Part shown: piece by piece, positions 1-64,000 of the stretch | Layout of the letters: every line of letters begins with the position of its first letter | How positions within the stretch are numbered: the first letter of the stretch is position 1 | Assembly: GCA_031362565.1 (NCBI GenBank) | Contig: JANLSU010000039.1 | Span: 128,001 to 192,000 of the forward strand | Reading direction: 5' to 3' | DNA: 64,000 nt | DNA from: a bacterium | GTDB lineage: Bacteria; Krumholzibacteriota; Krumholzibacteriia; G020349025 | Notes under the pieces: generated by a model | Seen by the model: the letters and a program-made list of their open reading frames with translations, nothing else | Database searches by the model: none | Told to the model about the DNA's origin: nothing | Position numbers and translations under genes: made by a program

Positions 1-390
1 ATCCCTGATATCTCGTACCTCAGCAGCACGCCCGATTTGAACGGATTGGGAAAACACGACACGAGCCGCGTCTCGCGCGGTGGTTGGGGACCGAGCAAAT
101 CGATCGGGCTGCCCTTTCTCCCGACGCCCAAGACGGCCGTTATTCGTGTTGCGTACGGTGCGAACTTTCCTGAAGATTTCGAAGTCCGGCTAGTCGATCG
201 CTCCATTGGCGTGATTCAGGCTCTGTCCGATCAAACACCTCTTCCAAAACGTACCGAATCCGTTCAACCCGACGACCCGCATCGCCTTCCTTCTACCGCA
301 GGCCGAGTCCGTCGAGCTGATCGTGCACGATGCCGCCGGTCACCGCGTGGCCACGCTCTTGCGCGGCCCCATGTCCGCCGGCCATCATGA
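1..390 (+). pseudogene. Probable remnant of a secreted protein gene: truncated FlgD/T9SS-like C-terminal domain
   Basis: 239-390 translates as LFQNVPNPFNPTTRIAFLLPQAESVELIVHDAAGHRVATLLRGPMSAGHHD, the first two thirds of the CTD that is intact in four other proteins in this window. The WDG...GVY...KxVLLR end is missing. This frame has a TGA at 212-214, while the frame open from the window start ends ...IGVIQALSDQT, suggesting a frameshift near 236-239. Confidence 0.55.
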
Positions 391-547
391 CTCCCCCCTC
401 AGTTACAGGCTTCGGGTACCATGCGCTATTGTAGTGTCTCTAAAACGGCTTTACAGCGACCACCCTTGCGCATCGGCCTCGGAAGCGATTTGCTTTCTAT
501 CCCTGAAGCAAACTACTAGCCACCCTTGGCTTGGAGGTGCCGGAGTC

Positions 548-1762
548 ATGATTCCTCGCGCTCTTATCCTGGCACTGGTCCTTCTTGGGTACCCCGTCGC
601 CGCCGGCGCCGAATGGGTCGAGTTCTCGCTGCCGGGCATTCGCGTGCGTTCGCTCATACAGTCCAGTTCAGGTACCTGGTTCGCCGGGGGGGAGGGAGGC
701 CTGTTCCGGTCCCTCGATGGCGGCTCGACGTGGACGAGCATCGAGACGCTGCCGTTTGACCACACATTCGTGGTGGCCGCGGGCGGTGACTCGAATCTCG
801 TGTTCGCCGCTCGCGAGACCGGGATCTACCGTACGAGCGACGACGGCATCTCATGGATTCGACTCGGCGATGACGTCCTCTCGACTTACTCGCTCGCATC
901 CGCCCCCAACAACGACCTCTACGCTTCCGGCGCATTCGGGACCCAACGCTCCACGGATCGTGGCCTCAGTTGGTCGCAGGTCGGGGAGATTTCGGCGGGT
1001 TTCACCGACGGGATCGCGATCGACCCGAACGGCCTCGTGTTCGTCAGATCTCTCGGCGCGGACCTTCACCGCTCCAGCGACAGCGGCGCCTCATGGCAAG
1101 AGGTGGCTCCGACATCCGAGTTCAAGCTGGCTCTCGCCGTGAGCCCGCGCACTGGGACGGTACTGGTAGGAAGCATTACGTTCGGTACCCCGTCGATGCT
1201 CTCGATCCATCGCTCCACCGATCACGGGGCAACGTGGCAGCGAGTGGTGCACCGCGTCGGTATTGTCGACGCCATCCAGTTCTTGAGCAATGGCGATGCG
1301 CTAGCCGGCGCGGACATCGTGCTTCACTCGACCGATGATGGCCTCACCTGGATGCCTCGGAATGGCGGTTTACCGACTGGTGTCCCGGTCACTTGCTTCG
1401 CTCAGATCCAGGGACAGGTGTTCGCGGGGGTCGACTTTCTCGGTCTTTGGAGAGAAGAGAATTTGATCGTCTCGGTGCCGCTCACTTCGCCAGCGTCGAA
1501 TCGCGGCCTGCATTTGCGGGCGACGCCCAGCCCGTTCATGAGCCAGACCACTCTGGCCTTCAGCTTGAACAGCGCCGCTAGGGTCAGTCTCGATGTGTAC
1601 GGGCTCGGGGGCCGCCGAGTCGTGCGTCTCGCGAGCGGCGTGTTCCCAGCCGGACCGCATTCCGTTCCGTTTGACGCGCATGGGCTGCCGGCCGGAGTTT
1701 ACTTTGCCCGGCTGACGATCGGCGGTGCATTTACTTCCACGCGACTGGTTTCGGTGAAGTGA
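548..1762 (+). CDS. Secreted BNR/Asp-box beta-propeller protein with FlgD/T9SS-like C-terminal domain (404 aa)
   Basis: GGAGG at 533-537, ATG 548, signal peptide MIPRALILALVLLGYPVAAGA. Repeated Asp-boxes (RSLDGGSTW, RTSDDGISW, RSTDRGLSW, RSSDSGASW, RSTDHGATW, HSTDDGLTW). CTD ATPSPF...LPAGVYFARL...TRLVSVK. Confidence 0.85.
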   Translation: MIPRALILALVLLGYPVAAGAEWVEFSLPGIRVRSLIQSSSGTWFAGGEGGLFRSLDGGSTWTSIETLPFDHTFVVAAGGDSNLVFAARETGIYRTSDDGISWIRLGDDVLSTYSLASAPNNDLYASGAFGTQRSTDRGLSWSQVGEISAGFTDGIAIDPNGLVFVRSLGADLHRSSDSGASWQEVAPTSEFKLALAVSPRTGTVLVGSITFGTPSMLSIHRSTDHGATWQRVVHRVGIVDAIQFLSNGDALAGADIVLHSTDDGLTWMPRNGGLPTGVPVTCFAQIQGQVFAGVDFLGLWREENLIVSVPLTSPASNRGLHLRATPSPFMSQTTLAFSLNSAARVSLDVYGLGGRRVVRLASGVFPAGPHSVPFDAHGLPAGVYFARLTIGGAFTSTRLVSVK

Positions 1763-2040
1763 CATGGAAAGACCCGATGTCAGGCCCGGCGGGACGCAGC
1801 GGATTCTGCAGTGAGCGCTGCTGGGCTCCCGGAAAGAGCACCCCGTTTCGGTCGCGGAGCTCCCTGTGAACTTCGACCGCGTGCACCGCCGGAGCGACAA
1901 ACGAGAGCGAGATCCCCCGCAATAACCGCCGCGCGGCCTCGATTCCACTCCCGTGCCGCTCAACAGTTCGAACACCCAAGACAATCCGCGCCTCAGCCAC
2001 CCGACCGCGACACCATTGCCCGCCCGGACTACGAAGCGAT

Positions 2041-2290
2041 TTACTCCCATTTCTTGGCTGGGAAGCTGCGCGAGGTAATAACGAACCGGTTGGCGACAGC
2101 CTCGGCCGCGACGCCGGTGAACCGAAACTCGAGCTCAGCGATCACTTCTTTGGGCTGCCCGGCGGCCCAGCAGAGTTCCTGAGCCGTCGAGGTCGAAGGC
2201 CATGACATGATGCGATAGACGCCGCTCGGCGCGGTCGACAGGTCGGCGTAGTGCCCCGGATGCTCGGGCGCGCTGGGGCACGGGCCCAGA
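2041..2290 (-). pseudogene. Possible degraded gene fragment
   Basis: GC3-rich minus-strand reading (HPGHYADLSTAPSGVYRIM..., then MAFDLDGSGTLL in a second frame, and KEVIAELEFRFTG...KKWE*). A 5-bp tandem duplication CATGACATGA at 2201-2210 sits where the frame switches. No start codon or RBS found. Confidence 0.3.
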
Positions 2291-2509
2291 CCGCGGCGAT
2301 GGTTCACGAATAGGGGGCACATCCGGCACCCAGACTCGCCCCCGGTTGGGCCTCCGGCCCCACCGAGGGTGCGCTGCTGGCAGGCCAGCGGCCAGCGCGC
2401 GGGCCTGCGGCGACAACGAAAGTCACGCCGGCGGCGGAACTCGGATTCCACGAGAGCCCGACGTCGCAACGACGTGGCGGCACGAATTGCAACCAGAGGA
2501 GGCTCAAGA

Positions 2510-3673
2510 ATGGGACGGCCGATCATCGCGAGTGCGGCTCTATGCTTCGCGCTCGCACCGACTGCATGGGGCGCCTCGATCGGGATCTTCGGCAGCAGCG
2601 ATTGGGCGTCTTGCGATCTCGCGATCGCATTCGGAGAGACGCATTCACAGGGTCGGGCGGCGAACGGCGGACCGACAACTCGTTCCGGCGAACTTGACTC
2701 GGCAGCCGCGGCGCGCCAGGAGCCATTCACGCGCCGGCCGCTTGATCTGCGGCGCGGCGAAGAATGGCGCGGGGAAGGAATTGCGTACGGTCCGCACCGC
2801 GACGGGCAGCGCCCCGGGGGCGCGGCGCCAAGCCGGAGCCAGATTACAGAGGATCTCCGGCTCCTCGCGCGCCACTGGCGCTGGATCCGCGTCTACGGTT
2901 CGGCAGAGTTGGGCGAGATCATCCTGGGCGCGATTCAGAGCGAGCGACTCGATTTACAGGTCATGCTGGGAGCCTGGCTCGCCCCGGAGGAGAGCCGGCC
3001 CGACAGCTCCGGAGCCGTGCAGCACTTCCCCACCGTGCGAGTGGAAAACCGGCGCGAGATCGACGCTGCGGTGCGGCTTGCGAACGCCTATCCCGGTGTC
3101 GTGTCGGCGGTGTGCGTCGGCAATGAGACCCAGGTCTCCTGGTCCGATCATCGCAGCCCGCCGGGTGTTTTGATCGGCTACTTGCGCGAAGTGCGGGCGC
3201 GAACGCACCTGCCGGTGTCCACGGCGGACGACTTCAATTTCTGGAACAAGCCCGAGAGTGACGCCGTGGCGCGCGAGTGCGACTTCATCGTGATGCACGC
3301 GCACCCGCTTTGGAACGGTTTGCAGCTCGAGGATGCTCTCGACTGGACACGTGCGACACTCGCGGACGTGCAGGCAAAGCATCCGGATGCGCTCATTGTG
3401 CTCGGTGAGACCGGTTGGGCGACCAAGCGCAGTAATCAGGGCGACCAGGGCAAACTGATGAAAGGCCGTCTCGGGGAAACGGAACAGGCGGCGTATCGCC
3501 GGGCTTTTTGCGCCTGGGTGCGACGCGACCGTGTCGCATCGTTCTTCTTCGAGGCTTTCGACGAAAATTGGAAGGGGAGCGAAAACCCGGACGAGGTCGA
3601 AAAGCACTGGGGACTCTATCGCGCAAATCGCACGCCGAAGGCCGCAATGGGGGGAAATGGGACGCGTCGATGA
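2510..3673 (+). CDS. Secreted glycoside hydrolase family 17 (beta-1,3-glucanase/transglycosylase), 387 aa
   Basis: GAGGAGG RBS at 2496-2502, signal peptide, and GH17 motifs IRVYG, VCVGNE (acid/base), VLGETGW (nucleophile), FFEAFDENWK...EKHWGLY. Confidence 0.88.
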   Translation: MGRPIIASAALCFALAPTAWGASIGIFGSSDWASCDLAIAFGETHSQGRAANGGPTTRSGELDSAAAARQEPFTRRPLDLRRGEEWRGEGIAYGPHRDGQRPGGAAPSRSQITEDLRLLARHWRWIRVYGSAELGEIILGAIQSERLDLQVMLGAWLAPEESRPDSSGAVQHFPTVRVENRREIDAAVRLANAYPGVVSAVCVGNETQVSWSDHRSPPGVLIGYLREVRARTHLPVSTADDFNFWNKPESDAVARECDFIVMHAHPLWNGLQLEDALDWTRATLADVQAKHPDALIVLGETGWATKRSNQGDQGKLMKGRLGETEQAAYRRAFCAWVRRDRVASFFFEAFDENWKGSENPDEVEKHWGLYRANRTPKAAMGGNGTRR

Positions 3674-3858
3674 CGCAACCGCCGTCACGAGATGCACGCG
3701 CCAGACGCACATTGTTACCGGCTGGTGGACCCGCGCCAGGCGACCCGAGCGGCGGCGTCGACTCGTGTCGCCGATGCGCCGCACATGCAGGCCGCGGCTG
3801 CTCACGAACTCTGGTCTCTCTTGACGCGTCAGCGGCCGCGGCGTAGTGTCCCTCTTCC

Positions 3859-6800
3859 ATGACACTGCCGTCCAAGCAAGCGCAGGTGGAGCCTTTTCGC
3901 AGCAACGGCTCGTTGGGAGTTCGGAGCTCCGGCCGGATTCTGCGTCTACTGCCGTACGTTCCCCTCCTCGGGTTGATTGTCCTGTTTCCCGCGAGGGCGA
4001 TCGCCGGGCACCCGGCGCCGCCGCGCGGGCCGCTCGAGCAGTTCTGCGCTTTTTCGCCAGACAGCACTGCTGCACGTGAGGACTTGTTTCGGGCTAACCC
4101 GAATGCACTGCGGCTCGCCTTCGCCGAGCGGCTGGCCCGCTGCGGCACGCCACGCGGAGTGCCGCCTTGTCTTTGGGACGTGGCGCGCCTCGACTGCACA
4201 GTGAACACCGATCCGATCCGCGATTCGTTGCTGATCCGCGACCTTCGGATCGTGCCGAAGATGACTCCAAAGCAGCGCGCGCAGTGGATTCTGGGCGTAC
4301 GCGCCGAGCAAGCGGCGCTGGCGATCGCGCCACCGAACGCGGATCAGGCGGCGTATTTTGCCGCGGCGGCCGATGACTTCGACCGTGCCCAGCATCTACG
4401 GCGCCAAGCGATCGTGCTGGGGTCACTGGGGCGGTCACTCTTCCAGATCCAGAAGTACGACGATGCGCTTGCTGCGTATGCGCGCGCCCTCGAGGCGCGC
4501 CGCCGGTTGGGCGACCAGCGTCTCATCGAACTCTCGCTCCGGTCGCTCGGAAGCACGCAGTTGTTGCGTGATCATGCCGAAGAGGCGGTGACCTACTACA
4601 AGCAAGCGCTCGAAGTGGGGCGCGCGCGTGGCGACGCGAAGAGTGTTGCAACGACGTTGCAGTCCCTGGGCGACGCATATCGGCGATTGAATCGCTTTGC
4701 GTTGGCACGCGACTGTTACGAAGAGGCGCTTCTTTCCATTCCGCTGTTCGCGCCCACGGATCCAATGATCAATCGTGTGTGCATTGGCATGGCTGGCGCC
4801 TACCGCGAACTAGGTAACCTTCAACAGGCCCGTCGCGTCGTCGCTGACGAGGTCGACCGTCTCGTAGCCATTCACACTCTCGCATCGAGCCCCGTCCTAG
4901 CCGTCACACGCGGGCTCTATGGTGATGTCCTTCGGCGTTGCGGACTGCTCGGGCAAGCACTCGAACAACTAGAGGACGCGGTCGCGGCGTTGGAGTCGGC
5001 GCATGCATGGTCGGACCTGGCGCGAGCCGAGAACTGTTTGGGCACAGTGCACAACGAACTCGGGCAGCATTTGGTCGCACTGCAGCTATTCAGGAGTGCC
5101 AAGACGCACGCCGAACAGTCCGCCAACCGGGACGACATTGGGTTCGCGTGCATGAATCTTGGTATTACATTTGCCTACACCGTTCAGCCAGACTCCTCTT
5201 CGCTCTATTTTCAGGCGGCGCTCGACATATTCCGCGATGGCACGGATCAATCGCGCATGGCGGATGCCCTAGAAACGTGGGCCGAGGTGCTTGTCGCAAA
5301 CCATCACGGCTCTGAAGCCGAGAGAGTCGTACGCCGTGCCATGATCATCAACGAGAAGAGCGGCGATAGTCTCAGGCTCTTGGAAAATCGCCTGTGTCTT
5401 GGAAACGCACTGGGCACCGCCGGCCGACCAGGCGAAGGCGAGAGAGAGTTCCGGCTGGCCATCACAATGCTGGGCGCTCCGGGCCTTCCTTCGTACTTAC
5501 GCTTCGCGGCGTTTCTGGGCCTTGCTGATAACCTCGAGCGGTCGGGGCAGTTGGACAGCGCGGCGGTGTATTGTGAAGGCGCCATTGCGGTTCTCGAGAC
5601 CGTTCGCGGCGATCTCCCCATGGCGGACGCCCAACGAGTGTCATTTCAACGGAGTAAGTCGTATGCCTACGAAGCACTTCTGCACGTTCTAGCGACCCTG
5701 GATTCACAACGGCCCGGTCAGGGATATGCCGAGCGTGCGTTCCATGTGGCGGAACTTGCGAAGGCGCGCGCGCTCCTTGATCGGATTGAACACGGTCGCC
5801 GAGATTCCGATTCTTCCGGGCGATGGAGCGAGCTGACGACGCCCGTGTCCTTGATTGGCCTTCGCGATCGCGTCCTCGCGGAATCGAAGAGTGTGCTACT
5901 TGAATATGCTTGCAGCGATACCGTGGCGTACCTCTGGATTGTGACGCGAAGTCGAGTCCAGCTCCACCGGCTTTCTCCGCCGGAGGAGATTGCCCGAGAG
6001 GTACGGCAACTGCGTAGCGCTCTCATGGAGCAGAACGCGTCGTTCATCGATCCGTCACGGCGCCTCTGTTCCACGCTGCTCGGACCTGCGGCAGAACAGC
6101 TTCGACACAGCAACGTGGTTTACATCGTGCCCGATGGCGATCTGTTTCTCGTTCCATTCGAATCGTTGGTGAACGCCGGATCGCATGTGAATTCGTCGCA
6201 CGTTGAACGAGCGCATCGCGACCCGTCCAGAGCGCGCGGGGTCCAGGTGGGCCGGCCCTCCGAGCCGGCCGCATCGCCGGCGCGGCCGGATGGCGTGACC
6301 TACGAGTTGAGCCATGCGCAGGTGGCCTACGCACCCTCCGCTACGGTGCTCGCGCTCCTTGATTCCGTTTCCGCTGTCAGCCAGAGCCAAAGCGTTTCGA
6401 GGACACTCCTCGCGCTTGGAGATCCGGCATCCCTGCAGCCATTTCCGCGTCTGCCCTTTGCAGCACAGGAAGTCGAGGTGATCGGCAGGTTGTTTTCCGC
6501 GGACCAGCGGACGGTGTGGACCGGGCCCCAGGCGCTAGAGGACTCGCTATATGCAGCGTGTTCGCAGGGATCCTACCGGCTCTTGCATTTCGCGACACAC
6601 GGTGTGATCGATTCGCTTCTGCCGGAGCGCTCCCACCTATTGCTTGCGACTACGACGCAGTCACATTGTGACGGCGTCCTCAGTGTCGACGAGATCGAGC
6701 AATTGCCGCTGCAGGCGGATCTTGCGGTTCTGTCGGCCTGCGAGACCGGCCTTGGCGGCGTCGTCCGGGGTGAGGGCGTAATGGGTCTCGCGCGGGCGTT

Positions 6801-7047
6801 CTTGTTTGCGGGTGCTCGCTCGACTGTCGTGAGCCTGTGGAACGTTCAGGACCGCTCGACTTCGGAGTTCATGTCGCAGTTCTACCGGCGTCTATCTCGG
6901 GGCGATACATCGATCGGCAAGGCGCTCTGGGAAGCAAAGACAGAAATGCGACGAACTGCGGAGTTTGCGCACCCGTTCTTCTGGTCCCCGTTTGTGCTGG
7001 TTGGCCCCGGGAACGTCATGATCCGGTCGCCGGGACGATCGCATTAG
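3859..7047 (+). CDS. TPR-repeat plus CHAT (caspase-like) domain protein with N-terminal hydrophobic segment; start uncertain
   Basis: Multiple TPR-like repeats, then CHAT motifs IVPDGDL..VPFE, LLHFATHG (His, ~6586-6603), LAVLSACETGLG (Cys, ~6733-6747), VVSLWNVQD and HPFFWSPFVLVG. N-terminal LLPYVPLLGLIVLFPARAIA. Confidence 0.9.
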   Translation: MTLPSKQAQVEPFRSNGSLGVRSSGRILRLLPYVPLLGLIVLFPARAIAGHPAPPRGPLEQFCAFSPDSTAAREDLFRANPNALRLAFAERLARCGTPRGVPPCLWDVARLDCTVNTDPIRDSLLIRDLRIVPKMTPKQRAQWILGVRAEQAALAIAPPNADQAAYFAAAADDFDRAQHLRRQAIVLGSLGRSLFQIQKYDDALAAYARALEARRRLGDQRLIELSLRSLGSTQLLRDHAEEAVTYYKQALEVGRARGDAKSVATTLQSLGDAYRRLNRFALARDCYEEALLSIPLFAPTDPMINRVCIGMAGAYRELGNLQQARRVVADEVDRLVAIHTLASSPVLAVTRGLYGDVLRRCGLLGQALEQLEDAVAALESAHAWSDLARAENCLGTVHNELGQHLVALQLFRSAKTHAEQSANRDDIGFACMNLGITFAYTVQPDSSSLYFQAALDIFRDGTDQSRMADALETWAEVLVANHHGSEAERVVRRAMIINEKSGDSLRLLENRLCLGNALGTAGRPGEGEREFRLAITMLGAPGLPSYLRFAAFLGLADNLERSGQLDSAAVYCEGAIAVLETVRGDLPMADAQRVSFQRSKSYAYEALLHVLATLDSQRPGQGYAERAFHVAELAKARALLDRIEHGRRDSDSSGRWSELTTPVSLIGLRDRVLAESKSVLLEYACSDTVAYLWIVTRSRVQLHRLSPPEEIAREVRQLRSALMEQNASFIDPSRRLCSTLLGPAAEQLRHSNVVYIVPDGDLFLVPFESLVNAGSHVNSSHVERAHRDPSRARGVQVGRPSEPAASPARPDGVTYELSHAQVAYAPSATVLALLDSVSAVSQSQSVSRTLLALGDPASLQPFPRLPFAAQEVEVIGRLFSADQRTVWTGPQALEDSLYAACSQGSYRLLHFATHGVIDSLLPERSHLLLATTTQSHCDGVLSVDEIEQLPLQADLAVLSACETGLGGVVRGEGVMGLARAFLFAGARSTVVSLWNVQDRSTSEFMSQFYRRLSRGDTSIGKALWEAKTEMRRTAEFAHPFFWSPFVLVGPGNVMIRSPGRSH

Positions 7048-7084
7048 GAACCTCGAGCCAATCGTCCTCTCCGCGCCGCCGTTC

Positions 7085-10000
7085 CTACCTCAGCAGCACG
7101 ATCTTGAGATGTTCACTCCAGTCACCGGCACGCACCACTGCGAAATACACGCCCGTTGCGGCGCGACTGCCACTCGTCGTGCGACCATCCCATGTCAGTA
7201 TGTGACGGCCTGCTAGGAGGCGCCTCACCGCCATTTCTCGTATCAAACGCCCGTCCACCGAAAAAATACGCAGATTCACTTCCTGCGCCGAGGGCAAATC
7301 GAGACCGAAGGATGTGACCCCACGGGAGGGGTTCGGCATCGGGCGTCCGAGCGCTAACCGCAACGGCAACGTTTGGTCGAGCGCTTGAGTGGTCGCCACA
7401 TCGATCATGCTCACGCTCCTGGAGCCGGCGTTCACGACAAACAACTTGCCTGAGCGTCGATCGAACGCCATGCCGATTGGATTTTCACCGACTGCGATGC
7501 TCGACAGTGGCGTAAACCCTATGAGCGTCCGAGGGCGCCAGCTGGCTCCGCCACCGTTGGCCAGAATGCTCACAATCGAGAACACCTGTACGGTCCCATC
7601 CGAGTTTGTGACGTAGACCTCACCGCCATCAGGGGACACAACGATGATCTGCGATGAGCCCCCGGTGCGGATTGGGGCGGTTGCGACACTGGAATTCGAG
7701 AGATCGATGAGGTACAGCTGACCGTCCGATGCCAGGACAACTGCATATCCACCGTCAGGTGTTACGACGATGATCTGCGATGATCCGCCCGTTCTGATCG
7801 GCGCTGTCGCGGGGTCGTTCGGATTGTCTGCGTCCATGACCAGAATCCCGGTCGACGTACCGACGAGCAAGCGCGCGCCATCGGGTGTGATCGCAACCGT
7901 CTGCGTCCTGGATCCAACGTTCACTATCGCGATCGGTCGCAGATAGTTTGCGCTCGCGGAATCCGTGTCGACGATCGACACCGTGCCATCCATGTAGTTC
8001 GCGACGTACACGCGGCGACCGTTCGGATTGACCGCGATCCCGGTCGGGTTGGCTCCCACCGCAAACCGGTTGACCACACGCTGAAAGTCTACGCTCGTCG
8101 GCGTCGCATCGATGACCGTGACCTCGTTCGACCGGAAATTGGTGACGTACACCCAACGGCCGTCCGGCGAAGCAGCGACTCCAAACGGGTATACGCCGAC
8201 GGGAATCGCGGCTTCGGCAACCTGGTCCAGAATCCGCATCGGCACGACGGTGCCGGAGCCAGGGCAGGTCATGTACGCGCGCGTCCCGTCCGGGACGATC
8301 GCGATGTGATGGCCGCTGGATGGGGCGGTGATGGTTCCGATCACATCGTTGACCGGTGTTCCTCCCGCCGGCAGCACGACGAAACTCCTGGCGGCTGTCG
8401 AGTCGGTGCCGGCGACGACGCGCACGGGGCTCGTAGTCGCCTCAGACGGCACGTAGGCGCGTAGCGCAAAGCCATCGCCGCTCACCGGTGTGATCGTGGT
8501 CGTGCCGAACCGCACGCGAGCTTGTGTGTAGTCACTCGGGAAGCCGGTGCCCGAAATGACGATGGGGGAGCCGACCGGCGCCGCTGGCGGCTCGATCGCC
8601 AAGAGTCGGAGTGGCGACACGGTGGCACTCGTGGTGAAAGTGCGGGTCCCGGGGTTCGATACCGCGGCTCCAGAGTGATCCAAGATCCCACCCTGGACGT
8701 CGACGGTGTAAACCGTCGCGAGAGCAAGCGGCGCTAGCGGCCGCACGACGGCCCGGCGGTTGTTGTTCACGAGCGAGTACAACGCAGGAACGGTCGTTCC
8801 GGCAGTGCGGAGCGTCAGCGATCCGACGTTCACGGTCGACGGTCGTACCGATTTCGAGAAATCGACGACGACCGCGGTCTGTATTCCAGGACTATCGGCG
8901 GTTCCCGGGTGGACGGCGATGAGCTGCGGCGCGCCGATCGTGTCCAAGATCGCGGTGACGCTGAAGTTGACACCGGCTGCGCCTACGAGCGCGGAAACCG
9001 TCGTAGTTGCGGACACCAGGTACTGCGGTGCGCGTACGAAGCCGTTCGCGTCGGCGACCCCGAATCCGACCCCCGGCGGTCCGAGGACACCCCAGGGAAG
9101 AAGTTGGCGGAAGGAGCCATTGAACTTGACGAGCGTCCCATCCACGGGGTTGCCCGGAGTGCCACCGCTCACGCGCACTGCAAACGCATCCGACACCAAC
9201 GTATTCCGAAGTGCGACAAGCGAAGGCGAGGACGCGATCGCCACCCCGGCCGGGGCTGTCAGATAAGCCATCTTCAAGGCGTTGTAGTACAGCCGGGCAT
9301 CATCGGCCGACACAACGAGGTTCAGAGGCGACGTGCTGATTGCTCGAGATGCCGCCAGCCCCAAGAAGCTCCCGGTGCTATTCACAGCCGCCCAAAGGGT
9401 GTTCGCTGTCGCCATGTATACGACAGTGCCGGAGCCGTTCATCGCCATGACAGGGGTGCTGGTCGTGCTCGACGACACCGGTAGTCCTTGCAGCACCACG
9501 TTGAATGTCGGGCTCGCCGGATTCGTATCGATCACGTTGAGTGTGTGCGTCGTGCTTCCGAAGACGTCGACATTGACGATGATCCGTGAACCGTCCGGGT
9601 CGGCGACGATTGGGCCAGTCGTGGAAGACGTCTGTGGGGATGTGGTGATAAACGCCGTCGTCGCGCCAAACGCCGGTCTGGTTGGGTCGGCATTCACCGC
9701 TCGCACGCCGACCGTCCCCCCTCCCAAATTGTCAGAAATGTAGAGAGTCGCACCATCCGGGTGCATCGCGAAGCCACCAACCCGCGTCAGCCCGGGGAGG
9801 GTGAAGGCGCCTGTGTCCGTCGTCGTGTCGACCAGCCAAATCTGTGGTGGGCTCGTGGCGACCCGCACAAACAAGTATTTCCCGTTCGGCGACAACACCA
9901 ATCCAGAAGGTTGAATGAATGTTTCGTCGACGCCTGATGCGATGATGTTCCGCGTATAGTGGAATAAGAACGGCAATGCCGGATCGAACGAGTAAACGCG

Positions 10001-13000
10001 GATCCGTGACGCTACCGGGTCCGCCGCGAACAGTTGTGTGCCATCGCGACTCATCGCCATGGCACCGTCCGACGATAGTAGAGTTTGACTCGCCGTCAAG
10101 GTGACGACGGAAGAGTGCAAAGCCGAGTTGGGGTCGGAGACGATCACGGTAAGCGTTCCAATGGGGTCTCTGGCGAACAACCACTTGCCGTCGGGCGACA
10201 TCAACAGGCGTCCGCCACCGGACTGGGTAAACGTCCCGATCGCGATGTCCGGGAGAAAGGCCCCCGAATTCGTCCGATTGACGACGCGATAGGGCGCCGC
10301 GTTCGACTGTCGCGCGGCCACGGTGACCTGAACCGTACCGGTCGTGGCGGCTGCGTCCTGCACCGCGACGAGACGAGTTCCGGTGGTGTTCGTGGAAAGA
10401 GGAACCACTGCAACTCCGCCAATGACGACGGAATTGCTTGCGAGGCTCGGACTGAAGCCAGACCCCGTGATGGTCACATGCGTGCCTGGGCCTCCGGCGC
10501 TTGGGGAGATCGTCTTCACGATCGGACCCGTTTGCGTGTCGTAAACCTCGAGGTGGCTATTGGCGAGCAAGTAGATGTACCGGCCAGAAGCACCCGTCGC
10601 AATGGCTACCGGGTCGCGCCCGGTGGGAAACAGGGTCATCGGCTGCAGATTGTTCTGCTGAATGTCGAGAACCTGAACCTGGTTCTGGATGAAGTCGGCG
10701 CAATATGCGATTTCGCCCTCGGGCGAGATCGCCATGGACTTGAAGCCGCCGCCGAGTGCGATTTCCTTGACGATCGTGGCGTTGTTGTCGCCAATCCGCA
10801 CGACACCGAGTTCGTCCACGGTGAAGAACCGCCCGCCCGCCGGGGGTACCGCGATCTCTCGTGGCGCAGTGCTGCCAAAACCGATGTGTAGAACCGTCTC
10901 GCCCGGCTGCAGCCCGAGAATCAGCATGCGCCCGTCAGTGGCTGCTGCGTAAGCCGTGCGGCCGTCTCCGGCGACCGCAATGCTGCCCTCGAAGGTCACA
11001 TCCGGACTGGTCCACTCCCGAACCTCTTGGCCGGCGTTCACGCCCAACGTCGAAATCTGAACAACGCGATCCGCATCGACCACGAGAGCATCGCCGCCAG
11101 GAAGAGCTGCGACGCCCAGCGGCATGTCGGCGAGACTTGCGGCTGCCGACACCTGATGGGTGCGATTCACGAGATCGGTTTCGAGAAGCCGGAAACGCGG
11201 CTGCACGGGGCCGATCGCAATGACATGACGCCCATCGCCAAGTGCCGCGACCGCTGTCACGCCGCCGGTGATCAGCATCGGCGTCGCTTGCAGGAACAGG
11301 CCGCTCACCGGACTCGCATCGACTGCAGTCACGCCCTGGCTCGTGGCAATGTAGGCCCATGCGCCACCGGCGGACAGGGTCAGCGAGCGGACCGTTCCGA
11401 TCAGCAGGCTTCCCAACGAACTCATGGTGGGTGGCTGCCGGGATGCGACGACCGTGATCGGGAGTGCATTGCTCGTCTGGCCACTCGTCACCGTCACGTT
11501 GCCGGAAACAGCTCCGGTTGGAATCTTCACATAGAGTTTCACCGGCGTTGCGCCGGTTGGAATAGCGGTTACGTTGCCGGCGAAGTGGACCGTATTCGCC
11601 GCAGCGATCGGATTGAAGCCCGTCCCCTGAATGACCAGGATTCCACTGACCGGAATCTCGACGGGCGACACGGAGGTCAAGGTCAGTGCCGGTTGTGCCT
11701 CGGTCGTGAATGTCGCGGACGCGGCACTGGGCATCGCGTTGCCGAAGCGGTCGCGAATTCCTGGACCCATGCTGAACGTGTACGACGTCGAGTATTGGAG
11801 CGCACTGGTTGGCGTGAATGCGATCAAGCTATCACGTTGCAGGAGTCCGGCAGCACCCGCCACGCCTTGAGTGCCGTTCGCGCGAAGCTGCACGGTCGTT
11901 CCAGAGATGCTCGATAGATCGATGCGGTCGTTGAACTTCGCTGCCAGAATCGTCGTGACGGGCACGTTCGTCGCGCCGTTCGCAGGCGTGAACGCGGTGA
12001 CAACCGGCGCCGCAAGGTCGGCATTGATGATGACGTCGGCATTGACGAGCGTCGGCCCTGGGGCCACGACTACGACGCCCGTCCCGGTGTCGGCGTTCGT
12101 TTCCGCCGGGCCGTCCCAGTACTCCGGCACAAAATCCGCTTGCGCGATGCCGGCGAACTCCCGCCCAACGCTCCCGGGCGCGAGCCCGCCAATCTCTGGC
12201 CCGCCGTCGATCGGCTGTACGTAGATCTTGAAGTTCTCGGTTGCGCCCCAGAAGGAATAGCCGCCATCGAGACCTGTGACGGTCATTTGCAGCGTATCGC
12301 CGGTGGCAGTGCCGATTGCGATCACCGCAGCGCCGGGAATCGCTGTCACCCCGTCGCTTCGCTGGATGCGGCCCGAGGCGTTCACGGCCGGACTTCCGTA
12401 GGTACGGGCGACGAGCGCCTTGTCATCGCGCGACAGGGTGCGGAAGCTCGTGTCATGAGGCACGGCGTAATACATCGTGGAGGATTTCACCGATGAGTGT
12501 GCCAGGCCAAGGAGGTGTCCGGCCTCGTGCGTCGCCACGCTCTGCAGGTCGAACATGTTCGAGGCCGGCTGTCCGAGTCCGTGATAGCTCGGCGTCGTAA
12601 ATGTATAGGTTGCTGAATTGAACAGAATATCCGCATCGACGATCTCGCCGGGGCGGTACCAGGTACCATCGATGACGGTGTCACCGCCGGCGATGCTCGT
12701 GACGACTGCGATTGCCAAGAACCCCGGTTTGTAGCCGTTGGGGTCGAGAAACGTCATGGTGTTGCGGCCGTCGCCGGCGACGGCGATTGCCGGCGTGTCG
12801 GCCGGCGTGTCACGAATGGCAGTGAAGCCCGCAGCCGTGTTCCACGTCGAAACTGCGCTTGTCAGGGCCTGTATGTCACTGCCGTCAGTGATTGCCGCGT
12901 CGGCTGTCGGGTGAATTTCGAAGTGGAATGGGAGGCGATCGGCGCTCCAGAAACGCATGTTGCGGAACGAGGCGGCCGGGTCCGCGCAACCATCCAAATC

Positions 13001-14851
13001 GCGGTCGGTCTTGCCGAGCGGCGGTGGCCCGCCTGCCGGACAGGCATCGGCGGCATCGAGCGCGACGTCACCATCGGTGTCGACACGGAATGGCAGAGAC
13101 GTTGCGACGTACGCGTTGTTCTCGCCCGATCGCGACGAAACGAAGGCGAGCCCGTTCCCATCTCTGGTCCACACCGGGTTGAAGTCACTGCCGGGGTCCG
13201 CCGTGATGCGGTACTCGCCGTACTGGGTCTCGCGCGAGCCGCGGACATAGATATCGGCATTGCCGCTGCGGGTGTCGGAGTAAGCGATCCAGCGGCCGTC
13301 CGGTGACCAGGATTGCCCCCACTGCGGATTGGTCAGAGTTGCAACCGTGCGCACGCCGGCGGCCTCGCGCAACGCCGCCGAAACGACGAGGACTTGATTG
13401 GCACGCCGGAATGCGATGCGCTTGCCGTCCGGGGACCATGCGGGTTCGCCAGCGCCCAGCCCTGAGAGTGTGAGCTGCGCCAAATTCTGGCCGGAAAGAT
13501 CGACAGTGAAGATCGCGTTCGTATCCGTGTCATCCAGGAGTTCAAATGCAATGCGGTCCGCAAGTGGCGACCAGGCGGGTGTGGCGCCAGCGAATGCGGG
13601 GCCAACACTGACGCCGGTTGCGCGCAGGACCGGCTCGATTTGGGAATCGCCGGTCTTGCCGTCGATACCCAGCCGGTCGGCTCCAGGCGACCACGTCGGG
13701 GATTTGATGAAGGTCCCCTGCACCACTCGGTGCGTCACGCCGGTATCAAAGGAGTTTGTAGACGTCACATAGAGGCCACCGGTGCGGCTGAACGCCAGTG
13801 AATCGAACGGCGCGAGCGGGCCCGTGGTCGCGATTCGAATATCGGTCGGGTGGCTCGTGACCCGGCGGAGCGTGACAGCTTCGTCGTACAGAACCACGGC
13901 CCGGTCGAGCGTCGCGGAACCTGCATCCGTGCTGAGCTGCAAGTCCCATGGGCCAGTCGGCAAGGCATCGACGGGGAAGACAGCCGTCACGCGGCCCGGC
14001 GACACCGGCGTCACGAGTGTCGCATAGACGGTCGGTTGCGCGACGTGCGTCAACCGGGCGATGAGAGTCATCGGATTCAGATTCGAGTTGGCGCCGACGA
14101 TATCCAGGGTCAAAGTACCGCTGTTGCGCGCCGCGGGGTTGGTGACATAAGCGACCGTTGGAACGTTGATGCCACACTTGACGAATGCGGACGCGTTCGC
14201 ACCCGCGTCGGACCTCTGCATCGTGACCCGAACTCCATCACAGCGCGTGAAATTGGCGAAGGGCGTCAGCGGATCGGCCGGAGTGCTGTGCCCACGGACC
14301 GCAATGTCGACCACGGGAGGGGGAAATGGGAGGCCTGGAAGCTGCGTCGCATCGATCACGAGCCTGCCAAGAACAATGCGTTGTCCGGGTGTCGAACTTG
14401 GAGGACAGGTCAAGGCCACTTGGGCGCCGCCACCGGAGCCAAAGTCCAGTGGGTCACCGGACGACGAGATGAGTGCGCTCGAGGGAACCCAGGTCACCCA
14501 GAAGTCGTCATCCTGCACCGGATTCGAGGTCTCGACGAGGCGGAACTCCGCGCCGACGATGCCGCAGGCCGACGCTCCTGCCAGAGTTGCGACGACCCAC
14601 CACGTCGACGTCACGCCACCAGTGACCGGTGGGCACGGGGTTGTCGCTGCGGAGTCGCCGTAGACACCAACCCAACCTCCGACCCCAGAGTTCGGGCCTC
14701 CGCAAGGCGGCGGCATCGAGGTCACCGGCGAATTCACGGGGCGATCGGTGAGTCCCTGCGCGTCATTGTGCCCGCCGACGCTGAGCACGACGACAAGGAA
14801 TGCCATCCAGTGGAGAAGAGATCGACGCGGAGAGGAAAGCAGGTGACGCAT
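7085..14851 (-). CDS. Giant secreted multidomain protein (2588 aa): TolB-like propeller, matrixin-type zinc metalloprotease, Ig-like/IPT domains, YVTN-type propellers, FlgD/T9SS-like CTD
   Basis: Signal peptide; PxWSPDG repeats; DTDGD/DRDLDG calcium-type loops; HEAGHLLGLAH at 12497-12529 followed by Met-turn STMY; PANGATNVP Ig-like and IPT/TIG repeats; PDG...YVTN blades; C-terminal PMPNP...WDG...ATGVYF...KIVLLR. Confidence 0.9.
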   Translation of the reverse strand: MRHLLSSPRRSLLHWMAFLVVVLSVGGHNDAQGLTDRPVNSPVTSMPPPCGGPNSGVGGWVGVYGDSAATTPCPPVTGGVTSTWWVVATLAGASACGIVGAEFRLVETSNPVQDDDFWVTWVPSSALISSSGDPLDFGSGGGAQVALTCPPSSTPGQRIVLGRLVIDATQLPGLPFPPPVVDIAVRGHSTPADPLTPFANFTRCDGVRVTMQRSDAGANASAFVKCGINVPTVAYVTNPAARNSGTLTLDIVGANSNLNPMTLIARLTHVAQPTVYATLVTPVSPGRVTAVFPVDALPTGPWDLQLSTDAGSATLDRAVVLYDEAVTLRRVTSHPTDIRIATTGPLAPFDSLAFSRTGGLYVTSTNSFDTGVTHRVVQGTFIKSPTWSPGADRLGIDGKTGDSQIEPVLRATGVSVGPAFAGATPAWSPLADRIAFELLDDTDTNAIFTVDLSGQNLAQLTLSGLGAGEPAWSPDGKRIAFRRANQVLVVSAALREAAGVRTVATLTNPQWGQSWSPDGRWIAYSDTRSGNADIYVRGSRETQYGEYRITADPGSDFNPVWTRDGNGLAFVSSRSGENNAYVATSLPFRVDTDGDVALDAADACPAGGPPPLGKTDRDLDGCADPAASFRNMRFWSADRLPFHFEIHPTADAAITDGSDIQALTSAVSTWNTAAGFTAIRDTPADTPAIAVAGDGRNTMTFLDPNGYKPGFLAIAVVTSIAGGDTVIDGTWYRPGEIVDADILFNSATYTFTTPSYHGLGQPASNMFDLQSVATHEAGHLLGLAHSSVKSSTMYYAVPHDTSFRTLSRDDKALVARTYGSPAVNASGRIQRSDGVTAIPGAAVIAIGTATGDTLQMTVTGLDGGYSFWGATENFKIYVQPIDGGPEIGGLAPGSVGREFAGIAQADFVPEYWDGPAETNADTGTGVVVVAPGPTLVNADVIINADLAAPVVTAFTPANGATNVPVTTILAAKFNDRIDLSSISGTTVQLRANGTQGVAGAAGLLQRDSLIAFTPTSALQYSTSYTFSMGPGIRDRFGNAMPSAASATFTTEAQPALTLTSVSPVEIPVSGILVIQGTGFNPIAAANTVHFAGNVTAIPTGATPVKLYVKIPTGAVSGNVTVTSGQTSNALPITVVASRQPPTMSSLGSLLIGTVRSLTLSAGGAWAYIATSQGVTAVDASPVSGLFLQATPMLITGGVTAVAALGDGRHVIAIGPVQPRFRLLETDLVNRTHQVSAAASLADMPLGVAALPGGDALVVDADRVVQISTLGVNAGQEVREWTSPDVTFEGSIAVAGDGRTAYAAATDGRMLILGLQPGETVLHIGFGSTAPREIAVPPAGGRFFTVDELGVVRIGDNNATIVKEIALGGGFKSMAISPEGEIAYCADFIQNQVQVLDIQQNNLQPMTLFPTGRDPVAIATGASGRYIYLLANSHLEVYDTQTGPIVKTISPSAGGPGTHVTITGSGFSPSLASNSVVIGGVAVVPLSTNTTGTRLVAVQDAAATTGTVQVTVAARQSNAAPYRVVNRTNSGAFLPDIAIGTFTQSGGGRLLMSPDGKWLFARDPIGTLTVIVSDPNSALHSSVVTLTASQTLLSSDGAMAMSRDGTQLFAADPVASRIRVYSFDPALPFLFHYTRNIIASGVDETFIQPSGLVLSPNGKYLFVRVATSPPQIWLVDTTTDTGAFTLPGLTRVGGFAMHPDGATLYISDNLGGGTVGVRAVNADPTRPAFGATTAFITTSPQTSSTTGPIVADPDGSRIIVNVDVFGSTTHTLNVIDTNPASPTFNVVLQGLPVSSSTTSTPVMAMNGSGTVVYMATANTLWAAVNSTGSFLGLAASRAISTSPLNLVVSADDARLYYNALKMAYLTAPAGVAIASSPSLVALRNTLVSDAFAVRVSGGTPGNPVDGTLVKFNGSFRQLLPWGVLGPPGVGFGVADANGFVRAPQYLVSATTTVSALVGAAGVNFSVTAILDTIGAPQLIAVHPGTADSPGIQTAVVVDFSKSVRPSTVNVGSLTLRTAGTTVPALYSLVNNNRRAVVRPLAPLALATVYTVDVQGGILDHSGAAVSNPGTRTFTTSATVSPLRLLAIEPPAAPVGSPIVISGTGFPSDYTQARVRFGTTTITPVSGDGFALRAYVPSEATTSPVRVVAGTDSTAARSFVVLPAGGTPVNDVIGTITAPSSGHHIAIVPDGTRAYMTCPGSGTVVPMRILDQVAEAAIPVGVYPFGVAASPDGRWVYVTNFRSNEVTVIDATPTSVDFQRVVNRFAVGANPTGIAVNPNGRRVYVANYMDGTVSIVDTDSASANYLRPIAIVNVGSRTQTVAITPDGARLLVGTSTGILVMDADNPNDPATAPIRTGGSSQIIVVTPDGGYAVVLASDGQLYLIDLSNSSVATAPIRTGGSSQIIVVSPDGGEVYVTNSDGTVQVFSIVSILANGGGASWRPRTLIGFTPLSSIAVGENPIGMAFDRRSGKLFVVNAGSRSVSMIDVATTQALDQTLPLRLALGRPMPNPSRGVTSFGLDLPSAQEVNLRIFSVDGRLIREMAVRRLLAGRHILTWDGRTTSGSRAATGVYFAVVRAGDWSEHLKIVLLR

Positions 14852-14854
14852 CGC

Positions 14855-15448
14855 TTACCTCCCGCCCTTGGCTTCGACATCGCGCACCAAGGCGCGCAGA
14901 TCATCGAGCACGCCGCTCAACGCCGTCGTCTTGTCCGCCGCCGACTTTGCGGCGGCGGCGCCTGGCCGCAATGCCGTCCGCAGCTCGGCCGCCAGGTCGC
15001 CGCTCACGACGCGTTCGCCAGTGCGTCCATCGACAACGACTTCGAACCGGCCGCGTGACCAACCTTCGACAGACTTCGTGCCCTTGGAATCGTCGACGAC
15101 GAAGAGGATGGTTTCCTCACCATCTCGAAACGGCGCGACGCCGGGAACGTCGACGACGAGCTTGCCGATCCTCCCGCCGGGCATGGTCAGCAGGACTTCG
15201 GAATCGTCCGCACCCTTCAAAACATCGAGGGTCCGAACCCGAGTCTGAGTGATGATGAGTGTGTGATCGTCGTTCCAACGGCTTCGCGAACTCACTACGG
15301 TTCCGTGGATGACCTGCGTGGCGGCGGCGGCCACTTGCCGGAGATCGCGCGGTTCGAGCGAAGTGGCATGGCAGAACGTGGCGTGAAGCACGCCCACCGC
15401 GGCCGCAAAGCACCCGGCAGTGGTTCGATACGGCAAAGGGCGCAACAT
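14855..15448 (-). CDS. Small secreted OB/NTR-like protein (197 aa), co-transcribed with the giant metalloprotease
   Basis: GGGAGA upstream of ATG 15448, signal peptide, pattern VIHGTV...TRVRTLDVLKG...MPGGRIG...FRDGEETILFV. Its stop is 3 bp from the next start. Confidence 0.75.
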   Translation of the reverse strand: MLRPLPYRTTAGCFAAAVGVLHATFCHATSLEPRDLRQVAAAATQVIHGTVVSSRSRWNDDHTLIITQTRVRTLDVLKGADDSEVLLTMPGGRIGKLVVDVPGVAPFRDGEETILFVVDDSKGTKSVEGWSRGRFEVVVDGRTGERVVSGDLAAELRTALRPGAAAAKSAADKTTALSGVLDDLRALVRDVEAKGGR

Positions 15449-15923
15449 GCGGTCTCCCGTCGACAGGATCCGTTCCTTCACTCCCGGCCTTCCATTGTCG
15501 GGTGTCAAATCAGGGCCAAGCTCCGTGGCCTCACTGATCTCAAATGCCGGCACCGGCAAAATCGCACGATTCGCATGTCGCAGGAGTGTACTCCCCACAC
15601 TTGGGTTCGGCCAGGTGCCTCGCAGCCCAATTCACCGTGTCGATCGCACCGCGATGCCTCGCCTGGGTGCGCGGCCGCGGTGACCTGAATGGCGCCGGCA
15701 CCGTGTCACGCCGCGACCTCTAAATCATCGTCCCGGAGGTGACACCCTGGATCGCCGACATCAGGCCCACCGGACGCTGCCCTTCGCCTCGACCCCGGCG
15801 GTTCGCGGCATCCCCGCCGCCCGCTTTCCCCGCCGCACTGCTTTGCCCTGAGCGGGCGCTCCCCTGGGGGGGCGGGACCGGCCAGAGCTGGCCCCGGGTC
15901 AAGCTTCGGGTCGCCCAAGAAAT

Positions 15924-15972
15924 ACTTTGTTCGGCCATCGAACATTGTGTAGACTGAGGCTACACCTGTCAG
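15924..15972 (-). promoter_or_regulatory. Palindromic operator copy 1 with overlapping sigma70-like promoter
   Basis: ACTTTGTTCG-GCCAT-CGAACATTGT at 15924-15948. On the minus strand, CTGACA (15972-15967), N17, CACAAT (15949-15944). Confidence 0.75.
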
Positions 15973-16072
15973 GAAGCCCTGCGACCGCCGGGATCTCGGC
16001 AGGTGCCCCCGGGGCCACACCGGCGCCACTGCGTGAACCGACGGGCCCCCACCTTCTGAAGGAGGAGCAAGA

Positions 16073-16744
16073 ATGTTGCTCGAGACTCTGCATCGACGCG
16101 CGGCAGTTGTCGGCGCGTACCTCCTGATGACCGGCACGACGCTGGCCATCTCGAACTCGGTCGCAAGCGCCAATTTGCTCGGCAATCCGGGTTTTGAAGT
16201 ACCGGCGATCCCTGCCGGGCCGCCGGAATACTTTGGAGCCGGCTCCGCATGGACGAGCTTTGGCGGCGGAATCTTTACCGTCGGCGCCGCGGTCGCACCG
16301 CCTCACACCGGCGCCCAATCGCTGAAGCTCTTCGGCGGCTGTTGCAGCGGCGCCTTTCAGCAATACCCGACACTGCCGGGCGAAACGTGGAACGGCGGCG
16401 TGTGGATGATGAACTTCCACGGTGATCCAATGGGCGGCGGTCAGGTTGCTGCCGTGAACATCGAGTGGATCAAGGCCGATGGGACTACAAATTCGAGCAT
16501 CATTCCGTTCATTAGCAACGGCACCTTCACGGCCGCTTCCCCGCGTGATGTCTGGACCCTGCAGCCCATCAGTGGAGTTGCACCCGCCGATGCGGCGTTT
16601 GCCCGCCTCGTGGTCATCACCGGCGATTTTCTGCCGGGCGGTCCCGGCGGCGCGCCGTTCTACGACGACGCCTTTCTCGACCGTGATTCGGCGGTGCCCA
16701 CCCAGGCTGCAAACTGGGGGCTGATCAAGACACTCTACCGATAA
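16073..16744 (+). CDS. Secreted single CBM-like domain protein with short WGxIKxLYR tail (223 aa)
   Basis: GGAGGAG RBS, signal peptide, domain starting NLLGNPGFE and ending GGAPFYDD, homologous by eye to both domains of 22479-23903. Ends VPTQAANWGLIKTLYR. Confidence 0.85.
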   Translation: MLLETLHRRAAVVGAYLLMTGTTLAISNSVASANLLGNPGFEVPAIPAGPPEYFGAGSAWTSFGGGIFTVGAAVAPPHTGAQSLKLFGGCCSGAFQQYPTLPGETWNGGVWMMNFHGDPMGGGQVAAVNIEWIKADGTTNSSIIPFISNGTFTAASPRDVWTLQPISGVAPADAAFARLVVITGDFLPGGPGGAPFYDDAFLDRDSAVPTQAANWGLIKTLYR

Positions 16745-16757
16745 GGCACTGCTCGCG

Positions 16758-16795
16758 ACCCGGCCCCGCAGAAATGCGGGGCCGGGTTTGTTTTT
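16758..16795 (+). terminator. Rho-independent terminator
   Basis: Perfect 13-bp stem ACCCGGCCCCGCA, GAAA loop, TGCGGGGCCGGGT, followed by TTGTTTTT, starting 14 bp after the stop. Confidence 0.9.
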
Positions 16796-16885
16796 GGGGC
16801 GATTGCCGCCGGTCGGCGTGGACTCGGGGAGCGACGCCTGAAGGTGCATCCTTGACGTATACTGGTCGCAGACTTGGAGGTTGTC

Positions 16886-18922
16886 GTGCGCCGCTTCTTC
16901 TGCGCGGTAATCCTGGCTTCGTGTTGCAGTGCATCTGCGGCGTGGGGACAGTCGTACCAGATGGTCTGGCAAGACGAATTCAACGGCACACAGCTCGATC
17001 TCACCAAGTGGGAATCGCAGGTCGGCGATGGCTGTCCGGCGCTTTGCGGCTGGGGCAACAACGAACTCGAGTACTACCGCACCCAGAATGCCGCCGTCGC
17101 GAGCGGCCTTCTGACGATCACTGCGAAGCGAGAGAATTTCGGCGGCCGCAGCTACACTTCAGCGCGGCTGCGCACCAAGAATCGCGGCGATTGGAAGTAC
17201 GGCCGCATCGAGATGCGGGCCAAGATGCCGATCGGTCGAGGGCTGTGGCCGGCGTTCTGGATGCTGCCGACCGATGAAGTGTACGGGACGTGGGCCGCCA
17301 GCGGCGAAATCGACATCTTGGAGTATCTGGGGCACCAGCCCAACCAAGTCTTTGGGACACTCCACTACGGCGGGACCTATCCCAATAACCAGTTCACGTC
17401 AAATCTGTTCACGTTGGGCTCCGGGAACTTCAACAGCGGCTTTCACGACTTCGCGCTCGAGTGGGAGCCCTGCGAGCAGCGCTGGTACGTCGACGGAGTT
17501 CTTTATGCGACACAGAAGAACTGGAACTCGACTGGCGGACCCTATCCGGCGCCTTTCGACCAACGTTTTCATTTGTTGCTGAACCTCGCGGTCGGTGGCA
17601 ACCTGCCCGGCCCGCCGGATGCAAGCACGGTGTTTCCGCAAACCCTGGTGGTCGACTACGTGCGCGTCTACCAGCTGCCGGACATCAGCGCCTGTATCGG
17701 CGTATTCGATGGCATGGATCACGCGAACCCGTTCGCCAACGGCTGGTTCACGTTCACCGGCGGCGTGGGCGGCGGTGGGATCGGAGCGAATCTCGTCGAC
17801 TTGCCGCCGGTCGACGGGTGCCGGGCGTCACTCGAAGGCGGCTGGGGCTCGGGCGGACAGCCTGGCTTCATGGGCGGCTTCGGTCGCCGTCACCCCATGG
17901 ATCTCGCCGGCATGACTCACTTTTCTTGTTGGATCCATCCCGACGCGGGTCAACAATACACTCTCGAGATCAATCTTCAGGATGACGACAATGGCGATGA
18001 CATCATTCCCAGCTCGCCGACTGCGGCCGACGACGAATTCCAGTTCAACTGCTTGGTGGGCCCCGCTGGACCCACCGCGGTCAGCGGCGGCGGCTGGCAG
18101 CGCCTTTCCATTCCGCTCGCCAGCTTCACCGACGACAACTCGTTTTATTTCGGCGGCAACGGGATTTTGGACCCGATACCGGTGACAGCTGGCGGCAATG
18201 GCCGCTTGATTAACGTTGTGATGAGCGTCATCAGCACGAGCGGCAGTAACGTCACGTTCCGAACCGACCGCTGGGCATTCACGCGGCAAACCGCCACTGT
18301 CACCGGGCAGATCTGGAACGACGCCAACGGCGACGGCGTCCTGGGTGGCACGGAATCGGGGCTCAACGGGGTTCGCGCCAATCTCTTCGATACGGCACTC
18401 GGCTCGGTTGTCGCGACGAGTACGACCGGCAGCAGCGGCAACTACAGTTTCAGCGCCCTGCTCGGTGGCCATTACGAGGTGCGGCTCGACCCGAGCACCC
18501 TGCCGACGGGTTTCGTGCCAACCGCCGATCCCGACGGCATTGCGACGCCCAATGTGTTCGCTTTGGATCTTGGCTGCGACCAAACCGCGCCGAGCCGGAA
18601 TTTCGGCTACTTTCCGACGAATTCCGACGTCCCCGCGTTCAGAAGCATCGACGTCTTACGGCAGAACGTTCCCAACCCGTTCAATCCCAGCACCTGGATC
18701 GAGTTCGAGTTGGGCGAGGACACCTTCGCGGAGATCGCCGTCTGTGACGTGGCGGGCCGCACGGTGAGGATTCTAACGCGGGCCGCAACGCCGGCAGGGC
18801 CGCATCGGGTCGCATGGGACGGTCGCGACGCGGCCGGAGCCCCAGTTGTGAGCGGCGTATATTACTACCGGCTTCACACCGCGCACGGCAGCTGGACGAA
18901 ACGCATGGTCCTGCTCCGGTGA
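16886..18922 (+). CDS. Secreted GH16 laminarinase-type enzyme with CBM-like, SdrD-B-like and FlgD/T9SS-like domains (678 aa)
   Basis: GGAGG at 16876-16880, GTG start, signal peptide; WQDEF, YTSARL, WPAFWML, GEIDILE, VDYVRVY; TGQIWNDANGDG; QNVPNPFNP...WDG...SGVYY...KRMVLLR. Confidence 0.92.
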   Translation: MRRFFCAVILASCCSASAAWGQSYQMVWQDEFNGTQLDLTKWESQVGDGCPALCGWGNNELEYYRTQNAAVASGLLTITAKRENFGGRSYTSARLRTKNRGDWKYGRIEMRAKMPIGRGLWPAFWMLPTDEVYGTWAASGEIDILEYLGHQPNQVFGTLHYGGTYPNNQFTSNLFTLGSGNFNSGFHDFALEWEPCEQRWYVDGVLYATQKNWNSTGGPYPAPFDQRFHLLLNLAVGGNLPGPPDASTVFPQTLVVDYVRVYQLPDISACIGVFDGMDHANPFANGWFTFTGGVGGGGIGANLVDLPPVDGCRASLEGGWGSGGQPGFMGGFGRRHPMDLAGMTHFSCWIHPDAGQQYTLEINLQDDDNGDDIIPSSPTAADDEFQFNCLVGPAGPTAVSGGGWQRLSIPLASFTDDNSFYFGGNGILDPIPVTAGGNGRLINVVMSVISTSGSNVTFRTDRWAFTRQTATVTGQIWNDANGDGVLGGTESGLNGVRANLFDTALGSVVATSTTGSSGNYSFSALLGGHYEVRLDPSTLPTGFVPTADPDGIATPNVFALDLGCDQTAPSRNFGYFPTNSDVPAFRSIDVLRQNVPNPFNPSTWIEFELGEDTFAEIAVCDVAGRTVRILTRAATPAGPHRVAWDGRDAAGAPVVSGVYYYRLHTAHGSWTKRMVLLR

Positions 18923-18943
18923 CCCGGGGGCGTGACACCGGGC

Positions 18944-21900
18944 TCAAGATTGGTAGAGCGCGCTTTCACGCACCCCGACGTCGAGCCGCGTGATGTGACC
19001 GAGTCGTTCGAAGAGCGCTCGGCTGAGGCCGGCGTCGAGCCGGTCACCGGCGAGAGTGGCCGCGCTGCCGTCGCTGGTGTGGACGCGAATCCAAGCCGTA
19101 TCCTGGCTCAGCTCGTAGACGATCGGCACCTGACAATAACTGAACGCAAGTGCCCCAGCCGGCACGTCGATGGAGCGATACACTGCACTCCGATCGAAGA
19201 AGTTGTACGTACCCGGTTCCCGCCGGAATTCGTTGCGCCTCAGGAGTGCGGGACGGAAGGCGATGATGCCACGCTCGACATCGACACCCAACTCGCCGAA
19301 CCGGGTGAGGATATCCTCTTTGACCTGTCCAGTCACACCGGGCTGCTGGGCGCCGGCGTGTGATGGCGTATGCGAATAGGGGTCGGTCGGAAACGCGCCA
19401 TACTCTTGGACTGTTTTCTCGAAACCCAGGCCGGCGCGGATTCGGTAGTAATTCTGCGCCAGCGCGCCGGTGAGCGCCACGGGCTCGGCCTCCCGCGTCG
19501 CGCGCAGCGCCAGCTCTTGCACGGCGAGCAGGAGCTTCGACACCATGTGCCAGTAGACGCAGCCCAGACCCTCGTAACCATACATGCTGCCCGAGCGGCC
19601 GGTGAAAGCGTGATGGCGAAAGACCGTCTCGAAGACGTCGAGCACCGCCTGGCGGTCGCGTGCGACATGCTCCGACCAAGCATCGCGCGCCGCGAGGTGA
19701 TCCAGGGCTGAACCCAGGTCGAGTGCATTCTTGAAGTCGGCATGGAACCGGTACGCTCCGAGCGCATCGCGTTCCACAATCGAATTCTCCTTGGCTTCAA
19801 CCAGGTTCCGCAAGAGCGGCACGCTGCGCACGTGCTCGTCGGGAACGACGTTCCGCTCGATGAACCCCGGGAGCTCACGCTCCGGATACAGCAAGAAACT
19901 GCGTTGGTCGGCCCGGTACATGCGGCTCCGGAACAAGCTTGTGAGGACCTGGAGCGCGTCGACGGGACTCACGACTCCGGAGCTCAACACGGCCACTTGT
20001 CCCTCGAGCATCTCCTCCAGGTGCCGAATCGCGATCTCAGGCCGATCCGGCGTCATCTGCAGCAGGTTGTACGAGTGGTAGAGACCATCGGGCCGCTGGT
20101 TGGCACGAATCGCATGGTCGAGATACTCCAAGGCGACGCGGCAAAGCGCCCCGATCTCCGCCACTGGAATCGCTTCCCTGCCGGAAAATCCGCGCGCGTA
20201 GACCGCCGCGCGGTATTCCGAGAATGTCCGGCCCAAAGCATCCATCAACTGCCGGCGATCGACATCCTGCACTTTGTCCGACGCGAGAACCCCGCGGTTC
20301 GCACTCAGGATCTTGTGCACTTGCTGCAACCAAAGCACAACCTCGGCCGACATCTGCACCGCGGTGGGTCCCAGAGGCGCCACGAGGCCTTCGAGAAACG
20401 CCAGGTACCGGCGCAGATAGCACAGGGTGACCATCGAGATTCCGTTGCCCACGAGCGCATTGTTCGCGTCGTTCCATTCCGGCCGCTGGGTGTTCATCCA
20501 AATACCGGCATCCGGCACCAGGTTCGAGAGTTTCGAGAGCGCCGGAACCACGAGCTTCTCGAGCAAATTGACGTGATACACCGATCCGTCGCGACCCGGC
20601 ACGAGCTTCCCGTCGGTCCCGATGGCGCGGACACGGTCGGCGATCCGCTTGGCCAGTTCCGCGTCGTAGACGACTGTCGAGCGCGGGTCTTGCAGCATTT
20701 CCTCGTATGGTTTGACCCGGTACGGAACGTCCGCGTAGCAAAAAACCTCGCGATCGAGCAGATCCTCGAGTTTGCCGGGCACAAAGTTCGCCAGCGCCTC
20801 GAGAAACTTCAGCAGGTAGACGATCTGGTGGTCGCCCCAGTATCCGATGCAACTCCACGGATCATCCGGGTCGGCGACCTCCCAATCGATACCCTCATGG
20901 GTAATTCGATACGGATTGAACCCATCGATGGTGGACGCGTTGACGAACTTGGCGATGAAACTCGGCAGGAAACAGGGAAAGCTCCGGGCGAGCGCCTCCC
21001 AGTTCTGAAAGATGTCCCGCCAGTTGCCCTCGTAACGCAGGGCACGGCTACCGTCCGGGTTCCGGGTGCGAATCGAAAAGCGATTCCAGGGCCGGCTGGG
21101 ATCGCCATGCCGGCGGCCAAAGTAGATCGGCAGGTACTCGTGGCACAGTCGTTCGAGATCCGGATCCTGGGTGCGGGCGGCCGCGGCGGCCAGGTCCGGC
21201 AGGAGAATCTCAGCCGGTAGGGCTGCCAGGAAAGCGTGATTGCGGCCGGCGGCCACGCGGTTCCGTGCCCGCAGACTCGCCGCAAGATCCGCCGTCGAGA
21301 TGCCGTAGTCGTGCGCGAACGTACCGCCCCGCATGTTGTTGAACACGACGCATGCCAAGTGATGACCAGCGGCCTCACGTTGGCCGGTGAGCTGGATTCC
21401 ATCGGCATTGCCGGCATTGCGGAGCAAGTTCCGGTTCGCGTTCAAGAGACTGTCTTCGATCGCGCGGTCGAGACCCGCCGCCTCTCCGAGGCGGCGGCGG
21501 AGGGCGGCAATTTGGACGTGGCTCTGGCCGGTATCGGCGACGACATGCCACTTCGCATGCGCCCCGGGTTCCAATTCGAGCCGCGCGGCGACAAGGTAGT
21601 TGCCGCGGCGCCCGGTCAAAGAATGCCCGTGGTGGACCGCCGCGCCGCGCCGGAACGCCGCAATCGCGTCCGCTGCAAGACAGACGTCGAAACCAGCGAG
21701 GCCGCAACTCCAAACCGTGTTGGCGCGCAGCTCTTCAGCTGCTTCGGGCCGGTCGATAATGCGCGCGGTGAGCGAGAAAACCCCGAGCCGCGTTTCTGGA
21801 TCGCAGTCGCTGCGTTTGTACGCATCGACCAGGCAACTCGACTGTTGATAGAGCGCGAGGGGCACGCCATGGGGCAGGACATTTCGCAAGCCGTCAAGGA

Positions 21901-22411
21901 CCGCCGCCCCGATCGCACCGGAACCTCGATTGGTAAGAGTCGCGGTACGCACCAGGCCGAACTCATCACTTCCGGCCCAGCGATACCGAAACACGAGACC
22001 GAGATCGTGATTGATCTCTTCGAAAAGAACCCGGTTGCCGAGCGGCGTCTTGTACAGATTCCGCTCGATGCGGAAGTCCTCCGCAGCGCGTTCGGAAAAC
22101 GGCTGCCACAAGACATCGCGCCTGGAGTGCCGTTGCAGCCGAATGAGGCTGATGGGGCCCGTGTGGTAATGGCCGTCGTGAAGCTTGTCGACCGTTTCGT
22201 AGGGAAACAGGCTGCCGTCGGGGTCCGTTCTCCCCGCCGTCAGGCCGCCGCCGGAACTGATGAACATCCACAGATCGGCGTCGCTGGTGATGCTCATCAG
22301 AAATGGCGGCAGCCGGTCGTAGGCGGAGATACGGTAATACTCCTCCCCGTCCACCAACGTGAACTCGCCGGCTGGCTCCGGGCGAGTCTGTGCGGCGCGA
22401 CCGATGGTCAA
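18944..22411 (-). CDS. GH149-type beta-1,3-glucan phosphorylase (1155 aa)
   Basis: Motifs LWMFISS.GGLTAGR, FGRRHGDPSRPWN, YEGNWRDIFQNWEAL, WMNTQRPEWNDANNALVG, EMLEGQVA, YEGLG..YWHMVSKL, YGAFPTDPYSHTP, QQPG.TGQVKE. No signal peptide. AGGAG before the TTG start. Confidence 0.85.
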   Translation of the reverse strand: MTIGRAAQTRPEPAGEFTLVDGEEYYRISAYDRLPPFLMSITSDADLWMFISSGGGLTAGRTDPDGSLFPYETVDKLHDGHYHTGPISLIRLQRHSRRDVLWQPFSERAAEDFRIERNLYKTPLGNRVLFEEINHDLGLVFRYRWAGSDEFGLVRTATLTNRGSGAIGAAVLDGLRNVLPHGVPLALYQQSSCLVDAYKRSDCDPETRLGVFSLTARIIDRPEAAEELRANTVWSCGLAGFDVCLAADAIAAFRRGAAVHHGHSLTGRRGNYLVAARLELEPGAHAKWHVVADTGQSHVQIAALRRRLGEAAGLDRAIEDSLLNANRNLLRNAGNADGIQLTGQREAAGHHLACVVFNNMRGGTFAHDYGISTADLAASLRARNRVAAGRNHAFLAALPAEILLPDLAAAAARTQDPDLERLCHEYLPIYFGRRHGDPSRPWNRFSIRTRNPDGSRALRYEGNWRDIFQNWEALARSFPCFLPSFIAKFVNASTIDGFNPYRITHEGIDWEVADPDDPWSCIGYWGDHQIVYLLKFLEALANFVPGKLEDLLDREVFCYADVPYRVKPYEEMLQDPRSTVVYDAELAKRIADRVRAIGTDGKLVPGRDGSVYHVNLLEKLVVPALSKLSNLVPDAGIWMNTQRPEWNDANNALVGNGISMVTLCYLRRYLAFLEGLVAPLGPTAVQMSAEVVLWLQQVHKILSANRGVLASDKVQDVDRRQLMDALGRTFSEYRAAVYARGFSGREAIPVAEIGALCRVALEYLDHAIRANQRPDGLYHSYNLLQMTPDRPEIAIRHLEEMLEGQVAVLSSGVVSPVDALQVLTSLFRSRMYRADQRSFLLYPERELPGFIERNVVPDEHVRSVPLLRNLVEAKENSIVERDALGAYRFHADFKNALDLGSALDHLAARDAWSEHVARDRQAVLDVFETVFRHHAFTGRSGSMYGYEGLGCVYWHMVSKLLLAVQELALRATREAEPVALTGALAQNYYRIRAGLGFEKTVQEYGAFPTDPYSHTPSHAGAQQPGVTGQVKEDILTRFGELGVDVERGIIAFRPALLRRNEFRREPGTYNFFDRSAVYRSIDVPAGALAFSYCQVPIVYELSQDTAWIRVHTSDGSAATLAGDRLDAGLSRALFERLGHITRLDVGVRESALYQS

Positions 22412-22478
22412 CTTCCGGCTCCTCGATTTCGATGCAAGCCGCGCCGCCTGGATGTCGCTCGGGCGTGACTACGACTGG

Positions 22479-23903
22479 TTACTTCATCAGCACCATGTTG
22501 TGCGCCAATTTACCCGCCGAGGTTGTCAGCACGTACCGATAAATCCCCGTTGCGGCGGTGCCGCCATTCGTCGTCTTTCCATCCCACACCACAGCGTGTG
22601 GGCCCGGCTCCACAGTGCCGCGCAACAGAGTCGCCATCCGCCGGCCGGCGACATCGTAAATGCTCAGGTCCACGGTGTCCGCCTGCGGCAGATCGAACGC
22701 AATGCGAGTCGACGGATTGAAAGGGTTCGGTACGTTTTGATGCAGCCAGAGACTGGCGGCGGGCGTGCCGGGAGCAACGTCCGTCGGGCCTTGTTGCCGG
22801 AACAACACGTCATCGATGAACATCGCTCCGCCGGATATCGTTGGCGAAACGAAGAGAATATACGCTTGTACCGACGCGGTGCCTGCCGGAGCCGGGGGGG
22901 ATCTCAGGACATGCTGCGTCCATGTTCCAAGCGGCGCAGCGTGGTCGATGATCACCGTTTGGCTCGAGCCGATCTCGGTGTTGGCGGCATCGCGGAACAC
23001 GATCTTGGCGAGCCCGAGGTTGTCGTTGGTCCCGGAAATGGGGCCGTCCTGGCACGTGGTCAGCGAGTAGACATCGAGCTTCCATTTCGATCCCGGCGCC
23101 GCCGCAAAAGCCTGATACATGCCGGAATCGGAACCCAAGACAAACGTCGAGAACAACTTGGCGGCGCCGGCCGGCGTACGGGCTGCGAATGCGCGCCCGT
23201 CGTACAGCGCGTTGCCGAACGTGGTCCAGCCGTTCAGGCTGGTGGCAAAACTCGAGTTGGCCAGGAGATTGGATTCCGCGGCGCCCGGCGTCAGCTCGAC
23301 GAACGACGTGTCATCCACGTAGACCGCTCCGCCATCGCAGGCCGGCTGCAGGTACAGGAACATGGCCTGCACACGCAATGCGCCGGGAGGAACCGGCGCC
23401 GACACCGAGAAGGCGTTCCACTGGTTGCGAATCGAGTTGCCGTCACCGATGACGACTTCGTTCGAAGAAATCTCGGAGCCGCCACCCGCAGCATTGAAAA
23501 AGACGATCTTCGCGATCATGCGGTTCTTGTTGCAGGTGTCGGTGCCCGGAATAGGGTCGGCACTCGACACGTACGAATAGCCGCTCAGCCGATAAAGCTT
23601 GCCGGGCGTCGGTGCGAGGAGGGATTGGAAGCAACCACTGACGTTGAACCCCCCAGGACCGGGACAGCCCGGGAATGCTCCGAAGATCTTCGACGCGGCA
23701 ACGCCGGTGCGAATGATGTTGTCTCCCGCCGGCAGCGACAACGCCACATTGTTCCCAGGAAAAGTGGACCAGCCGTTGTACGAGCCGCCTGCCGCCTCGA
23801 AGCCGGGGTTGGTCAGGAGATTGGCCTGCGCGAACGATTGTGACGCGATGGCCAATGCGGCCACGAACGTCAACGGAAGCGAAGCGTTCAAGAGGCGCTG
23901 CAT
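22479..23903 (-). CDS. Secreted protein with two CBM-like domains and FlgD/T9SS-like CTD (474 aa)
   Basis: GAGGAGG RBS, signal peptide, tandem domains NLLTNPGFE...GGAVYVDD and NLLANSSF...GGAMFIDD, then QNVPNPFNP...WDG...ATGIY...NMVLMK. Confidence 0.85.
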   Translation of the reverse strand: MQRLLNASLPLTFVAALAIASQSFAQANLLTNPGFEAAGGSYNGWSTFPGNNVALSLPAGDNIIRTGVAASKIFGAFPGCPGPGGFNVSGCFQSLLAPTPGKLYRLSGYSYVSSADPIPGTDTCNKNRMIAKIVFFNAAGGGSEISSNEVVIGDGNSIRNQWNAFSVSAPVPPGALRVQAMFLYLQPACDGGAVYVDDTSFVELTPGAAESNLLANSSFATSLNGWTTFGNALYDGRAFAARTPAGAAKLFSTFVLGSDSGMYQAFAAAPGSKWKLDVYSLTTCQDGPISGTNDNLGLAKIVFRDAANTEIGSSQTVIIDHAAPLGTWTQHVLRSPPAPAGTASVQAYILFVSPTISGGAMFIDDVLFRQQGPTDVAPGTPAASLWLHQNVPNPFNPSTRIAFDLPQADTVDLSIYDVAGRRMATLLRGTVEPGPHAVVWDGKTTNGGTAATGIYRYVLTTSAGKLAHNMVLMK

Positions 23904-24069
23904 CGTGACCCTCCTCAGGTGAAGCACCGGGAACGAATCTCGTTGCGAATCGGTGTCGATCTCGATCCCGACTCGATGGCGCGCGGCCGTGTCGCGGCGC
24001 GCCAGGACTCCAGACGACACCCGGCGCGCCTGCTTGTGGACCCATAGGGGGCGGAGGCCGATGCGTGTC

Positions 24070-24118
24070 TTGACAGTCCTATTGGGATCCTACACTATGT
24101 TCGATAGGCGAACAAAGT
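24070..24118 (+). promoter_or_regulatory. Palindromic operator copy 2 with overlapping sigma70-like promoter
   Basis: TTGACA (24070-24075), N17, CACTAT (24093-24098). ACTATGTTCG-ATAGG-CGAACAAAGT at 24094-24118, 25 bp before the ATG at 24144. Confidence 0.8.
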
Positions 24119-24143
24119 CCCTTTTTTCGTGGCGAGGCACCGG

Positions 24144-25151
24144 ATGCAGGCCGATCGCACATTGCCGCAGGCCCCGTTGCTCGAACTGTGCGGCATCCGC
24201 AAGACTTTCACCTCGACCGGGCTGTTCGCGGCCGCGCGCCGCGTTGTCGCCGCGTCCGACGTCTCGTTCGCGATCGAGCGCGGACAGGCCGTGGCGTTGG
24301 TCGGCGAATCGGGTAGCGGCAAGAGCACCCTCGCACGGCTCGTCCTGCGGCTCGAAAACCCGGACGTTGGCGAGATTCGTCTCGACGGCCTGGATATGCT
24401 GGCCCAGGAGCCTCGTGGAGCTTCCCTTGGCTATCGCGCCCGCGTGCAAATGGTGTTTCAGGACCCCTTTGGCTCGCTGAACCCAGTCCACGACGTCTTC
24501 CATCATTTGGAGCGACCGCTGCGGCGCCATCACCGGGCAGAGCCTGCGAACGTGCGAGCGCGGGCCCTGGAACTGCTGAATATTGTCGGCCTCGAGCCGG
24601 CCGAGGACTTCATCGACCGGCGTCCGTACGAACTGTCGGGCGGGCAGCGCCAGCGAGTCGCCATCGCCCGCGCCCTCGCGGTGGACCCCGACCTCCTGGT
24701 CGCCGATGAGCCGACGTCGATGCTCGACGTGTCGATCCGCATGGGGGTTCTGAACCTTCTCGCGCATCTCAAGCGCGACCGGCACCTCGCCATCCTGCTC
24801 ATCACGCACGATCTGGCGTCGGCGCGTTACCTGGCGGACCGCGTCCTTGTTCTCTATCGCGGCCGGGTCGTGGAAGAGGGCTCGACCAACGCCGTGATCG
24901 AGACGCCGGCCCACCCTTACACGCGTGCGCTTCTGGCTTCCATCGCCGGCGACGCAGCGGACACGCAGCGGACCGCGCCGCGATGGGTCGAAGCCTCGAG
25001 TGGCGAAGAAACCCACGGCTGTCCGTTTGCGCCGCGCTGCCCCGACGTGCTCGACATTTGTCACACCGAGGATCCGCCGCCGCGGACTGCGAACGGCCGC
25101 CAAGTTCGCTGCCACCTGTACCCGCAAAACGCGCCGGCATCCGGGAGCTGA
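24144..25151 (+). CDS. Opp/Dpp-family ABC ATP-binding subunit (OppF-like)
   Basis: GESGSGKS, LSGGQRQR, LLVADEPTSMLD, ITHD, HPYT and Cys-rich GCPFAPRCP...C...VRCHL. Confidence 0.95.
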   Translation: MQADRTLPQAPLLELCGIRKTFTSTGLFAAARRVVAASDVSFAIERGQAVALVGESGSGKSTLARLVLRLENPDVGEIRLDGLDMLAQEPRGASLGYRARVQMVFQDPFGSLNPVHDVFHHLERPLRRHHRAEPANVRARALELLNIVGLEPAEDFIDRRPYELSGGQRQRVAIARALAVDPDLLVADEPTSMLDVSIRMGVLNLLAHLKRDRHLAILLITHDLASARYLADRVLVLYRGRVVEEGSTNAVIETPAHPYTRALLASIAGDAADTQRTAPRWVEASSGEETHGCPFAPRCPDVLDICHTEDPPPRTANGRQVRCHLYPQNAPASGS

Positions 25152-25157
25152 GGCTCG

Positions 25158-26546
25158 ATGGGCACGCACGTTTTCCCGCCAGGGTTTTTATGGGGTGTGG
25201 CGACATCCGCCCCACAGATCGAGGGCGGGTTCGCGGCAGGCAAGCGTGGAGAGTCCATTTGGGACCGCTTCGCCGCGACTCCCGGTCGGATCGCCGACGG
25301 TTCCAACCCCACGATCGCGTGCGATCACTACCATCGATGGCCGGAGGATGTCCGGCTCTTGCAGTGGCTCGGCGTTGGAGCCTACCGATTCTCGATCGCC
25401 TGGCCGCGGGTGCTGCCGGCAGGCCGCGGCCCAATCAACACGGCCGGACTCGACTTCTACGACGGTCTCGTCGATGCACTTCTGGATGTCGGCGTTGAGC
25501 CGTTCGTGACGCTGTACCACTGGGATCTGCCCCAGGTTTTGCAGGATGAAGGCGGCTGGGGCGCGCGCCATACGGCAGAGGCGTTCGCGGCCTACGCGGC
25601 TGTCGTGGCGAAACGCCTCGGCGACCGCGTGCACCGCTGGATCACCCACAACGAGCCCTGGTGCGTCTCCGTCCTCGGGCACGAAGAGGGCCAGCATGCG
25701 CCCGGCCACCAAGACCCCGCGGAAGCGGTGCGCGTCGCGCACCATTTGCTGCTTTCACACGCCTGGGCGAGGGATGCGGTGCGCCAGAACGCGCCCGGAT
25801 CCGAGGTTGGAATCACGCTCAACCTCACGCCCGGATATCCCGCCTCCGAAAGCGACGCCGACCGTTTGGCGACGCACCGTTTCGACGGCTTGTTCAACCG
25901 CTGGTTCCTCGATCCGCTCTTCCGCGGTTGTTATCCCGCGGACACGGTGGCGGACCGGATTCGCCGCGGCCACGTCGAATCCGACCTGCCATTCGTGCAG
26001 GACGGTGATCTGCGCGCCATCGCGGCACCGATGGATTTTCTGGGCGTGAACTACTATAGCCGCGCCATCGTCCGCGCCGATGCTGCGGGCGACCCGATCG
26101 CGGTGCCGCTGCCTCCACAGACCGAGCAGACCGCAATGGAATGGGAAGTCTTTCCCGAGGGGCTCTACGATCTTCTCGCCCGCATTTGGCGCGAGTATCG
26201 TCCGCCAAAGATCTACATCACCGAGAATGGCGCTGCTTACCTCGACGAGGTCGAGGTTGGAGGGCACGTCTCCGACGTGCGCCGCGTCGAATTCCTGCGC
26301 CGCCACCTCGCCGCAGCACACCGTGCAATTGCCGCCGGGGTACCACTTCACGGTTATTTCGCTTGGTCACTTCTCGACAACTTTGAATGGGCCGAAGGCT
26401 ACGCGAAGCGTTTCGGCCTGTACCGCGTCGACTTTGCCACGCAGGAACGCACCGCCAAAGAAAGCGCCATCTGGTATCGCGACGTCGCGGCCACAAGTGC
26501 GGTCGACGACAGAATGGATCCGGCCACCGCCAGGAGGCTCCCATGA
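25158..26546 (+). CDS. GH1 beta-glucosidase, cytoplasmic (462 aa)
   Basis: FLWGVATSAPQIEG, YRFSIAWPR, TLYHWDLP, THNEP, ITENG, WSLLDNFEWAEGY.KRFGL. Confidence 0.96.
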   Translation: MGTHVFPPGFLWGVATSAPQIEGGFAAGKRGESIWDRFAATPGRIADGSNPTIACDHYHRWPEDVRLLQWLGVGAYRFSIAWPRVLPAGRGPINTAGLDFYDGLVDALLDVGVEPFVTLYHWDLPQVLQDEGGWGARHTAEAFAAYAAVVAKRLGDRVHRWITHNEPWCVSVLGHEEGQHAPGHQDPAEAVRVAHHLLLSHAWARDAVRQNAPGSEVGITLNLTPGYPASESDADRLATHRFDGLFNRWFLDPLFRGCYPADTVADRIRRGHVESDLPFVQDGDLRAIAAPMDFLGVNYYSRAIVRADAAGDPIAVPLPPQTEQTAMEWEVFPEGLYDLLARIWREYRPPKIYITENGAAYLDEVEVGGHVSDVRRVEFLRRHLAAAHRAIAAGVPLHGYFAWSLLDNFEWAEGYAKRFGLYRVDFATQERTAKESAIWYRDVAATSAVDDRMDPATARRLP

Positions 26547-29500
26547 CACCGAACCGTCGACACGCCGTCGCGGCGATTACTGCGATCGCTGCACTCCTCA
26601 CAACGGCGCGTGCCTCGGCACAAGCCGCCGACGCACCTCGGACGAGCGTCGTCCGCGTTGCGGCCGATGCCGCCGGGACGAAGCTCCAGGTCGACGGCAA
26701 GGACTTCATGGTGTTCGGAATGAACTGGGACTACTGCCCCATCGGTCAGAACTACAATTACGGCCTGTGGGGCCAGCCCGACGACATCATCGAGGCGGCG
26801 CTCGGCCGCGAGATGCCGCTTCTGAAGGGCATGGGTGTGAACGCGATCCGCGTCTACGTCGGCATCCCGCCGCGCTGGGTGCGCTACATCTACGAGCACT
26901 ACGGCATCTACACCGTGATCAACCATCCAATCGCCCGCTACGGGTACACGCTGGATGGCGTTTGGATTCCCTCGGTCGACTACTCCAGCCCGCGCCTGCG
27001 CGCGGCGCTGGCCGCCGAAATAACGGCCCTGGTCGACCAGTTTCGCGGTGTGCCCGGCGTCCTCATGTGGCTGCTGGGAAACGAGAACAACTATGGTCTC
27101 TCGTGGACCTCGTTCGAGATCGAAGCGCTACCTGCCGGTGAGCGCGATGCAGCCCGCGCCCGCCAACTCTATTCGCTTTTCGGGGAAATCATCCGCACCG
27201 TCAAGGCGCACGATCCCGACCGCCCGGTCGCCATCGCCAACGGCGATGTGCAGTACGTCGATATCATCGCGCAAGAGTGCAAAGGGTTAGACGTCTTCGG
27301 GACCAACGTCTACCGCGGCATCTCCGCCCGCGACCTTTTTCAAGTCGTCCACGACAAACTGGGCGTCCCCGTGATGTTCACCGAGTTCGGCTCGGATGCG
27401 TGGAACGCCAAGGACATGCGCGAGGATCAGATCATGCAGGCGCGCTACCTCGTCGGCCAGTGGCGCGAGATCTACGAACAGTCGAGCGGCAAGGGACGCG
27501 TGGGCAACGCGATTGGTGGTTTTGTATTTCAGTGGAGCGACGGCTGGTGGAAGTTCGGCCAGGAAAGCCGCCTCGACATCCACGACACTAACGCCTCGTG
27601 GCCCAACGGCGGCTATGTGGAGGATTTCGTGCCGGGCCGCAACAACATGAACGAGGAGTGGTGGGGCATCTGCGCCAAGGGCCAACCGGATGACCGCGGT
27701 TTGTACGAAGAGTACCCGCGCGCCGCATACTATGCACTACGACGGGCGTTACGGCTGGATCCGTACGCACCGGGAACGGATCTCGCGGTGATCCAGGGGC
27801 ACTTCGCCGCCTGCGACCCGGTGTTGTCCGGCCTCGAAGCACGCGGCGACCGCGCCAGTCTCGCGGCCGATGGGCTCGAACGCGTGCGGTTGAGCGGATT
27901 GCGGCTCGAGTTCGAGACCTTCAGCACCGGTGGATCCCGCATCACGACGCCGCGCGCGTCGGCGCCGCAGGCAAGTCTGCCCTCCTACCTCGGCTTCGAC
28001 CATCTCGAGTCGTTCTATGCGGACGTGCAGGTGCAGCCCAATCCCAGTGTGACGGGCACGGTGTCATTCAACGTCTTGGGGCACGTCCCACTCAACCGCA
28101 TCGACCAGATCAACTACGAGAACCGCGGCCGGACGCGCACGGTCCTGACGGATGAAGCGCCGCCGCCTGGGGGATTCGAGCCGCCGCTGCAGCTGGAGGG
28201 AATCGAACGGGTGAAAGTGTACCGCGGCAATGTCTCATGGGACGCCCCCCGGTTTCAGCTCGAGGGCTTCTACCGCACCGGCCACACGCATTGGGGCTAC
28301 GAAGGCGACTTCTTCGGCCTGTATCGCGATGCGTACTACGGCACGAACATCGATATCTACAATGGCGAAGCGCCGGTGGGCATCGAGATGAGCGGCAAGG
28401 GCGGGCTTGCAGGTTGGAAACTCGCTTTCGGCCCGCAATTGTGGTGGGGCGCCAACCCGGCTTTTTTGCTGAAGTACCGCCACAACATCGGTTCCTTCGA
28501 CACCGCCGCCCTGTTCCAAGAGGACATCGCCAACCAATCCTCCGTCACGTCCTCGAACGCTGTGCCGCCACGGCGTACGCGCAAAGCGACGCTGCAAATG
28601 AAAACCCGGCGCGGTCCGCTCGGCATCGAGGTCGGTGGCATCTGGGCCGGTTCGCCCCGCGTCGACGAGAGCTTTCAAATCGCTGCAGGAACGTCCGGCA
28701 ACTATCGCATTCTGCAGGACCACGTCGTTGCGACCGATGCCCTCGGCGTCAAAGGCAAGGTGACGGTAGAACGTGGCCTTTGGCATTGGTACGCGCAGGC
28801 CGCATATATGGGACTCGTCGCCGACGGCGGTCCAACCGCGCCCATCACGTTCACTGGATGGAGCCTCAAGGACACCGGTTCGGGCAACCAGACGAACGCC
28901 ATTACCGGCTTGGCGGTCAACTTCGGGAATTTCCAGTTCGGTCCCAATTTTCTCTGGCAGAAACCGATCGTGGGGCCGGTTCCGGGCGACGTTCAGTCAC
29001 CCGGGCGGCCGCGCAACATTCTCGACGACCCTTTTGCGGTGCGCGCCAACCGCGAGACCGTCGGCGGCGAACTGCTCCTCGCATATGACCCGACGCCGGC
29101 CACGTGGATGTGGGCATGGGACAATGACGTGCGCGAAGACGCCCGCCTGGCCGCGAGCCTGGGCCTAGCGATTCGCCACTTGCCCACCACTCAAGACGCC
29201 AGTATTGGCATTCAGGCCGACGGCCGCACGACGTTCCCGTTCCCAGGCGCGCCACCGCCACGCGACTTGTGGGAGGCACGGACGCGCCTGGTGTCGCGAC
29301 TGCGGAGCGATATTCGCATGGTGACGCATCTCTTCGCCGGCGCCGGCGAACCGAATGGCAATGACCCGCGGGTCGTGCATCGCTATGGCGCCGACACCCG
29401 GCTCGCCTGGGGATCCATGACGCTGGCGACGGCCGCGAAGTGGAACGACTGGGGACCGTACGACTACCATCGCGACGGTAACCTGACGTTCCCGGTGCAA

Positions 29501-29680
29501 CTCATGGGCGATCTGTCTTACACGCTCGGAACACCGCGGTGGTTCGATTTCCCGCAAACCCAAGTCGGGGCGCGTGCGGCATGGCGAACCCTGGACAACC
29601 ATTCACCGCGCTTGGTCACGGCGCCCGGGAAAAACGGTCGCGAATGGGAGATCCGGACATACCTGCACGTGGGTCTGTGA
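26543..29680 (+). CDS. Secreted clan GH-A TIM-barrel glycosidase (GH2/GH158-like) fused to a ~600-aa beta-rich, probably outer-membrane barrel domain (1045 aa)
   Basis: AGGAGG RBS and ATGA overlap with GH1; signal peptide; GVNAIRVY, WLLGNENNY, MFTEFG, FQWSDGWWK, NEEWWGI. C-terminal region of alternating-hydrophobic strands ending WEIRTYLHVGL. Confidence 0.8.
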   Translation: MTPNRRHAVAAITAIAALLTTARASAQAADAPRTSVVRVAADAAGTKLQVDGKDFMVFGMNWDYCPIGQNYNYGLWGQPDDIIEAALGREMPLLKGMGVNAIRVYVGIPPRWVRYIYEHYGIYTVINHPIARYGYTLDGVWIPSVDYSSPRLRAALAAEITALVDQFRGVPGVLMWLLGNENNYGLSWTSFEIEALPAGERDAARARQLYSLFGEIIRTVKAHDPDRPVAIANGDVQYVDIIAQECKGLDVFGTNVYRGISARDLFQVVHDKLGVPVMFTEFGSDAWNAKDMREDQIMQARYLVGQWREIYEQSSGKGRVGNAIGGFVFQWSDGWWKFGQESRLDIHDTNASWPNGGYVEDFVPGRNNMNEEWWGICAKGQPDDRGLYEEYPRAAYYALRRALRLDPYAPGTDLAVIQGHFAACDPVLSGLEARGDRASLAADGLERVRLSGLRLEFETFSTGGSRITTPRASAPQASLPSYLGFDHLESFYADVQVQPNPSVTGTVSFNVLGHVPLNRIDQINYENRGRTRTVLTDEAPPPGGFEPPLQLEGIERVKVYRGNVSWDAPRFQLEGFYRTGHTHWGYEGDFFGLYRDAYYGTNIDIYNGEAPVGIEMSGKGGLAGWKLAFGPQLWWGANPAFLLKYRHNIGSFDTAALFQEDIANQSSVTSSNAVPPRRTRKATLQMKTRRGPLGIEVGGIWAGSPRVDESFQIAAGTSGNYRILQDHVVATDALGVKGKVTVERGLWHWYAQAAYMGLVADGGPTAPITFTGWSLKDTGSGNQTNAITGLAVNFGNFQFGPNFLWQKPIVGPVPGDVQSPGRPRNILDDPFAVRANRETVGGELLLAYDPTPATWMWAWDNDVREDARLAASLGLAIRHLPTTQDASIGIQADGRTTFPFPGAPPPRDLWEARTRLVSRLRSDIRMVTHLFAGAGEPNGNDPRVVHRYGADTRLAWGSMTLATAAKWNDWGPYDYHRDGNLTFPVQLMGDLSYTLGTPRWFDFPQTQVGARAAWRTLDNHSPRLVTAPGKNGREWEIRTYLHVGL

Positions 29681-29681
29681 G

Positions 29682-30641
29682 CTACTTCGCGAGGTGGCAG
29701 GCGGCCGCGTGACCGGGGCGGTACTGGACGAGCTCCGGCGTGCGTACGCGGCAGAGATCCACGGCTACGGCGCAACGCGGGTGGAAACGACAGCCCGCGG
29801 GTGGGTTGCGCAAACTCGGTGGCGTGCCTGGGATACTCGCGAGTTCCACGGCGCCGCCGTGTAACGCCGGAAACGCCCGCAGGAGTCCTTGGGTGTAAGG
29901 ATGCAGCGGCGCGCGCCGGAGCTCCGCCACCGGCGCGATCTCGACCAGCCGGGCGGCATAGAAGACCGCGACACGGTCCGAGAACTGCAGCATGCGCGCC
30001 AGGTCGTGGGTGATCAATATCACGGCGAAACCCAGCCGACGCTGCAGGGCGCGGATCTGCTCGAGGATTTCGCGTTCGACGATCACATCCAGTGCGGTCG
30101 TGGGCTCGTCCAGAATGACCAAGGCGGGTTCCAGCGCCAGGGCCAGCGCGATGTTCACCCGCTGCCGCATGCCACCCGACAGTTGGTGTGCATAGGAGTC
30201 GAGCCGGTCGCCGGGCATCCCGACCATACGCAAGAGTTCCGCGGCTCGGGTGCGCGCCGCGTCGCGGCTCGGCGCGTCATGCGCGAGAAGTGTATCGACG
30301 ATCTGCTCGCCAACCGTGATCACCGGGTTCAGTGCGTCCATCGCGCTCTGAAAAACCATCGAAATGCGTTTCCAACGCAGGGTGCGCAATTCCGGCTCGG
30401 GGAGCGACAGCAGATCGCGTCCTTCGAATTGGACACTGCCGCCTGAAATGACCGCCGGCGGCGGCAGGATACGCAGCAGTGCCTGCGCCATGGTGGACTT
30501 GCCGCTGCCCGACTCGCCCGCGACACCCAGGATCTCGCCTGGTCCGACGTCCAGCGAAACGTGATCGATGGCGCGCACCGGCCCTTGGTCTGTGATGTAA
30601 TCGATGCAGAGGTCGCGAATGGACAGGATTGGTTCAGTCAC
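29682..30641 (-). CDS. Opp/Dpp-family ABC ATP-binding subunit (OppD-like)
   Basis: GESGSGKS, LSGGMRQR, ILDEPTTALD, HPYT, GCRFHPRC. GTG start overlaps the permease end. Confidence 0.95.
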   Translation of the reverse strand: MTEPILSIRDLCIDYITDQGPVRAIDHVSLDVGPGEILGVAGESGSGKSTMAQALLRILPPPAVISGGSVQFEGRDLLSLPEPELRTLRWKRISMVFQSAMDALNPVITVGEQIVDTLLAHDAPSRDAARTRAAELLRMVGMPGDRLDSYAHQLSGGMRQRVNIALALALEPALVILDEPTTALDVIVEREILEQIRALQRRLGFAVILITHDLARMLQFSDRVAVFYAARLVEIAPVAELRRAPLHPYTQGLLRAFPALHGGAVELASIPGTPPSLRNPPAGCRFHPRCAVAVDLCRVRTPELVQYRPGHAAACHLAK

Positions 30642-31575
30642 GATCCAACACCACCGGCGTCGAACGCGTCGGCTGCTGATGCCGAACGACAAGATACTTG
30701 CGCCAGGCGCGCTCCAACTGCAACCGCGGATTGGTGACTTCGTCAAACCCGGAGTTGAGCATCGTCAGACCAAAGCCCACCAGCGCCACACACAGCCCAG
30801 TGGGCGCGAACGTCCACCAGGCACCGGTGAGGAGCGCTGCGTCATTTTGTGCCCAGTAGAGATTCGTTCCCCAGGTCACGGCAGAAACGTCGCCGAGGCC
30901 CAGGAACTCGAGCCCTACCTGCGCGCCGATCGCGTACACCGTGCTGCCGATGACCTGCGCCACCAGCAACGAAGTCATGTTCGGCAGAATCTCACGCGTC
31001 ACGATGCGGAAGTTCGACTCCCCCGACACGACCGCGGCAGCGACAAAATCGCGTTTGCGCAACGCCAGCGTCTGGGCGCGGATGACGCGGGCGTTCCACG
31101 CCCACCCGGTGACGATGAGGACGAGCGCCAGCGTGAACGGCCCGGAGGGCAGGTACGCGGCGATGACGATCGCAAGCGGCAGCCCGGGGATGACCAGGAA
31201 AATGTTGAAGAGCAGCGAGAGGATCCCGTCGACACGCCGGCCGAAGTACCCAGCCGTGACACCGACGAGCGCCCCCACGAACACGACGATCACGCCCACT
31301 CCGAAACCGATCGCGAGCGAAATCCGAGTCCCGGTCACGACCTGGGCCAGCACGTCTTGCCCCTGGCCCGTTGTTCCGAGCCAATGCGCCACCGAGGGCG
31401 GCTGCAGCGGTATCCCGACGAGAGCATCCGGTTCGCCGACGAACCACCGGCCGAACAATGCGATGGCTGCAAAGAAAGCCAGAACGACTGCACCGATCGT
31501 CGCCTTGCGGTCGCGGCGAATCGCCATCCACCAGGCGGCCACGCCAGTCACCTTGCGGTCCAGAGCGGCGCTCAC
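30634..31575 (-). CDS. Opp/Dpp-family ABC permease (OppC-like)
   Basis: HWLGTTGQGQDV, multiple TM helices, EAA-type loop DFVAAAVVSGES, FLGLGD...WG. GTGA overlap with the upstream permease. Confidence 0.95.
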   Translation of the reverse strand: MSAALDRKVTGVAAWWMAIRRDRKATIGAVVLAFFAAIALFGRWFVGEPDALVGIPLQPPSVAHWLGTTGQGQDVLAQVVTGTRISLAIGFGVGVIVVFVGALVGVTAGYFGRRVDGILSLLFNIFLVIPGLPLAIVIAAYLPSGPFTLALVLIVTGWAWNARVIRAQTLALRKRDFVAAAVVSGESNFRIVTREILPNMTSLLVAQVIGSTVYAIGAQVGLEFLGLGDVSAVTWGTNLYWAQNDAALLTGAWWTFAPTGLCVALVGFGLTMLNSGFDEVTNPRLQLERAWRKYLVVRHQQPTRSTPVVLDRD

Positions 31576-32555
31576 GATGACGACTCCCGGGTGCGCGGAT
31601 CGAGCCACAGGTAAACCAGGTCGACGACCCAGTTCGCGCCCAGCACCGCCAGCGTGATCACCAAGAAGATGCCCTGCATGAGTGGGTAGTCCTGGTTCCG
31701 CACCGCCTGCACCAGCAAGTACCCTTGGCCCGGGTAGGAAAAGACGATCTCGGTGAGCAGCGATCCGCCCAATACGAAACCCAGCGCCATACCGAAGCCA
31801 GTGACACTGGGGAGCAAGGCATTACGAGCCGCGTAGCGGAACGCCACCCGCGATGGGCGGACGCCCTTCGCACGGGCCAGATTGACATAGTCCGACCCGA
31901 GGATCGCGATCATGGTGTTGCGCATGGTGAGCAACCATCCACCCAGAGTGGCCAGCACCACGGTCGCAACCGGCAGCACCGCGTGCCGCGCGACGTCCGC
32001 GAGGAACGCGGCTGAGAAACTCGGCGTCAGGTCATCGGCGTACGCGTGTCCGAGTGGCAGCCAGCCGAGCGAAAACCCGAACACGTAGAGAGCCACCATC
32101 GCCAGCCAGAAATACGGGAATGAACCCAGAAAAGCGAAAGTGGAAGGCAGCCAAGTATCGATCCAACCGTGGCGCCACCAGGCCGAAGCGATGCCAAGCA
32201 GGGTGCCGATCGCGAAGCTGATCAGGACCGCCGAGCCCGCGAGAAAGAGCGTCCACAGAAGGCCGGTGCGAATGACGTCCGCGACCGGCGCCGGGAAATA
32301 GGCGACTGAAATGCCAAGGTCACCGCGCATGACGTGCCCGAGGTATGTGAAATATTGCCCCAAGAGCGGCGCATTCGTCAGGCCAAAGGCCGCCCGGAGT
32401 GCCTGCATCGCCTCCGGGGCGAGCCGGCCGTGGAAACGCGCGAAAAGCGCCGTGGCAGGGTCGCCCGGCATGAGGCGCGGCAAGAAGAAGTTCAGTGTCA
32501 CAGCCAGCCACGCCGCGAGAAGGTAAAAGCCGAACCGCCGCAAGATGTAGCGCAT
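31572..32555 (-). CDS. Opp/Dpp-family ABC permease (OppB-like)
   Basis: MRYILRR...RLMPGDPA, GDLGIS, DYVNLARAKG, YPGQG, DYPLMQG, LDPR. Confidence 0.95.
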   Translation of the reverse strand: MRYILRRFGFYLLAAWLAVTLNFFLPRLMPGDPATALFARFHGRLAPEAMQALRAAFGLTNAPLLGQYFTYLGHVMRGDLGISVAYFPAPVADVIRTGLLWTLFLAGSAVLISFAIGTLLGIASAWWRHGWIDTWLPSTFAFLGSFPYFWLAMVALYVFGFSLGWLPLGHAYADDLTPSFSAAFLADVARHAVLPVATVVLATLGGWLLTMRNTMIAILGSDYVNLARAKGVRPSRVAFRYAARNALLPSVTGFGMALGFVLGGSLLTEIVFSYPGQGYLLVQAVRNQDYPLMQGIFLVITLAVLGANWVVDLVYLWLDPRTRESSS

Positions 32556-32564
32556 GCACTCCTC

Positions 32565-34234
32565 CTAGCGTGGGGCAAGCGTGGTGAGGACCAAGAGGCA
32601 CTCGCCCCGGTCGAGTTTGTTAGGAGAAGGATCGGCGTACGGTTCCGCGGCCGAGGGGAACCCGGTGAAGCGGCTCGTGTTGTACTCCGCCCAAGAAGGA
32701 TTCGGATACAACGGGATTGCTGGAGCTTCGGCAACGAAGGTGCGCTGCAGCGCGTCGCTCAGTTCGTGCTGACGCGCCGGATCGGGTTCGCGCTCGAATG
32801 CCGTGAGCGCCCGGTCGGCCGCCGGGCTTCCGTAACGATGCCAGTTCCCCATCGACGGCGTGCCGATCGGGCCTACCGTCGCCGAAGACATGAACCAGCG
32901 ATAGAACGAATACGGCGTCGGCCCCTCGAACGAGTATCCCATGCTGAGATCGAAGTTTCCTTCTTGGACCCGCTGGAACCAGGCGCTGAAATCATAGGTG
33001 CGAACGGTCGCCTTGATGCCCACGTCACGCAGCCCGCGCGCGATGACTTGCGCGGCGCGCACCCAATCCGACCAGCCGGAGACCGTGAGGATTTCGTATT
33101 GCCACGGAGCACCGTCGGGCAGGCGGCGGATGCCATCGGTGCCGCGCCGATAACCTGCTTCGTCCAAGAGCGCGCCGGCGCGTGCCACGTCGTGGCGCAC
33201 CCAATCACCGCTCGCAGCGATATCGGCGTTGCGCCACGCCGAATAGGCATCGCTCAAACCAGTGGCGTCGCAGGGGCGCGAGTACCGGTACAAGGCCACG
33301 TCGACGAGGAGGTCGCGATCGATGGCCATGCTGAGTGCCTTCCGCACTGGCACCTTGTCGAACGGCGTACGCGTCGTATTGGCGTAGAGAAAGATGCTGC
33401 TGCCGGTGAGTGGAAACCAGTAGTGATGCGACTGCGGCTGGCGGCGCACGAAGACGCGGTCGATGGCGGGAATGAAATTCCCCGCCCAGTCGACCTCATC
33501 AAAGACCAGTGCGAGGTTGGCGCGGTCATTGCCGGGGTAGGCAGGAAAGCGCAGCGCCTCGACCTTGGGCAAACCGGCTTGCCAGTAGCGCGGATTGCGA
33601 CCGAGTTCGTAGACCTGGTTCTGGAAAACCCGCACTTCCGTGAACGGCCCGGTCGCGACCGGGTGCTCGTTGGCATACGTGACCGGATCCGGAACGTCCT
33701 TCCAAGTGTGCTCGGGCACGATCTGCTGCGCAGCAATCTCGTCGAAGCCCGGGATGAAGACGCGCTGGAATCGAAAATCGACCGTGCGTTGATCGACAGC
33801 CTGCACGCCGGCCAAAAAGCCCCAGACGCCACGCCGATCGAGCGCCCGGTGCCGTTGCAGGAGTTCGAACGTAAAGGCCACATCTCGCGCCGTGAACGGC
33901 TGCCCGTCCGACCATAGAACGCTGTCGCGCGTCGTGACCCGTAGCACGAGGTTGTCTTCACGCCACTGACGCTCGAGCGCCAGCCACGGCACGAACTTGG
34001 CCTGCAGGCTATTGAAGACGAAGAGCGGTTCGTAGATCCCCGCGAGAGTCGGCCATCGCGCCGCGGTGGCGGTCGTCAAGGGATTGAAGTTGCGCACCCA
34101 TGAGGCCTGCTGCTCCTGCGAAACCACGAGGACTCCGCGCGGCGGATGCGGGCGGTCCTGAGCGCACGCCGCGGCCAGGACGGCCGCAAGAGCGAACGTG
34201 AACCGGGCAGCGCTCTGGACCCGGGCGGCGGCGT

Positions 34235-34238
<4 letters not shown>
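32565..34238 (-). CDS. Family 5 solute-binding lipoprotein, probably oligosaccharide-binding (557 aa)
   Basis: Lipobox LAAAC; RNFNP, IYEPL, WSDGQPFTARDVAFTF, PVATGPF, GWSDW, PAIPLY. ATGA overlap with GH16. Confidence 0.92.
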
Positions 34239-35058
<820 letters not shown>

Positions 35059-35062
<4 letters not shown>

Positions 35063-36294
35063 GAGGCGTCCTTTAGACGTGCCGCCGCCGGGAAAAGGCG
35101 CGAGTCGGCGAGCGCCGACTTGAGAACGAGAGTCGCGGCACCGACGGCGACGGACTGCGGACCGAGCTCGCTGGTTCGCACTTCGGCGGCTTCGATCGAA
35201 CTCACGAGAGTGCGGCGCCGCACTGTTTCGTTGAGTGGCCCGAGGAGCAGTTCGCCGAGCGGTGCCAGGTCACCCCCCAAAACGACCAGCGCCGGGTTCA
35301 TGAGGTTCAACATGCCGGCCACCGCGATCCCCAAGTACTCCGCCGCTTCCCGCACGATGCGCACCGCCATGGGATCGCCGGCGAGCGCCGCGTCCTCGAT
35401 CGCAGCGACGGTCGGCGGGCTGCCGGCAAGCGCACTGTGGGGGTATTCGGCGAGCAGCCTGCTGGCGCGTTCCACGAGTGCGGCCTGGCCAACGAGGGTG
35501 CCGAGACAACCGCGCAGGCCGCACATGCACGGCGAACCGTGTGGGTCGATGGGTAGGTGCCCGATCTCTCCGGCGACACCGGTCGCACCGCGATAGATAT
35601 TGCCGTCAATGACATGGCCCGAACCCACGCCTGTCGCAACTTTGATGTAGGCGAAATGATCGACACCCCGTCCCGCCCCCCACCAATGCTCGGCGAGAGC
35701 GCCCAAATTCGCGTCGTTGTCCACGAGCACCGGGACGCCATAACGCCGGCTCAGGACTTCGAACCCGTGGCGCCCGTGCCAGTCAGGAAGCACCAATTCC
35801 GAGAGCCGTTCGGGATGGCGAGGATCCATTGGGCATGGAACCGCGACCCCGATGCCCACCAGCCGGCGAACGCCACGTCGCCACGCCTTGATACCGGCAT
35901 CGCAGAGCTCGAGGATCAGTGCCCGAGCACCGTCCGGGTCGGTGCGCACCGGGTGGCGGCGTTCGTCCCAAGCAAGCACGTGACCACGCAAATCGGTCAG
36001 CGCGACCGCCACGTGCGCCGCGCCCATTTCAACTCCCAGGATTCCGCACGCCTGGTCCTGAAACTGCAGCACCACCGGGCGGCGTCCACCGGTCGACGCC
36101 TCGGTTCCGACCTCGGCGATGAGTCCGGTGCGGAGCAGTTCCACCACGATTTCCGAAACAGTCGAGCGCGCCAGCTCGGTCCGGCGGGCAATCTCGGCGC
36201 GCGAGATCTCACGCTCGCGCCAGATGAGCCGCAGCAACGAGTCGATGAGTGGGCGCGGGCGCACTGCCGTAACGCGCCGCGCACCGTTTGTCAC
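35059..36294 (-). CDS. ROK-family transcriptional repressor (start uncertain)
   Basis: HTH ISRAEIARRTELARSTVSEIV, GGRRP linker, DNDANLGALAE, GEIGH, CMCGLRGCL zinc motif. Confidence 0.93.
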
Positions 36295-36353
36295 CGCGGC
36301 TGCCTTCGTCAATCGCCCATCGCTTCGTACCGGCACGTCCACCCCCGCGGCCC

Positions 36354-37772
36354 TTACTTGTGGAAGTAGAGGTTGTCGATATACTCGGTCTTCAGGCCGC
36401 TGCCCGAGAGAAAAAGCTGTGCGAGATGAGCCCGGTTGGTAAGAGCGGGGGGGGGAGTAATCGTCGCAAAGTCCGCCAACGGGATCTCGAGTCCAACCCA
36501 TGCACCATGCACCAAGGGCGGAGTGGAAGTCGCGTTGAACGTGAGTTCGCCTTCCGTGTCATCCCCACCGCTGAATTGGCCGTTGGCGCCGAAATCGACG
36601 AGCTTCACCTTGAACTCCGAGCCTTCTCCGACCCAGACATCGAGATGGAAGTGCGTCATCTGCGTCGCATCGATGGGCTGTGAAACGAACTCGATCGCGG
36701 CGAAGCCGCGATGCGTATACAGCTTCACGTCGTTGCCGGCGATTTGCGTATCGGTAACGTCGGCGTAGTCCCAATCCGGGGACCAGGTGTCGACCGGCAC
36801 GTTGGTGTAGGCGTTGCTGAACAATGAGATGACGTTTGCCGCAAGAACCGTCGGCGTCGGCGCTGCCGTGGCGGGAGGAGCGGTGATGTTCAGAGTGATC
36901 GCCCCGTTCACGGGGACGGTTTCGAGCTTGGCCGTGATGGTGGCTGTGCCGCCAGCAACGGCCTGGACCACGCCGTCGACGACCGTCGCCACACTCGCAT
37001 TCGACGACTCGAACGTGAAGTATGCCGGCGAGTGGGCCACCGTCTGATCGGTACCGTCGACGTTGAAGATTACCCGCGCGCTATCGATGGTCACCGGCGT
37101 ACCTACGAAAGTACTCACGGTCTTCGAGGCCATAAATGGCCGCGGATCGGTGATCGTGGCGACCGTTTCGAACTTGACCTCGTCGAAATACAGGTCATAC
37201 CCCAAGCCATTCTCCGGCCCTTCGGAGAAGAAGAACAGGCCTTTTTCGGAGGTCAGCTTCGTCGCCGATGGAATGGGCACCACGTACTTCGTCCAAGTCG
37301 TGGAGAGGGGGAGGTCGCCCGACTTGGCGAGGTATGTCGTTGTGGCGAGGTATGCCGGGGCGGGGCCGATGTCGATTCCAATCCCGGCCTCGCTGAGCGT
37401 CGGATGCGCGCTCCGCTGCTGGCCGATCTTGGCCCAGAAGGTCAGGGCGTTGTACCCCGAGAGATCGCGGGCCAGAGTCGTCGTGAAGGTACCGCCGGCA
37501 TAACTCGCATCGGGATTGCCCGGATTGGGGACGGTGACCTTGAGCGATGCTGTACCGAGGTACTTTTCCGTGGTCTCGAGGGCCACGGCGTCGTAGTTCG
37601 AACCGAGAAAAGCCTGGAAGGTCGCGTAGTTACCAAAGTTATCGTCGAACACAATCGGGTCGTTGTTCGGAGGTGCGGGCGCCAACGTGTCGGTCTCCCG
37701 GCCGCAACCGGTGGTTGCGAGAACCGCGATACTCGCGGTCGCGACCAGTAGGAACGCGATTCTCAGTCGCAT
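36354..37772 (-). CDS. Surface lipoprotein with CBM-like and Ig-like domains (putative glycan-binding protein, 472 aa)
   Basis: GGAG RBS, lipobox ATTGC; RDLSGYNALTFWAK; Ig-like SSNASVATV; AAPTPT..AANVISLFSNAY...YIDNLYFHK module, which I recall from Bacteroidota laminarin loci (not verified by search). Confidence 0.8.
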   Translation of the reverse strand: MRLRIAFLLVATASIAVLATTGCGRETDTLAPAPPNNDPIVFDDNFGNYATFQAFLGSNYDAVALETTEKYLGTASLKVTVPNPGNPDASYAGGTFTTTLARDLSGYNALTFWAKIGQQRSAHPTLSEAGIGIDIGPAPAYLATTTYLAKSGDLPLSTTWTKYVVPIPSATKLTSEKGLFFFSEGPENGLGYDLYFDEVKFETVATITDPRPFMASKTVSTFVGTPVTIDSARVIFNVDGTDQTVAHSPAYFTFESSNASVATVVDGVVQAVAGGTATITAKLETVPVNGAITLNITAPPATAAPTPTVLAANVISLFSNAYTNVPVDTWSPDWDYADVTDTQIAGNDVKLYTHRGFAAIEFVSQPIDATQMTHFHLDVWVGEGSEFKVKLVDFGANGQFSGGDDTEGELTFNATSTPPLVHGAWVGLEIPLADFATITPPPALTNRAHLAQLFLSGSGLKTEYIDNLYFHK

Positions 37773-37847
37773 GTGTCGTCTCCGGGTTTGGCCCGGGGTT
37801 CCGAACCCCAGACCCCTCGACGCATGGTACAACACCACGCGTCCGAC

Positions 37848-37898
37848 TCTTTGTTCGGATCTCGAACAAAGAATGGACGGCCCGGCTGGGCCTGTCAA
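37848..37898 (-). promoter_or_regulatory. Palindromic operator copy 3 with overlapping sigma70-like promoter
   Basis: Perfect arms TCTTTGTTCG-GATCT-CGAACAAAGA at 37848-37872. On the minus strand, TTGACA (37898-37893), N17, CATTCT (37875-37870), facing the operon that contains the ROK gene. Confidence 0.85.
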
Positions 37899-38179
37899 GC
37901 GCCCCGGGAATTCAGGCCCAATCAGCCCGCGCGTCGCCCCCGCCGGGCGCTGGCAAGGGGGGGCGCGGCGCAAGGCGGCGACTCGGAATTCGGCCTGCTA
38001 CCGGGCGTCTGCCACAGAACCCTCGGCGGACAAAGGGGTCCGTTATGATTCTTCGCTTGAGCGATTGCCAGCCGTTTCCATATGATCCGTATTGCTACCC
38101 GAGCAGCCGCGCCTGGATCCTGAAGCAGAGTTTCCTTGATTCGGTCGTTCTTACCCAAAGACAACGAGGAGAGACTGCG

Positions 38180-38662
38180 ATGAAGAAGTGTTTACTAATT
38201 CTCGCAACCGTCGCGTTGGCAGTGATCCCGACCGCCGCGTTCGCGACGTTTTCGGTCATTCAGGATTCGTGTCGGAGCGCCGGTAATACCGTGACCACGT
38301 ATTTCTCGGTCGTGAACTTCAATTCGCCCGTGCCGGTTTGTGACCTGCACTTCCAGCCCGAGAACCCGGTCCCCGGATGCATCATGATCGCGTGCGGAGC
38401 ACCGGCCGGATGGGGCTGTAGCTTCATTCCGGTCACCGGTGGCGTTTCATGGGAAGCGCTGTTCCCCGGCCCGGACTGCATCGTCGCGGGTTCTCGGAAG
38501 GGCGGCTTCAGCTTCACGTTGGATCCGGACTTCTGCTGTTACGTGGTCAGCTTCACGGGCCCGCAGCACGAGATACTCGGCGAACAGGAAGAATGCTTCA
38601 CCTGCGTGCACGTCGGCGTGCAGAACAAGACTTGGAGCGACGTCAAGAGGCTCTACAACTAA
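38180..38662 (+). CDS. Small secreted Cys-rich protein with TWSDVKRLYN tail (160 aa)
   Basis: GAGGAG RBS, signal peptide MKKCLLILATVALAVIPTAAFA, 10 Cys in the mature part, ends VGVQNKTWSDVKRLYN. Confidence 0.85.
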   Translation: MKKCLLILATVALAVIPTAAFATFSVIQDSCRSAGNTVTTYFSVVNFNSPVPVCDLHFQPENPVPGCIMIACGAPAGWGCSFIPVTGGVSWEALFPGPDCIVAGSRKGGFSFTLDPDFCCYVVSFTGPQHEILGEQEECFTCVHVGVQNKTWSDVKRLYN

Positions 38663-38663
38663 C

Positions 38664-38727
38664 CCAAGGAAATTCTCCTTGGCGTGAGATCGCGGCGCCA
38701 GGCTGGTCCCGGCGCCGGGTCGTTTTT
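38664..38727 (+). terminator. Two hairpins plus T-tract after the Cys-rich gene
   Basis: CCAAGGA-AATTC-TCCTTGG (38664-38682), then a CGGCGCC...GGCGCCG stem followed by GGTCGTTTTT. Confidence 0.6.
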
Positions 38728-39151
38728 GCGGCGCAGCGCCTGTGCCACGGTGCTGTCGGGGCGTTGCTTCCGAGTTGGCTTCTAGGGCGCCTTGCTCACG
38801 CAGCCGGTCGCGATCTCGGCAATGCCGCCTGCTCCGACCCGGCTTGGGTCAGGAATCCCCGACCCGCGACGACGCGATCCCCGCCGGAACCCGCGGACTG
38901 CACGGAGTTTCAGCCGCGGCGCCATCCGCGGGGTCGCGAACCCAGGTGACCACGTCCCATTCGTCGACCTGCCGTCCCACGCAGGCCGCCGCGCGACCTC
39001 GATTCGCTCCCCAAACCGATCGCCGAACCTCGCGAGGCATGCCGGCATCGGAGCCGCGGAATACCTCGCCAGGGAGTCGGCGGGGATCTAGAATTGAGGG
39101 TCCGGGTGAGTCCGCAACGTGCCGTGGAACGCGCCGCGGCGAGGAGTCCAC

Positions 39152-39358
39152 ATGATGCGTCGGCCCGAGTTGGTCGCACTGTTCGAGGCCGAACTCGCCC
39201 GCCGCGAGCCCCTCGACCACCGTCGCAATCTGGCTGTGTTCGAAGCCCTATTCCGCGAGGCGCGCGCGCTCGGCGTGCTTCCCGGAATCGATTTACTGGA
39301 AGGCCTCGATGTCGACATCCGCCTGGCGCGAGCGCTGAATGTTCGAATCCCTTCTTGA
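39152..39358 (+). CDS. Small helical protein (68 aa), partner of the nucleotidyltransferase
   Basis: GAGGAG RBS at 39141-39146, MMRRPELVALFEAEL...DIRLARALNV; overlaps the next gene by 20 bp. Confidence 0.7.
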   Translation: MMRRPELVALFEAELARREPLDHRRNLAVFEALFREARALGVLPGIDLLEGLDVDIRLARALNVRIPS

Positions 39359-39893
39359 GCGTATCGCAACGGCGCTCGATGCGGCAGCGATTCCCTACAT
39401 GGTGATCGGCGGGCAGGCCGTTCTCGTGCACGGCGAGCCGCGCCTCACCCGGGATATCGATATTACTCTGGGAATCGACATCGATCGGTTGGAGCAGGTG
39501 CTTGCGGTGGCCGCCGGGCTTGGATTCACCCCACTCGTGGATCCGGACAAGTTCACTCGCGAGACACTGGTATTGCCGTGCCAAGACGCGGTCACGACGA
39601 TTCGGATCGATTTCATCTTCTCGTTTTCGTCCTACGAGCGCCAGGCGATTGGCCGCGCCTGCCGGGTGCGAATGGGCGGGGCGGATGTTCGCTTCGCGTC
39701 CGTCGAGGACCTGATCGTGCACAAGATCCTGGCGGGGCGCCCGCGGGATCTTGAAGACGTGCGCTCCGTTCTAAACAAGAACCCGGCGGCCGACCGTGCG
39801 TTCGTTCGTAGAACCCTGGCCGAGTTCGCTTCTGCGGTCGGAGAGCCGCTCGTGGCGCGATTTGACGGCATCGTGGGAACTCCCGAGTCCTGA
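39339..39893 (+). CDS. Nucleotidyltransferase-fold protein (DUF6036/AbiEii-like), 184 aa
   Basis: YMVIGGQAV..HG.PRLTRDIDI, IDF, EDLIVHK..AGRPRDLEDV. Confidence 0.85.
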   Translation: MFESLLERIATALDAAAIPYMVIGGQAVLVHGEPRLTRDIDITLGIDIDRLEQVLAVAAGLGFTPLVDPDKFTRETLVLPCQDAVTTIRIDFIFSFSSYERQAIGRACRVRMGGADVRFASVEDLIVHKILAGRPRDLEDVRSVLNKNPAADRAFVRRTLAEFASAVGEPLVARFDGIVGTPES

Positions 39894-39969
39894 GCGCCCT
39901 GGTTCATGGACAGCAAGGGGCGCGCCTCGCGAAGCGCGAGCCCATTGACCGAGCTCGAGAACCGCGCGG

Positions 39970-41310
39970 TCAGTCGGTGATGCGGGTGACCGTGAGGTGA
40001 GCGTGCGCGTCGACCGCGGCGCGCGCCGCGCTCGCGCCGGCGCCGCCCGAGCTCAGCTGGTGGCGGTGGACCGCCCACCACTGCGCGGCTCGGGCGTTCG
40101 TCCAGCGGCCGGCTGCGGCGCAAGCGCGAAGACGCTCGCGTAGCTCGTGCGCCGAGGCCGGGCGATCCTCCGGGCGCTTGGCGAGTCAGGCGAGGAACAC
40201 GGCCTCGAGATCCGGCGACACGGGCGCGCCAAGCCGGGTGGATGGAAGATCGGGTACCGAATGCAGGTGATGACCGAACTTCTCGACGATCGAGTTGCCG
40301 CCGAAGACGTGCGTGCCGGTCAGCAGCCAGTACCCGACCGCGCCGAGCGCGTAGAGATCCGCTCGCGCGTCCACCTTGTCCGGTGCGGTCACCGTCTCGG
40401 GCGCCATATAGAGCGGCGTCCCGGTGATCGTGTCGGCCACGGGTGAGTGCGGGCTCGGACGCCGCCTTGACGCCGACGTCCTTCACCAGTCCGAAGTCGA
40501 CCACCTTCACCAGGTCGGCGATGCCGCCACGATCGACGACCAGGATGTTGCCGGGCTTGATGTCGCGATGAATGAGCCCGGCGTCGTGCGCCTCGGCGAG
40601 CGATCCCGCAGCTTGTTCCAAGAGGTGGATGACGCGCTCCTCCGGCTGCGGACCATCGACCTCGACGATCTCCTGGAGCGAGGCACCTTCCAGAAGCTCC
40701 ATGGCGTAGTAGAAGACACCGTCTGTCGTGCGCCCGTAGTCGAAGACGGTCACGGTGTTGGGATGAGTGAGCATCGCGGTCCGCCGGACCTCGCGCTCGA
40801 AGCGGATCAGCGCGTCATTTCCGGCCCGGTCGGGCAAGAGCAGCTTGATGGCAGTGGGCCGGCGCAGCATCGCGTGCGAGGCGCGATAGACCACTCCCAT
40901 CCCGCCTTCGCCGAGCTTCTCCTCGAGCGTGTACTGCCCGAGCCGCCGGATGTCGCTCACCGCCTTGCGCAGGCCATAGATCGTCTGCGAAAAGCCGGCC
41001 GCCATGGCCACCGCGATCCCCCACCAGACGGCGCTGACAATCGTCGCCGGGTAGGCCATGTCGCCCACCCGGCCCTTGGGCCAGATGGCCGCGAGCGGAT
41101 CATAGAGCGCGGGATCCCACGCCCGGTATGCGACGAAGATGCAGCCGAGCAGCGGCACCGTCATCAGCGCGGCGACCAGCAGCGTGCGGCGCGCCGTGGA
41201 CGGTACATAGACCGCATACACCAACAGCATGAACGTCAGTGCGCTTCGCACCACATTGTGCGGTTCCGCGGTCAGGGGCATGACCAGCGCCATGCTCGAG
41301 AAGGCGCGCA
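39970..41310 (-). pseudogene. Membrane-anchored Hanks-type Ser/Thr kinase pseudogene (5' truncated, frameshift, nonsense)
   Basis: LGEGGMGVVY, AIKLL, HRDIKPGN and DFGLVK are in one frame. GTPLYMAPE and DLYALG continue in another after an extra base near 40441-40443. TGA at 40186-40188 replaces the Cys expected in ACLAKxPEDRP. The natural stop is at 39970-39972. Confidence 0.88.
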
Positions 41311-41948
41311 CCATCCCGGCCGCATCGCGCGTCTTCCATCGCCACCGGCTGGACTTCTGCTGCGGCGGTAATCGCAGCCTGGCAGATGTCTGCGCAGACA
41401 AGTCTATCGCCCCGCAGGACCTCATCGCTGAAATCGAAGCGGAAAAGCCGGCGGACGCGCCGGATGTGCGTTGGGACCTGCAGTCCCCTGAAGCACTCGT
41501 CGAGCACATCCTGAAGGTGTATCACGAGCCGCTGCGGCCCGAGCTCGATCGCCTGTTGCAGATGGCGCGCAAGGTCGAACGCGTGCATGGCGACAAGGCC
41601 ACGTGTCCCCGTGGTCTCGCCGCGCATCTCGCCGCGATGCAGGTCGCGGTCGACGAGCACCTCGAGAAGGAAGAGAAGATCCTCTTCCCGATGATTCTCG
41701 CCGGCCAGCGCGGCATCGTCTCCATGCCCATCCAAGTCATGGTGCAGGAACACGACGACCACGGCGCGAGCTTGCGCCGAACGCGCCAACTCACCGACGA
41801 CCTGCATATTCCTAGCGAAGCTTGCACGACGTGGCATGCGCTGTATGTCGGGCTCGAACGGTTCGAACAAGACCTCATGGATCACATTCACCTGGAAAAC
41901 AACGTGCTGTTTCCCATGGTGCTGAACGAGTCAACCAGCAGGGTGTGA
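41280..41948 (+). CDS. ric: Iron-sulfur cluster repair di-iron protein (Ric/YtfE/ScdA); N-terminus atypical, start uncertain (41280 or 41292)
   Basis: DFCCGG motif; hemerythrin-like ligands YHE, HLEKEE.ILFP, EHDDHG, HIHLENNVLFP. Confidence 0.9.
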   Translation: MTSAMLEKARTIPAASRVFHRHRLDFCCGGNRSLADVCADKSIAPQDLIAEIEAEKPADAPDVRWDLQSPEALVEHILKVYHEPLRPELDRLLQMARKVERVHGDKATCPRGLAAHLAAMQVAVDEHLEKEEKILFPMILAGQRGIVSMPIQVMVQEHDDHGASLRRTRQLTDDLHIPSEACTTWHALYVGLERFEQDLMDHIHLENNVLFPMVLNESTSRV

Positions 41949-42373
41949 GATCGATCGATCTGCTCCTTGCCGGTCGGTGAGCCGCCTGGAGCGAAACCGC
42001 CGGTCGTGCCGCGCATCCCCCGCGCCGCGCGGCCAGCGCAATCATTCGGGAACAGCCGACCCAGTAAGTCCGATGAATCTATTCCGCGGTCAGTGAATCT
42101 CTCCACAGTCTGTTAGTGCGTGCATGTACGCCCAGCGCGGGTTTGCGGCACGCTTTGTGTTGACGCTTGTTTGTCGCCGGTGTAAGAGTACGAACTTGTC
42201 ACAGCAATTCGGAGCGGCGTGCATTGCGGCACCGTTCGCATCTGGCGTCGTGCCCGACGGGATGGATCCCTGCGATGGTGGGTAGCCTTGTGTTTTCCCA
42301 AGTTCGTTGCCAGCTCGATCGCCCGTCGCGCGCAGCACTCGGGCCGTCGGCGCGTGTATTCGCTCGACGATTT

Positions 42374-42805
42374 TCAGGCTTCAACAACGTGCCGTGGCCG
42401 GCACCGGATCATTGAAGGAGAACATCCGGCGAAATGCTCTGTCGATGCCATGGCATCGGCTTTGGTCATGTGTACCGTGCCCATTGCGTGCTCCGGCGGT
42501 GCATACAGCGTATAGAGCTTCATCGGCTTGCTGTCGGTGTTCTTGATGTTGTGCCGTGCACCGGCGGGAACGACGACGGCGAAGTCGCTCGAGATCTTCG
42601 TCTTGTGGCCGTCGATCCAGACCTCGCCCTTGCCCGTCTCGATTCTGAAGAACTGGTCACGGTCGGGATGGACCTCCTCGCCAATCTCCTCGCCCGGGGG
42701 GATCGCCATGACCACGAGTTGCATCTGCTTGCCGGTGTACAGCACTCGCCGGAAGTCCGAATTGTCCTCAGTGCTTTTTTCGATGTTGTCCACGAACCCT
42801 CTCAT
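42374..42805 (-). CDS. Cupin domain protein (143 aa)
   Basis: GAGGAG RBS; NSDFRRVLYTG..MQLV, EIGEEVH...DQFFRIE.G, VPAGARHN, KLYTLYAPPEH. Confidence 0.9.
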   Translation of the reverse strand: MRGFVDNIEKSTEDNSDFRRVLYTGKQMQLVVMAIPPGEEIGEEVHPDRDQFFRIETGKGEVWIDGHKTKISSDFAVVVPAGARHNIKNTDSKPMKLYTLYAPPEHAMGTVHMTKADAMASTEHFAGCSPSMIRCRPRHVVEA

Positions 42806-42954
42806 GACCGTCTCCTCTCCCTTCAAGCGGTTGGACCCCTTGCTCTGGGAACGTGCGGTTCGCAACGGATGCGATCAATCACCCCCAGGCGTGTCCCCTG
42901 ATGGTCGGCGGCGTGGACCGCTCGGTATTGCGATGGGGCCGCGCTGAGCCGAGA

Positions 42955-43428
42955 TCAGGCGCGAACCCCCATCGTCAGCGGTACCACCCGGGGCTCGACA
43001 ATCCGCCGAAAATCGCCGCACTGCATCCGAATCAGCTCGTGATGCGTCCCGGCGTTGAAGGTGATTTCACGGCTGTCACAGAGATGGTCGTCGAGGTACA
43101 CCGGCATGCCGTAGAGGTTGCCGAACGGCGGCATGGCACCGGCTTCGCACTCCGGGAAATGGGCCGCGAAATCGGTCTCGTTCGCGAGCTCCGCTCGCTG
43201 CGCTCCGGTCACTTCCCGCACCAAAGAGAGATCGACCTTTACCGACGCCGGCACGACGGCGAGCGCCAACCGTCCATCCAGTTTCACGACCACCGACTTC
43301 GCGAAGTCCTTGCCACGCACATGCGCCGCCGCGGCGATTTCTTGGGCGGTGAACGCCGGCGAGTGAATGACCGTGACGTACTTGACGCCCTGATCGTTCA
43401 GGAATTGCTTGATTCGCCTGGTGGGCAT
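42955..43428 (-). CDS. YbaK/ProX-family aminoacyl-tRNA deacylase-like protein (157 aa)
   Basis: H.PAFTAQE.A, AKSVV, FPECEAGAMPPFG, FNAGTH. Confidence 0.9.
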   Translation of the reverse strand: MPTRRIKQFLNDQGVKYVTVIHSPAFTAQEIAAAAHVRGKDFAKSVVVKLDGRLALAVVPASVKVDLSLVREVTGAQRAELANETDFAAHFPECEAGAMPPFGNLYGMPVYLDDHLCDSREITFNAGTHHELIRMQCGDFRRIVEPRVVPLTMGVRA

Positions 43429-43572
43429 GACAGCCCCCTTTTCTCGGCAGGGGAGCGTCCGGCCGCGGGCGCGGGCCTGCTTCCCTACCCCGCTCGAAGA
43501 TCGGCACGGGACGCGCGACGGGGAAGAGGCAAAATCACGCCACCAATATCAACTTCGGAGTCCGCATGACAG

Positions 43573-44427
43573 TTAGCGGGCGTGGCCGAGGTAGAAGCCG
43601 AGGACGCCGAGGAGCATGTCGATCTTGAGGATCCAGTTGACCCGCAACAGGTTGTTGGGGCTCGAGTCGCGGAACATGAGCAACGCGGCAACGATGAGCA
43701 GCGGAATGACGCCGAAGGCGTACACGAAGAGATAGCGCGAGCCGTAGAGTTGCAACATGTAGGGCCACGGTACCGCGACCGCGAACAGCATGAAGAAACC
43801 CAACGCCACAGTGAGCGCGCGGCGGGCGCCCCACTCGTGGGCCAACGTGGTCGCACCGCAGGCGCCGTCCCCGGACAGGTCTTCCACATCCTTGACGATT
43901 TCGCGGCCCATGATGAACAGAAAGGCCAACCCGGCGGGCACGACCGCCGCAGCGGGCCGGCCGGCGAGCCAGGCGCCGAGGCCGAAACCCGAGCTCGAGA
44001 CCGCGCTCACCATGAGATTGCCCTGCAGAAACCGGGTTTTGAGGCGGGCGCTGTAGACGAACAGGCATGCCGACCACAGAACGACGGCAATCAACACGCG
44101 CGGATCCGCGGCGAGCCCGACGCCGAGGGCGAACACGGTGAGCACCCAGTAATAGCGCCACGATTCATCGCGCGTCATCCGCCCGGACGGAATCGGCCGC
44201 CGCGGCTTGTTGATGCGGTCGATGTCGGCATCGAAGTAGTCGTTCACGACGTTGCCCGCTGCGGCCACCAGGGTGCCGGCGAGAGTCGCGAGCCCGATGC
44301 GCAGCACGGGAACCGCGCCGCCGGCGACGGCCGAGCCCACGAGAATGGTCAACGCGGCGACCGCCAAGTTGTGGGGCCGCGTGATCTCGACGCGATTCCA
44401 TAGAAAACGCACAGCGCGCGGGCTCAT
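43573..44427 (-). CDS. UbiA-family prenyltransferase, DGGGP-synthase-like (284 aa)
   Basis: TRPHN, NDYFDADIDRINKPRRPIPSG, YSARLK...GN, GREIVKDVEDLSGD...TLA, multiple TM helices. Confidence 0.88.
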   Translation of the reverse strand: MSPRAVRFLWNRVEITRPHNLAVAALTILVGSAVAGGAVPVLRIGLATLAGTLVAAAGNVVNDYFDADIDRINKPRRPIPSGRMTRDESWRYYWVLTVFALGVGLAADPRVLIAVVLWSACLFVYSARLKTRFLQGNLMVSAVSSSGFGLGAWLAGRPAAAVVPAGLAFLFIMGREIVKDVEDLSGDGACGATTLAHEWGARRALTVALGFFMLFAVAVPWPYMLQLYGSRYLFVYAFGVIPLLIVAALLMFRDSSPNNLLRVNWILKIDMLLGVLGFYLGHAR

Positions 44428-44515
44428 GGCGGGCATCGTATCAGAAGGCGGGTCGAAACGCGCGCCGTCAGTTCGTGCGCTGGCAAGGGTGTGCTGAGGG
44501 CCGGCACGCGAGCGG

Positions 44516-46042
44516 TCACAGATCGAGACGCAGGCCGGTTTCGGCCCGCCACTCGCGCCGGTCCGGTCCATCCTGCAAGCCGATGCCGGCATCGAACTCG
44601 ATGTGCCGGCCGTACCGCAGGCTGCCACCTGCTGCGTAGTCGTTGCTGCGCCGCACGTCGCCGCTCGGAAACGCCAACCGAAACGCCGTGCCGGGTTGCC
44701 ACGTGGTGAGATCGCGATTGCCGTCGCCGCGCCGTTCGCGCGCCCATCGCAGCCACAGCTTGCGGCGCGCATCGGGGGTCCATTCGGCACCCGCGGTCCA
44801 GCGATCGGCGTCCGGACCGAGTGCGGTGCCCAAGAACGGATCGCCACCCGCCGGGTCACCGTTCCCGGCCATGTAGTACGCCGTCGCCAAACGATGCGTG
44901 AACGTCCAACGTGAGACGCGTGCATACGTCAAGCGCAGGTCGAGCGCGCCACCGCCGGCTTGGACGGCATGGGTCGCACCGGCGCGCCAGCCGATCTTCT
45001 GCGGCGCCGGGTCGCCGTCGTAGATGAAGTCGTCGACGAGAAGTTCAGCGTCGAACACCGCCCACGGCGAACCCACTTTGATGTCGCCGCCCAGCAGCAC
45101 ATTGTCGTCGGCGCGCTCGTTGAACTGATTGCCGTAGTAGAACGAGATCGGGAACAGATAGGTGGGATCGAAGTGCGGGCTTTGGAAAACCGCCGCTTCC
45201 TGCACCCCGACGGCCACCGGCCCCATTGTGATGTCGAGCCGGTGCGCGGCGTAGTAGCGATTGCGGCTCGAGGCCAGCATCGCTGCCACACTCGACAGCT
45301 CGAACCGTCCGAGATGCAGGCGCAGCGTCAGCGCGTCGAGCGACAAACCGGCATCGCTCACCAACATCTCCTCGCCGCGCCGGGCGCCCCACGCGACATA
45401 GTCGCGGCCGAACGACGCCCGCAACGGGCCTTGTTCGAGCGCCACGTACGAACGATCGTTGTCCGACGTCAGGCCGTGCCAGTTGCGTTCGCGGGACGAG
45501 ATCCGATTCTCGCCGACGCGCCGGCCCGTTTCGTTTTCGACCGCCACCGCGTATCGCGTCTCGTAGACGAAGTTGTCGCCGTAGCGCACCGTGGTTTCGA
45601 AGCGCCCGAACCCGCGCCCTTGGCGCGGATCGCCGGCGCCACGGAACGCCTGTCCGACGGCATGCAGATCCGCGTCCGCCGCTGCCCGCCACGCACCGTC
45701 GCCGATCGTGCCCACCGGCGGATCGTCGCGTTCCGCCCAGAGACTGTCGCCGGTGACAAATTCGGTTTCGAGGCGCGTCAAACGCCGGCGCTCGGCGGCA
45801 CCGAACGGCGCCGCGCAATCGTCGAGCGCCAGAACCCACTTGCGTACTTGGGTGCGCGTGTAGGGGCGCGCCGCCGGCAAATGCAGCAGCCCACGGGCTT
45901 CGAAATGCTCGAGTTCGGAATAGGCCCAGTGGCCGGGCGGCAAGCCTTCCGGACTTGCGGTCGCAAGGCGCGGCAAAACGATGAGAAGGAATGCAACGAG
46001 AGCGACCGCGGCCGATTCAGCCGCCGTGCGCCGCCGCGGCAA
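44516..46042 (-). CDS. Capsule assembly Wzi-like outer-membrane protein (start uncertain)
   Basis: Signal peptide, HWAY..LE....G...RPYTR helical start, FGRDYVAWG, AAHRL, NVLLGGD, ELLVDD, LGPDAD, C-terminal strand ETGLRLDL. Confidence 0.75.
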   Translation of the reverse strand: MPRRRTAAESAAVALVAFLLIVLPRLATASPEGLPPGHWAYSELEHFEARGLLHLPAARPYTRTQVRKWVLALDDCAAPFGAAERRRLTRLETEFVTGDSLWAERDDPPVGTIGDGAWRAAADADLHAVGQAFRGAGDPRQGRGFGRFETTVRYGDNFVYETRYAVAVENETGRRVGENRISSRERNWHGLTSDNDRSYVALEQGPLRASFGRDYVAWGARRGEEMLVSDAGLSLDALTLRLHLGRFELSSVAAMLASSRNRYYAAHRLDITMGPVAVGVQEAAVFQSPHFDPTYLFPISFYYGNQFNERADDNVLLGGDIKVGSPWAVFDAELLVDDFIYDGDPAPQKIGWRAGATHAVQAGGGALDLRLTYARVSRWTFTHRLATAYYMAGNGDPAGGDPFLGTALGPDADRWTAGAEWTPDARRKLWLRWARERRGDGNRDLTTWQPGTAFRLAFPSGDVRRSNDYAAGGSLRYGRHIEFDAGIGLQDGPDRREWRAETGLRLDL

Positions 46043-46805
46043 AAGTCGTGAGGTGAGCGTTGAAGAGTTCTCCGAGCCGCGGGTCGGCGCGATGTTCGTG
46101 CACCCAATCGAGCAACGCACTGCCCACCACCACCCCATCCGCATAGGTGCAAACCTCGCGCACGTGTTCCGGCGTCGAGATCCCAAATCCCACGACCACC
46201 GGCCGCGCCGTCACGGCGCGCACCCGTTCGACCGTCGAGCGTGCCGCGGCAGCAACCGCACTTCGCGCCCCGGTCGTACCGGCGAGTGCGACGCAGTACA
46301 CGAAGCCGGTCGCGGCGGCCGCGATGCGCGCGATCCGTTCCGGTGCGGTCGTCGGCGCCACCAGCTGGACCATCGCGAGCCCTGCCGCAGCTGCCATGGC
46401 CGCCATTTCCAAACCCTCGTCGGCGGGTAGATCGGTCAGGAGCAGCGCCGCGACTCCCGCCGCGCGCGCCCGCCGCATGAACGGTTCGACTCCGTACGCC
46501 AGCACCGGGTTCAGATAGGTCATCAGAACCACCGGCGGATGCTCACGTTCGGCCCCGAGCAGGTCGAACAGCACATCGGAGTGCATGCCCTGGGCCAGGG
46601 CGATCTCGGAAGCCCGGCAAACGGTTGGACCGTCGGCGACGGGGTCCGAAAACGGCAAGCCGATCTCGATGCAGTCGGATGGACTGCAAGCCCGCAAAAG
46701 AGTTTGGAAACGCGCCGCGTCGGGATATCCCGCCGTCAGGAACGGAATGAATGCCTTCGCGCCTCGGGCGTGAAGCGCATCGAAGCGCTCGATGAGGGGA
46801 TTCAT
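46017..46805 (-). CDS. trpA: Tryptophan synthase alpha chain
   Basis: FIPFLTAGYPD, IEIGLPFSDPVADGP, LMTYLNP, GFVY....GTTG, VGFGIS, ADGVVVGSA. Confidence 0.96.
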   Translation of the reverse strand: MNPLIERFDALHARGAKAFIPFLTAGYPDAARFQTLLRACSPSDCIEIGLPFSDPVADGPTVCRASEIALAQGMHSDVLFDLLGAEREHPPVVLMTYLNPVLAYGVEPFMRRARAAGVAALLLTDLPADEGLEMAAMAAAAGLAMVQLVAPTTAPERIARIAAAATGFVYCVALAGTTGARSAVAAAARSTVERVRAVTARPVVVGFGISTPEHVREVCTYADGVVVGSALLDWVHEHRADPRLGELFNAHLTTFAAAAHGG

Positions 46806-46812
46806 GGATGCC

Positions 46813-47979
46813 TCAGTCTTCACGCCACGGCTGCGCGCCGGCGCGACGGGCCGGCCGCTCGGAACTCAGGTCGGCACGCCGGTATGCCGCCGTCGCCCGT
46901 TCCCGATCCCCGAGTTTATCCCAGCAGATGCCCAGCAGGTGATGGGCGCGCGTATGTTCCGGCCGGCGCGCCACCAAATCCTCGAGCACCTGCACGGCGC
47001 GCCGCGGGACGTCCATGGCGTTGTAGCACGAGCCGAGGGCATAGAGGAGGCGCGGCGCCGGTGGCGCCCGGCGGACGAGCGGTTCCAAACAGCGCACGGC
47101 GCGCTCGTGCTGGCCTTTGCGCAACAGGCACAGTCCGGTGAAGTACAACGCATCGGCGTGGTCCGGCAAGAGTGCCAGCACCTGGCGGAACTCGGCGAGC
47201 GCCGCATCGTGACGGCCGAGCTGCACGTACACGGCGCCCAGGTTGTAGCGGCCTTCGACACTGTCCGGCACGCGGCCGAGCCCGGCCTCGAAGCACATGA
47301 CCGCGTCATTCCAACGGCCCGCATCGGCGTGCATCGCGCCGCAATTGAACTGGATGTCGGCCACGTCCGGCGCGAGACGTGCGGCACGTTCGAGTTCGCG
47401 TTCGGCGGCCTCCCGGTCACCCTTGCGGTCGAGCACCAGGCCGAGTTGGGCATGCGCCCGGGCGTCGCCCGCGTCGAGCGTCACGGCGCGCCGCAACGCC
47501 GCTTCGGCAGCGTCGGTCTCGTCACAGCGCTCGAGCAACACGGCAAGCCGCACCGGCGGCGTGCGGGCCTCGGCGCCGGCGGCGCGCGCTGCCGCCAAGT
47601 GGGTCCGGGCGGCTGCGGCATCGCCATTCACAGCGCAAAGAATCCCCAGTTCGACGCGCGGGTTCGGATCCTCCGGCTCGAGCAGGAGCCAGCGCATGAA
47701 ACAGCGTTCGGCGAGCGTCACGGCGCCGAGCTGGCGCAAGAGCGCTCCGACCCAGGCGAGATTTTCATCGCCGGTACGCTCCCAGAACGCGATCGCCGCC
47801 CGCACCGCGCGCGGCCGTTCGCCGCGGCGCACGAATGCGTCGCACAGCGCCTCGAGCATGCCGGCGTCGCCCGGGTGTGCACGGGCTGCGGCGCGCAGGG
47901 CGCGGATCTCTGGATCGATTGCAATTGGAACGCGATACGGCCAGGAGGTCCAGGATCGCTCGAAACGCGCCGCGGGCAT
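46813..47979 (-). CDS. Tetratricopeptide repeat protein (388 aa)
   Basis: About 8-9 TPRs (e.g. ARAHAQLGLVL, EGRYNLGAVY, DALYFTGLCL, RAHHLLGICWDKLG); GGAG RBS. Confidence 0.88.
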   Translation of the reverse strand: MPAARFERSWTSWPYRVPIAIDPEIRALRAAARAHPGDAGMLEALCDAFVRRGERPRAVRAAIAFWERTGDENLAWVGALLRQLGAVTLAERCFMRWLLLEPEDPNPRVELGILCAVNGDAAAARTHLAAARAAGAEARTPPVRLAVLLERCDETDAAEAALRRAVTLDAGDARAHAQLGLVLDRKGDREAAERELERAARLAPDVADIQFNCGAMHADAGRWNDAVMCFEAGLGRVPDSVEGRYNLGAVYVQLGRHDAALAEFRQVLALLPDHADALYFTGLCLLRKGQHERAVRCLEPLVRRAPPAPRLLYALGSCYNAMDVPRRAVQVLEDLVARRPEHTRAHHLLGICWDKLGDRERATAAYRRADLSSERPARRAGAQPWRED

Positions 47980-48055
47980 ACTCGTCTCCGTTCGACCGCG
48001 CACGGGCGCTGCGAGCGCCGGGCGGGCCGCCGTGCGGCTCGGCTCGCGGATCCGC

Positions 48056-48421
48056 CTACGCGACCGGGCGTGCGGTCAGCACCTCGCGCACCTTTGTCTT
48101 GAGCTCGGCAGTGTCGCCGCTCTTGACCAAGTACGCGTCCGCCAACCAGGACGAGAAATCGTCCTTGTAGGTCGAGTAGCCGGAGTTGAGGATCACCGAG
48201 ATCGACGGCCGGATCTCCATCATGTGGCGCAGAAAATCGAGACCGTTTTCCTGCTCCAGCTTGATGTCGAGAATCACGAGATCCGGAGCCAAGTTCCGCA
48301 GAATGCTTAGGGCTTCGGCCCCACTCCCCGCCGTCGTCACCTCGTAGCCCTCGTCCTCGAGCTCGCTCTTATACAACTTCCGGATGTTGACCTCGTCGTC
48401 AACCACCAGAACTCGCGACAT
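48056..48421 (-). CDS. Single-domain response regulator (121 aa)
   Basis: VLVVDDE, DLVILDI, ILNSGYS, AYLVKS; AAGGAG RBS; upstream TTGACG-N18-TAGTCT. Confidence 0.93.
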   Translation of the reverse strand: MSRVLVVDDEVNIRKLYKSELEDEGYEVTTAGSGAEALSILRNLAPDLVILDIKLEQENGLDFLRHMMEIRPSISVILNSGYSTYKDDFSSWLADAYLVKSGDTAELKTKVREVLTARPVA

Positions 48422-48489
48422 TGCGGACTCCTTTGCGAGCAGACTAGACCGAAGCCAAAACGGGCGTCAACTCGAGATCACACTTTTTT

Positions 48490-49710
48490 TCAGGGTTCGA
48501 CGCGGATGTCGAGCACGATCCGAATCGTGCCGCCGGGCCGGAGTTCGGACCGCGGCACGCTGATCGTGACTTGCTGGGTGCGCGTCGGCGCGGGTCCCGT
48601 GACACCGCGGCCGCCCGCTGCGAGCCCCGGCTCCGCCTTGCGGAGCGGGTCCTTGATGAATCCCGTCTGCAGCACGGGTTCGCTGTCGGTTTCGGCGTCG
48701 GCGCCGAGGTCGATCACGTGCCCATAGGTCGCGTAGTCACCGGCAACGCCAGGGGCCAACTCGGGGTCCGCCACCGACTCGAATTGCGGCCCGGCGGAAA
48801 CCGGTTCGAAATTCGGCGCGGCAACCGGCGCCGCTGCCACTTGCGGGACGGTCCGAACGGGCGGCGGCGCGGTCGCAACCGGGGCACCAGCGCCGGCGCT
48901 AGCCGGAAACCCGGCTGGTTCGAGCGGCGGGGCACGTCGTATGGGTGGTTCCGTTGCACTGCGCAAAGGCGCCGCGCTCGGTACGGGGCGCGGTGCCGGT
49001 GCCGGTGCCGCTGGACGGGGCGCCGTCGGCGCCACCGAACGGGCGGCCGGCGGGTTTGCAACCGCCACCGCGGCCGGCGCCTGCGGCGCCGCAGCTCCCG
49101 CCGCCGGGCGGCCGGCGCCGGGACGCAAGTCGTTCATGAGCCGTTGGAAGAGCAGGCGCGAGACCGCGTGCAAGGTCTCGTAAACACCCTGGCCGCTCGC
49201 GGCCGCGGCTTCGAAGCGCGGCACCGCGTGCGGGTTGAGTCCCGCGTCCAGTTCTTCGAGCGAGTAGACCTGCGGCAGGTCCCGCTTGTTGTATTGCAGC
49301 ACGAACGGCAGCGTGTCGAGCGACAGGCCCTGCTCGCGCAGGTTTTCGTCGAGGTTGTGCAGCGACTCGCGGTTGTCGTCCATCTTGCCGAGACCGCTGT
49401 CGGCCACGAACACCACCGCGTCAGCGCCCTTCAGAACCAGCTTGCGGGTGGCGTTGTAGAACACCTGCCCCGGCACGGTGTAGAGCAGGAAGCGGGTCCG
49501 GAACCCATGCACTTCTCCGAGTTCCAACGGCAGGAAGTCGAAGAAGAGGGTGCGGTCCTGGCGAGTCTTCATCGACACCATCTTGCCGCGCGACTGCTGC
49601 GGCACACTGGCGTAGATGCACTCGAGGTTGGTGGTTTTCCCCGACAGCCCCGGGCCGTAATAGACGATCTTGGCGTTGATCTCTCGCCCGGCGTAGTTGA
49701 TGAGCACCAT
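48490..49710 (-). CDS. mglA: MglA-family small GTPase with long Pro/Ala-rich C-terminal extension (406 aa)
   Basis: KIVYYGPGLSGKTTNL, DRTLFFDF, YTVPGQVFYNATRKLVLKGAD, YNKRDL; about 200 extra residues ending VTISVPRSELRPGGTIRIVLDIRVEP. Confidence 0.92.
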   Translation of the reverse strand: MVLINYAGREINAKIVYYGPGLSGKTTNLECIYASVPQQSRGKMVSMKTRQDRTLFFDFLPLELGEVHGFRTRFLLYTVPGQVFYNATRKLVLKGADAVVFVADSGLGKMDDNRESLHNLDENLREQGLSLDTLPFVLQYNKRDLPQVYSLEELDAGLNPHAVPRFEAAAASGQGVYETLHAVSRLLFQRLMNDLRPGAGRPAAGAAAPQAPAAVAVANPPAARSVAPTAPRPAAPAPAPRPVPSAAPLRSATEPPIRRAPPLEPAGFPASAGAGAPVATAPPPVRTVPQVAAAPVAAPNFEPVSAGPQFESVADPELAPGVAGDYATYGHVIDLGADAETDSEPVLQTGFIKDPLRKAEPGLAAGGRGVTGPAPTRTQQVTISVPRSELRPGGTIRIVLDIRVEP

Positions 49711-50249
49711 GCCTCCACGGCTCCAAGATCGATCCGGTGCGCGGCGCGTTCGGACTCGAGACAGGATTCAGCAAGGCTCGTTCCAGCGAAGGAGTCTGCA
49801 TCGCCTGGACACTGCAGGTTGCAGCGCGCGCGGAACGGAAACCGACCGCATTCTCGATGTGCCTCGCGCGCCGTGCACGCCGCAGCGCGGCATTGCGGGG
49901 CACGGCGCGGCAGCAGGCGGGGCGGACGGCGCGTTTCCCCGCCGTCCGGACCCCCCGAGTTGCGCCAGAACCGGCAGCGCGGCGTGTGGCAAGCGTCCAA
50001 ACCCTCTGGACAGAAGTGCACCGGTGGTGCAATGCGTCCGTCCGAGACGGTCCAAGGTGGTCCGAACCACGCCACCGACCTCACGCTGTGCGCTGGCACC
50101 GCTCTTGTTTGTGTCCTTCGCAAGGGCGTCGATCCACACGGTGGCGCCCCTGGTCTCGCGGTGTTGTGGACGCTTCGCGTTCAAGGCCCGCGATGGCGTT
50201 CGGCGGCGCGCACCACGCGCGGCGCGGGCTTCGTTCGGCGGAGGCTTCA

Positions 50250-50690
50250 ATGTCCGCGACCTCGAAGATTCTCAACGAGATGTTTGGACGCTTGCTGGGC
50301 ATCCAGGTCGGGCCGCATGTCACGGACAAGCTGTCGCCGGTCATCGACGGCGTCATCGAGAAGGTGCACGGCAACATCGACTTGGACACGGTTCAGGGCC
50401 AGAACACCTTTCGGGCGCTGATCTGTAGCATGGTCGTGCACGGCTGGGGCCTCGGGATGCACCCCGACAACAACCCCGTCGCCGACGCCGACGGCAAGCC
50501 GATCGAAGTCAAAGTTTGCAAAGATATTCTGGTGCCGATGGACTCGCTGAAGGCGATTCGTTACTTGAAGAAAGATTCGTATGGGCGGGTCAAAAAAGCG
50601 CTCTTCGAACCGGACCAGAACGCCCGAATTCGCGGCCAAATCGATACGATCCTCGGCGAAATCGCCACCGAAAAATGGACCGACGAATGA
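50250..50690 (+). CDS. Hypothetical protein (146 aa)
   Basis: GGAGG RBS, GC3-rich codons, globular composition; no family recognised. Confidence 0.8.
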   Translation: MSATSKILNEMFGRLLGIQVGPHVTDKLSPVIDGVIEKVHGNIDLDTVQGQNTFRALICSMVVHGWGLGMHPDNNPVADADGKPIEVKVCKDILVPMDSLKAIRYLKKDSYGRVKKALFEPDQNARIRGQIDTILGEIATEKWTDE

Positions 50691-50780
50691 GTCCGCCGGC
50701 GCCGCGCCCGGCGCGGTGCCGCACCGCCAATCTCACCGGTCTGAATCCTAGTGTGTGCCGCGCCGCCGCCGGCGCGTCCC

Positions 50781-51617
50781 TCAGCGCAACGCGGTCGCGC
50801 GCTTGGGCTGCGGTTTGGCGCGCTTGACCATTTCGATGCAGCGCCCTTCCTGCGAGTAGCGCACCTCGTCCATCACCGATTCGATGAGGAACAGGCCGCG
50901 CCCGCTCGGCGCCAGCAGCTTGTCGGGATCGACCGGGTTGTGCTCGGGATCACGCTCGAATCCCTGGCCTTCATCCCGCACCTTGAGCCGCAACGACTCC
51001 GCGTCGATCTGCCCTTCCACTTCGACTCGTTTCTTGAGATCACGGCGATTGCCGTGCTTGATCGCGTTGCTGATGGCCTCGTCGAGCGCCAGCGGCACGT
51101 GGGTCGTATAATCGGCAGTCGAAAAACCGAACTCCAGCGCCAAGAGTGCGATCACGTGCACGATACCGGGGATGAATTGCGGATCACTCGGGAAGGTGTA
51201 GCGAAACATCGTCTTGCCGTGGGCCGCGAGCGCCGGAGAACGGCGGAAGACGTTGCTGAGCGCCGGTTCGCCGGCGAACTCGGCTTCGAGATCCAAGGCC
51301 GGAAACGGCGGCCGGATGACGCCGACGGCACCGAGCAACACCCACCGGCGCCACGTCTCGTCGTCGCACACCCGCGCGGCAATCAACAGTTGCGTCTGCC
51401 GGGCGCGCTCGCACACCGCCCGCCACCAAGCGGCGTCGAGAGACGCCGCATCATCGACGGCGATCACGACGCGCAGGAACGTCGCGCCGGCTGCCGCCTC
51501 GAACAGCGCTGCAGGCGATGCAACCGGCCGCAACACACTGCGTCCATCTCCCAGCGCGACGCCGAGTTCGCGGCCCAAGTCCGCATCGACGGCGAGGAAG
51601 TACGCTTCGAATGGCAT
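50781..51617 (-). CDS. RsbW-like anti-sigma/HATPase protein with degenerate receiver-like N-terminus (278 aa)
   Basis: ALDEAISNAIKHGN, VRDEGQGF, SGRGLFLIESVMDEV. Confidence 0.87.
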   Translation of the reverse strand: MPFEAYFLAVDADLGRELGVALGDGRSVLRPVASPAALFEAAAGATFLRVVIAVDDAASLDAAWWRAVCERARQTQLLIAARVCDDETWRRWVLLGAVGVIRPPFPALDLEAEFAGEPALSNVFRRSPALAAHGKTMFRYTFPSDPQFIPGIVHVIALLALEFGFSTADYTTHVPLALDEAISNAIKHGNRRDLKKRVEVEGQIDAESLRLKVRDEGQGFERDPEHNPVDPDKLLAPSGRGLFLIESVMDEVRYSQEGRCIEMVKRAKPQPKRATALR

Positions 51618-52495
51618 CAGAAGATCGCTTCGCCCCCGGCCAGAATCTCGTTGAGGGCGTCCTTGAAGTAGGGAGTGGTGGTGGCGACCTCGGATCCGAT
51701 CTTCGTCGCGTACAGATCCCAGGCCTTACGAATTTCCGTGGCGAGCGTTGTCGCGAGTGTCCCCTCCTGCCGGGCCCGATCGCGAGCCGCCTCATTGTAG
51801 ACCAGAATGTCCGACACGAGGACGCGCGCAAGTCGCCGGGCGCGATCGTGCGCCGCTCCTGACGGCGGGGCCGGAGCGGGTGGCGGAGGCAGGCTTGGGG
51901 CCGCGACGCTCGGCCGGAACGACGGGGCCGGCCCGGACCAGGCGGGTGGCGCCGGTGCAGGCCGGGGGGCAGCGGCAGCAACGCGCGGCAGGCGCGGTGC
52001 TGCCGGCTGAAATGGTGTTGGAGCGGGCCCGGGCGGCGCCGGTTCTAGGCGGCGCGGCGGTTCGACGCGCGCGGGAGGCGGCGCAACGTCGGTTGGCGGC
52101 GCCGTGGGCGGTGGCGCCATGGGTGTGGCGCCGGGACGGAACGGCGCCGTTTCCAGGCGCGGTGCGGGGCCCTTCGGGGCCTGACCCCCGAGATCGAGCG
52201 TGCGCTCACCCTCCGCCGTCCAAGCCGGGCGCGACGGCGCGGCGGCGGGCGCGGATGCGGGCGCTGGATTCTTTGCTAATGGTGTGGGGGCGCGGCCGAT
52301 CGGTGGCCGCCACGCCTCGCGCTCGATGCCGAGTGCGTCGGCAGACGGTGCAGCCGGCGGCGGCGCGCCGGACGCGTTGGCGGTGACGCGAAAGACCTGC
52401 GCACAGCGCGGGCAGCGCACCCGCACCGCATGAGCCGGAACACGTGCGGGGTCGAGTCGATACCCGGACTGACAGTGCGGACAGCGCACCACCAC
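51617..52495 (-). CDS. MJ0042-type zinc-ribbon protein with Pro-rich linker and conserved helical C-terminal domain (292 aa)
   Basis: CPHCQSGY...VRCPRCAQVF; C-terminal ARRLARVLVSDILVYN...YFKDALNEILAGG; GGAGGAG RBS. Confidence 0.87.
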   Translation of the reverse strand: MVVRCPHCQSGYRLDPARVPAHAVRVRCPRCAQVFRVTANASGAPPPAAPSADALGIEREAWRPPIGRAPTPLAKNPAPASAPAAAPSRPAWTAEGERTLDLGGQAPKGPAPRLETAPFRPGATPMAPPPTAPPTDVAPPPARVEPPRRLEPAPPGPAPTPFQPAAPRLPRVAAAAPRPAPAPPAWSGPAPSFRPSVAAPSLPPPPAPAPPSGAAHDRARRLARVLVSDILVYNEAARDRARQEGTLATTLATEIRKAWDLYATKIGSEVATTTPYFKDALNEILAGGEAIF

Positions 52496-52580
52496 GCGGT
52501 CTCCTCCGGATCATTGCACCACGGCGTTCCCGTACGCGGGGCTCGCGGGCCAGAGTCGCAACGATCGCGCCAAACGGCAA

Positions 52581-54689
52581 TCAGCCGATGTCCGCCCATG
52601 CCGTGTGTTCGGAGTAGTGCGACTCCAGATGCAGCCGCGCGGCTGCATGCGCCGGTGCGGCGAGGTCGGGATCGGCGGCGAGGATCGCCGCCGCGGCGTC
52701 GCGTGCGGCGAGCAGAACCGGCAAGTCCCGCGCCACGTCCGCGACGCGCAGATCGGGCAACCCATGTTGGCGCGTGCCGATCAGGTCGCCCGGACCACGC
52801 AGTTCCAGATCCAGTTCCGCGATCTCGAACCCATCATCGGTGCGCGCAAACCGGCGCAGCCGTTCCTGCGCCGCCTCGGTCCCGTCGCGGCCGGGAAGCA
52901 GGAAGCAGTAACTGACCTCGGCGCCCCGCCCGACCCGGCCGCGCAGTTGATGCAACTGCGCCAGCCCGAAGCGTTCCGGGTGGTGGATGATCATCAGAGT
53001 CGCGTTGGCCACATCGAGCCCGACCTCCACCACCGAGGTACAAACGAGCACCGCCAAAGCGCCGCGGCGAAACGCTTGCAAGAGCCCATCGCGCTCCGCC
53101 GCCGGCAACCTGCCATGCAGGAGCCCGATCGTCAGTCCAACCAGTGGCCCGGCCCGCAGGCGGGCGTATTCTTCGGTCGCGGCGCGCAATTCCAGCGACT
53201 CGCTTTCATCGATGATCGGCAGCACGACGTAGCCTTGGCGGCCGGCAGCCACCTCACTGCGGACGAATTTCCAAAGGTCGGCGTCGCGTTCTTCCGGCAC
53301 CAAGCGGGTGCGCACCGGCTGGCGCCCGGGAGGCTTTTCATCGAGGCGCGACACGTCCAGGTCACCGAACAGCGTCAGTGCCAAGCTGCGCGGAATCGGC
53401 GTCGCGGAAAGCGCCAGCACATGGGGACGATGCGCCCCGCGGACGAGCGCCCCGCGCTGCAGAACTCCGAACCGCTGTTGTTCGTCGACGACCACGAGCC
53501 CGAGGTGTTTGCAACGAACGTTCTCTTGTACGAGGGCATGCGTGCCGATGACGACGTCCACGTCGCCACTGGCGAGACGCGCCCGCACTTCTTCCTTGTC
53601 GCGCTCGGGCCGGGAGCCGACGAGCACCCCGAGACGCACGCCGAGTGCGACGCACGGCCCGACGAACCGTTCGGCATGTTGCAATGCGAGCGCTTCGGTT
53701 GGCGCCATGAGCACGCCCTGCCAGCCGTTGCCGGCGGCCATGAACAATGCCGCCGCCGCCAACACCGTCTTCCCCGCCCCGACATCGCCCAACACCAGCC
53801 GCTGCATCCAAGCGCCGGACTCGAGATCGTGAATGATCTCGCCCAAGACACGTTCCTGGCCGCCGGTGAGCGCGAACGGCAACGATTCGAGATACCGCCG
53901 GTGCAGGCTGCGCGACGCCAACATCGCGACGCCGTCGCGGCGGGCCCGCGCCAGCGCTCGCCGGCGCAGCAGCAACAGTTGCAGGAAGAAGAATTCCTCG
54001 AATTTAAAGCGCTCGAGCGCGCCGGCTGCCGCCGGCATCGAATCGGGAAAATGCAGGGCACGGAAGGCCGCCGCGCGCGGCAGCGCATCGCCGCGCACGC
54101 TGTCCGGCAAGATCTCCGGCACCTCGTCCCCGACCGCGGCGAGCGCGGCGTGCGCCATCGACCGCAGCCATTTTTGCGTCACGCCGCGGGTCGCCGGATA
54201 GAGCGGCACGATGCGCCCGCCGTGCAACCAGGACTGCGAGTCGGCATCGATCCGTTCGAACTCGGGTTGGCGCATCTCGAGGCGGCCGCGTCCGGCGGTG
54301 ACCGGTCCGGCGAGAATCACTTCACAACCGGGGGGCAGTTGGTCGCGCGTCCAAGCCGTAAACCACACGACGCGCAGTTGCGCTGTGTCGTCGGCAACGG
54401 TCGCCACCACGCTGCGGCGTCCGTGCCATCCCGGGCGAACCTGCAGCGACTCGACCCGGGCGCGCACGCACGCCATCATGCCCGGCGCGAGTTCGCGCAA
54501 CGGCACCAAGCGGCTGCGATCGAAGTAGCGGCGCGGGACATGTAACAACAAGTCCTCGAGCGTCCGAATGCCGAGACGCTCGAGAGCTTCGGCGCGGCGG
54601 GGTCCGACGCCGCGCAAATAGCGAATGGATTCATCGAGTCGCGACACCACGTCCCCCTCAGGGTACGAAACGCGGTCGAACCGCGTCAT
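52581..54689 (-). CDS. recG: ATP-dependent DNA helicase RecG
   Basis: GVGPRRA..L..LGI, GDVGAGKT, MAPTE, DEQQRFG, SATPIPR, QLHQLRGRVGRG, DGFEIAELDLELRGPG. Confidence 0.96.
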   Translation of the reverse strand: MTRFDRVSYPEGDVVSRLDESIRYLRGVGPRRAEALERLGIRTLEDLLLHVPRRYFDRSRLVPLRELAPGMMACVRARVESLQVRPGWHGRRSVVATVADDTAQLRVVWFTAWTRDQLPPGCEVILAGPVTAGRGRLEMRQPEFERIDADSQSWLHGGRIVPLYPATRGVTQKWLRSMAHAALAAVGDEVPEILPDSVRGDALPRAAAFRALHFPDSMPAAAGALERFKFEEFFFLQLLLLRRRALARARRDGVAMLASRSLHRRYLESLPFALTGGQERVLGEIIHDLESGAWMQRLVLGDVGAGKTVLAAAALFMAAGNGWQGVLMAPTEALALQHAERFVGPCVALGVRLGVLVGSRPERDKEEVRARLASGDVDVVIGTHALVQENVRCKHLGLVVVDEQQRFGVLQRGALVRGAHRPHVLALSATPIPRSLALTLFGDLDVSRLDEKPPGRQPVRTRLVPEERDADLWKFVRSEVAAGRQGYVVLPIIDESESLELRAATEEYARLRAGPLVGLTIGLLHGRLPAAERDGLLQAFRRGALAVLVCTSVVEVGLDVANATLMIIHHPERFGLAQLHQLRGRVGRGAEVSYCFLLPGRDGTEAAQERLRRFARTDDGFEIAELDLELRGPGDLIGTRQHGLPDLRVADVARDLPVLLAARDAAAAILAADPDLAAPAHAAARLHLESHYSEHTAWADIG

Positions 54690-54713
54690 CGGGGACGTGG
54701 CGTCGCGCCCTCG

Positions 54714-56153
54714 TCAGTCCATTTGCCGGCGCAGGAAGGCCGGCACGTCCAGATCGTCGGCGCTCCAGCTCGGCAGTCCCGGTTTCGGCAACGCAACGTG
54801 CCGCGCCTGGGTTTGGCGATCGAGCGCCGGCGGCTCCGCAGCCGCCGGGCTCGCGAGGAACTCCTCGTCTTCGAGTTCGAGGTCGAGATGCAACCACGGT
54901 TGCGTCGGCTGCGCCGGCTGTTGCACCGGCGCGGGTTCGGCAACGACGGGGGACGCCACGGCTTGAACCGCCGGCATCTCGAGCTTGGCGGCCGGGGCCG
55001 CACTTCCCGACGCCCGCGGCACCGGTGCCGCCATCGCCGGTTGGGCCTCGGCGGCGAGCCGTTCACGTGCCGTGAACGGGGTGATGCTCGCCACTTGCGA
55101 TGCGGCGGCACGTCCCGGATCGCGCTGCAACGCCTCACGCAGCCGGGCGTTGGCATCGTTGCGCGTTTCGCGGCCCAAATTGACCGCCGCGCGCTCGCTG
55201 CCGAAGCCGGTCGCGATGACCGTAACGCGCAGCTCGGTGTCCAACGTCTCGTCGATGACGGCGCCGAAGATGATGTTAGCATCGTCGCCGACGGCGGCTT
55301 GCACGAGCGAGGTCGCTTCGCTCACTTCATGCAGTGTCATGCTGGGGCTGCCGGTGATGCTGACCAGCACGCCGCGCGCTCCGGAGATATCGACGTCGTC
55401 CAGCAACGGGCTGGAGATCGCCTGCTTGGTCGCCAGCACGGCCCGGTCCGGGCCTTCCGCAACGCCCGTGCCCATGAGCGCGTCGCCCATGTTCGCCATG
55501 ATCGCCTTGACGTCCGCGAAGTCGAGATTGACGAGTCCCGGTACGGTGATGAGATCGCTGATGCCGCGCGTTGCCTTCAGCAACACCTCGTCGGCGATCG
55601 AGAACGCGTGCATGAGCGGTGTCTCGGCGCCGACGATATGCAGCAGCTTCTGATTCGGAATGATGATCAGCGTGTCGACGGCTTCCTTGAGCGCTTTCAA
55701 TCCGTCGATCGCCGAGGCGTTCCGCCGGCGTCCCTCGAACTCGAAAGGCCGCGTCACGATCGCCACGGTGAGGGCGCCCAAATCACGCGCCATGCGTGCG
55801 ACGAGCGGCGCGGCGCCGGTGCCGGTGCCGCCGCCCATCCCGGCGGTCACGAAGACCATGTCGGAGTCCTTGAGCGCATCGATGATGATGCTCTCGTCTT
55901 CCTCGAGCGCCCGGCGGCCGATCTCGGGATTGCCGCCGGAGCCGAGTCCCTTGGTGAGTTTGGTACCGATTTGAATCCGGTGCACCGCCTTCGAAAACTT
56001 GAGCGCCTGTGCATCGGTGTTCACCGCGACAAATTCGACGCCGGTCAACCCCTCGCTGATCATGCGATTGATTGCGTTGCCGCCGGCGCCGCCAACCCCC
56101 GCCACGGTGATGCGCGCGAGGTTATCGGACTCGCGCTCGAATTCGAACTTCAT
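54714..56153 (-). CDS. ftsZ: Cell division protein FtsZ
   Basis: [32 protein letters not shown]-terminal [14 protein letters not shown]. Confidence 0.99.
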
Positions 56154-56201
56154 GTTTCCCTCCCCGTTTTTCCCCGTCGTGGGGGCTTGGAGCCCCGCGC
56201 G

Positions 56202-57485
56202 TCAATTGCGCGGCTGCATGTTCGCGGCACCGATTGCGAGCCGGCGCGTCGTGCGACGCGCCCGCTCACCGACGACGCGGCGTAAATCCGTCACCAGGCG
56301 CTCCCGGAACGACGATTCGGCGCGCATGAGTCCGGAGCGTTGCGCAAATTCGAGCAATCCGAGCGCCGTGCAGCACGCCGGATCGCCTTCCGCCTCGCGC
56401 CAGCCCTGCGGTGCATGCGGCGCCGCCAGACGCACCGGCGCTTCGAAAACCTGTTCGGCAAGATCGACCGCACCGCGCAATCGCGCCCCGCCGCCCGCCA
56501 GAACGATACGATCGCCAAGCGCCAGCGCCTGCTGCGCCCGCAGCGCGTCGCGCACCATGGCGAACAGTTCCTCCATGCGCGCCTCGACGATACCGGCGAG
56601 CGTTTGCTGGCTGACCGTGAGGCGCTCGCGGCCGCGCTGCACTTCCACTTGCCGTTCCGCCGGGACGCTTTCGATCAGGGCGCTGCCGGCGCGCCGCTTC
56701 AACGCCTCCGCTTGGTCGGTTTCGAGTTGCAGTGCAAATGCGATGTCGCGCGTCGCGTGCGATCCGCCGGCATTCACACACGCCAGGGCCTGCAACACGC
56801 CATCGCGATACGCGGCCGCGCCGGTCACTTCGGCACCCAAATCGACGAGCACCGCACCGCGGCCGCGATCCTCGGCGGTGAGCGCGGCACGCGCCGCGGC
56901 GAGCGGTTCGACGGCCGCACCCACGAGTTCGTAACCCGCCGCGTCGAGCACGCGCTGCAAGTTGTCGAGCACCTGCGAACGCGCCGTCACCACGACCGCG
57001 TCGGCGGTCACCGCCCGGCCGCGCATGCCGAGCGGGCTGCGCACCACGCGCGTGCCGTCGACAACGTAACCGGTGGGCAGCACGTGCAAGACCTCATGGT
57101 CGCGCGGCAGGCCGATGTCGGCGGCCGCATCGAGCGCCCGGTCGAGGTGCGCCGGATGCAATGTCACCGGCAACTTGGTGCGCATCGTGCCGCGGGCGCG
57201 CACCGCCCGCGCTTGCCCGGCACCGACGCCGGCGACGACGCGGCGCACGCGGACACCGGCACGCTCTTGGGCGGCGAAGAGGACACCGGGCAGAACTCGC
57301 TTGGCGGCGTCGAGATCGACGAGGACGCCTTGGTCGATGAGCGTACAGGGGTGCTCGATCCAACCGCGTACGCTGTACGAGTCGCCGTGCGGCACGGCGA
57401 CTACGACTGTTACCTTTTCGGCCCCGAAGTCGAGCGCCAGAATGGCGGCCGGGTTCGGCGCGTCAACGCGTGCGGACCCGCGCAT
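56202..57485 (-). CDS. ftsA: Cell division protein FtsA (divergent)
   Basis: Located between ftsQ and ftsZ; EVLHVLP..YVVDG...SPLGM, AGGSHATRDIA, AEALK, EARMEEL, VLAGGGARL. Confidence 0.9.
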   Translation of the reverse strand: MRGSARVDAPNPAAILALDFGAEKVTVVVAVPHGDSYSVRGWIEHPCTLIDQGVLVDLDAAKRVLPGVLFAAQERAGVRVRRVVAGVGAGQARAVRARGTMRTKLPVTLHPAHLDRALDAAADIGLPRDHEVLHVLPTGYVVDGTRVVRSPLGMRGRAVTADAVVVTARSQVLDNLQRVLDAAGYELVGAAVEPLAAARAALTAEDRGRGAVLVDLGAEVTGAAAYRDGVLQALACVNAGGSHATRDIAFALQLETDQAEALKRRAGSALIESVPAERQVEVQRGRERLTVSQQTLAGIVEARMEELFAMVRDALRAQQALALGDRIVLAGGGARLRGAVDLAEQVFEAPVRLAAPHAPQGWREAEGDPACCTALGLLEFAQRSGLMRAESSFRERLVTDLRRVVGERARRTTRRLAIGAANMQPRN

Positions 57486-58242
57486 TGCGGCCTCCTCCCC
57501 CGTTGCGGACGACGACTTGATCCTGAAAGCGCAGATCGATTGCGCCCGGCATCGGCTCACTCCCCAGGCTCTCTTCGAACACCCGCAGTTTCAAGAGTTC
57601 GGTGTCGGCGCGCGACGCGTCCAAACGCACCTTGGCGCCGGAATCGGCAAGAACCAAACGCACGTCGTCCGGCTCCTGCCACTCGACGGCCGAAGGCGCC
57701 AGGGTCGGAATGTCGAACAACGGCACGAGCGCCGCGAGCAGGGCGCGTGCTGCCGGGTCGAGGCGCCGCGCCTTGGCATCGAGCCCAAAACCGTGCAAGA
57801 GCGGCATTCCGGGCCACACGTGCTCGACGCCGAGCAGCCGCCCGTCGGCATCGACGGCGGTTTGTGCATCGAGTTGCGCAACCGCCCGCTGCGACACCAG
57901 ACAGACCTCGAGATTTCCAGGAAGGTGACGCCGCAAACACAAGTCAACAGGGGCTTTGCCACCAAAGAAACCGCGCCGAAGCGCGGCCTCCGAAACGAAG
58001 AGCAACGGCCGCCCGAGGACGGCAGTTTCGAGGCGTTCGCAGCGGTCAAGCGGCGGTTGGAGAGCGCCCGTCCAAGTCACTTGGCGGACGCGCAAGAGCG
58101 GCGAGAGTGCCGCCGAGGCAACGACAGACAACAGGACGCCGGACGCCACCGCGACGCGCACGAGCGGCGCGCGCCACGCGTCATCCAGCCACCGCACACC
58201 CCGGGCCGCATCCGCACGACCCCACGCACCCCGTCGGCCCAC
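57463..58242 (-). CDS. ftsQ: FtsQ/DivIB-like protein (divergent; start uncertain)
   Basis: Single TM, SPLLRVRQV...RRHLPGNLEV POTRA-like region, C-terminal IDLRFQDQVVV; dcw position. Confidence 0.8.
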   Translation of the reverse strand: MGRRGAWGRADAARGVRWLDDAWRAPLVRVAVASGVLLSVVASAALSPLLRVRQVTWTGALQPPLDRCERLETAVLGRPLLFVSEAALRRGFFGGKAPVDLCLRRHLPGNLEVCLVSQRAVAQLDAQTAVDADGRLLGVEHVWPGMPLLHGFGLDAKARRLDPAARALLAALVPLFDIPTLAPSAVEWQEPDDVRLVLADSGAKVRLDASRADTELLKLRVFEESLGSEPMPGAIDLRFQDQVVVRNGGGGRNARVRTR

Positions 58243-58283
58243 CGCCCCGCCTCACACGTACGGTTCCGGGGTCCCGCACAGCA

Positions 58284-59687
58284 CTACGTCGCCGCCTGCG
58301 GCACACCGGATCCAACCCGCCGGCGCCACTTTTCGACGATCTCGTCGTTCCACGACGTCACGTCTCCGGCGCCGAGCGTCAACACCAAGTCTCCTGGTTG
58401 TATAGAGGAAGCGACGGCATCGGTCAATCGCTCTTTGTCGGGAACGTACGTGACGTTGCGGTGGCCGTGCTCACGGACGGTTTGCGCGAGCACCTCCGAC
58501 GTCACACCCGGAATCGGCTCCTCGGACGCGGCGTAAATGTCGGCCAGGAACAGCACATCGGCATCGAAGAACGAGCGCCCGAACTCGCTCATGAGGAAAT
58601 GGGTGCGCGAATAGCGATGCGGCTGAAATACCACCAACAAGCGCCTCGCATAGTTGCGTTTGGCGGCCCGCAGCGTCGCGGCGATCTCGGTGGGGTGGTG
58701 TCCGTAGTCATCCACGAAAACCACGTCGTGCTCGACGGCGCGGATTTCGAAGCGCCGCGCCACCCCTAGGAACTCGTGCAACGCGGTGGCGATGGTGGGG
58801 AACGGAATCTGCAGTTCGATGCCGACCGTGATCGCCGCGAGCGCATTCAGAACGTTGTGCTCGCCCGGCATCCGGATACGCGCCTCGCCGATCACCGCGC
58901 CACGGTTCGAGACCTCGAACCGGCTGCCCGCATCGGTCGACTCGAGGATGCGGCCGGTCACGTCGGCCTGGCTCGCCAGGCCGTAGGTCAGGCAGCGTTT
59001 TGTAATCCGGGGGATGATCGATTGCACGTTGGCATCGTCGAGACACAACACGCCGGCGCCGTAGAAGGGCACTTTGTTGACGAACTGCACGAATGCATCC
59101 ATGATCGCTTGCAGGTTCGCGTAATGGTCGAGGTGTTCGGCGTCGATGTTTGTCACAACTGCAATTGTCGGTGGCAACGACAAGAAACTGCCATCGCTCT
59201 CATCGGCTTCGGCCACCAGATAGTCGCCCTTGCCGAGCTTGGCGTTCGTGCCGAGCGCCAGCAGCCTCCCCCCGACGACGATGGTCGGATCGAGGCCGGC
59301 CTGCGCCAACACGGTTGCCGCGAGCGACGTGGTCGTGGTCTTCCCATGCGCCCCCGCGACCGCGACCGAGAACTTGAGACGCATCAGTTCGGCGAGCATT
59401 TCGGCGCGTGGAATGACCGGGATCTTCTGTTCGCGCGCTTTCACGAGCTCCGGGTTGTCGGGGCGGATCGCCGACGAGTAGACGACGACGTCGGCGCCTT
59501 CCAGGTTCTCGGCCCGATGGCCGATGAGCACCCGCGCTCCGAGCGGCTCGAGGCGCTTCGTCACGGCCGAAGCTTTGACGTCGCTGCCACTCACCTTCCA
59601 GCCGAGATTCAGCAGCACCTCCGCGATACCGCTCATGCCGATACCGCCGATGCCGACAAAATGCACCCTGCTGACCCGCCCGAACAT
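58284..59687 (-). CDS. murC: UDP-N-acetylmuramate-L-alanine ligase
   Basis: [48 protein letters not shown]. Confidence 0.99.
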
Positions 59688-60770
59688 TCAGCCTCCCCCA
59701 CTCGTCACTTGTGCCGCCACTGCCGCCGCCAGTTCCTGCGTGGCGCGCGGCCGCGCCAGACTGGCGCTCGCTTGCCCCATGCGCTGCAGGCGCTCCGGCG
59801 CGCCGACGAGCGCCACCACCTCGGCCGCCAACCGCGCCCCATCAAGGTCGCGATCCGCCAACAGGATCGCTGCCCCCGCATCCACGAGCGAGCGCGCGTT
59901 GGCGGTTTGATGATCGTCCACCGCTCCCGGAAAGGGAACGAGAATTGCCGGTTTGCCGCGCGCGGTGATCTCCGCGAGCGTCATCGCCCCGGCCCTGCAA
60001 ACGAGCAGCGTCGCCGCGGCGAGCGCCGCCGGCATGTGGTCGATATAGGCCCGCAGGAGCACGTCGGGCGCCCCGTCCCACTGCGGCGCCAAACGCGCGT
60101 AGTCGAGCTCGCCCGTCTGCCAGAGCCACACGACGCGGACCTGCCGCGCGACGAGCGGAATGGCGGCCGCAACCGCAGTGTTGATCGAGCGCGCGCCGCG
60201 GCTGCCGCCCACCACCAGCACCATCGGGACGCCAGCCGGCAGGCCCTCGAGCGGTGGTTGCGGCGCCAAAATCTCGTCCCGCAACGGATTCCCCGTTAGC
60301 TTGACGTGACGTCCGAAGTAACGCTCGCAACCTGGGAATGCCACATGGACTTCGCGCGCCAGCCGTCCCAGAACCCGGTTCGTCACACCGGGAATACTGT
60401 TCTGCTCCTGCACGACGAGCGGCCGGCGCAAGAGTGCCGCCGCGAGTCCGGCCGACAGGCTCGCATAGCCGCCGGTCGCGACCACGACATCGGGTTTCCA
60501 GGCGCGGACAAAGGTCAGCGCTTGCGTGACGCCATGCGCGAGATCGAGTGCCGCGCGGCAGCGCCCCAAGAGTCCCTTGCGCCGGAAGCCGCTGCCCGCG
60601 ATCAAGTGCAGCGCGAAGCCGTGCTGCGGGACGAGCCGTGCTTCCAGTCCCTGCGCACTGCCCATGAAGGCCGACTCGCAATCCGGCCGCGTGCGGCGCA
60701 GATGTTCGGCCACGGCAAGGGCCGGATACAGATGCCCGCCCGTGCCGCCGCCCGCGAACAGCACTCTCAC
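59688..60770 (-). CDS. murG: Lipid I GlcNAc transferase MurG
   Basis: GGGTGGHLYP, TGGY, EQN, GNPLR, GGSRGA, RAGA.T.AE, HQTANA; GTGA overlap with ftsW. Confidence 0.98.
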   Translation of the reverse strand: MRVLFAGGGTGGHLYPALAVAEHLRRTRPDCESAFMGSAQGLEARLVPQHGFALHLIAGSGFRRKGLLGRCRAALDLAHGVTQALTFVRAWKPDVVVATGGYASLSAGLAAALLRRPLVVQEQNSIPGVTNRVLGRLAREVHVAFPGCERYFGRHVKLTGNPLRDEILAPQPPLEGLPAGVPMVLVVGGSRGARSINTAVAAAIPLVARQVRVVWLWQTGELDYARLAPQWDGAPDVLLRAYIDHMPAALAAATLLVCRAGAMTLAEITARGKPAILVPFPGAVDDHQTANARSLVDAGAAILLADRDLDGARLAAEVVALVGAPERLQRMGQASASLARPRATQELAAAVAAQVTSGGG

Positions 60771-61909
60771 AGCAACGCCTCCACGGCGTGCTGGTGCGGC
60801 CGGGTCCACCGGCCGGGCCGGCGCTCGACCGCTTCGGCTTGGCGGGCGATGTTGCGCAGCACGCCGAGCGCGAACAGATGGGTGACGAGCGCCGACCCGC
60901 CGTAGCTCACGAGTGGCAACGGCAGCCCGGTGACTGGAAACAGCCGCAACGCCACGCACAGGTTGATCATCGCGTACCAGAAGAGCGACATGCCGATCCC
61001 CACCGCGAGCAAGCGCGCAAAGGGGTCTTCGTGCGCCTTGGCAACGCGGATCGCGCGCCCCACCAACAACAGGAACAAGCCCAGGACGACAATGCAACCC
61101 ACGAAGCCCAGCTCTTCGCCCATGACTGAAAAGATGAAATCGGTGTGGGCATCCGGCAGGTAGCCGTACTTGGCGATCCCCTGCCCGAGGCCTTTGCCCA
61201 CCGGGCCGCCGCTGCCGATCGCCAGCACCGATTGCAGGCTCTGATACGCACCACCCGCGGCGTGCGCATCCGGGCTCAAGAATCCGAAAATACGCGACCG
61301 CACATGGTCCTTCGACCACGCCAGAACAATACCGCCGGCCAGCAGCACGCCGGCCGCGGTGCCCAGATGCCGGAGGCGCGCACCACCCATGTAAATGAGC
61401 GTCAGGCTGATGAGCGACAGCGCCATGGCGCTGCCGAAATCGGGCTGCTTGAGCACCAACCCCAGCACCACGACAAGCACCGCACCCAACGGCAACAACC
61501 CATCGCGAAACGACTGGATCTTGGTTCCCATGCGAACGATTTCCGAGGCCAGAAAGCAGACGAGCGCCAAGCGCACGAATTCGACCGGCTGCAAGGTCTG
61601 CCCCATGACGTGGACCCAGCCACGCTGGCCGCGGATCGACGTGAAGAGGAACACGACGCCCAGGCCGATACAGGCCACGACGAGTCCGAGGCGCGCGACG
61701 CGGCGCCACTGGCGGTAGTCGATCTGCGACGCCACCAGCAGCAACACGACGCCGATGATGGCGCGAACCATTTGGCGCTTCACGAAGAAGAAGGCATCGC
61801 CGAATTTAGCGCGGGCGATCTCGTGGCTCGCCGAAAACACCATGCCGAGTCCGATGACGACCAGCGCCAACGCCAAGATCAAGATCGCATGTTCGTGCCG
61901 CAGTTTCAC
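60767..61909 (-). CDS. ftsW: Peptidoglycan glycosyltransferase FtsW
   Basis: QPVEF, QPDFG, YQ..QS..AIGSGG..GKGLG, LPDAHTDFIF, PVTGLPLPLVSYGGS. Confidence 0.97.
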   Translation of the reverse strand: MKLRHEHAILILALALVVIGLGMVFSASHEIARAKFGDAFFFVKRQMVRAIIGVVLLLVASQIDYRQWRRVARLGLVVACIGLGVVFLFTSIRGQRGWVHVMGQTLQPVEFVRLALVCFLASEIVRMGTKIQSFRDGLLPLGAVLVVVLGLVLKQPDFGSAMALSLISLTLIYMGGARLRHLGTAAGVLLAGGIVLAWSKDHVRSRIFGFLSPDAHAAGGAYQSLQSVLAIGSGGPVGKGLGQGIAKYGYLPDAHTDFIFSVMGEELGFVGCIVVLGLFLLLVGRAIRVAKAHEDPFARLLAVGIGMSLFWYAMINLCVALRLFPVTGLPLPLVSYGGSALVTHLFALGVLRNIARQAEAVERRPGRWTRPHQHAVEALL

Positions 61910-63291
61910 GCCCGTACCTTCCCCGTTTCGCGGGCCCGGGCCCGCTCCACCGCCGCGTCGAACTCTGCGCCCCGGTGCTCGGCATTGCGAAACATGTCGA
62001 AGCTCGTGCACCCAGGCGAGAAAAGCAACGTATCGTCCGGCTGGCCGGCGCGCAGCGCCGCCGCCACCAGATCATCGAGATCACGGACCCGTTCCAGCCG
62101 CGCACTGCCGGCCAGTGCCGTTTCGATTTCGCCGGCGGCTTCGCCGTACACGAACACGGTGCGCACGCGTCCCAACGAGCCGCGCAAGGTCCGGAAATCG
62201 AGGTCCTTGTTGCGGCCGCCCAAAGCCAGCATCAACATGCCGTCGAGCCCCTCGACGCCGGCGCGCACCGCCTCCACCGTCGTCCCCTTCGAATCGTTGA
62301 CGAACCGGATGGCGCGAATTTCGCCCGCCGGCTGCATGCGGTACGGCAGGGCGTGAAAACTCCGCAATGCCGCTTGCACGGCCGCGTCCACCGGTCCGAG
62401 CACTCGTGCCACCGCGAGCGCCGCCATGGCGTTCCGCACATTGTGAGCGCCGAGCAGCGGCACATCCGCGACGCGTGCCAGACGTTCGTGCCCGCCCGGC
62501 GTGCACCACACGAGATCGGCGGCCTCGCGGACGACGCCCGCACCGTCCCACAGCGCGCCGAATCCCAGCACCTGCGCTTCCGACGCGCGCCCCGTCGCGA
62601 CGCCGTATCGATCGGCGGGGTCGACGATCAAGACATCATCGCGGGTCTGATGGCGCGCGATGCGCTGCTTGGCTGCGGCGTACGCCTCGAAGTCCGGGTA
62701 GCGGTCCAAATGATCGGGGCTGACGGCAAGCAGCACCGCGACGCGGGCGTGAAACGTGTCGACGGTTTCGAGCTGGAAACTCGACAGCTCGAGCACGACC
62801 CAATCCTCGGCACCGGCCTGCGAAGCCACGGCGCAATACGGCAGCCCGATGTTGCCGGCCACGAAAACCCGCTTGCCCTGCGCCGCCAACAACGCGCCCG
62901 CAAGTGCGGTCGTCGTCGACTTGCCCTTGCTGCCGGTGATCGCGACCACCGGCGCCGCCGAACAGCGATACCCGAGTTCGATCTCGGAGATGACCGGGAT
63001 GCCGGCAGCGCTTGCGGCGACGACGAGCGGATGCGTCGTGGGGATTCCGGGTGACAAGACGAGCCAGTGGACCCCGCGCAGCAGTTCGACGCGCGTTTCG
63101 GCAGCGCTTGCGGCGAGCGTCTGCCGCGCCCAATCGCCGGCCAGCACCGGGCCCGCCGCCGGTCCGTCGTCGACACCGACGACCTCTGCACCGTGGCGCA
63201 CCGCCAGGTCGGCGGCCGCTTGCCCGCTCCGCGCCAAGCCGAACACCAGGATGCGGCGCCCACGCAACCAGTCGCTGTCGAGATGCGGCAT
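61906..63291 (-). CDS. murD: UDP-N-acetylmuramoyl-L-alanine-D-glutamate ligase
   Basis: GLARSG, SPGI, ITGSKGKSTT, GNIG, ELSSFQL, DHLDRY, NDSKGT, SPGCTSFDMF. Confidence 0.97.
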   Translation of the reverse strand: MPHLDSDWLRGRRILVFGLARSGQAAADLAVRHGAEVVGVDDGPAAGPVLAGDWARQTLAASAAETRVELLRGVHWLVLSPGIPTTHPLVVAASAAGIPVISEIELGYRCSAAPVVAITGSKGKSTTTALAGALLAAQGKRVFVAGNIGLPYCAVASQAGAEDWVVLELSSFQLETVDTFHARVAVLLAVSPDHLDRYPDFEAYAAAKQRIARHQTRDDVLIVDPADRYGVATGRASEAQVLGFGALWDGAGVVREAADLVWCTPGGHERLARVADVPLLGAHNVRNAMAALAVARVLGPVDAAVQAALRSFHALPYRMQPAGEIRAIRFVNDSKGTTVEAVRAGVEGLDGMLMLALGGRNKDLDFRTLRGSLGRVRTVFVYGEAAGEIETALAGSARLERVRDLDDLVAAALRAGQPDDTLLFSPGCTSFDMFRNAEHRGAEFDAAVERARARETGKVRA

Positions 63292-63304
63292 TGCGACTCG
63301 TCTC

Positions 63305-64000
63305 CTACTGCAACTTGATCGTCGACAGCGACAACATGACCAAGAGCGCGGCCACGATCCAGAAGCGCACCACGATCTTGGTCTCCGCCCAACCCAGGAG
63401 CTCGAAGTGGTGGTGCAACGGCGCCATGCGGAAAACCCGTTTGCCGAGCCAGCGGTACGAACCCACCTGGATCATGACCGAAAGCGCCTCCGCCACCAGA
63501 ACACCGCCGACGAGAACCAGCAGGAATTCTTTTTTGACGAGCACCGCGACCGCCCCCAGCGCCCCGCCGAGCGCCAGCGAACCGGTGTCGCCCATGAACA
63601 TTTCCGCCGGATGGGTGTTGTACCACAAGAACCCGAGTGCGGCCCCGACCATGGACATACAGAACACCGTCAATTCGCCGCTGCCCCGAATGAAGGGCAC
63701 GTTGAGATACTCGGCGAACTTGAAGTTACCGCTCACGTAGGCGAGGGCCGCGAAGGCTAGAAAAGCCAGTGAACACAGGCCGATGGCCAGGCCGTCCAGG
63801 CCGTCCGCCAGGTTCACCGCGTTCGACGACCCGGCGATGACGGCCATCACGAATGGGATGTAGAGGAGCCCGAGTTCCAGCAAGTTGAGGTTCTTCAAGA
63901 ACGGTACCGAGGTGCGGGTGGCGATCTCCGGCTGTTCCGGAAAAAAATACAACGTCGCGCCGATGAGCAGGCCGAGGCCGAACTGGCCGAGCATCTTGTA
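63305..64000 (-). CDS. mraY: Phospho-N-acetylmuramoyl-pentapeptide transferase (5' end outside window)
   Basis: SNAVNLADGLDGLA, FLWYN..PA..FMGDTGS, MAPLHHHFE..GW.E. Confidence 0.98.
   Translation of the reverse strand, partial: YKMLGQFGLGLLIGATLYFFPEQPEIATRTSVPFLKNLNLLELGLLYIPFVMAVIAGSSNAVNLADGLDGLAIGLCSLAFLAFAALAYVSGNFKFAEYLNVPFIRGSGELTVFCMSMVGAALGFLWYNTHPAEMFMGDTGSLALGGALGAVAVLVKKEFLLVLVGGVLVAEALSVMIQVGSYRWLGKRVFRMAPLHHHFELLGWAETKIVVRFWIVAALLVMLSLSTIKLQ

Follow-up and report, generated by a model that had tools for sequence, protein, structure and literature searches.

Laminarin-type beta-1,3-glucans represent a major carbon flux. What is known of their uptake comes mainly from Bacteroidota, which use SusC/D, with an outline for Vibrio, which use an ABC transporter. 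The locus described here lies in a 64,000-nucleotide stretch of genomic DNA (the window) and is a gene cluster for feeding on laminarin-type beta-1,3-glucans; its host is an uncultured bacterium outside Bacteroidota, the nearest named relatives of which are MAGs labelled Eisenbacteria and Krumholzibacteriota. Most parts of the cluster are variants of known systems. A 21-bp palindromic operator is new here, and a fusion of a GH158-like domain to an outer-membrane barrel is the most unusual part. We consider it quite likely that the whole constitutes a single ROK-repressed regulon for beta-1,3-glucan (laminarin-type) use in an uncultured diderm of the FCB group. Features are listed in Table 1, and proteins are named below by the first coordinate of their gene.

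Table 1. Features of the beta-1,3-glucan locus, in window coordinates.
Feature	Coordinates	Strand	Evidence
Secreted GH17	2510..3673	+	PF00332 31.6 bits vs 28.2; PDB 6fcg 5.2e-20
Operator O1, core TGTTCG-N5-CGAACA	15926..15946		perfect core; 14 of 16 consensus positions
Small secreted protein, 223 aa	16073..16744	+	signal peptide, then NLLGNPGFE-type start
Exported GH16 endo-beta-1,3-glucanase	16874..18922	+	PF00722 5e-23, PF17210 (SdrD_B), TIGR04183 26 bits vs 23
GH149 beta-1,3-glucan phosphorylase (predicted)	18944..22411	-	NF058639 1533.5 bits vs cut-off 1150
Secreted protein, two repeated N-terminal modules and T9SS-type sorting tail	22479..23903	-	FlgD_ig 5.9e-10, residues 400-463
Operator O2	24096..24116		perfect core; 15 of 16 consensus positions
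OppF-type ABC ATPase, first gene of + operon, ATG at 24144	24129..25151	+	ABC_tran 8.6e-33, oligo_HPY 1.1e-13
GH1 beta-glucosidase	25158..26546	+	PF00232 9.9e-162; TIGR03356 609 bits vs 478.5
Signal peptide, GH-A TIM barrel and outer-membrane beta-barrel, 1045 aa	26543..29680	+	AF2, Foldseek, VIA, profile search
OppD-type ABC ATPase, start probably near 30641	29682..30746	-	ABC_tran 7.1e-30, oligo_HPY 2.2e-19
OppC-type permease (start uncertain)	30634..31608	-	BPD_transp_1 2.3e-20, OppC_N
OppB-type permease	31572..32555	-	BPD_transp_1 9e-39
Family-5 substrate-binding protein, lipoprotein-type signal	32565..34238	-	SBP_bac_5 1.7e-66
GH16 laminarinase, lipoprotein	34235..35062	-	PF00722 3.4e-23
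ROK-family regulator, winged helix-turn-helix and ROK domain	35059..36501	-	PF00480 1.8e-52
Lipoprotein	36354..37772	-	invariant Cys23; N-terminal beta domain, Big_2 1.4e-4, C-terminal module
Operator O3	37850..37870		16 of 16 consensus positions

Searches of Pfam, NCBIfam and the PDB bear out the gene set named by the first-pass annotation: two GH16 genes, GH149, GH1, an Opp-type ABC importer, a ROK regulator and a distal GH17. The catalytic motif of GH16 has the form E-x-D-x-x-E, and it is present in both genes, as EIDILE in the 16874 protein and as EIDIME in the 34235 protein. Besides GH16, the former has a middle domain of no assigned family, an SdrD_B domain and a C-terminal T9SS-type sorting domain; its start is probably the GTG at 16886, it has no operator of its own, and upstream of it, 3' of the 16073 gene, stands a strong terminator-like hairpin (16757-16788). 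The nearest solved relatives of the 34235 protein are beta-1,3-glucanases (3atg, 1.2e-74; 2vy0) and the Thermotoga maritima laminarinase 3azx (8.9e-60). GH149 covers positions 6-1133 of the 1134 of the NF058639 model and aligns with PDB 6hq6 (E=0, 1147 bits) from residues 19-1152 to 45-1174; its homology to the characterised enzyme Pro_7066 is full-length, and phosphorolysis is predicted. GH149 has no visible signal peptide and is therefore probably cytoplasmic, as GH1 probably is too. The GH17 gene is 12 kb off the cluster, with unrelated genes between, and the operator motif was not found near it at 13 or more of 16 positions; in relatives GH17 is inside the cluster. GH149, the fusion and GH17 are single-copy in the host genome, as is each GH16 catalytic domain.

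Adjacent susC-like and susD-like genes are the criterion for a Bacteroidota PUL sensu stricto, and the locus has no such pair. The Plug/TonB-receptor domain was not found in the window, the sole match on the same contig being about 100 kb away, and SusD (PF07980, PF14322) gave no match in the 100%-complete host genome. That genome has 13 Plug-domain genes, none of them beside a paralogue of the locus GH149, fusion, GH17 or GH16; neither SusD nor a TonB-dependent receptor gene bearing the operator was found, so no co-regulated SusCD pair of the kind considered by the first-pass annotation came to light. The absence of SusC/D had been presented as a trait of this locus. It is instead normal for the phylum, where SusD occurs in one of 201 genomes.

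The Opp/Dpp-type importer is complete in five parts, one of its ATPases being encoded on the opposite strand in another operon. In the PDB, the binding protein matches Vibrio chito-oligosaccharide binders (3e-87 to 1e-83), a T. maritima TM0031-type protein (2o7i, 4.5e-48) and NikA (9e-23), which places it, by sequence, in the sugar-binding branch of the Opp family, with a beta-1,3-gluco-oligosaccharide as predicted ligand. Its nearest solved relatives bind chito-oligosaccharides and not beta-glucans, as far as the available part of the source goes (PMC10667598), and the transporter might accordingly take in chito-oligosaccharides or peptides and merely adjoin the beta-glucan genes. The strength of those (GlcNAc)n-binder matches speaks for such a role; we judge it improbable, however, for the transporter genes are divided over two operator-bearing operons and interleaved with GH16, GH1 and the fusion, the start and stop codons of the binding-protein and GH16 genes overlap, and a chitinase was not found in the window. 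Orthologues of the binding protein (65-79% identity) stand beside GH149 or the fusion in five of the seven other phylum genomes that have one, GH149 is accompanied by the same cassette in the related loci L032 and L071, and this pairing is also that of the published Type I clusters, as described in the part of that article available to us (PMC5827456).

The distribution of these genes was followed in a sample of 201 genomes of the host phylum. GH149, which is not confined to Bacteroidota, is present in 97 of them, so that the cluster is common in this phylum, and also in many other phyla. The barrel fusion is present in 94, and comparison of the two lists gives 93 genomes with both, out of 98 with either; on a shared contig, a few kb typically separate the two genes. 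An MFS_2 importer occurs in 82 of the 201 genomes and is absent from the host, while the Opp binding-protein orthologue occurs in eight. In most relatives this regulon includes the MFS importer, whose place the Opp importer takes in a minority.

Several proteins of the cluster carry export signals. The two exported proteins, 16874 and 22479, have FlgD_ig-type tails, and the former also passes the TIGR04183 cut-off for T9SS cargo; the host genome encodes a SprA-type T9SS translocon (SprA_N, 37.5 bits vs 27) and holds more than 100 similar sorting tails. Three proteins (16073-16744, 22479-23903 and 36354-37772) had been labelled CBM-like, a label that Pfam does not sustain, with no CBM match even at E<=5. 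The first gave no match in Pfam or NCBIfam at all and has homologues in the related loci L014 and L018; the other two found nothing in a sequence search of the PDB. For these three putative binders, the ESM-Atlas alone gives a pointer, a weak lead to CBM_4_9 (scores 0.83-0.86), and the 22479 protein is, on its sequence, a candidate glycan binder. A homologue of the 36354 lipoprotein is encoded directly after the barrel fusion gene in Flavobacteriia.

The ROK regulator, whose true start is probably near 36273-36294, shows HTH_IclR and MarR matches at residues 89-131, and its best NCBIfam matches are NagC and Mlc, both below their cut-offs. Three promoter regions of the cluster contain the 21-bp palindrome TTTGTTCG-N5-CGAACAAA, and no TonB-dependent receptor gene adjoins them. 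The 16073 start codon follows O1 at a distance of 129 nt; O2 separates the divergent starts at 23903 (-) and 24129/24144 (+), and O3 precedes the 37772 (-) start by 80 nt. Perfect cores number three in the window, each of them 5' intergenic, and five in the whole 5.4-Mb genome; 59 half-site permutations of equal base composition gave a mean of 0.41 matches and a maximum of three. Sites that match the motif at 13-16 of 16 positions are also present in the related loci L018, L019, L020, L024, L028, L030, L031 and L036. The palindrome is a conserved, locus-restricted motif, and we predict that it is the binding site of the ROK protein. No sigma-70-like site turned up at the operators in a scan for promoter consensus sequences.

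The 26543 gene, whose start overlaps the GH1 stop, had been described as a GH-A/beta-barrel fusion, and structure prediction together with fold search confirms this architecture. A GH158-like TIM barrel occupies about residues 37-445 and a barrel of about 26 strands (DSSP) about residues 448-1044; the AF2 models are of moderate confidence, with pLDDT 72.3 and 70.5, the full model reaching pTM 0.52 with 179 residues below pLDDT 50. The best Foldseek matches of the N-terminal domain are GH158 endo-laminarinases (8e-12 to 6e-11, target TM-score 0.53-0.56), and GH157 is matched as well. Its sequence profile reaches PDB 6pal (1.5e-7) and brings the GNE and TEFG motifs into register, at 15-16% identity; a single-sequence search gave nothing at E<=0.01. 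Both motifs are invariant in a 24-sequence alignment of the fusion. The modelled fold and the profile point to the N-terminal domain as a candidate distant GH158-like glucanase.

Among the matches listed for the C-terminal domain, those of Foldseek are all bacterial outer-membrane proteins, and those of VIA add barrels of mitochondria and plastids to such proteins; FimD (Z 13.7, 354 residues aligned) and BtuB (3e-8) are two of the matches. Proteobacterial homologues of the fusion end in Phe. A TonB-dependent transporter has an N-terminal Plug inside a 22-strand barrel. The assignment of the fusion to this class was considered and rejected: PF07715 and PF00593 are not matched, the N-terminal domain is a TIM barrel, and the strands are long and about 26 in number as opposed to 22. 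In the literature searched we found no earlier description of such a glycosidase::barrel fusion. Matches to polysaccharide-export barrels (AlgE Z 12.7, PelBC Z 11.8, 4y25 Z 10.6) would also suit a protein that exports or remodels the cell's own beta-glucan, like porins of the PgaA, BcsC or AlgE type, instead of importing food. We regard this as highly improbable, since GH1 and an importer ATPase are encoded in the operon of the fusion, which has an operator of the sugar-repressor type, a glycosyltransferase or synthase was not found in the cluster, and the fusion co-occurs with catabolic GH149, GH16, GH17 and GH30 genes across phyla.

The barrel fusion appears to be the best candidate for the outer-membrane step; that entry is independent of TonB, as was first proposed, we still infer. 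It may act with the lipoprotein: complex prediction for the barrel and lipoprotein residues 24-300 scored 0.50 (runs 0.41, 0.52 and 0.50; best of three controls 0.04), a mark that 116 of 157 solved complexes attain, against 2 of 215 mismatches; among scores <=0.60, 18 of the 157 and both mismatches attain it. The runs share at least 62% of contacts, with a partner pLDDT of at least 83, and these models hint at a barrel-lipoprotein complex. The two proteins could then form a TonB-independent analogue of SusC/D, in which a glucan chain caught at the cell surface would be threaded through the pore of about 26 strands and cut on emerging by the fused periplasmic endo-glucanase, coupling translocation to hydrolysis. 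On the inner membrane of related loci an MFS-GH17 fusion is found, which the barrel fusion would mirror if it worked in this manner. We hold this mechanism to be rather unlikely as it stands; if true, it would be a widespread and undescribed uptake route for a glucan that ranks among the most abundant in the sea and in soil.

Alternatively, the fusion may only anchor a glucanase in the outer membrane, the oligosaccharides entering by a general porin or by a TonB-dependent receptor, of which 13 are encoded elsewhere. This is a serious possibility, still short of a likely one. The receptors are there in the host genome, and the enzyme domain occurs free-standing (49-56% identity) upstream of GH149 in seven other loci. 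Four of the six such loci scanned have neither the barrel nor SusC/D in the flank, and therefore GH149 clusters can use an outer-membrane component whose gene lies elsewhere. In the Type I locus L071 of Photobacterium a LamB porin is found instead. It also speaks against a transport role of the barrel that the fused or free-standing state of the domain does not track the presence of SusC/D: SusC/D adjoin the free-standing domain in the other two of the six loci, and of the five fusion-carrying genomes checked one has a SusD gene within 5 kb of the fusion. Against a mere anchor, neither the operator nor any paralogue of the locus enzymes has a TonB-receptor gene in its vicinity, and some 26 strands are far more than anchoring in a membrane calls for. 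Also against it, the fusion keeps a length of about 1050 aa across more than 4349 database proteins and accompanies GH149 in nearly all phylum genomes that have either.

With the fusion taken as the candidate for passage, use of the glucan would proceed as follows. Judging from the sequence signals, the 16874 GH16 glucanase and the two-module binding protein would be exported via their T9SS-type sorting tails, while the GH16 lipoprotein and the three-domain lipoprotein would be located in the envelope. Glucan or oligosaccharides would pass the outer membrane, for which the 1045-aa 26543 protein, possibly with the lipoprotein, is the best candidate, although we place somewhat less than even confidence in it. 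The lipoprotein family-5 binding protein and the OppBCDF-type transporter would import oligosaccharides, a ligand suggested by the genomic context. In the cytoplasm, GH149 would phosphorolyse the chains to glucose-1-phosphate, as the characterised homologue Pro_7066 leads one to expect, and GH1 would complete the breakdown. The ROK protein would bind the palindrome at the three promoter regions and be released by a sugar effector. Of the hybrid pathway proposed by the first-pass annotation, the order of steps agrees with where the proteins are predicted to be: signal peptides, lipoboxes and T9SS sorting tails suit binding and endo-cleavage at the surface, and GH149 and GH1, without signal peptides, come downstream of ABC import. 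The way it framed the absence of SusC/D, GH149 and the Opp importer is not supported.

The locus points to the route of a large uncultured FCB lineage, with a conserved core of GH16, GH149, GH1, ROK with a defined operator, and the barrel fusion, around which the inner-membrane importer, ABC or MFS, is interchangeable. The operator gives a directly testable regulon, and the barrel fusion, which is also present in culturable Flavobacteriia, is a testable candidate for SusC/D-free passage of glycans through the outer membrane.

The closest known systems share different parts of this cluster. The combination of GH149 with an Opp-type importer is already known: Type I clusters were described in 2018, with a comparison to T. 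maritima. In the part of that article available to us (PMC5827456), these clusters of Proteobacteria (Vibrio and others) have a five-gene Opp-type cassette (COG0747/0601/1173/0444/4608) beside GH149 and a regulator of the LacI or AraC type, the cassette is compared with the T. maritima laminarin ABC system, and the authors report no extracellular laminarinase and no outer-membrane transporter. GH149 stands beside such a cassette here too. In one Type I example, L071 (Photobacterium lutimaris), the binding protein is only 35% identical to that of the locus. The locus differs in having a ROK regulator, GH1, the barrel fusion, exported binding proteins and export signals on its two GH16.

What had been said about Thermotoga agrees with the available part of the source (PMC3553997), in which laminarin and beta-glucoside use is regulated by the ROK protein BglR/TM0032. 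The T. maritima genes TM0024-TM0032 resemble the locus in encoding a GH16 laminarinase that is extracellular, a sugar ABC importer of the Opp family and a repressor of the ROK type, a likeness at the level of families that does not imply orthology. They are without GH149, the barrel fusion and T9SS cargo, and the BglR site is AT-rich, of the TTTCTT/AAGA type, unlike the palindrome found here.

Single domains of the fusion also have known counterparts. GH158 enzymes (BuGH158, PDB 6pal; GH158(Pro), PDB 9oro/9p26) are the best fold and profile match of the N-terminal domain, and the NE and TE(F/W)G motifs of clan GH-A align, but they are soluble, barrel-less proteins of about 400 aa. FimD/PapC ushers, LptD, TonB-dependent transporters including SusC, and AlgE are closed antiparallel barrels comparable in size to the predicted C-terminal 600 aa; their sequence identity to it is 7-10%, and the fusion has no Plug or other Pfam family there, its N-terminal partner being a glycosidase. 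In Bacteroidota, laminarin PULs and SusC/D-less 'CAZyme clusters' (Formosa, in the part of PMC6246565 available to us; L049, L066 and others) share with the locus not only GH16, GH17 and GH149 but also the barrel fusion (47-55% identity) and a homologue of the lipoprotein. Some of them have SusC/D close by. Their importer is MFS or MFS-GH17, they carry GH30 or GH3, and HTCS or LacI proteins regulate them, where the locus has an ABC importer, GH1 and ROK.

The enzymes, transporter and regulator that had been listed from sequence alone are borne out by Pfam, NCBIfam and PDB searches, and a genome search identified the locus as the site of the sole detectable copies of GH149, the GH17, the GH16 catalytic domains and the glucanase-barrel fusion in the host genome (5.4 Mb in 133 contigs, completeness score 100%; GC content of the window 61-70%). 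The Opp-type ABC importer is present in five parts, one ATPase being encoded on the forward strand and the other four parts on the reverse strand. Three accessory proteins described as CBM-like are real, and are secreted or lipoproteins, but their CBM family is not assignable: they gave no Pfam CBM match at E<=5, all Atlas leads were below 0.9, and a PDB sequence search with two of the three returned no match.

Features of the window (positions in the window; ORF limits where so marked)
Feature	Position	Strand	Basis
GH17	2510-3673		top solved relative PDB 6fcg, a GH17 family glycoside hydrolase
TPR-CHAT protein, 1062 aa	3859-7047		
M10 peptidase ORF, 2588 aa	7085-14851	-	
Operator O1	15928		perfect palindrome core
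GH16 with SdrD_B and T9SS-type sorting domain	16874-18922	+	Pfam, NCBIfam searches
GH149	18944-22411	-	NF058639, 1533.5 bits (cut-off 1150); PDB 6hq6, E=0
Operator O2	24098		perfect palindrome core
Opp-type ATPase, second	ORF 24129-25151	+	Pfam search
GH1	25158-26546	+	Pfam, NCBIfam searches
Glucanase-barrel fusion	26543-29680	+	
Opp-type ATPase, first	ORF 29682-30746	-	Pfam search
Opp-type permease	ORF 30634-31608	-	Pfam search
Opp-type permease	ORF 31572-32555	-	Pfam search
Opp-type binding protein	32565-34238	-	Pfam, PDB searches
GH16 lipoprotein	34235-35062	-	nearest solved relatives beta-1,3-glucanases, including T. maritima laminarinase (PDB)
ROK regulator	ORF 35059-36501	-	Pfam, NCBIfam searches
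Lipoprotein	36354-37772	-	
Operator O3	37852		perfect palindrome core
Small secreted Cys-rich protein, family unassigned	38181-38662	+	
RecG, then FtsZ, FtsA, MurC, MurG, MurD, MraY (ordinary division/cell-wall cluster)	52581-64000	-	

The sorting tail of about 85 aa shared by the GH16 and binding proteins has more than 100 matching places in the host genome; eight of them, with a regular spacing of about 3.3 kb, lie on another contig (C45:13664-36943), an arrangement suggestive of tandemly repeated paralogues that bear the tail. The same tail is also part of the 2588-aa ORF, which combines a matrixin-type M10 peptidase with Big_5, TIG and beta-propeller domains and adjoins the TPR-CHAT protein.

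The barrel fusion is an uncharacterised component of the cluster and is worth experiments. The protein carries a signal peptide, and the start of its gene overlaps the stop of GH1. Of 8000 database candidates scored, more than 4349 match it at E<=1e-10; the best 120 measure 986-1104 aa, and their names go no further than "glycosidase", "GH2 TIM barrel" or "hypothetical". In a full-length AF2 model (24-sequence alignment; pLDDT 72.3, pTM 0.52), residues from about 37 to about 445 fold as a TIM barrel, ahead of a long run of antiparallel strands, and the model's top Foldseek matches are the GH158 endo-laminarinases 9p26 (8.3e-12) and 6pal (6.3e-11), together with GH157. The family profile likewise retrieved 6pal (1.5e-7) and GH158(Pro) (4.9e-6) from the PDB sequences. 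Invariant GNE and TEFG motifs in the fusion alignment align with those of 6pal and GH158(Pro), and by the clan GH-A rule they would hold the catalytic acid/base and the nucleophile. When modelled by themselves, the last 606 residues (pLDDT 70.5, pTM 0.68) form about 26 long strands, and the structural matches listed for them are all membrane beta-barrels. Foldseek gives BtuB, Cir, PfeA and LptD (from 3e-8); VIA gives the pore of FimD (Z 13.7 over 354 aligned residues) along with PapC, AlgE, Occ porins, a SusC, and barrels of mitochondria and plastids. The proteobacterial homologues end in Phe in 3/3 cases, and Pfam detected no Plug domain in the protein. A limited literature search, which does not prove the fusion unpublished, found no account of a glucanase-barrel fusion, GH158 appearing among the papers listed in a general review alone, nor any work on laminarin in Eisenbacteria.

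In Flavobacteriia the gene directly 3' of the fusion encodes a homologue of the cluster's lipoprotein at 36354-37772, and the lipobox Cys is invariant. Complex prediction for the barrel and lipoprotein residues 24-300 gave a score of 0.50, against 0.04 for the best of three controls; of 157 solved complexes 116 reach the mark set for this score, as do 2 of 215 mismatches, and those reaching it with a score of 0.60 or below are just 18 of these complexes and both of the mismatches. With a contact agreement of at least 62% between runs and a partner pLDDT of at least 83, the modelling tentatively suggests a barrel-lipoprotein complex. A serious rival to a transport role is that the barrel merely anchors the enzyme. 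The comparison with SusC/D bears on what the barrel does: the fusion's enzyme domain occurs free-standing (49-56% identity) 5' of GH149 in seven loci, SusC/D adjoin it in only two of the six loci scanned, and one of five fusion-bearing genomes has a SusD gene at most 5 kb from the fusion (checked with PF07980 alone, so that some SusD-like genes may be missed). The fusion is therefore no simple stand-in for SusC/D, and a proposed division, in which the barrel in fused form takes the place of SusC/D and the free domain pairs with them, was not borne out. Beside the fusion read as enzyme plus transporter, a second enzyme-transporter fusion of the same pathway is MFS_2 with a C-terminal GH17, which occurs at loci with GH149 in Flavobacteriia, Cytophagia and one gammaproteobacterial MAG (L066:17419-19764, L014:6432-8999, L063:16518-18866, L080:16528-18873); it is the fusion that PMC6246565 reports from Formosa.

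A palindrome with the core TGTTCG-N5-CGAACA is present in three perfect copies in the window: O1 lies 129 nt 5' of the 16073 start, O2 between the divergent starts at 23903 (-) and 24129/24144 (+), and O3 80 nt 5' of the 37772 (-) start. In its extended form the consensus reads TTTGTTCG-N5-CGAACAAA. Just five perfect cores exist genome-wide, while 59 control palindromes, made by permuting the half-site with unchanged base composition, gave a mean of 0.41 matches and a maximum of 3. Of the two cores elsewhere, one falls inside an ORF for an AAA-type ATPase on C1, a contig of 2 kb; the other, on C90, has unrelated neighbours. Related loci match 13-16 of the 16 motif positions, in MAGs whose titles include Eisenbacteria, Krumholzibacteria(ota) and Fibrobacteraceae. 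We read the palindrome as the putative ROK operator, a newly defined element of the cluster, and the cluster as a set of three or four operons that share a single repressor. A promoter scan found no sigma-70 consensus promoter at the operators. Identity with the T. maritima BglR operator was rejected, the BglR site given in PMC3553997 being different. Across O3, on the opposite side, lies the gene of the Cys-rich protein, which is not obviously a regulon member.

The first-pass annotation had taken SusC/D absence as a trait of the locus. This does not hold, since PF07980 occurs in merely one of 201 sampled genomes of the phylum, in a copy with an internal stop; being SusC/D-free is not special to the locus. 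In the host genome PF07980 and PF14322 gave no match. The window holds no Plug-domain gene, the sole one on its contig lying about 100 kb from the locus, and none of the 13 TonB-receptor genes of the genome adjoins a paralogue of GH149, the fusion, GH17 or GH16. No TonB-receptor gene was found near the other two perfect cores or the weaker motif matches (at least 13/16), just one of which is on another receptor-bearing contig, 28 kb from the receptor. After these receptor, SusD and operator searches, the possibility of a co-regulated TonB-dependent receptor or SusD gene elsewhere in the genome was rejected.

GH149 is present in 97 of the 201 genomes and the fusion in 94, and comparison of the two lists places both in 93. 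The fusion occurs without GH149 in G024 alone, and GH149 without the fusion in G065, G132, G192 and G194, two of which are less than 70% complete. Fusion copies with several in-frame stops, all TGA, were seen in G024 (C1:1058375-1061527), G157 (C2:122443-125481) and G142 (C3:84148-87200), with GH149 intact in the latter two; they probably reflect gene decay, not recoding. Genomes of this phylum are deposited under the names Krumholzibacteriota or Eisenbacteria. The nearest named GH149 and fusion homologues are labelled Krumholzibacteriota or Eisenbacteria, a gene of the Krumholzibacteriota-titled locus L024 has a 100% identity match within the phylum sample, and FtsZ resolves only "FCB group" (59-65% identity to Zixibacteria, Ignavibacteria and Eisenbacteria). 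In loci L024 and L031 an MFS importer replaces the ABC, alongside ROK, GH1, the fusion, GH149, GH16, GH17 and proteins with the sorting tail, and no TonB-receptor gene was found in either. Gene co-occurrence and these MFS-type loci in relatives indicate that the regulon is old and common in the lineage. Orthologues of the L024 MFS_2 importer are found in 82/201 genomes, the host having none. Opp binding-protein orthologues, at 65-79% identity, occur in 8/201, across five families, and of the seven carriers other than the host, five have the gene next to GH149 or the fusion. The Opp importer is a minority swap of the inner-membrane step in this regulon. One genome, G120, has the locus core twice, with the Opp binding protein on C63 and the MFS importer on C178, and therefore both variants can share one genome.

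Against the PDB the binding protein matches Vibrio chito-oligosaccharide binders (3e-87 to 1e-83; 8i5j is so identified from PMC10667598), T. maritima mannoside and beta-glucan binders (1e-52 to 1e-47) and NikA (1e-22), so that by sequence it belongs to the branch of family 5 that binds sugars; genomic context favours beta-glucan oligosaccharides as the candidate ligand.

The gene content noted at first pass is thus confirmed, and its interpretation as a hybrid of Thermotoga-type and Bacteroidota-type parts is borne out in part. Kuhaudomlarp et al. 2018 (PMC5827456) describe proteobacterial "Type I" clusters, with GH149, the same five-gene ABC cassette and a LacI/AraC regulator, which they themselves liken to the T. 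maritima laminarin ABC system, as well as "Type II" clusters (TonB receptor and MFS), Bacteroidetes PULs and CAZyme clusters lacking susCD. Opp-type permease/ATPase homologues accompany GH149 in 5 of the 80 loci fetched: L018, L019, L020, L032 (the last from Neomarinimicrobiota) and L071, from Photobacterium. L071 also encodes a LamB-family porin (18899-20089), a GH18 chitinase and two GH3, the porin being a different outer-membrane solution within a Type I cluster. Because Type I clusters, as described there, already pair GH149 with an Opp-type ABC, the gene combination is new only in part; their regulators are LacI/AraC, whereas here the regulator is a ROK protein, and the cluster is a variant of known beta-1,3-glucan utilisation systems with a newly defined operator.

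Follow-up and report, generated by a model that had tools for sequence, protein, structure and literature searches.

Gene organization of the beta-1,3-glucan locus

The window analyzed here is a 64,000-nucleotide stretch of a bacterial genome (GCA_031362565.1, JANLSU010000039.1:128001-192000). Positions 26543-29680 on its plus strand form an open frame of 1045 amino acids without an internal stop, encoding a glycoside hydrolase (GH) domain joined to a predicted outer-membrane beta-barrel (P0001, hereafter the fusion protein); the gene is present as a single copy in the genome. It belongs to a beta-1,3-glucan regulon under ROK control that also includes GH16, GH17, and GH1 enzymes, the phosphorylase GH149, and an importer of the Opp-type ABC class, with the following features:

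2369..3673, plus strand: GH17-like glucanase with signal peptide (PF00332, E 1.7e-7)
15928..15944, plus strand: third operator copy, upstream of the gene at 16073 and the secreted GH16 gene (palindrome scan)
16874-18922: secreted GH16 enzyme with a C-terminal FlgD_ig domain (Pfam)
18944..22411, minus strand: cytoplasmic GH149 beta-1,3-oligosaccharide phosphorylase (PDB 6hq6, E 0, 1147 bits, residues 19-1152)
24098..24114, plus strand: operator palindrome TGTTCG-N5-CGAACA, 14 nt 5' of the first gene of the ATPase-GH1-GH/barrel operon (also inverted repeat I2)
24129..25151, plus strand: Opp-type ABC ATPase, first gene of the operon (Pfam ABC_tran, oligo_HPY)
25158..26546, plus strand: GH1 beta-glucosidase without signal peptide, its stop overlapping the start of the fusion gene (PF00232, E 9.9e-162)
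26543..29680, plus strand: GH-A glucanase/outer-membrane barrel fusion
29682..34238, minus strand: distal part of a convergent operon, encoding a second ABC ATPase, two permeases, and an SBP_bac_5 binding protein (Pfam)
34235..35062, minus strand: small GH16 enzyme with a lipobox-like LLGGSSSC (PF00722)
35059..36501, minus strand: ROK-family regulator with a winged-helix domain (PF00480, E 1.8e-52)
36354..37772, minus strand: 472-aa lipoprotein (MRLRIAFLLVATASIAVLATTGC...), weak Big_2 match, neighbour in 42 of 80 related loci (translation)
37852..37868, plus strand: second operator copy, in the promoter of the lipoprotein-ROK-GH16-ABC operon (palindrome scan)

The three perfect operator palindromes compare with 0.23 expected in the window, a count that 0 of 100 shuffles reached, and they occupy the upstream regions of three gene groups. 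The start codon of the fusion gene overlaps the GH1 stop codon (ATGA), and the two genes are translationally coupled. An ATG at 26387 offers an alternative upstream start; position 26543 was favoured because of this overlap, an AGGAGG located 5 nt 5' of it, and the alignment of relatives from residue 1. In the convergent operon, the SBP_bac_5 binding protein probably starts at Met141 of its ORF, at a LAAAC lipobox.

No match to SusD was found in the genome, whose completeness judged from marker genes is 100%, and the window encodes none of the 11 TonB-dependent receptors of this genome. Both results agree with an argument already made from the sequence alone, namely that an outer-membrane step is missing from this locus and may be supplied by the fusion protein. 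The 11 receptors encoded elsewhere could serve in uptake.

Signal peptide and catalytic domain

The fusion protein was divided into the following parts:

26543..26620, plus strand: Sec-type signal peptide, residues 1-26, probable cleavage between ASA and Q (judged by eye)
26639..27811, plus strand: clan GH-A (beta/alpha)8 catalytic domain, residues about 33-423 (Pfam PF02836 and fold matches)
27083..27085, plus strand: Glu181 in LGNENNYG, predicted acid/base, invariant in 40/40 sequences and aligned with the GNE of BuGH158 (PDB 6pal)
27383..27385, plus strand: Glu281 in FTEFG, predicted nucleophile, invariant in 40/40 sequences and aligned with the ITEWG of BuGH158
27818..27883, plus strand: linker helix, residues 426-447, poorly conserved (DSSP on the model)
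27884..29677, plus strand: predicted transmembrane beta-barrel, residues 448-1045, with 26 long strands and a beta-signal-like YLHVGL end (models, fold searches, strand parity, C-termini)

The N-terminus, MTPNRRHAVAAITAIAALLTTARASA followed by QAAD, was read by eye as a basic n-region, a hydrophobic core (hydrophobic stretch, residues 8-26), and the ASA cleavage site, in line with the signal peptide claimed in the preliminary description. This description had also stated that lipobox and FlgD C-terminal domain are absent; indeed, the signal peptide contains no Cys, so the protein has no lipobox, and Pfam did not match FlgD_ig in it. FlgD_ig is present in three other proteins of the window, encoded at 22479-24020 (two genes upstream), by the GH16 gene at 16874-18922, and by a large gene at 7085-14851 (Pfam). 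All motifs quoted beforehand were recovered in the 1045-aa translation, namely GNENNY (179-184) and FTEFG (279-283) in the enzyme, and SFYADVQVQP, TGTVSFNVLG, LGIEVGGIW, WHWYAQAAY, GGELLLAYD, LMGDLSYTL, and the C-terminal WEIRTYLHVGL in the barrel region.

The catalytic domain, which begins about 7 residues past the signal peptide in the model, proved to be the GH-A domain of roughly 400 residues with two catalytic glutamates that had been anticipated. The fold, a Glu acid/base after strand 4, and a Glu nucleophile after strand 7 were all present. Its best VIA fold matches were LaGH157 (Z 28.6), GH2 (27.4), and GH158 (27.2), and Foldseek matched BuGH158 at 3.1e-13. The PF02836 match (E 7.5e-6; 25.7 bits, cut-off 21) spans residues 87-290 only. 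At the sequence level, GH158 scores no better than GH5 or GH2, all near E 1e-4, with profile E-values of 1.6e-4 for 6pal (GH158), 8.5e-3 for 9oro, 1.2e-4 for the GH5 enzyme 4awe, and 1.5e-4 for the GH2 enzyme 1yq2. Of the features implied by the GH2 name in public annotation, PF02836 is matched, yet the preceding GH2 sugar-binding and Ig-like domains (PF02837/PF22666, PF00703) had no match in the protein at E<=1. The NCBIfam beta-galactosidase models scored 12-15 bits, with cut-offs above 1200.

The closest characterized enzymes are the GH158/GH157 endo-beta-1,3-glucanases (BuGH158, 6pal; GH158(Pro), 9oro/9p25/9p26; LaGH157, 9fz9), which gave the best matches in the fold searches, share the clan GH-A (beta/alpha)8 fold, align in the NE(N) acid/base and TE(F/W)G nucleophile motifs, and likewise sit in beta-1,3-glucan loci. 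However, identity to them is only 14-21%, and, unlike the fusion protein, they come without mention of a membrane or porin part in the portions of the sources available; in the available text of PMC13195107, the words 'porin', 'outer membrane', and 'membrane' each occur 0 times. We infer specificity for beta-1,3-glucan from the locus (GH149, GH16, GH17).

Predicted C-terminal beta-barrel

The preliminary description placed an outer-membrane beta-barrel of about 600 residues from approximately position 27880; in the models, barrel strand 1 begins at residue 448, i.e., base 27884. Modelled alone with AlphaFold2 (AF2), the barrel region gave one compact domain with a pLDDT of 91.5 and a pTM of 0.88. 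The full-length AF2 model had a mean pLDDT of 90.6 and a pTM of only 0.65, and the relative placement of enzyme and barrel is therefore not fixed. Both models contain 26 long strands in an antiparallel sheet built of hairpins only, in which turns lie on one side and loops on the other: eight turns of 2-3 residues fall at even-to-odd strand junctions (8/8), and seven loops of 18-44 residues at odd-to-even junctions. This porin-like pattern would put both termini on the short-turn side. One highly conserved 20-residue loop (849-868), located on the presumed periplasmic side, breaks the short-turn rule, and amphipathicity is only moderate in several strands. Mean column conservation was 0.68 for the GH domain, 0.54 for the barrel, and 0.40 for the linker helix, the least conserved element, and several loops (0.63-0.79) are better conserved than most strands (0.42-0.69).

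When the barrel domain was compared with the 48,161 chains of the VIA search target, membrane barrels accounted for all 50 of the matches listed. These included AlgE (Z 14.5), OpdQ (13.8), FimD (13.1, 356 residues aligned), maltoporin (11.4), PelB (11.2), PgaA (10.5), TonB-dependent/SusC-type barrels (9.6-11.6), and AIDA-I (8.6), as well as MtrB, with 393 residues aligned spanning 10-606 of the domain. Foldseek likewise listed only membrane barrels, among them PfeA (5e-11), MOMP, BtuB, AlgE, LptD, chitoporin, and maltoporin. The VIA scores are moderate (Z 14.5 falling to 8.6), no known barrel family stands out among the structure matches listed, and none of the solved barrels among them matches the whole length. 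Searches of Pfam, NCBIfam, and PDB sequences gave no match covering the region. Thus the region is predicted to form a very large barrel of about 26 strands, as the earlier reading had supposed in outline, and it would constitute a new outer-membrane protein family without a Pfam model.

The features expected of an outer-membrane beta-barrel were present, comprising the Sec signal (by eye), an even-strand antiparallel barrel (model), and a C-terminal beta-signal. The end of the protein (...IRTYLHVGL), noted beforehand as beta-signal-like, resembles the ends of the genome's own TonB-dependent receptors, four of which end in L (e.g., ..EFGL, ..AMGL) and six in F, and the last residue is L, F, I, M, W, or Y in 75 of 81 family members. 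Omp85 was matched 10 times in the genome. These features point to an outer-membrane location.

Distribution of the family and barrel-only forms

Searched alone, the C-terminal 606 residues gave 4541 protein matches (E<=1e-3; 8000 candidates scored) and 446 clusters at 50% identity, so the similarity of the barrel region lies far beyond chance. Relatives are encoded at 597 of 601 pattern hits in species genomes, i.e., in at least 597 species genomes of many phyla, including Gemmatimonadota, Krumholzibacteriota, Eisenbacteria, Fibrobacterota, Ignavibacteriota, Calditrichota, Bacteroidota, Myxococcota, and Gammaproteobacteria. The barrel was found on its own in 16 metagenome loci (ORFs of 498-619 aa by the first-Met rule), with a terminal F in 16/16 and a signal peptide in 13/16, adjoining genes for SBP_bac_5, permease, ATPase, GH16, GH1, LacI, and glucokinase. 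Gammaproteobacterial operons encode the barrel without the enzyme, next to the same type of ABC importer, and these barrels begin with a signal peptide and end in Phe. The barrel would have a role of its own, apart from the enzyme. None of the known porin families (LamB, OprB, OprD/Occ, KdgM, Porin_4) was matched at E<=1 by any of 17 barrel-only sequences or by the fusion protein.

Among 80 kept loci, the neighbours were GH16 (46), the lipoprotein (42), ROK (24), and GH149 (23), and in other phyla the importer is MFS_2 instead of SBP/ABC. No SusC/D was detected in six diverse related loci scanned in full, and a TonB-dependent receptor (ORFs of at least 600 aa) was nearby in only 2 of 51 loci of at least 12 kb (L034 and L062).

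The neighbouring lipoprotein is a candidate surface glycan-binding partner of the barrel. Its homologues carry a lipobox Cys and an acidic motif in 27 of 35 cases. Co-folding of barrel residues 448-1045 with lipoprotein residues 24-310 gave an ipSAE of 0.38 (runs 0.29, 0.38, 0.50) against 0.00 for the best of three controls, with at least 40% of contacts agreeing between runs and a lipoprotein pLDDT of at least 81, a result classed as weak support. Of 157 solved complexes, 116 reach the mark used for complex prediction, as do 2 of 215 mismatched pairs; with ipSAE<=0.60, only 18 of the 157 reach it, together with both passing mismatches. The co-fold was run on custom alignments, so these calibration counts hold only roughly.

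Proposed function and alternative readings

Taken as a whole, the fusion protein is likely to form an outer-membrane channel specific for chains derived from laminarin, to which a glucanase, probably on the periplasmic side, is tethered. The family probably serves as a laminarin-type sugar channel in this bacterium and in hundreds of species without the usual SusC/SusD importer. In the proposed sequence of events, Sec would carry the protein across the inner membrane and BAM would insert its C-terminal 600 or so residues in the outer membrane as a barrel of about 26 strands. Outside the cell, secreted and lipid-anchored GH16 enzymes would release oligosaccharides. The GH-A glucanase would stay tethered by the helix to barrel strand 1, most likely at the periplasmic mouth, where topology rules probably place it, and would trim chains as they enter to a length that the Opp-type binding protein and ABC importer (in other phyla, an MFS carrier) can accept. 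Breakdown would be completed in the cytoplasm by GH1 and the GH149 phosphorylase, and the conserved adjoining lipoprotein probably would act as the surface glycan-binding partner.

It seems unlikely that the barrel, in the manner of an autotransporter, mainly secretes and anchors the enzyme, holding linker helix 426-447 in its lumen and displaying the hydrolase on the cell surface, where it would cut laminarin beside the lipoprotein and the products would enter elsewhere or via the same barrel. The order of N-terminal enzyme, helix (22 residues directly before strand 1), and C-terminal barrel in one chain does mirror that of type Va autotransporters such as EstA and AIDA-I, the lipoprotein next door has a surface-type acidic motif after its Cys, and a related Bacteroides GH158 enzyme is described as a cell-surface glycosidase in the accessible part of PMC7157763. 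However, the barrel occurs without a passenger in 16 loci, AIDA-I appeared only at rank 50 of the VIA matches with 169 residues aligned, the autotransporter model PF03797 was unmatched by Pfam in the fusion protein, and the poorly conserved helix enters strand 1 without a turn. Autotransporter barrels have 12 strands, compared with about 26 here, and domains fused N-terminally to outer-membrane barrels (POTRA, plug, TPR) normally stay periplasmic. Two variants had been proposed beforehand, a porin with a tethered glucanase and an autotransporter-like anchor; the former fits better and the latter less well, since the barrel also occurs passenger-free, has about 26 strands rather than 12, and matches no autotransporter family.

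A role in export is far less probable. The barrel would then be a secretion porin of the AlgE/PgaA/BcsC/PelB type, and the hydrolase a periplasmic 'editing' enzyme of a beta-glucan exopolysaccharide pathway, as with AlgL, PgaB, BcsZ, and PelA. These systems likewise pair a polysaccharide barrel with a periplasmic glycan-cleaving enzyme, the alginate exporter AlgE was the top VIA match, PelB and PgaA were also listed, and language-model features lay nearest to DUF6029 (score 0.93, 159 shared features; a lead only), a family tied tentatively to polysaccharide export in the available part of PMC9603273. Nevertheless, 26 scanned ORF translations of the window contained no match to a glycosyltransferase/synthase, OPX, or PCP, and the neighbours scanned in related loci included neither a synthase nor a co-polymerase. 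The conserved neighbours are catabolic or importing (GH149, GH1/GH3, GH16, GH17, SBP/ABC or MFS_2 importers, sugar repressors), a context of opposite direction, and the fusion is one chain with a larger barrel. The identity of the barrel as DUF6029 or a Wzi-like protein was rejected as well, with PF19494 and PF14052 matched by 0/17 barrel sequences at E<=1 and an hhalign probability of 0.09% between the standalone barrels and the window's own Wzi-like protein. Finally, many glucanases have beta-rich binding modules and the region is unnamed by Pfam, NCBIfam, and PDB sequence matches, but a soluble, secreted or periplasmic glucanase with C-terminal beta-sandwich or CBM-like modules is scarcely credible: modelling as soluble sandwich domains was the outcome that the preliminary description had named as refuting the barrel, and structure prediction and fold search returned no sandwich but a single domain matched by membrane barrels only among the listed VIA and Foldseek results, with hairpin-only topology, side-alternating turns and loops, a receptor-like beta-signal, and standalone forms bearing a signal peptide and a terminal Phe.

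Extending the channel reading, we tentatively consider, as a doubtful possibility, a third, TonB-independent route for polysaccharides in at least 597 species, next to SusC/D-type transporters and simple porins: the lipoprotein would capture laminarin, the barrel would thread its chains, and the attached periplasmic glucanase would cut them as they emerge, hydrolysis making the movement one-way (an enzyme-driven ratchet), so that no inner-membrane energy would be required.

Comparison with known systems

The channel reading assigns to the fusion protein the task of SusC/SusD and SGBP in Bacteroidota laminarin PULs (e.g., Formosa agariphila, Christiangramia forsetii), the passage of beta-glucan fragments across the outer membrane, and the position of the gene is the same too, right behind the regulator gene and ahead of lipoprotein and GH16 genes; the co-fold weakly suggests a similar pairing of barrel and surface lipoprotein. 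In contrast to SusC, the fusion protein has no plug or TonB box, its N-terminal domain is an enzyme, and transport would presumably be energy-independent, while the lipoprotein is beta-rich rather than alpha-helical like SusD. Identity as a TonB-dependent transporter was rejected, since the plug, barrel, and SusD models (PF07715, PF00593, PF07980) were unmatched at E<=1, though the plug and barrel models find the 11 receptors elsewhere in the genome. Sugar porins (LamB, ChiP, OprB, Occ/OprD) are passive, substrate-selective barrels encoded with a matching ABC importer, as proposed for the fusion protein, and OpdQ, maltoporin, and chitoporin resemble it structurally. Sugar-specific porins have 16-18 strands, compared with about 26 here, and the fusion protein differs further in lacking a sequence family match to them and in its covalently attached hydrolase.

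Comparable size is found in LptD, MtrB (26 strands), and the PapC/FimD ushers (24 strands), which gave the longest alignments (MtrB 393, PapC 362-368, FimD 356-365 residues, covering about 5-606), with no sequence relation and unrelated functions. The lumens of these barrels need filling by LptE, MtrA, or a plug domain. A barrel of about 26 strands without a recognised plug would need some gate, and its conserved loops or the lipoprotein are candidates to fill or gate the lumen. The fusion protein would rank among the largest single-chain barrels, and such a covalent union of glycoside hydrolase and barrel would be rare. No description of the GH/barrel family was found in the literature searched, which agrees with the earlier remark that no characterized example was known.

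Beta-1,3-glucans of the laminarin type rank with the most abundant glycans that are bioavailable, and for Gram-negative bacteria uptake models invoke either small porins or SusC/D-like TonB-dependent transporters. If the TonB-independent route outlined above exists, it would be a sizeable, unrecognised path by which a glycan that ranks among the most abundant in the sea is turned over. The family is a candidate outer-membrane step for many 'CAZyme clusters without susCD' and for proteobacterial ABC-type GH149 clusters, which encode no outer-membrane transporter according to the available part of the GH149 paper (PMC5827456). Because public annotation names its members only 'GH2 TIM barrel-domain containing protein', 'glycosidase', 'beta-galactosidase', or 'hypothetical protein', a transport role is invisible to PUL predictors keyed to SusC/D. 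Cultured carriers include Algoriphagus kandeliae, Algoriphagus confluentis NBRC 111222, and Flavilitoribacter nigricans DSM 23189, and genetics and biochemistry are therefore feasible.

Frame, start and targeting signals of the fusion gene

The analysis points to a likely outer-membrane channel for laminarin-derived chains with a tethered, probably periplasmic, glucanase, encoded by a single gene in the window:

26543-29680, forward strand: fusion gene, 1045 codons without interruption

Every motif quoted in the preliminary description was found in its translation. The open reading frame extends further upstream, from 26387; the ATG at 26543 is the likely start because it overlaps the stop of the preceding GH1 gene (ATGA), an AGGAGG lies 5 nt upstream, and relatives align from residue 1. 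Read by eye, the N-terminus carries a Sec-type signal cleaved between ASA and Q after residue 26 and has no Cys, in keeping with the signal peptide without a lipobox described earlier. The genome is that of a diderm (10 Omp85 matches), and the C-terminus, ...YLHVGL, previously noted as beta-signal-like, resembles the ends of its 11 TonB-dependent receptors, four of which terminate in L (..EFGL, ..GSKL, ..AMGL, ..SYKL) and six in F. Since receptors of the same genome end in L or F, YLHVGL reads as a normal beta-signal for this host; in 75 of 81 family members the last residue is L, F, I, M, W or Y.

The sole family match was PF02836 (GH2 TIM barrel; residues 87-290, E 7.5e-6, 25.7 bits with the cut-off at 21). 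Over that stretch, searches of NCBIfam and of PDB sequences showed only weak beta-galactosidase-like similarity, and neither gave a match beyond residue ~440. The reported absence of a FlgD C-terminal domain was borne out by Pfam, which found FlgD_ig in three other window proteins.

The enzyme half

Both catalytic glutamates claimed in the preliminary description, Glu181 (LGNENNYG) and Glu281 (FTEFG), are invariant across 40 close relatives and fall on GIGNE and ITEWG of BuGH158 (PDB 6pal) in a profile alignment. The full-length AF2 model had a mean pLDDT of 90.6, and the structures closest to its enzyme part were beta-1,3-glucanases and other clan GH-A enzymes. Foldseek returned BuGH158 (3.1e-13) and listed GH158(Pro) and LaGH157, while VIA returned LaGH157 (Z 28.6), GH2 (6ncw; Z 27.4), GH158 (9oro; Z 27.2) and a GH5 mannanase (Z 27.0). 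At the sequence level, GH5, GH2 and GH158 were tied near E 1e-4, and the enzyme half was therefore not assigned to any one of these three CAZy families; sequence and model together describe an intact retaining hydrolase placed to the level of clan GH-A only. The public name "GH2 ... containing protein" is a mere domain label, because the GH2 accessory domains are absent from the protein.

Fold of the C-terminal region

In the full-length model, a 22-residue helix (426-447) leads directly into 26 long strands (448-1044) connected as hairpins only. Turns of 2-3 residues number eight and are confined to even-to-odd strand junctions; loops of 18, 44, 34, 18, 26, 31 and 26 residues occupy odd-to-even junctions. 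Such a layout is typical of outer-membrane barrels, whose periplasmic turns are short and external loops long; in the model it places the N- and C-terminus alike on the side of the turns. One conserved 20-residue loop, at 849-868, departs from it.

The barrel was folded and searched by itself because the VIA-wide search with the full-length model returned only the GH domain (residues 32-440). The barrel-only model, built from 58 sequences, had a pLDDT of 91.5 and a pTM of 0.88 and reproduced the 26 strands. Against 48,161 chains, 50 of the 50 VIA matches listed were membrane barrels, with no single family set apart among them; the barrels aligning longest have 22-26 strands.

Table. Structural matches of the barrel-only model
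AlgE, VIA Z 14.5
OmpM1, VIA Z 13.9
OpdQ, VIA Z 13.8
MOMP, VIA Z 13.6
FimD, VIA Z 13.1 (356 aligned)
PapC, VIA Z 12.3
YncD, VIA Z 11.6
Maltoporin, VIA Z 11.4
SusC, VIA Z 11.3
MtrB, VIA Z 9.6 (393 aligned over 10-606)
AIDA-I, VIA Z 8.6
PfeA, Foldseek 5e-11
MOMP, BtuB, AlgE, LptD, OpdQ, chitoporin, PapC and maltoporin, listed by Foldseek

The preliminary description had allowed that this region might instead model as soluble beta-sandwich domains; neither the model nor the fold matches listed include any, and a soluble domain is barely conceivable. The C-terminal region is very probably an outer-membrane barrel.

Regarding its sequence family, the barrel had no match in Pfam, NCBIfam or PDB phmmer/hmmsearch searches. 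The language-model look-alikes from Atlas, DUF6029 (0.93), TprD/MOSP (0.91) and Porin_4, are all outer-membrane families and served as leads only. A DUF6029/Wzi lead also came from PMC9603273; it was not borne out, as hmmscan of 17 barrel-only sequences gave no match at E ≤ 1 to DUF6029 or the Pfam porin families, and hhalign against the Wzi-like protein of the window gave 0.09%. The latter has no sequence relationship to the barrel:

44516-46186, reverse strand: Wzi-like outer-membrane protein, 556 aa (PF14052, E 5.1e-11)

The beta-glucan locus in the window

The fusion gene is single-copy in a genome of 5.41 Mb (100% complete by markers) and is the last of a three-gene operon, which faces a second, convergent operon:

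24129-25151: Opp-type ATPase
25158-26546: GH1
34235-35062: GH16 with a lipobox-like LLGGSSSC
35059-36501: ROK regulator
36354-37772, reverse strand: lipoprotein

Besides the last three of these genes, the second operon contains an SBP, two permeases and a second ATPase. The SBP_bac_5 protein (32565-34658, reverse strand) probably starts near Met141 and is an apparent lipoprotein (…LAAVLAAAC), an uncommon feature in a diderm. Upstream are a GH149 beta-1,3-oligosaccharide phosphorylase (6hq6, E 0), a FlgD_ig-tailed protein and a FlgD_ig-tailed GH16, with a GH17 further off. SusD had no match in the genome, and no TonB-dependent receptor was found in the window. The palindrome TGTTCG-N5-CGAACA occurs in three perfect copies (15928-15944, 24098-24114 and 37852-37868), each of which precedes a gene group of the beta-glucan locus; 0.23 copies were expected, and three were reached in 0 of 100 shuffles. 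It probably serves the ROK regulator as operator.

Two further proteins were observed nearby:

3859-7047, forward strand: 1062-aa TPR and CHAT-domain protein beside the GH17 gene
7085-14851, reverse strand: 2588-aa multidomain secreted protein with M10 peptidase, Big_5, TIG, several beta-propellers and a FlgD_ig C-terminal domain

Standalone barrels and predicted function

An exhaustive search with the 606-aa C-terminal region gave 446 clusters, most full-length matches being ~1000-1100 aa, and PF02836 was detected at E ≤ 0.01 in 10 of 32 scanned cluster representatives. Six sequences, 564-598 aa long, start with a signal peptide, and their last residues are ...YKF, YSF, KTF or YTF; their source names were "hypothetical protein" of Pseudomonadales/Oceanospirillaceae and, once, "beta-galactosidase". 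A metagenome scan with these six retrieved 80 loci, 49 of which also encode the GH-A part; in all 23 checked, both parts share a single ORF, and none had them as adjacent separate genes. The barrel stands alone in 16 of the 80, with a terminal F in every case and a signal peptide in 13 (first-Met rule).

A quick IQ-TREE barrel-domain tree retained 56 of 58 alignment rows (two were left out for coverage <80%), many rows labelled "alone" by length being gene fragments. In this unrooted tree, drawn with a midpoint root and supported by SH-aLRT, the six genuine standalone barrels group together in a single clade (support 100) nested among fused forms, which hints at origin by enzyme loss, the direction not being fixed by an unrooted tree.

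Standalone barrels adjoin genes for SBP_bac_5, two permeases, two ATPases, LacI, glucokinase, GH1 and GH16. This placement beside beta-glucan importer genes argues for a passenger-independent role in the same pathway, and we consider it probable that the barrel is a beta-glucan uptake channel; an export porin is highly improbable. Several barrel loops are more conserved (0.63-0.79) than most strands (0.42-0.69), as would be expected of a specific channel lining more than of an anchor. Autotransporter-like surface display of the enzyme is unlikely. A periplasmic enzyme is the somewhat better than even expectation, because the N-terminus of strand 1 lies on the short-turn side, strand 1 is where the standalone forms begin, and whatever is attached N-terminally to an outer-membrane barrel normally stays in the periplasm. 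The proteins would likely constitute a new family of substrate-specific outer-membrane channels with a fused hydrolase; a bolder possibility is a distinct, hydrolysis-rectified uptake mechanism. The preliminary description knew of no characterised example, and our literature search of open full text, with subscription journals and bioRxiv supplements outside its reach, likewise found no account of a hydrolase fused to a barrel for beta-glucan uptake and 0 papers combining "GH158" with "porin".

In one metagenome locus (L097:33-9407), a standalone barrel has a 944-aa GH16 on one side and a TolC/ABC/HlyD type I secretion set on the other, with no importer alongside.

The lipoprotein as a candidate partner

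From its true start, the lipoprotein begins MRLRIAFLLVATASIAVLATTGC... In 27 of 35 homologues (tblastn match of at least 300 aa), the lipobox Cys is followed by an acidic (S)ERD-type motif, which resembles the signal that directs Bacteroidota lipoproteins to the cell surface. When barrel residues 448-1045 and lipoprotein residues 24-310 were folded together, the ipSAE was 0.38 (runs 0.29, 0.38 and 0.50; tool verdict "weak support"), the best of three controls reaching 0.00. In the tool's calibration, 116 of 157 solved complexes attain the mark, as do 2 of 215 mismatched pairs; at 0.60 or under, only 18 of those 157 and both passing mismatches do so, counts that are rough here as the alignments were our own. 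The runs share at least 40% of contacts with a partner pLDDT of at least 81, and the models make the lipoprotein a plausible partner of the barrel.

Distribution and conserved neighbours

Relatives are encoded by 597 of 601 pattern hits (one genome per species). The 80 loci kept from these span Gemmatimonadota, Krumholzibacteriia, Eisenbacteria, Fibrobacteraceae, Ignavibacteria, Calditrichota, Rhodothermales, Myxococcota and Bacteroidota, with cultured Algoriphagus and Flavilitoribacter among them.

Table. Neighbours by tblastn over the 80 kept loci, many of them short
GH16, 46/80
Lipoprotein, 42/80
ROK, 24/80
GH149, 23/80
GH1, 15/80
GH17, 12/80

Six diverse loci scanned in full contained a regulator, the fusion, the lipoprotein, GH16, an MFS_2 or ABC importer, GH149 and GH17, in that order, and no SusC/D. 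The 51 loci of at least 12 kb held 123 ORFs of at least 600 aa outside the fusion and GH149 genes (105 and 10 scanned, 8 lipoprotein homologues), with a TonB-dependent receptor only in L034 and L062. According to PMC5827456, the GH149 paper, its proteobacterial ABC-type clusters lacked any outer-membrane transporter, and numerous GH149 genes of Bacteroidetes belong to CAZyme clusters that have no susCD; the fusion/barrel family is a candidate to fill this outer-membrane gap.

In Gemmatimonadota-type loci (L034, L043, L044, L045), an MFS_2 carrier replaces the ABC importer, so the inner-membrane step is interchangeable while the barrel is retained. Also in loci of this type, the fusion gene is immediately followed by a GH3 gene, at about 11.1-13.5 kb in each of L020, L024, L029, L030, L031, L034, L040, L041, L043, L045, L047 and L048.

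In Bacteroidota loci, the fusion gene is immediately preceded by an ORF of ~950-1010 aa, in most cases without a Pfam match at 1e-10:

L054:4878-7754, reverse strand
L055:4759-7611, reverse strand
L060:4928-7810, reverse strand
L066:4953-7988, reverse strand
L071:4870-7767, reverse strand
L072:4945-7806, reverse strand
L077:4740-7652, reverse strand
L068:4763-7594, forward strand (943 aa, Y_Y_Y domain)
L069:13-2289, forward strand (contig-edge, 758 aa, Y_Y_Y domain)

These ORFs probably encode the locus regulator, BguR-like or hybrid two-component. In Formosa agariphila, according to bioRxiv 10.64898/2026.01.10.698779, the regulator lies directly upstream of SusC/D, whereas in the Bacteroidota loci here that position is taken by the fusion and lipoprotein genes.

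Finally, several loci encode a DUF5916 protein (PF19313, ~640-870 aa), which may be a second conserved envelope component. Its gene lies upstream of the fusion in Longimicrobiales/Gemmatimonadota, immediately so in L024 and L029, and at a greater distance in Flavilitoribacter:

L022:4304-6901
L024:5357-7708
L029:5315-7735
L030:4450-6831
L054:15-1931
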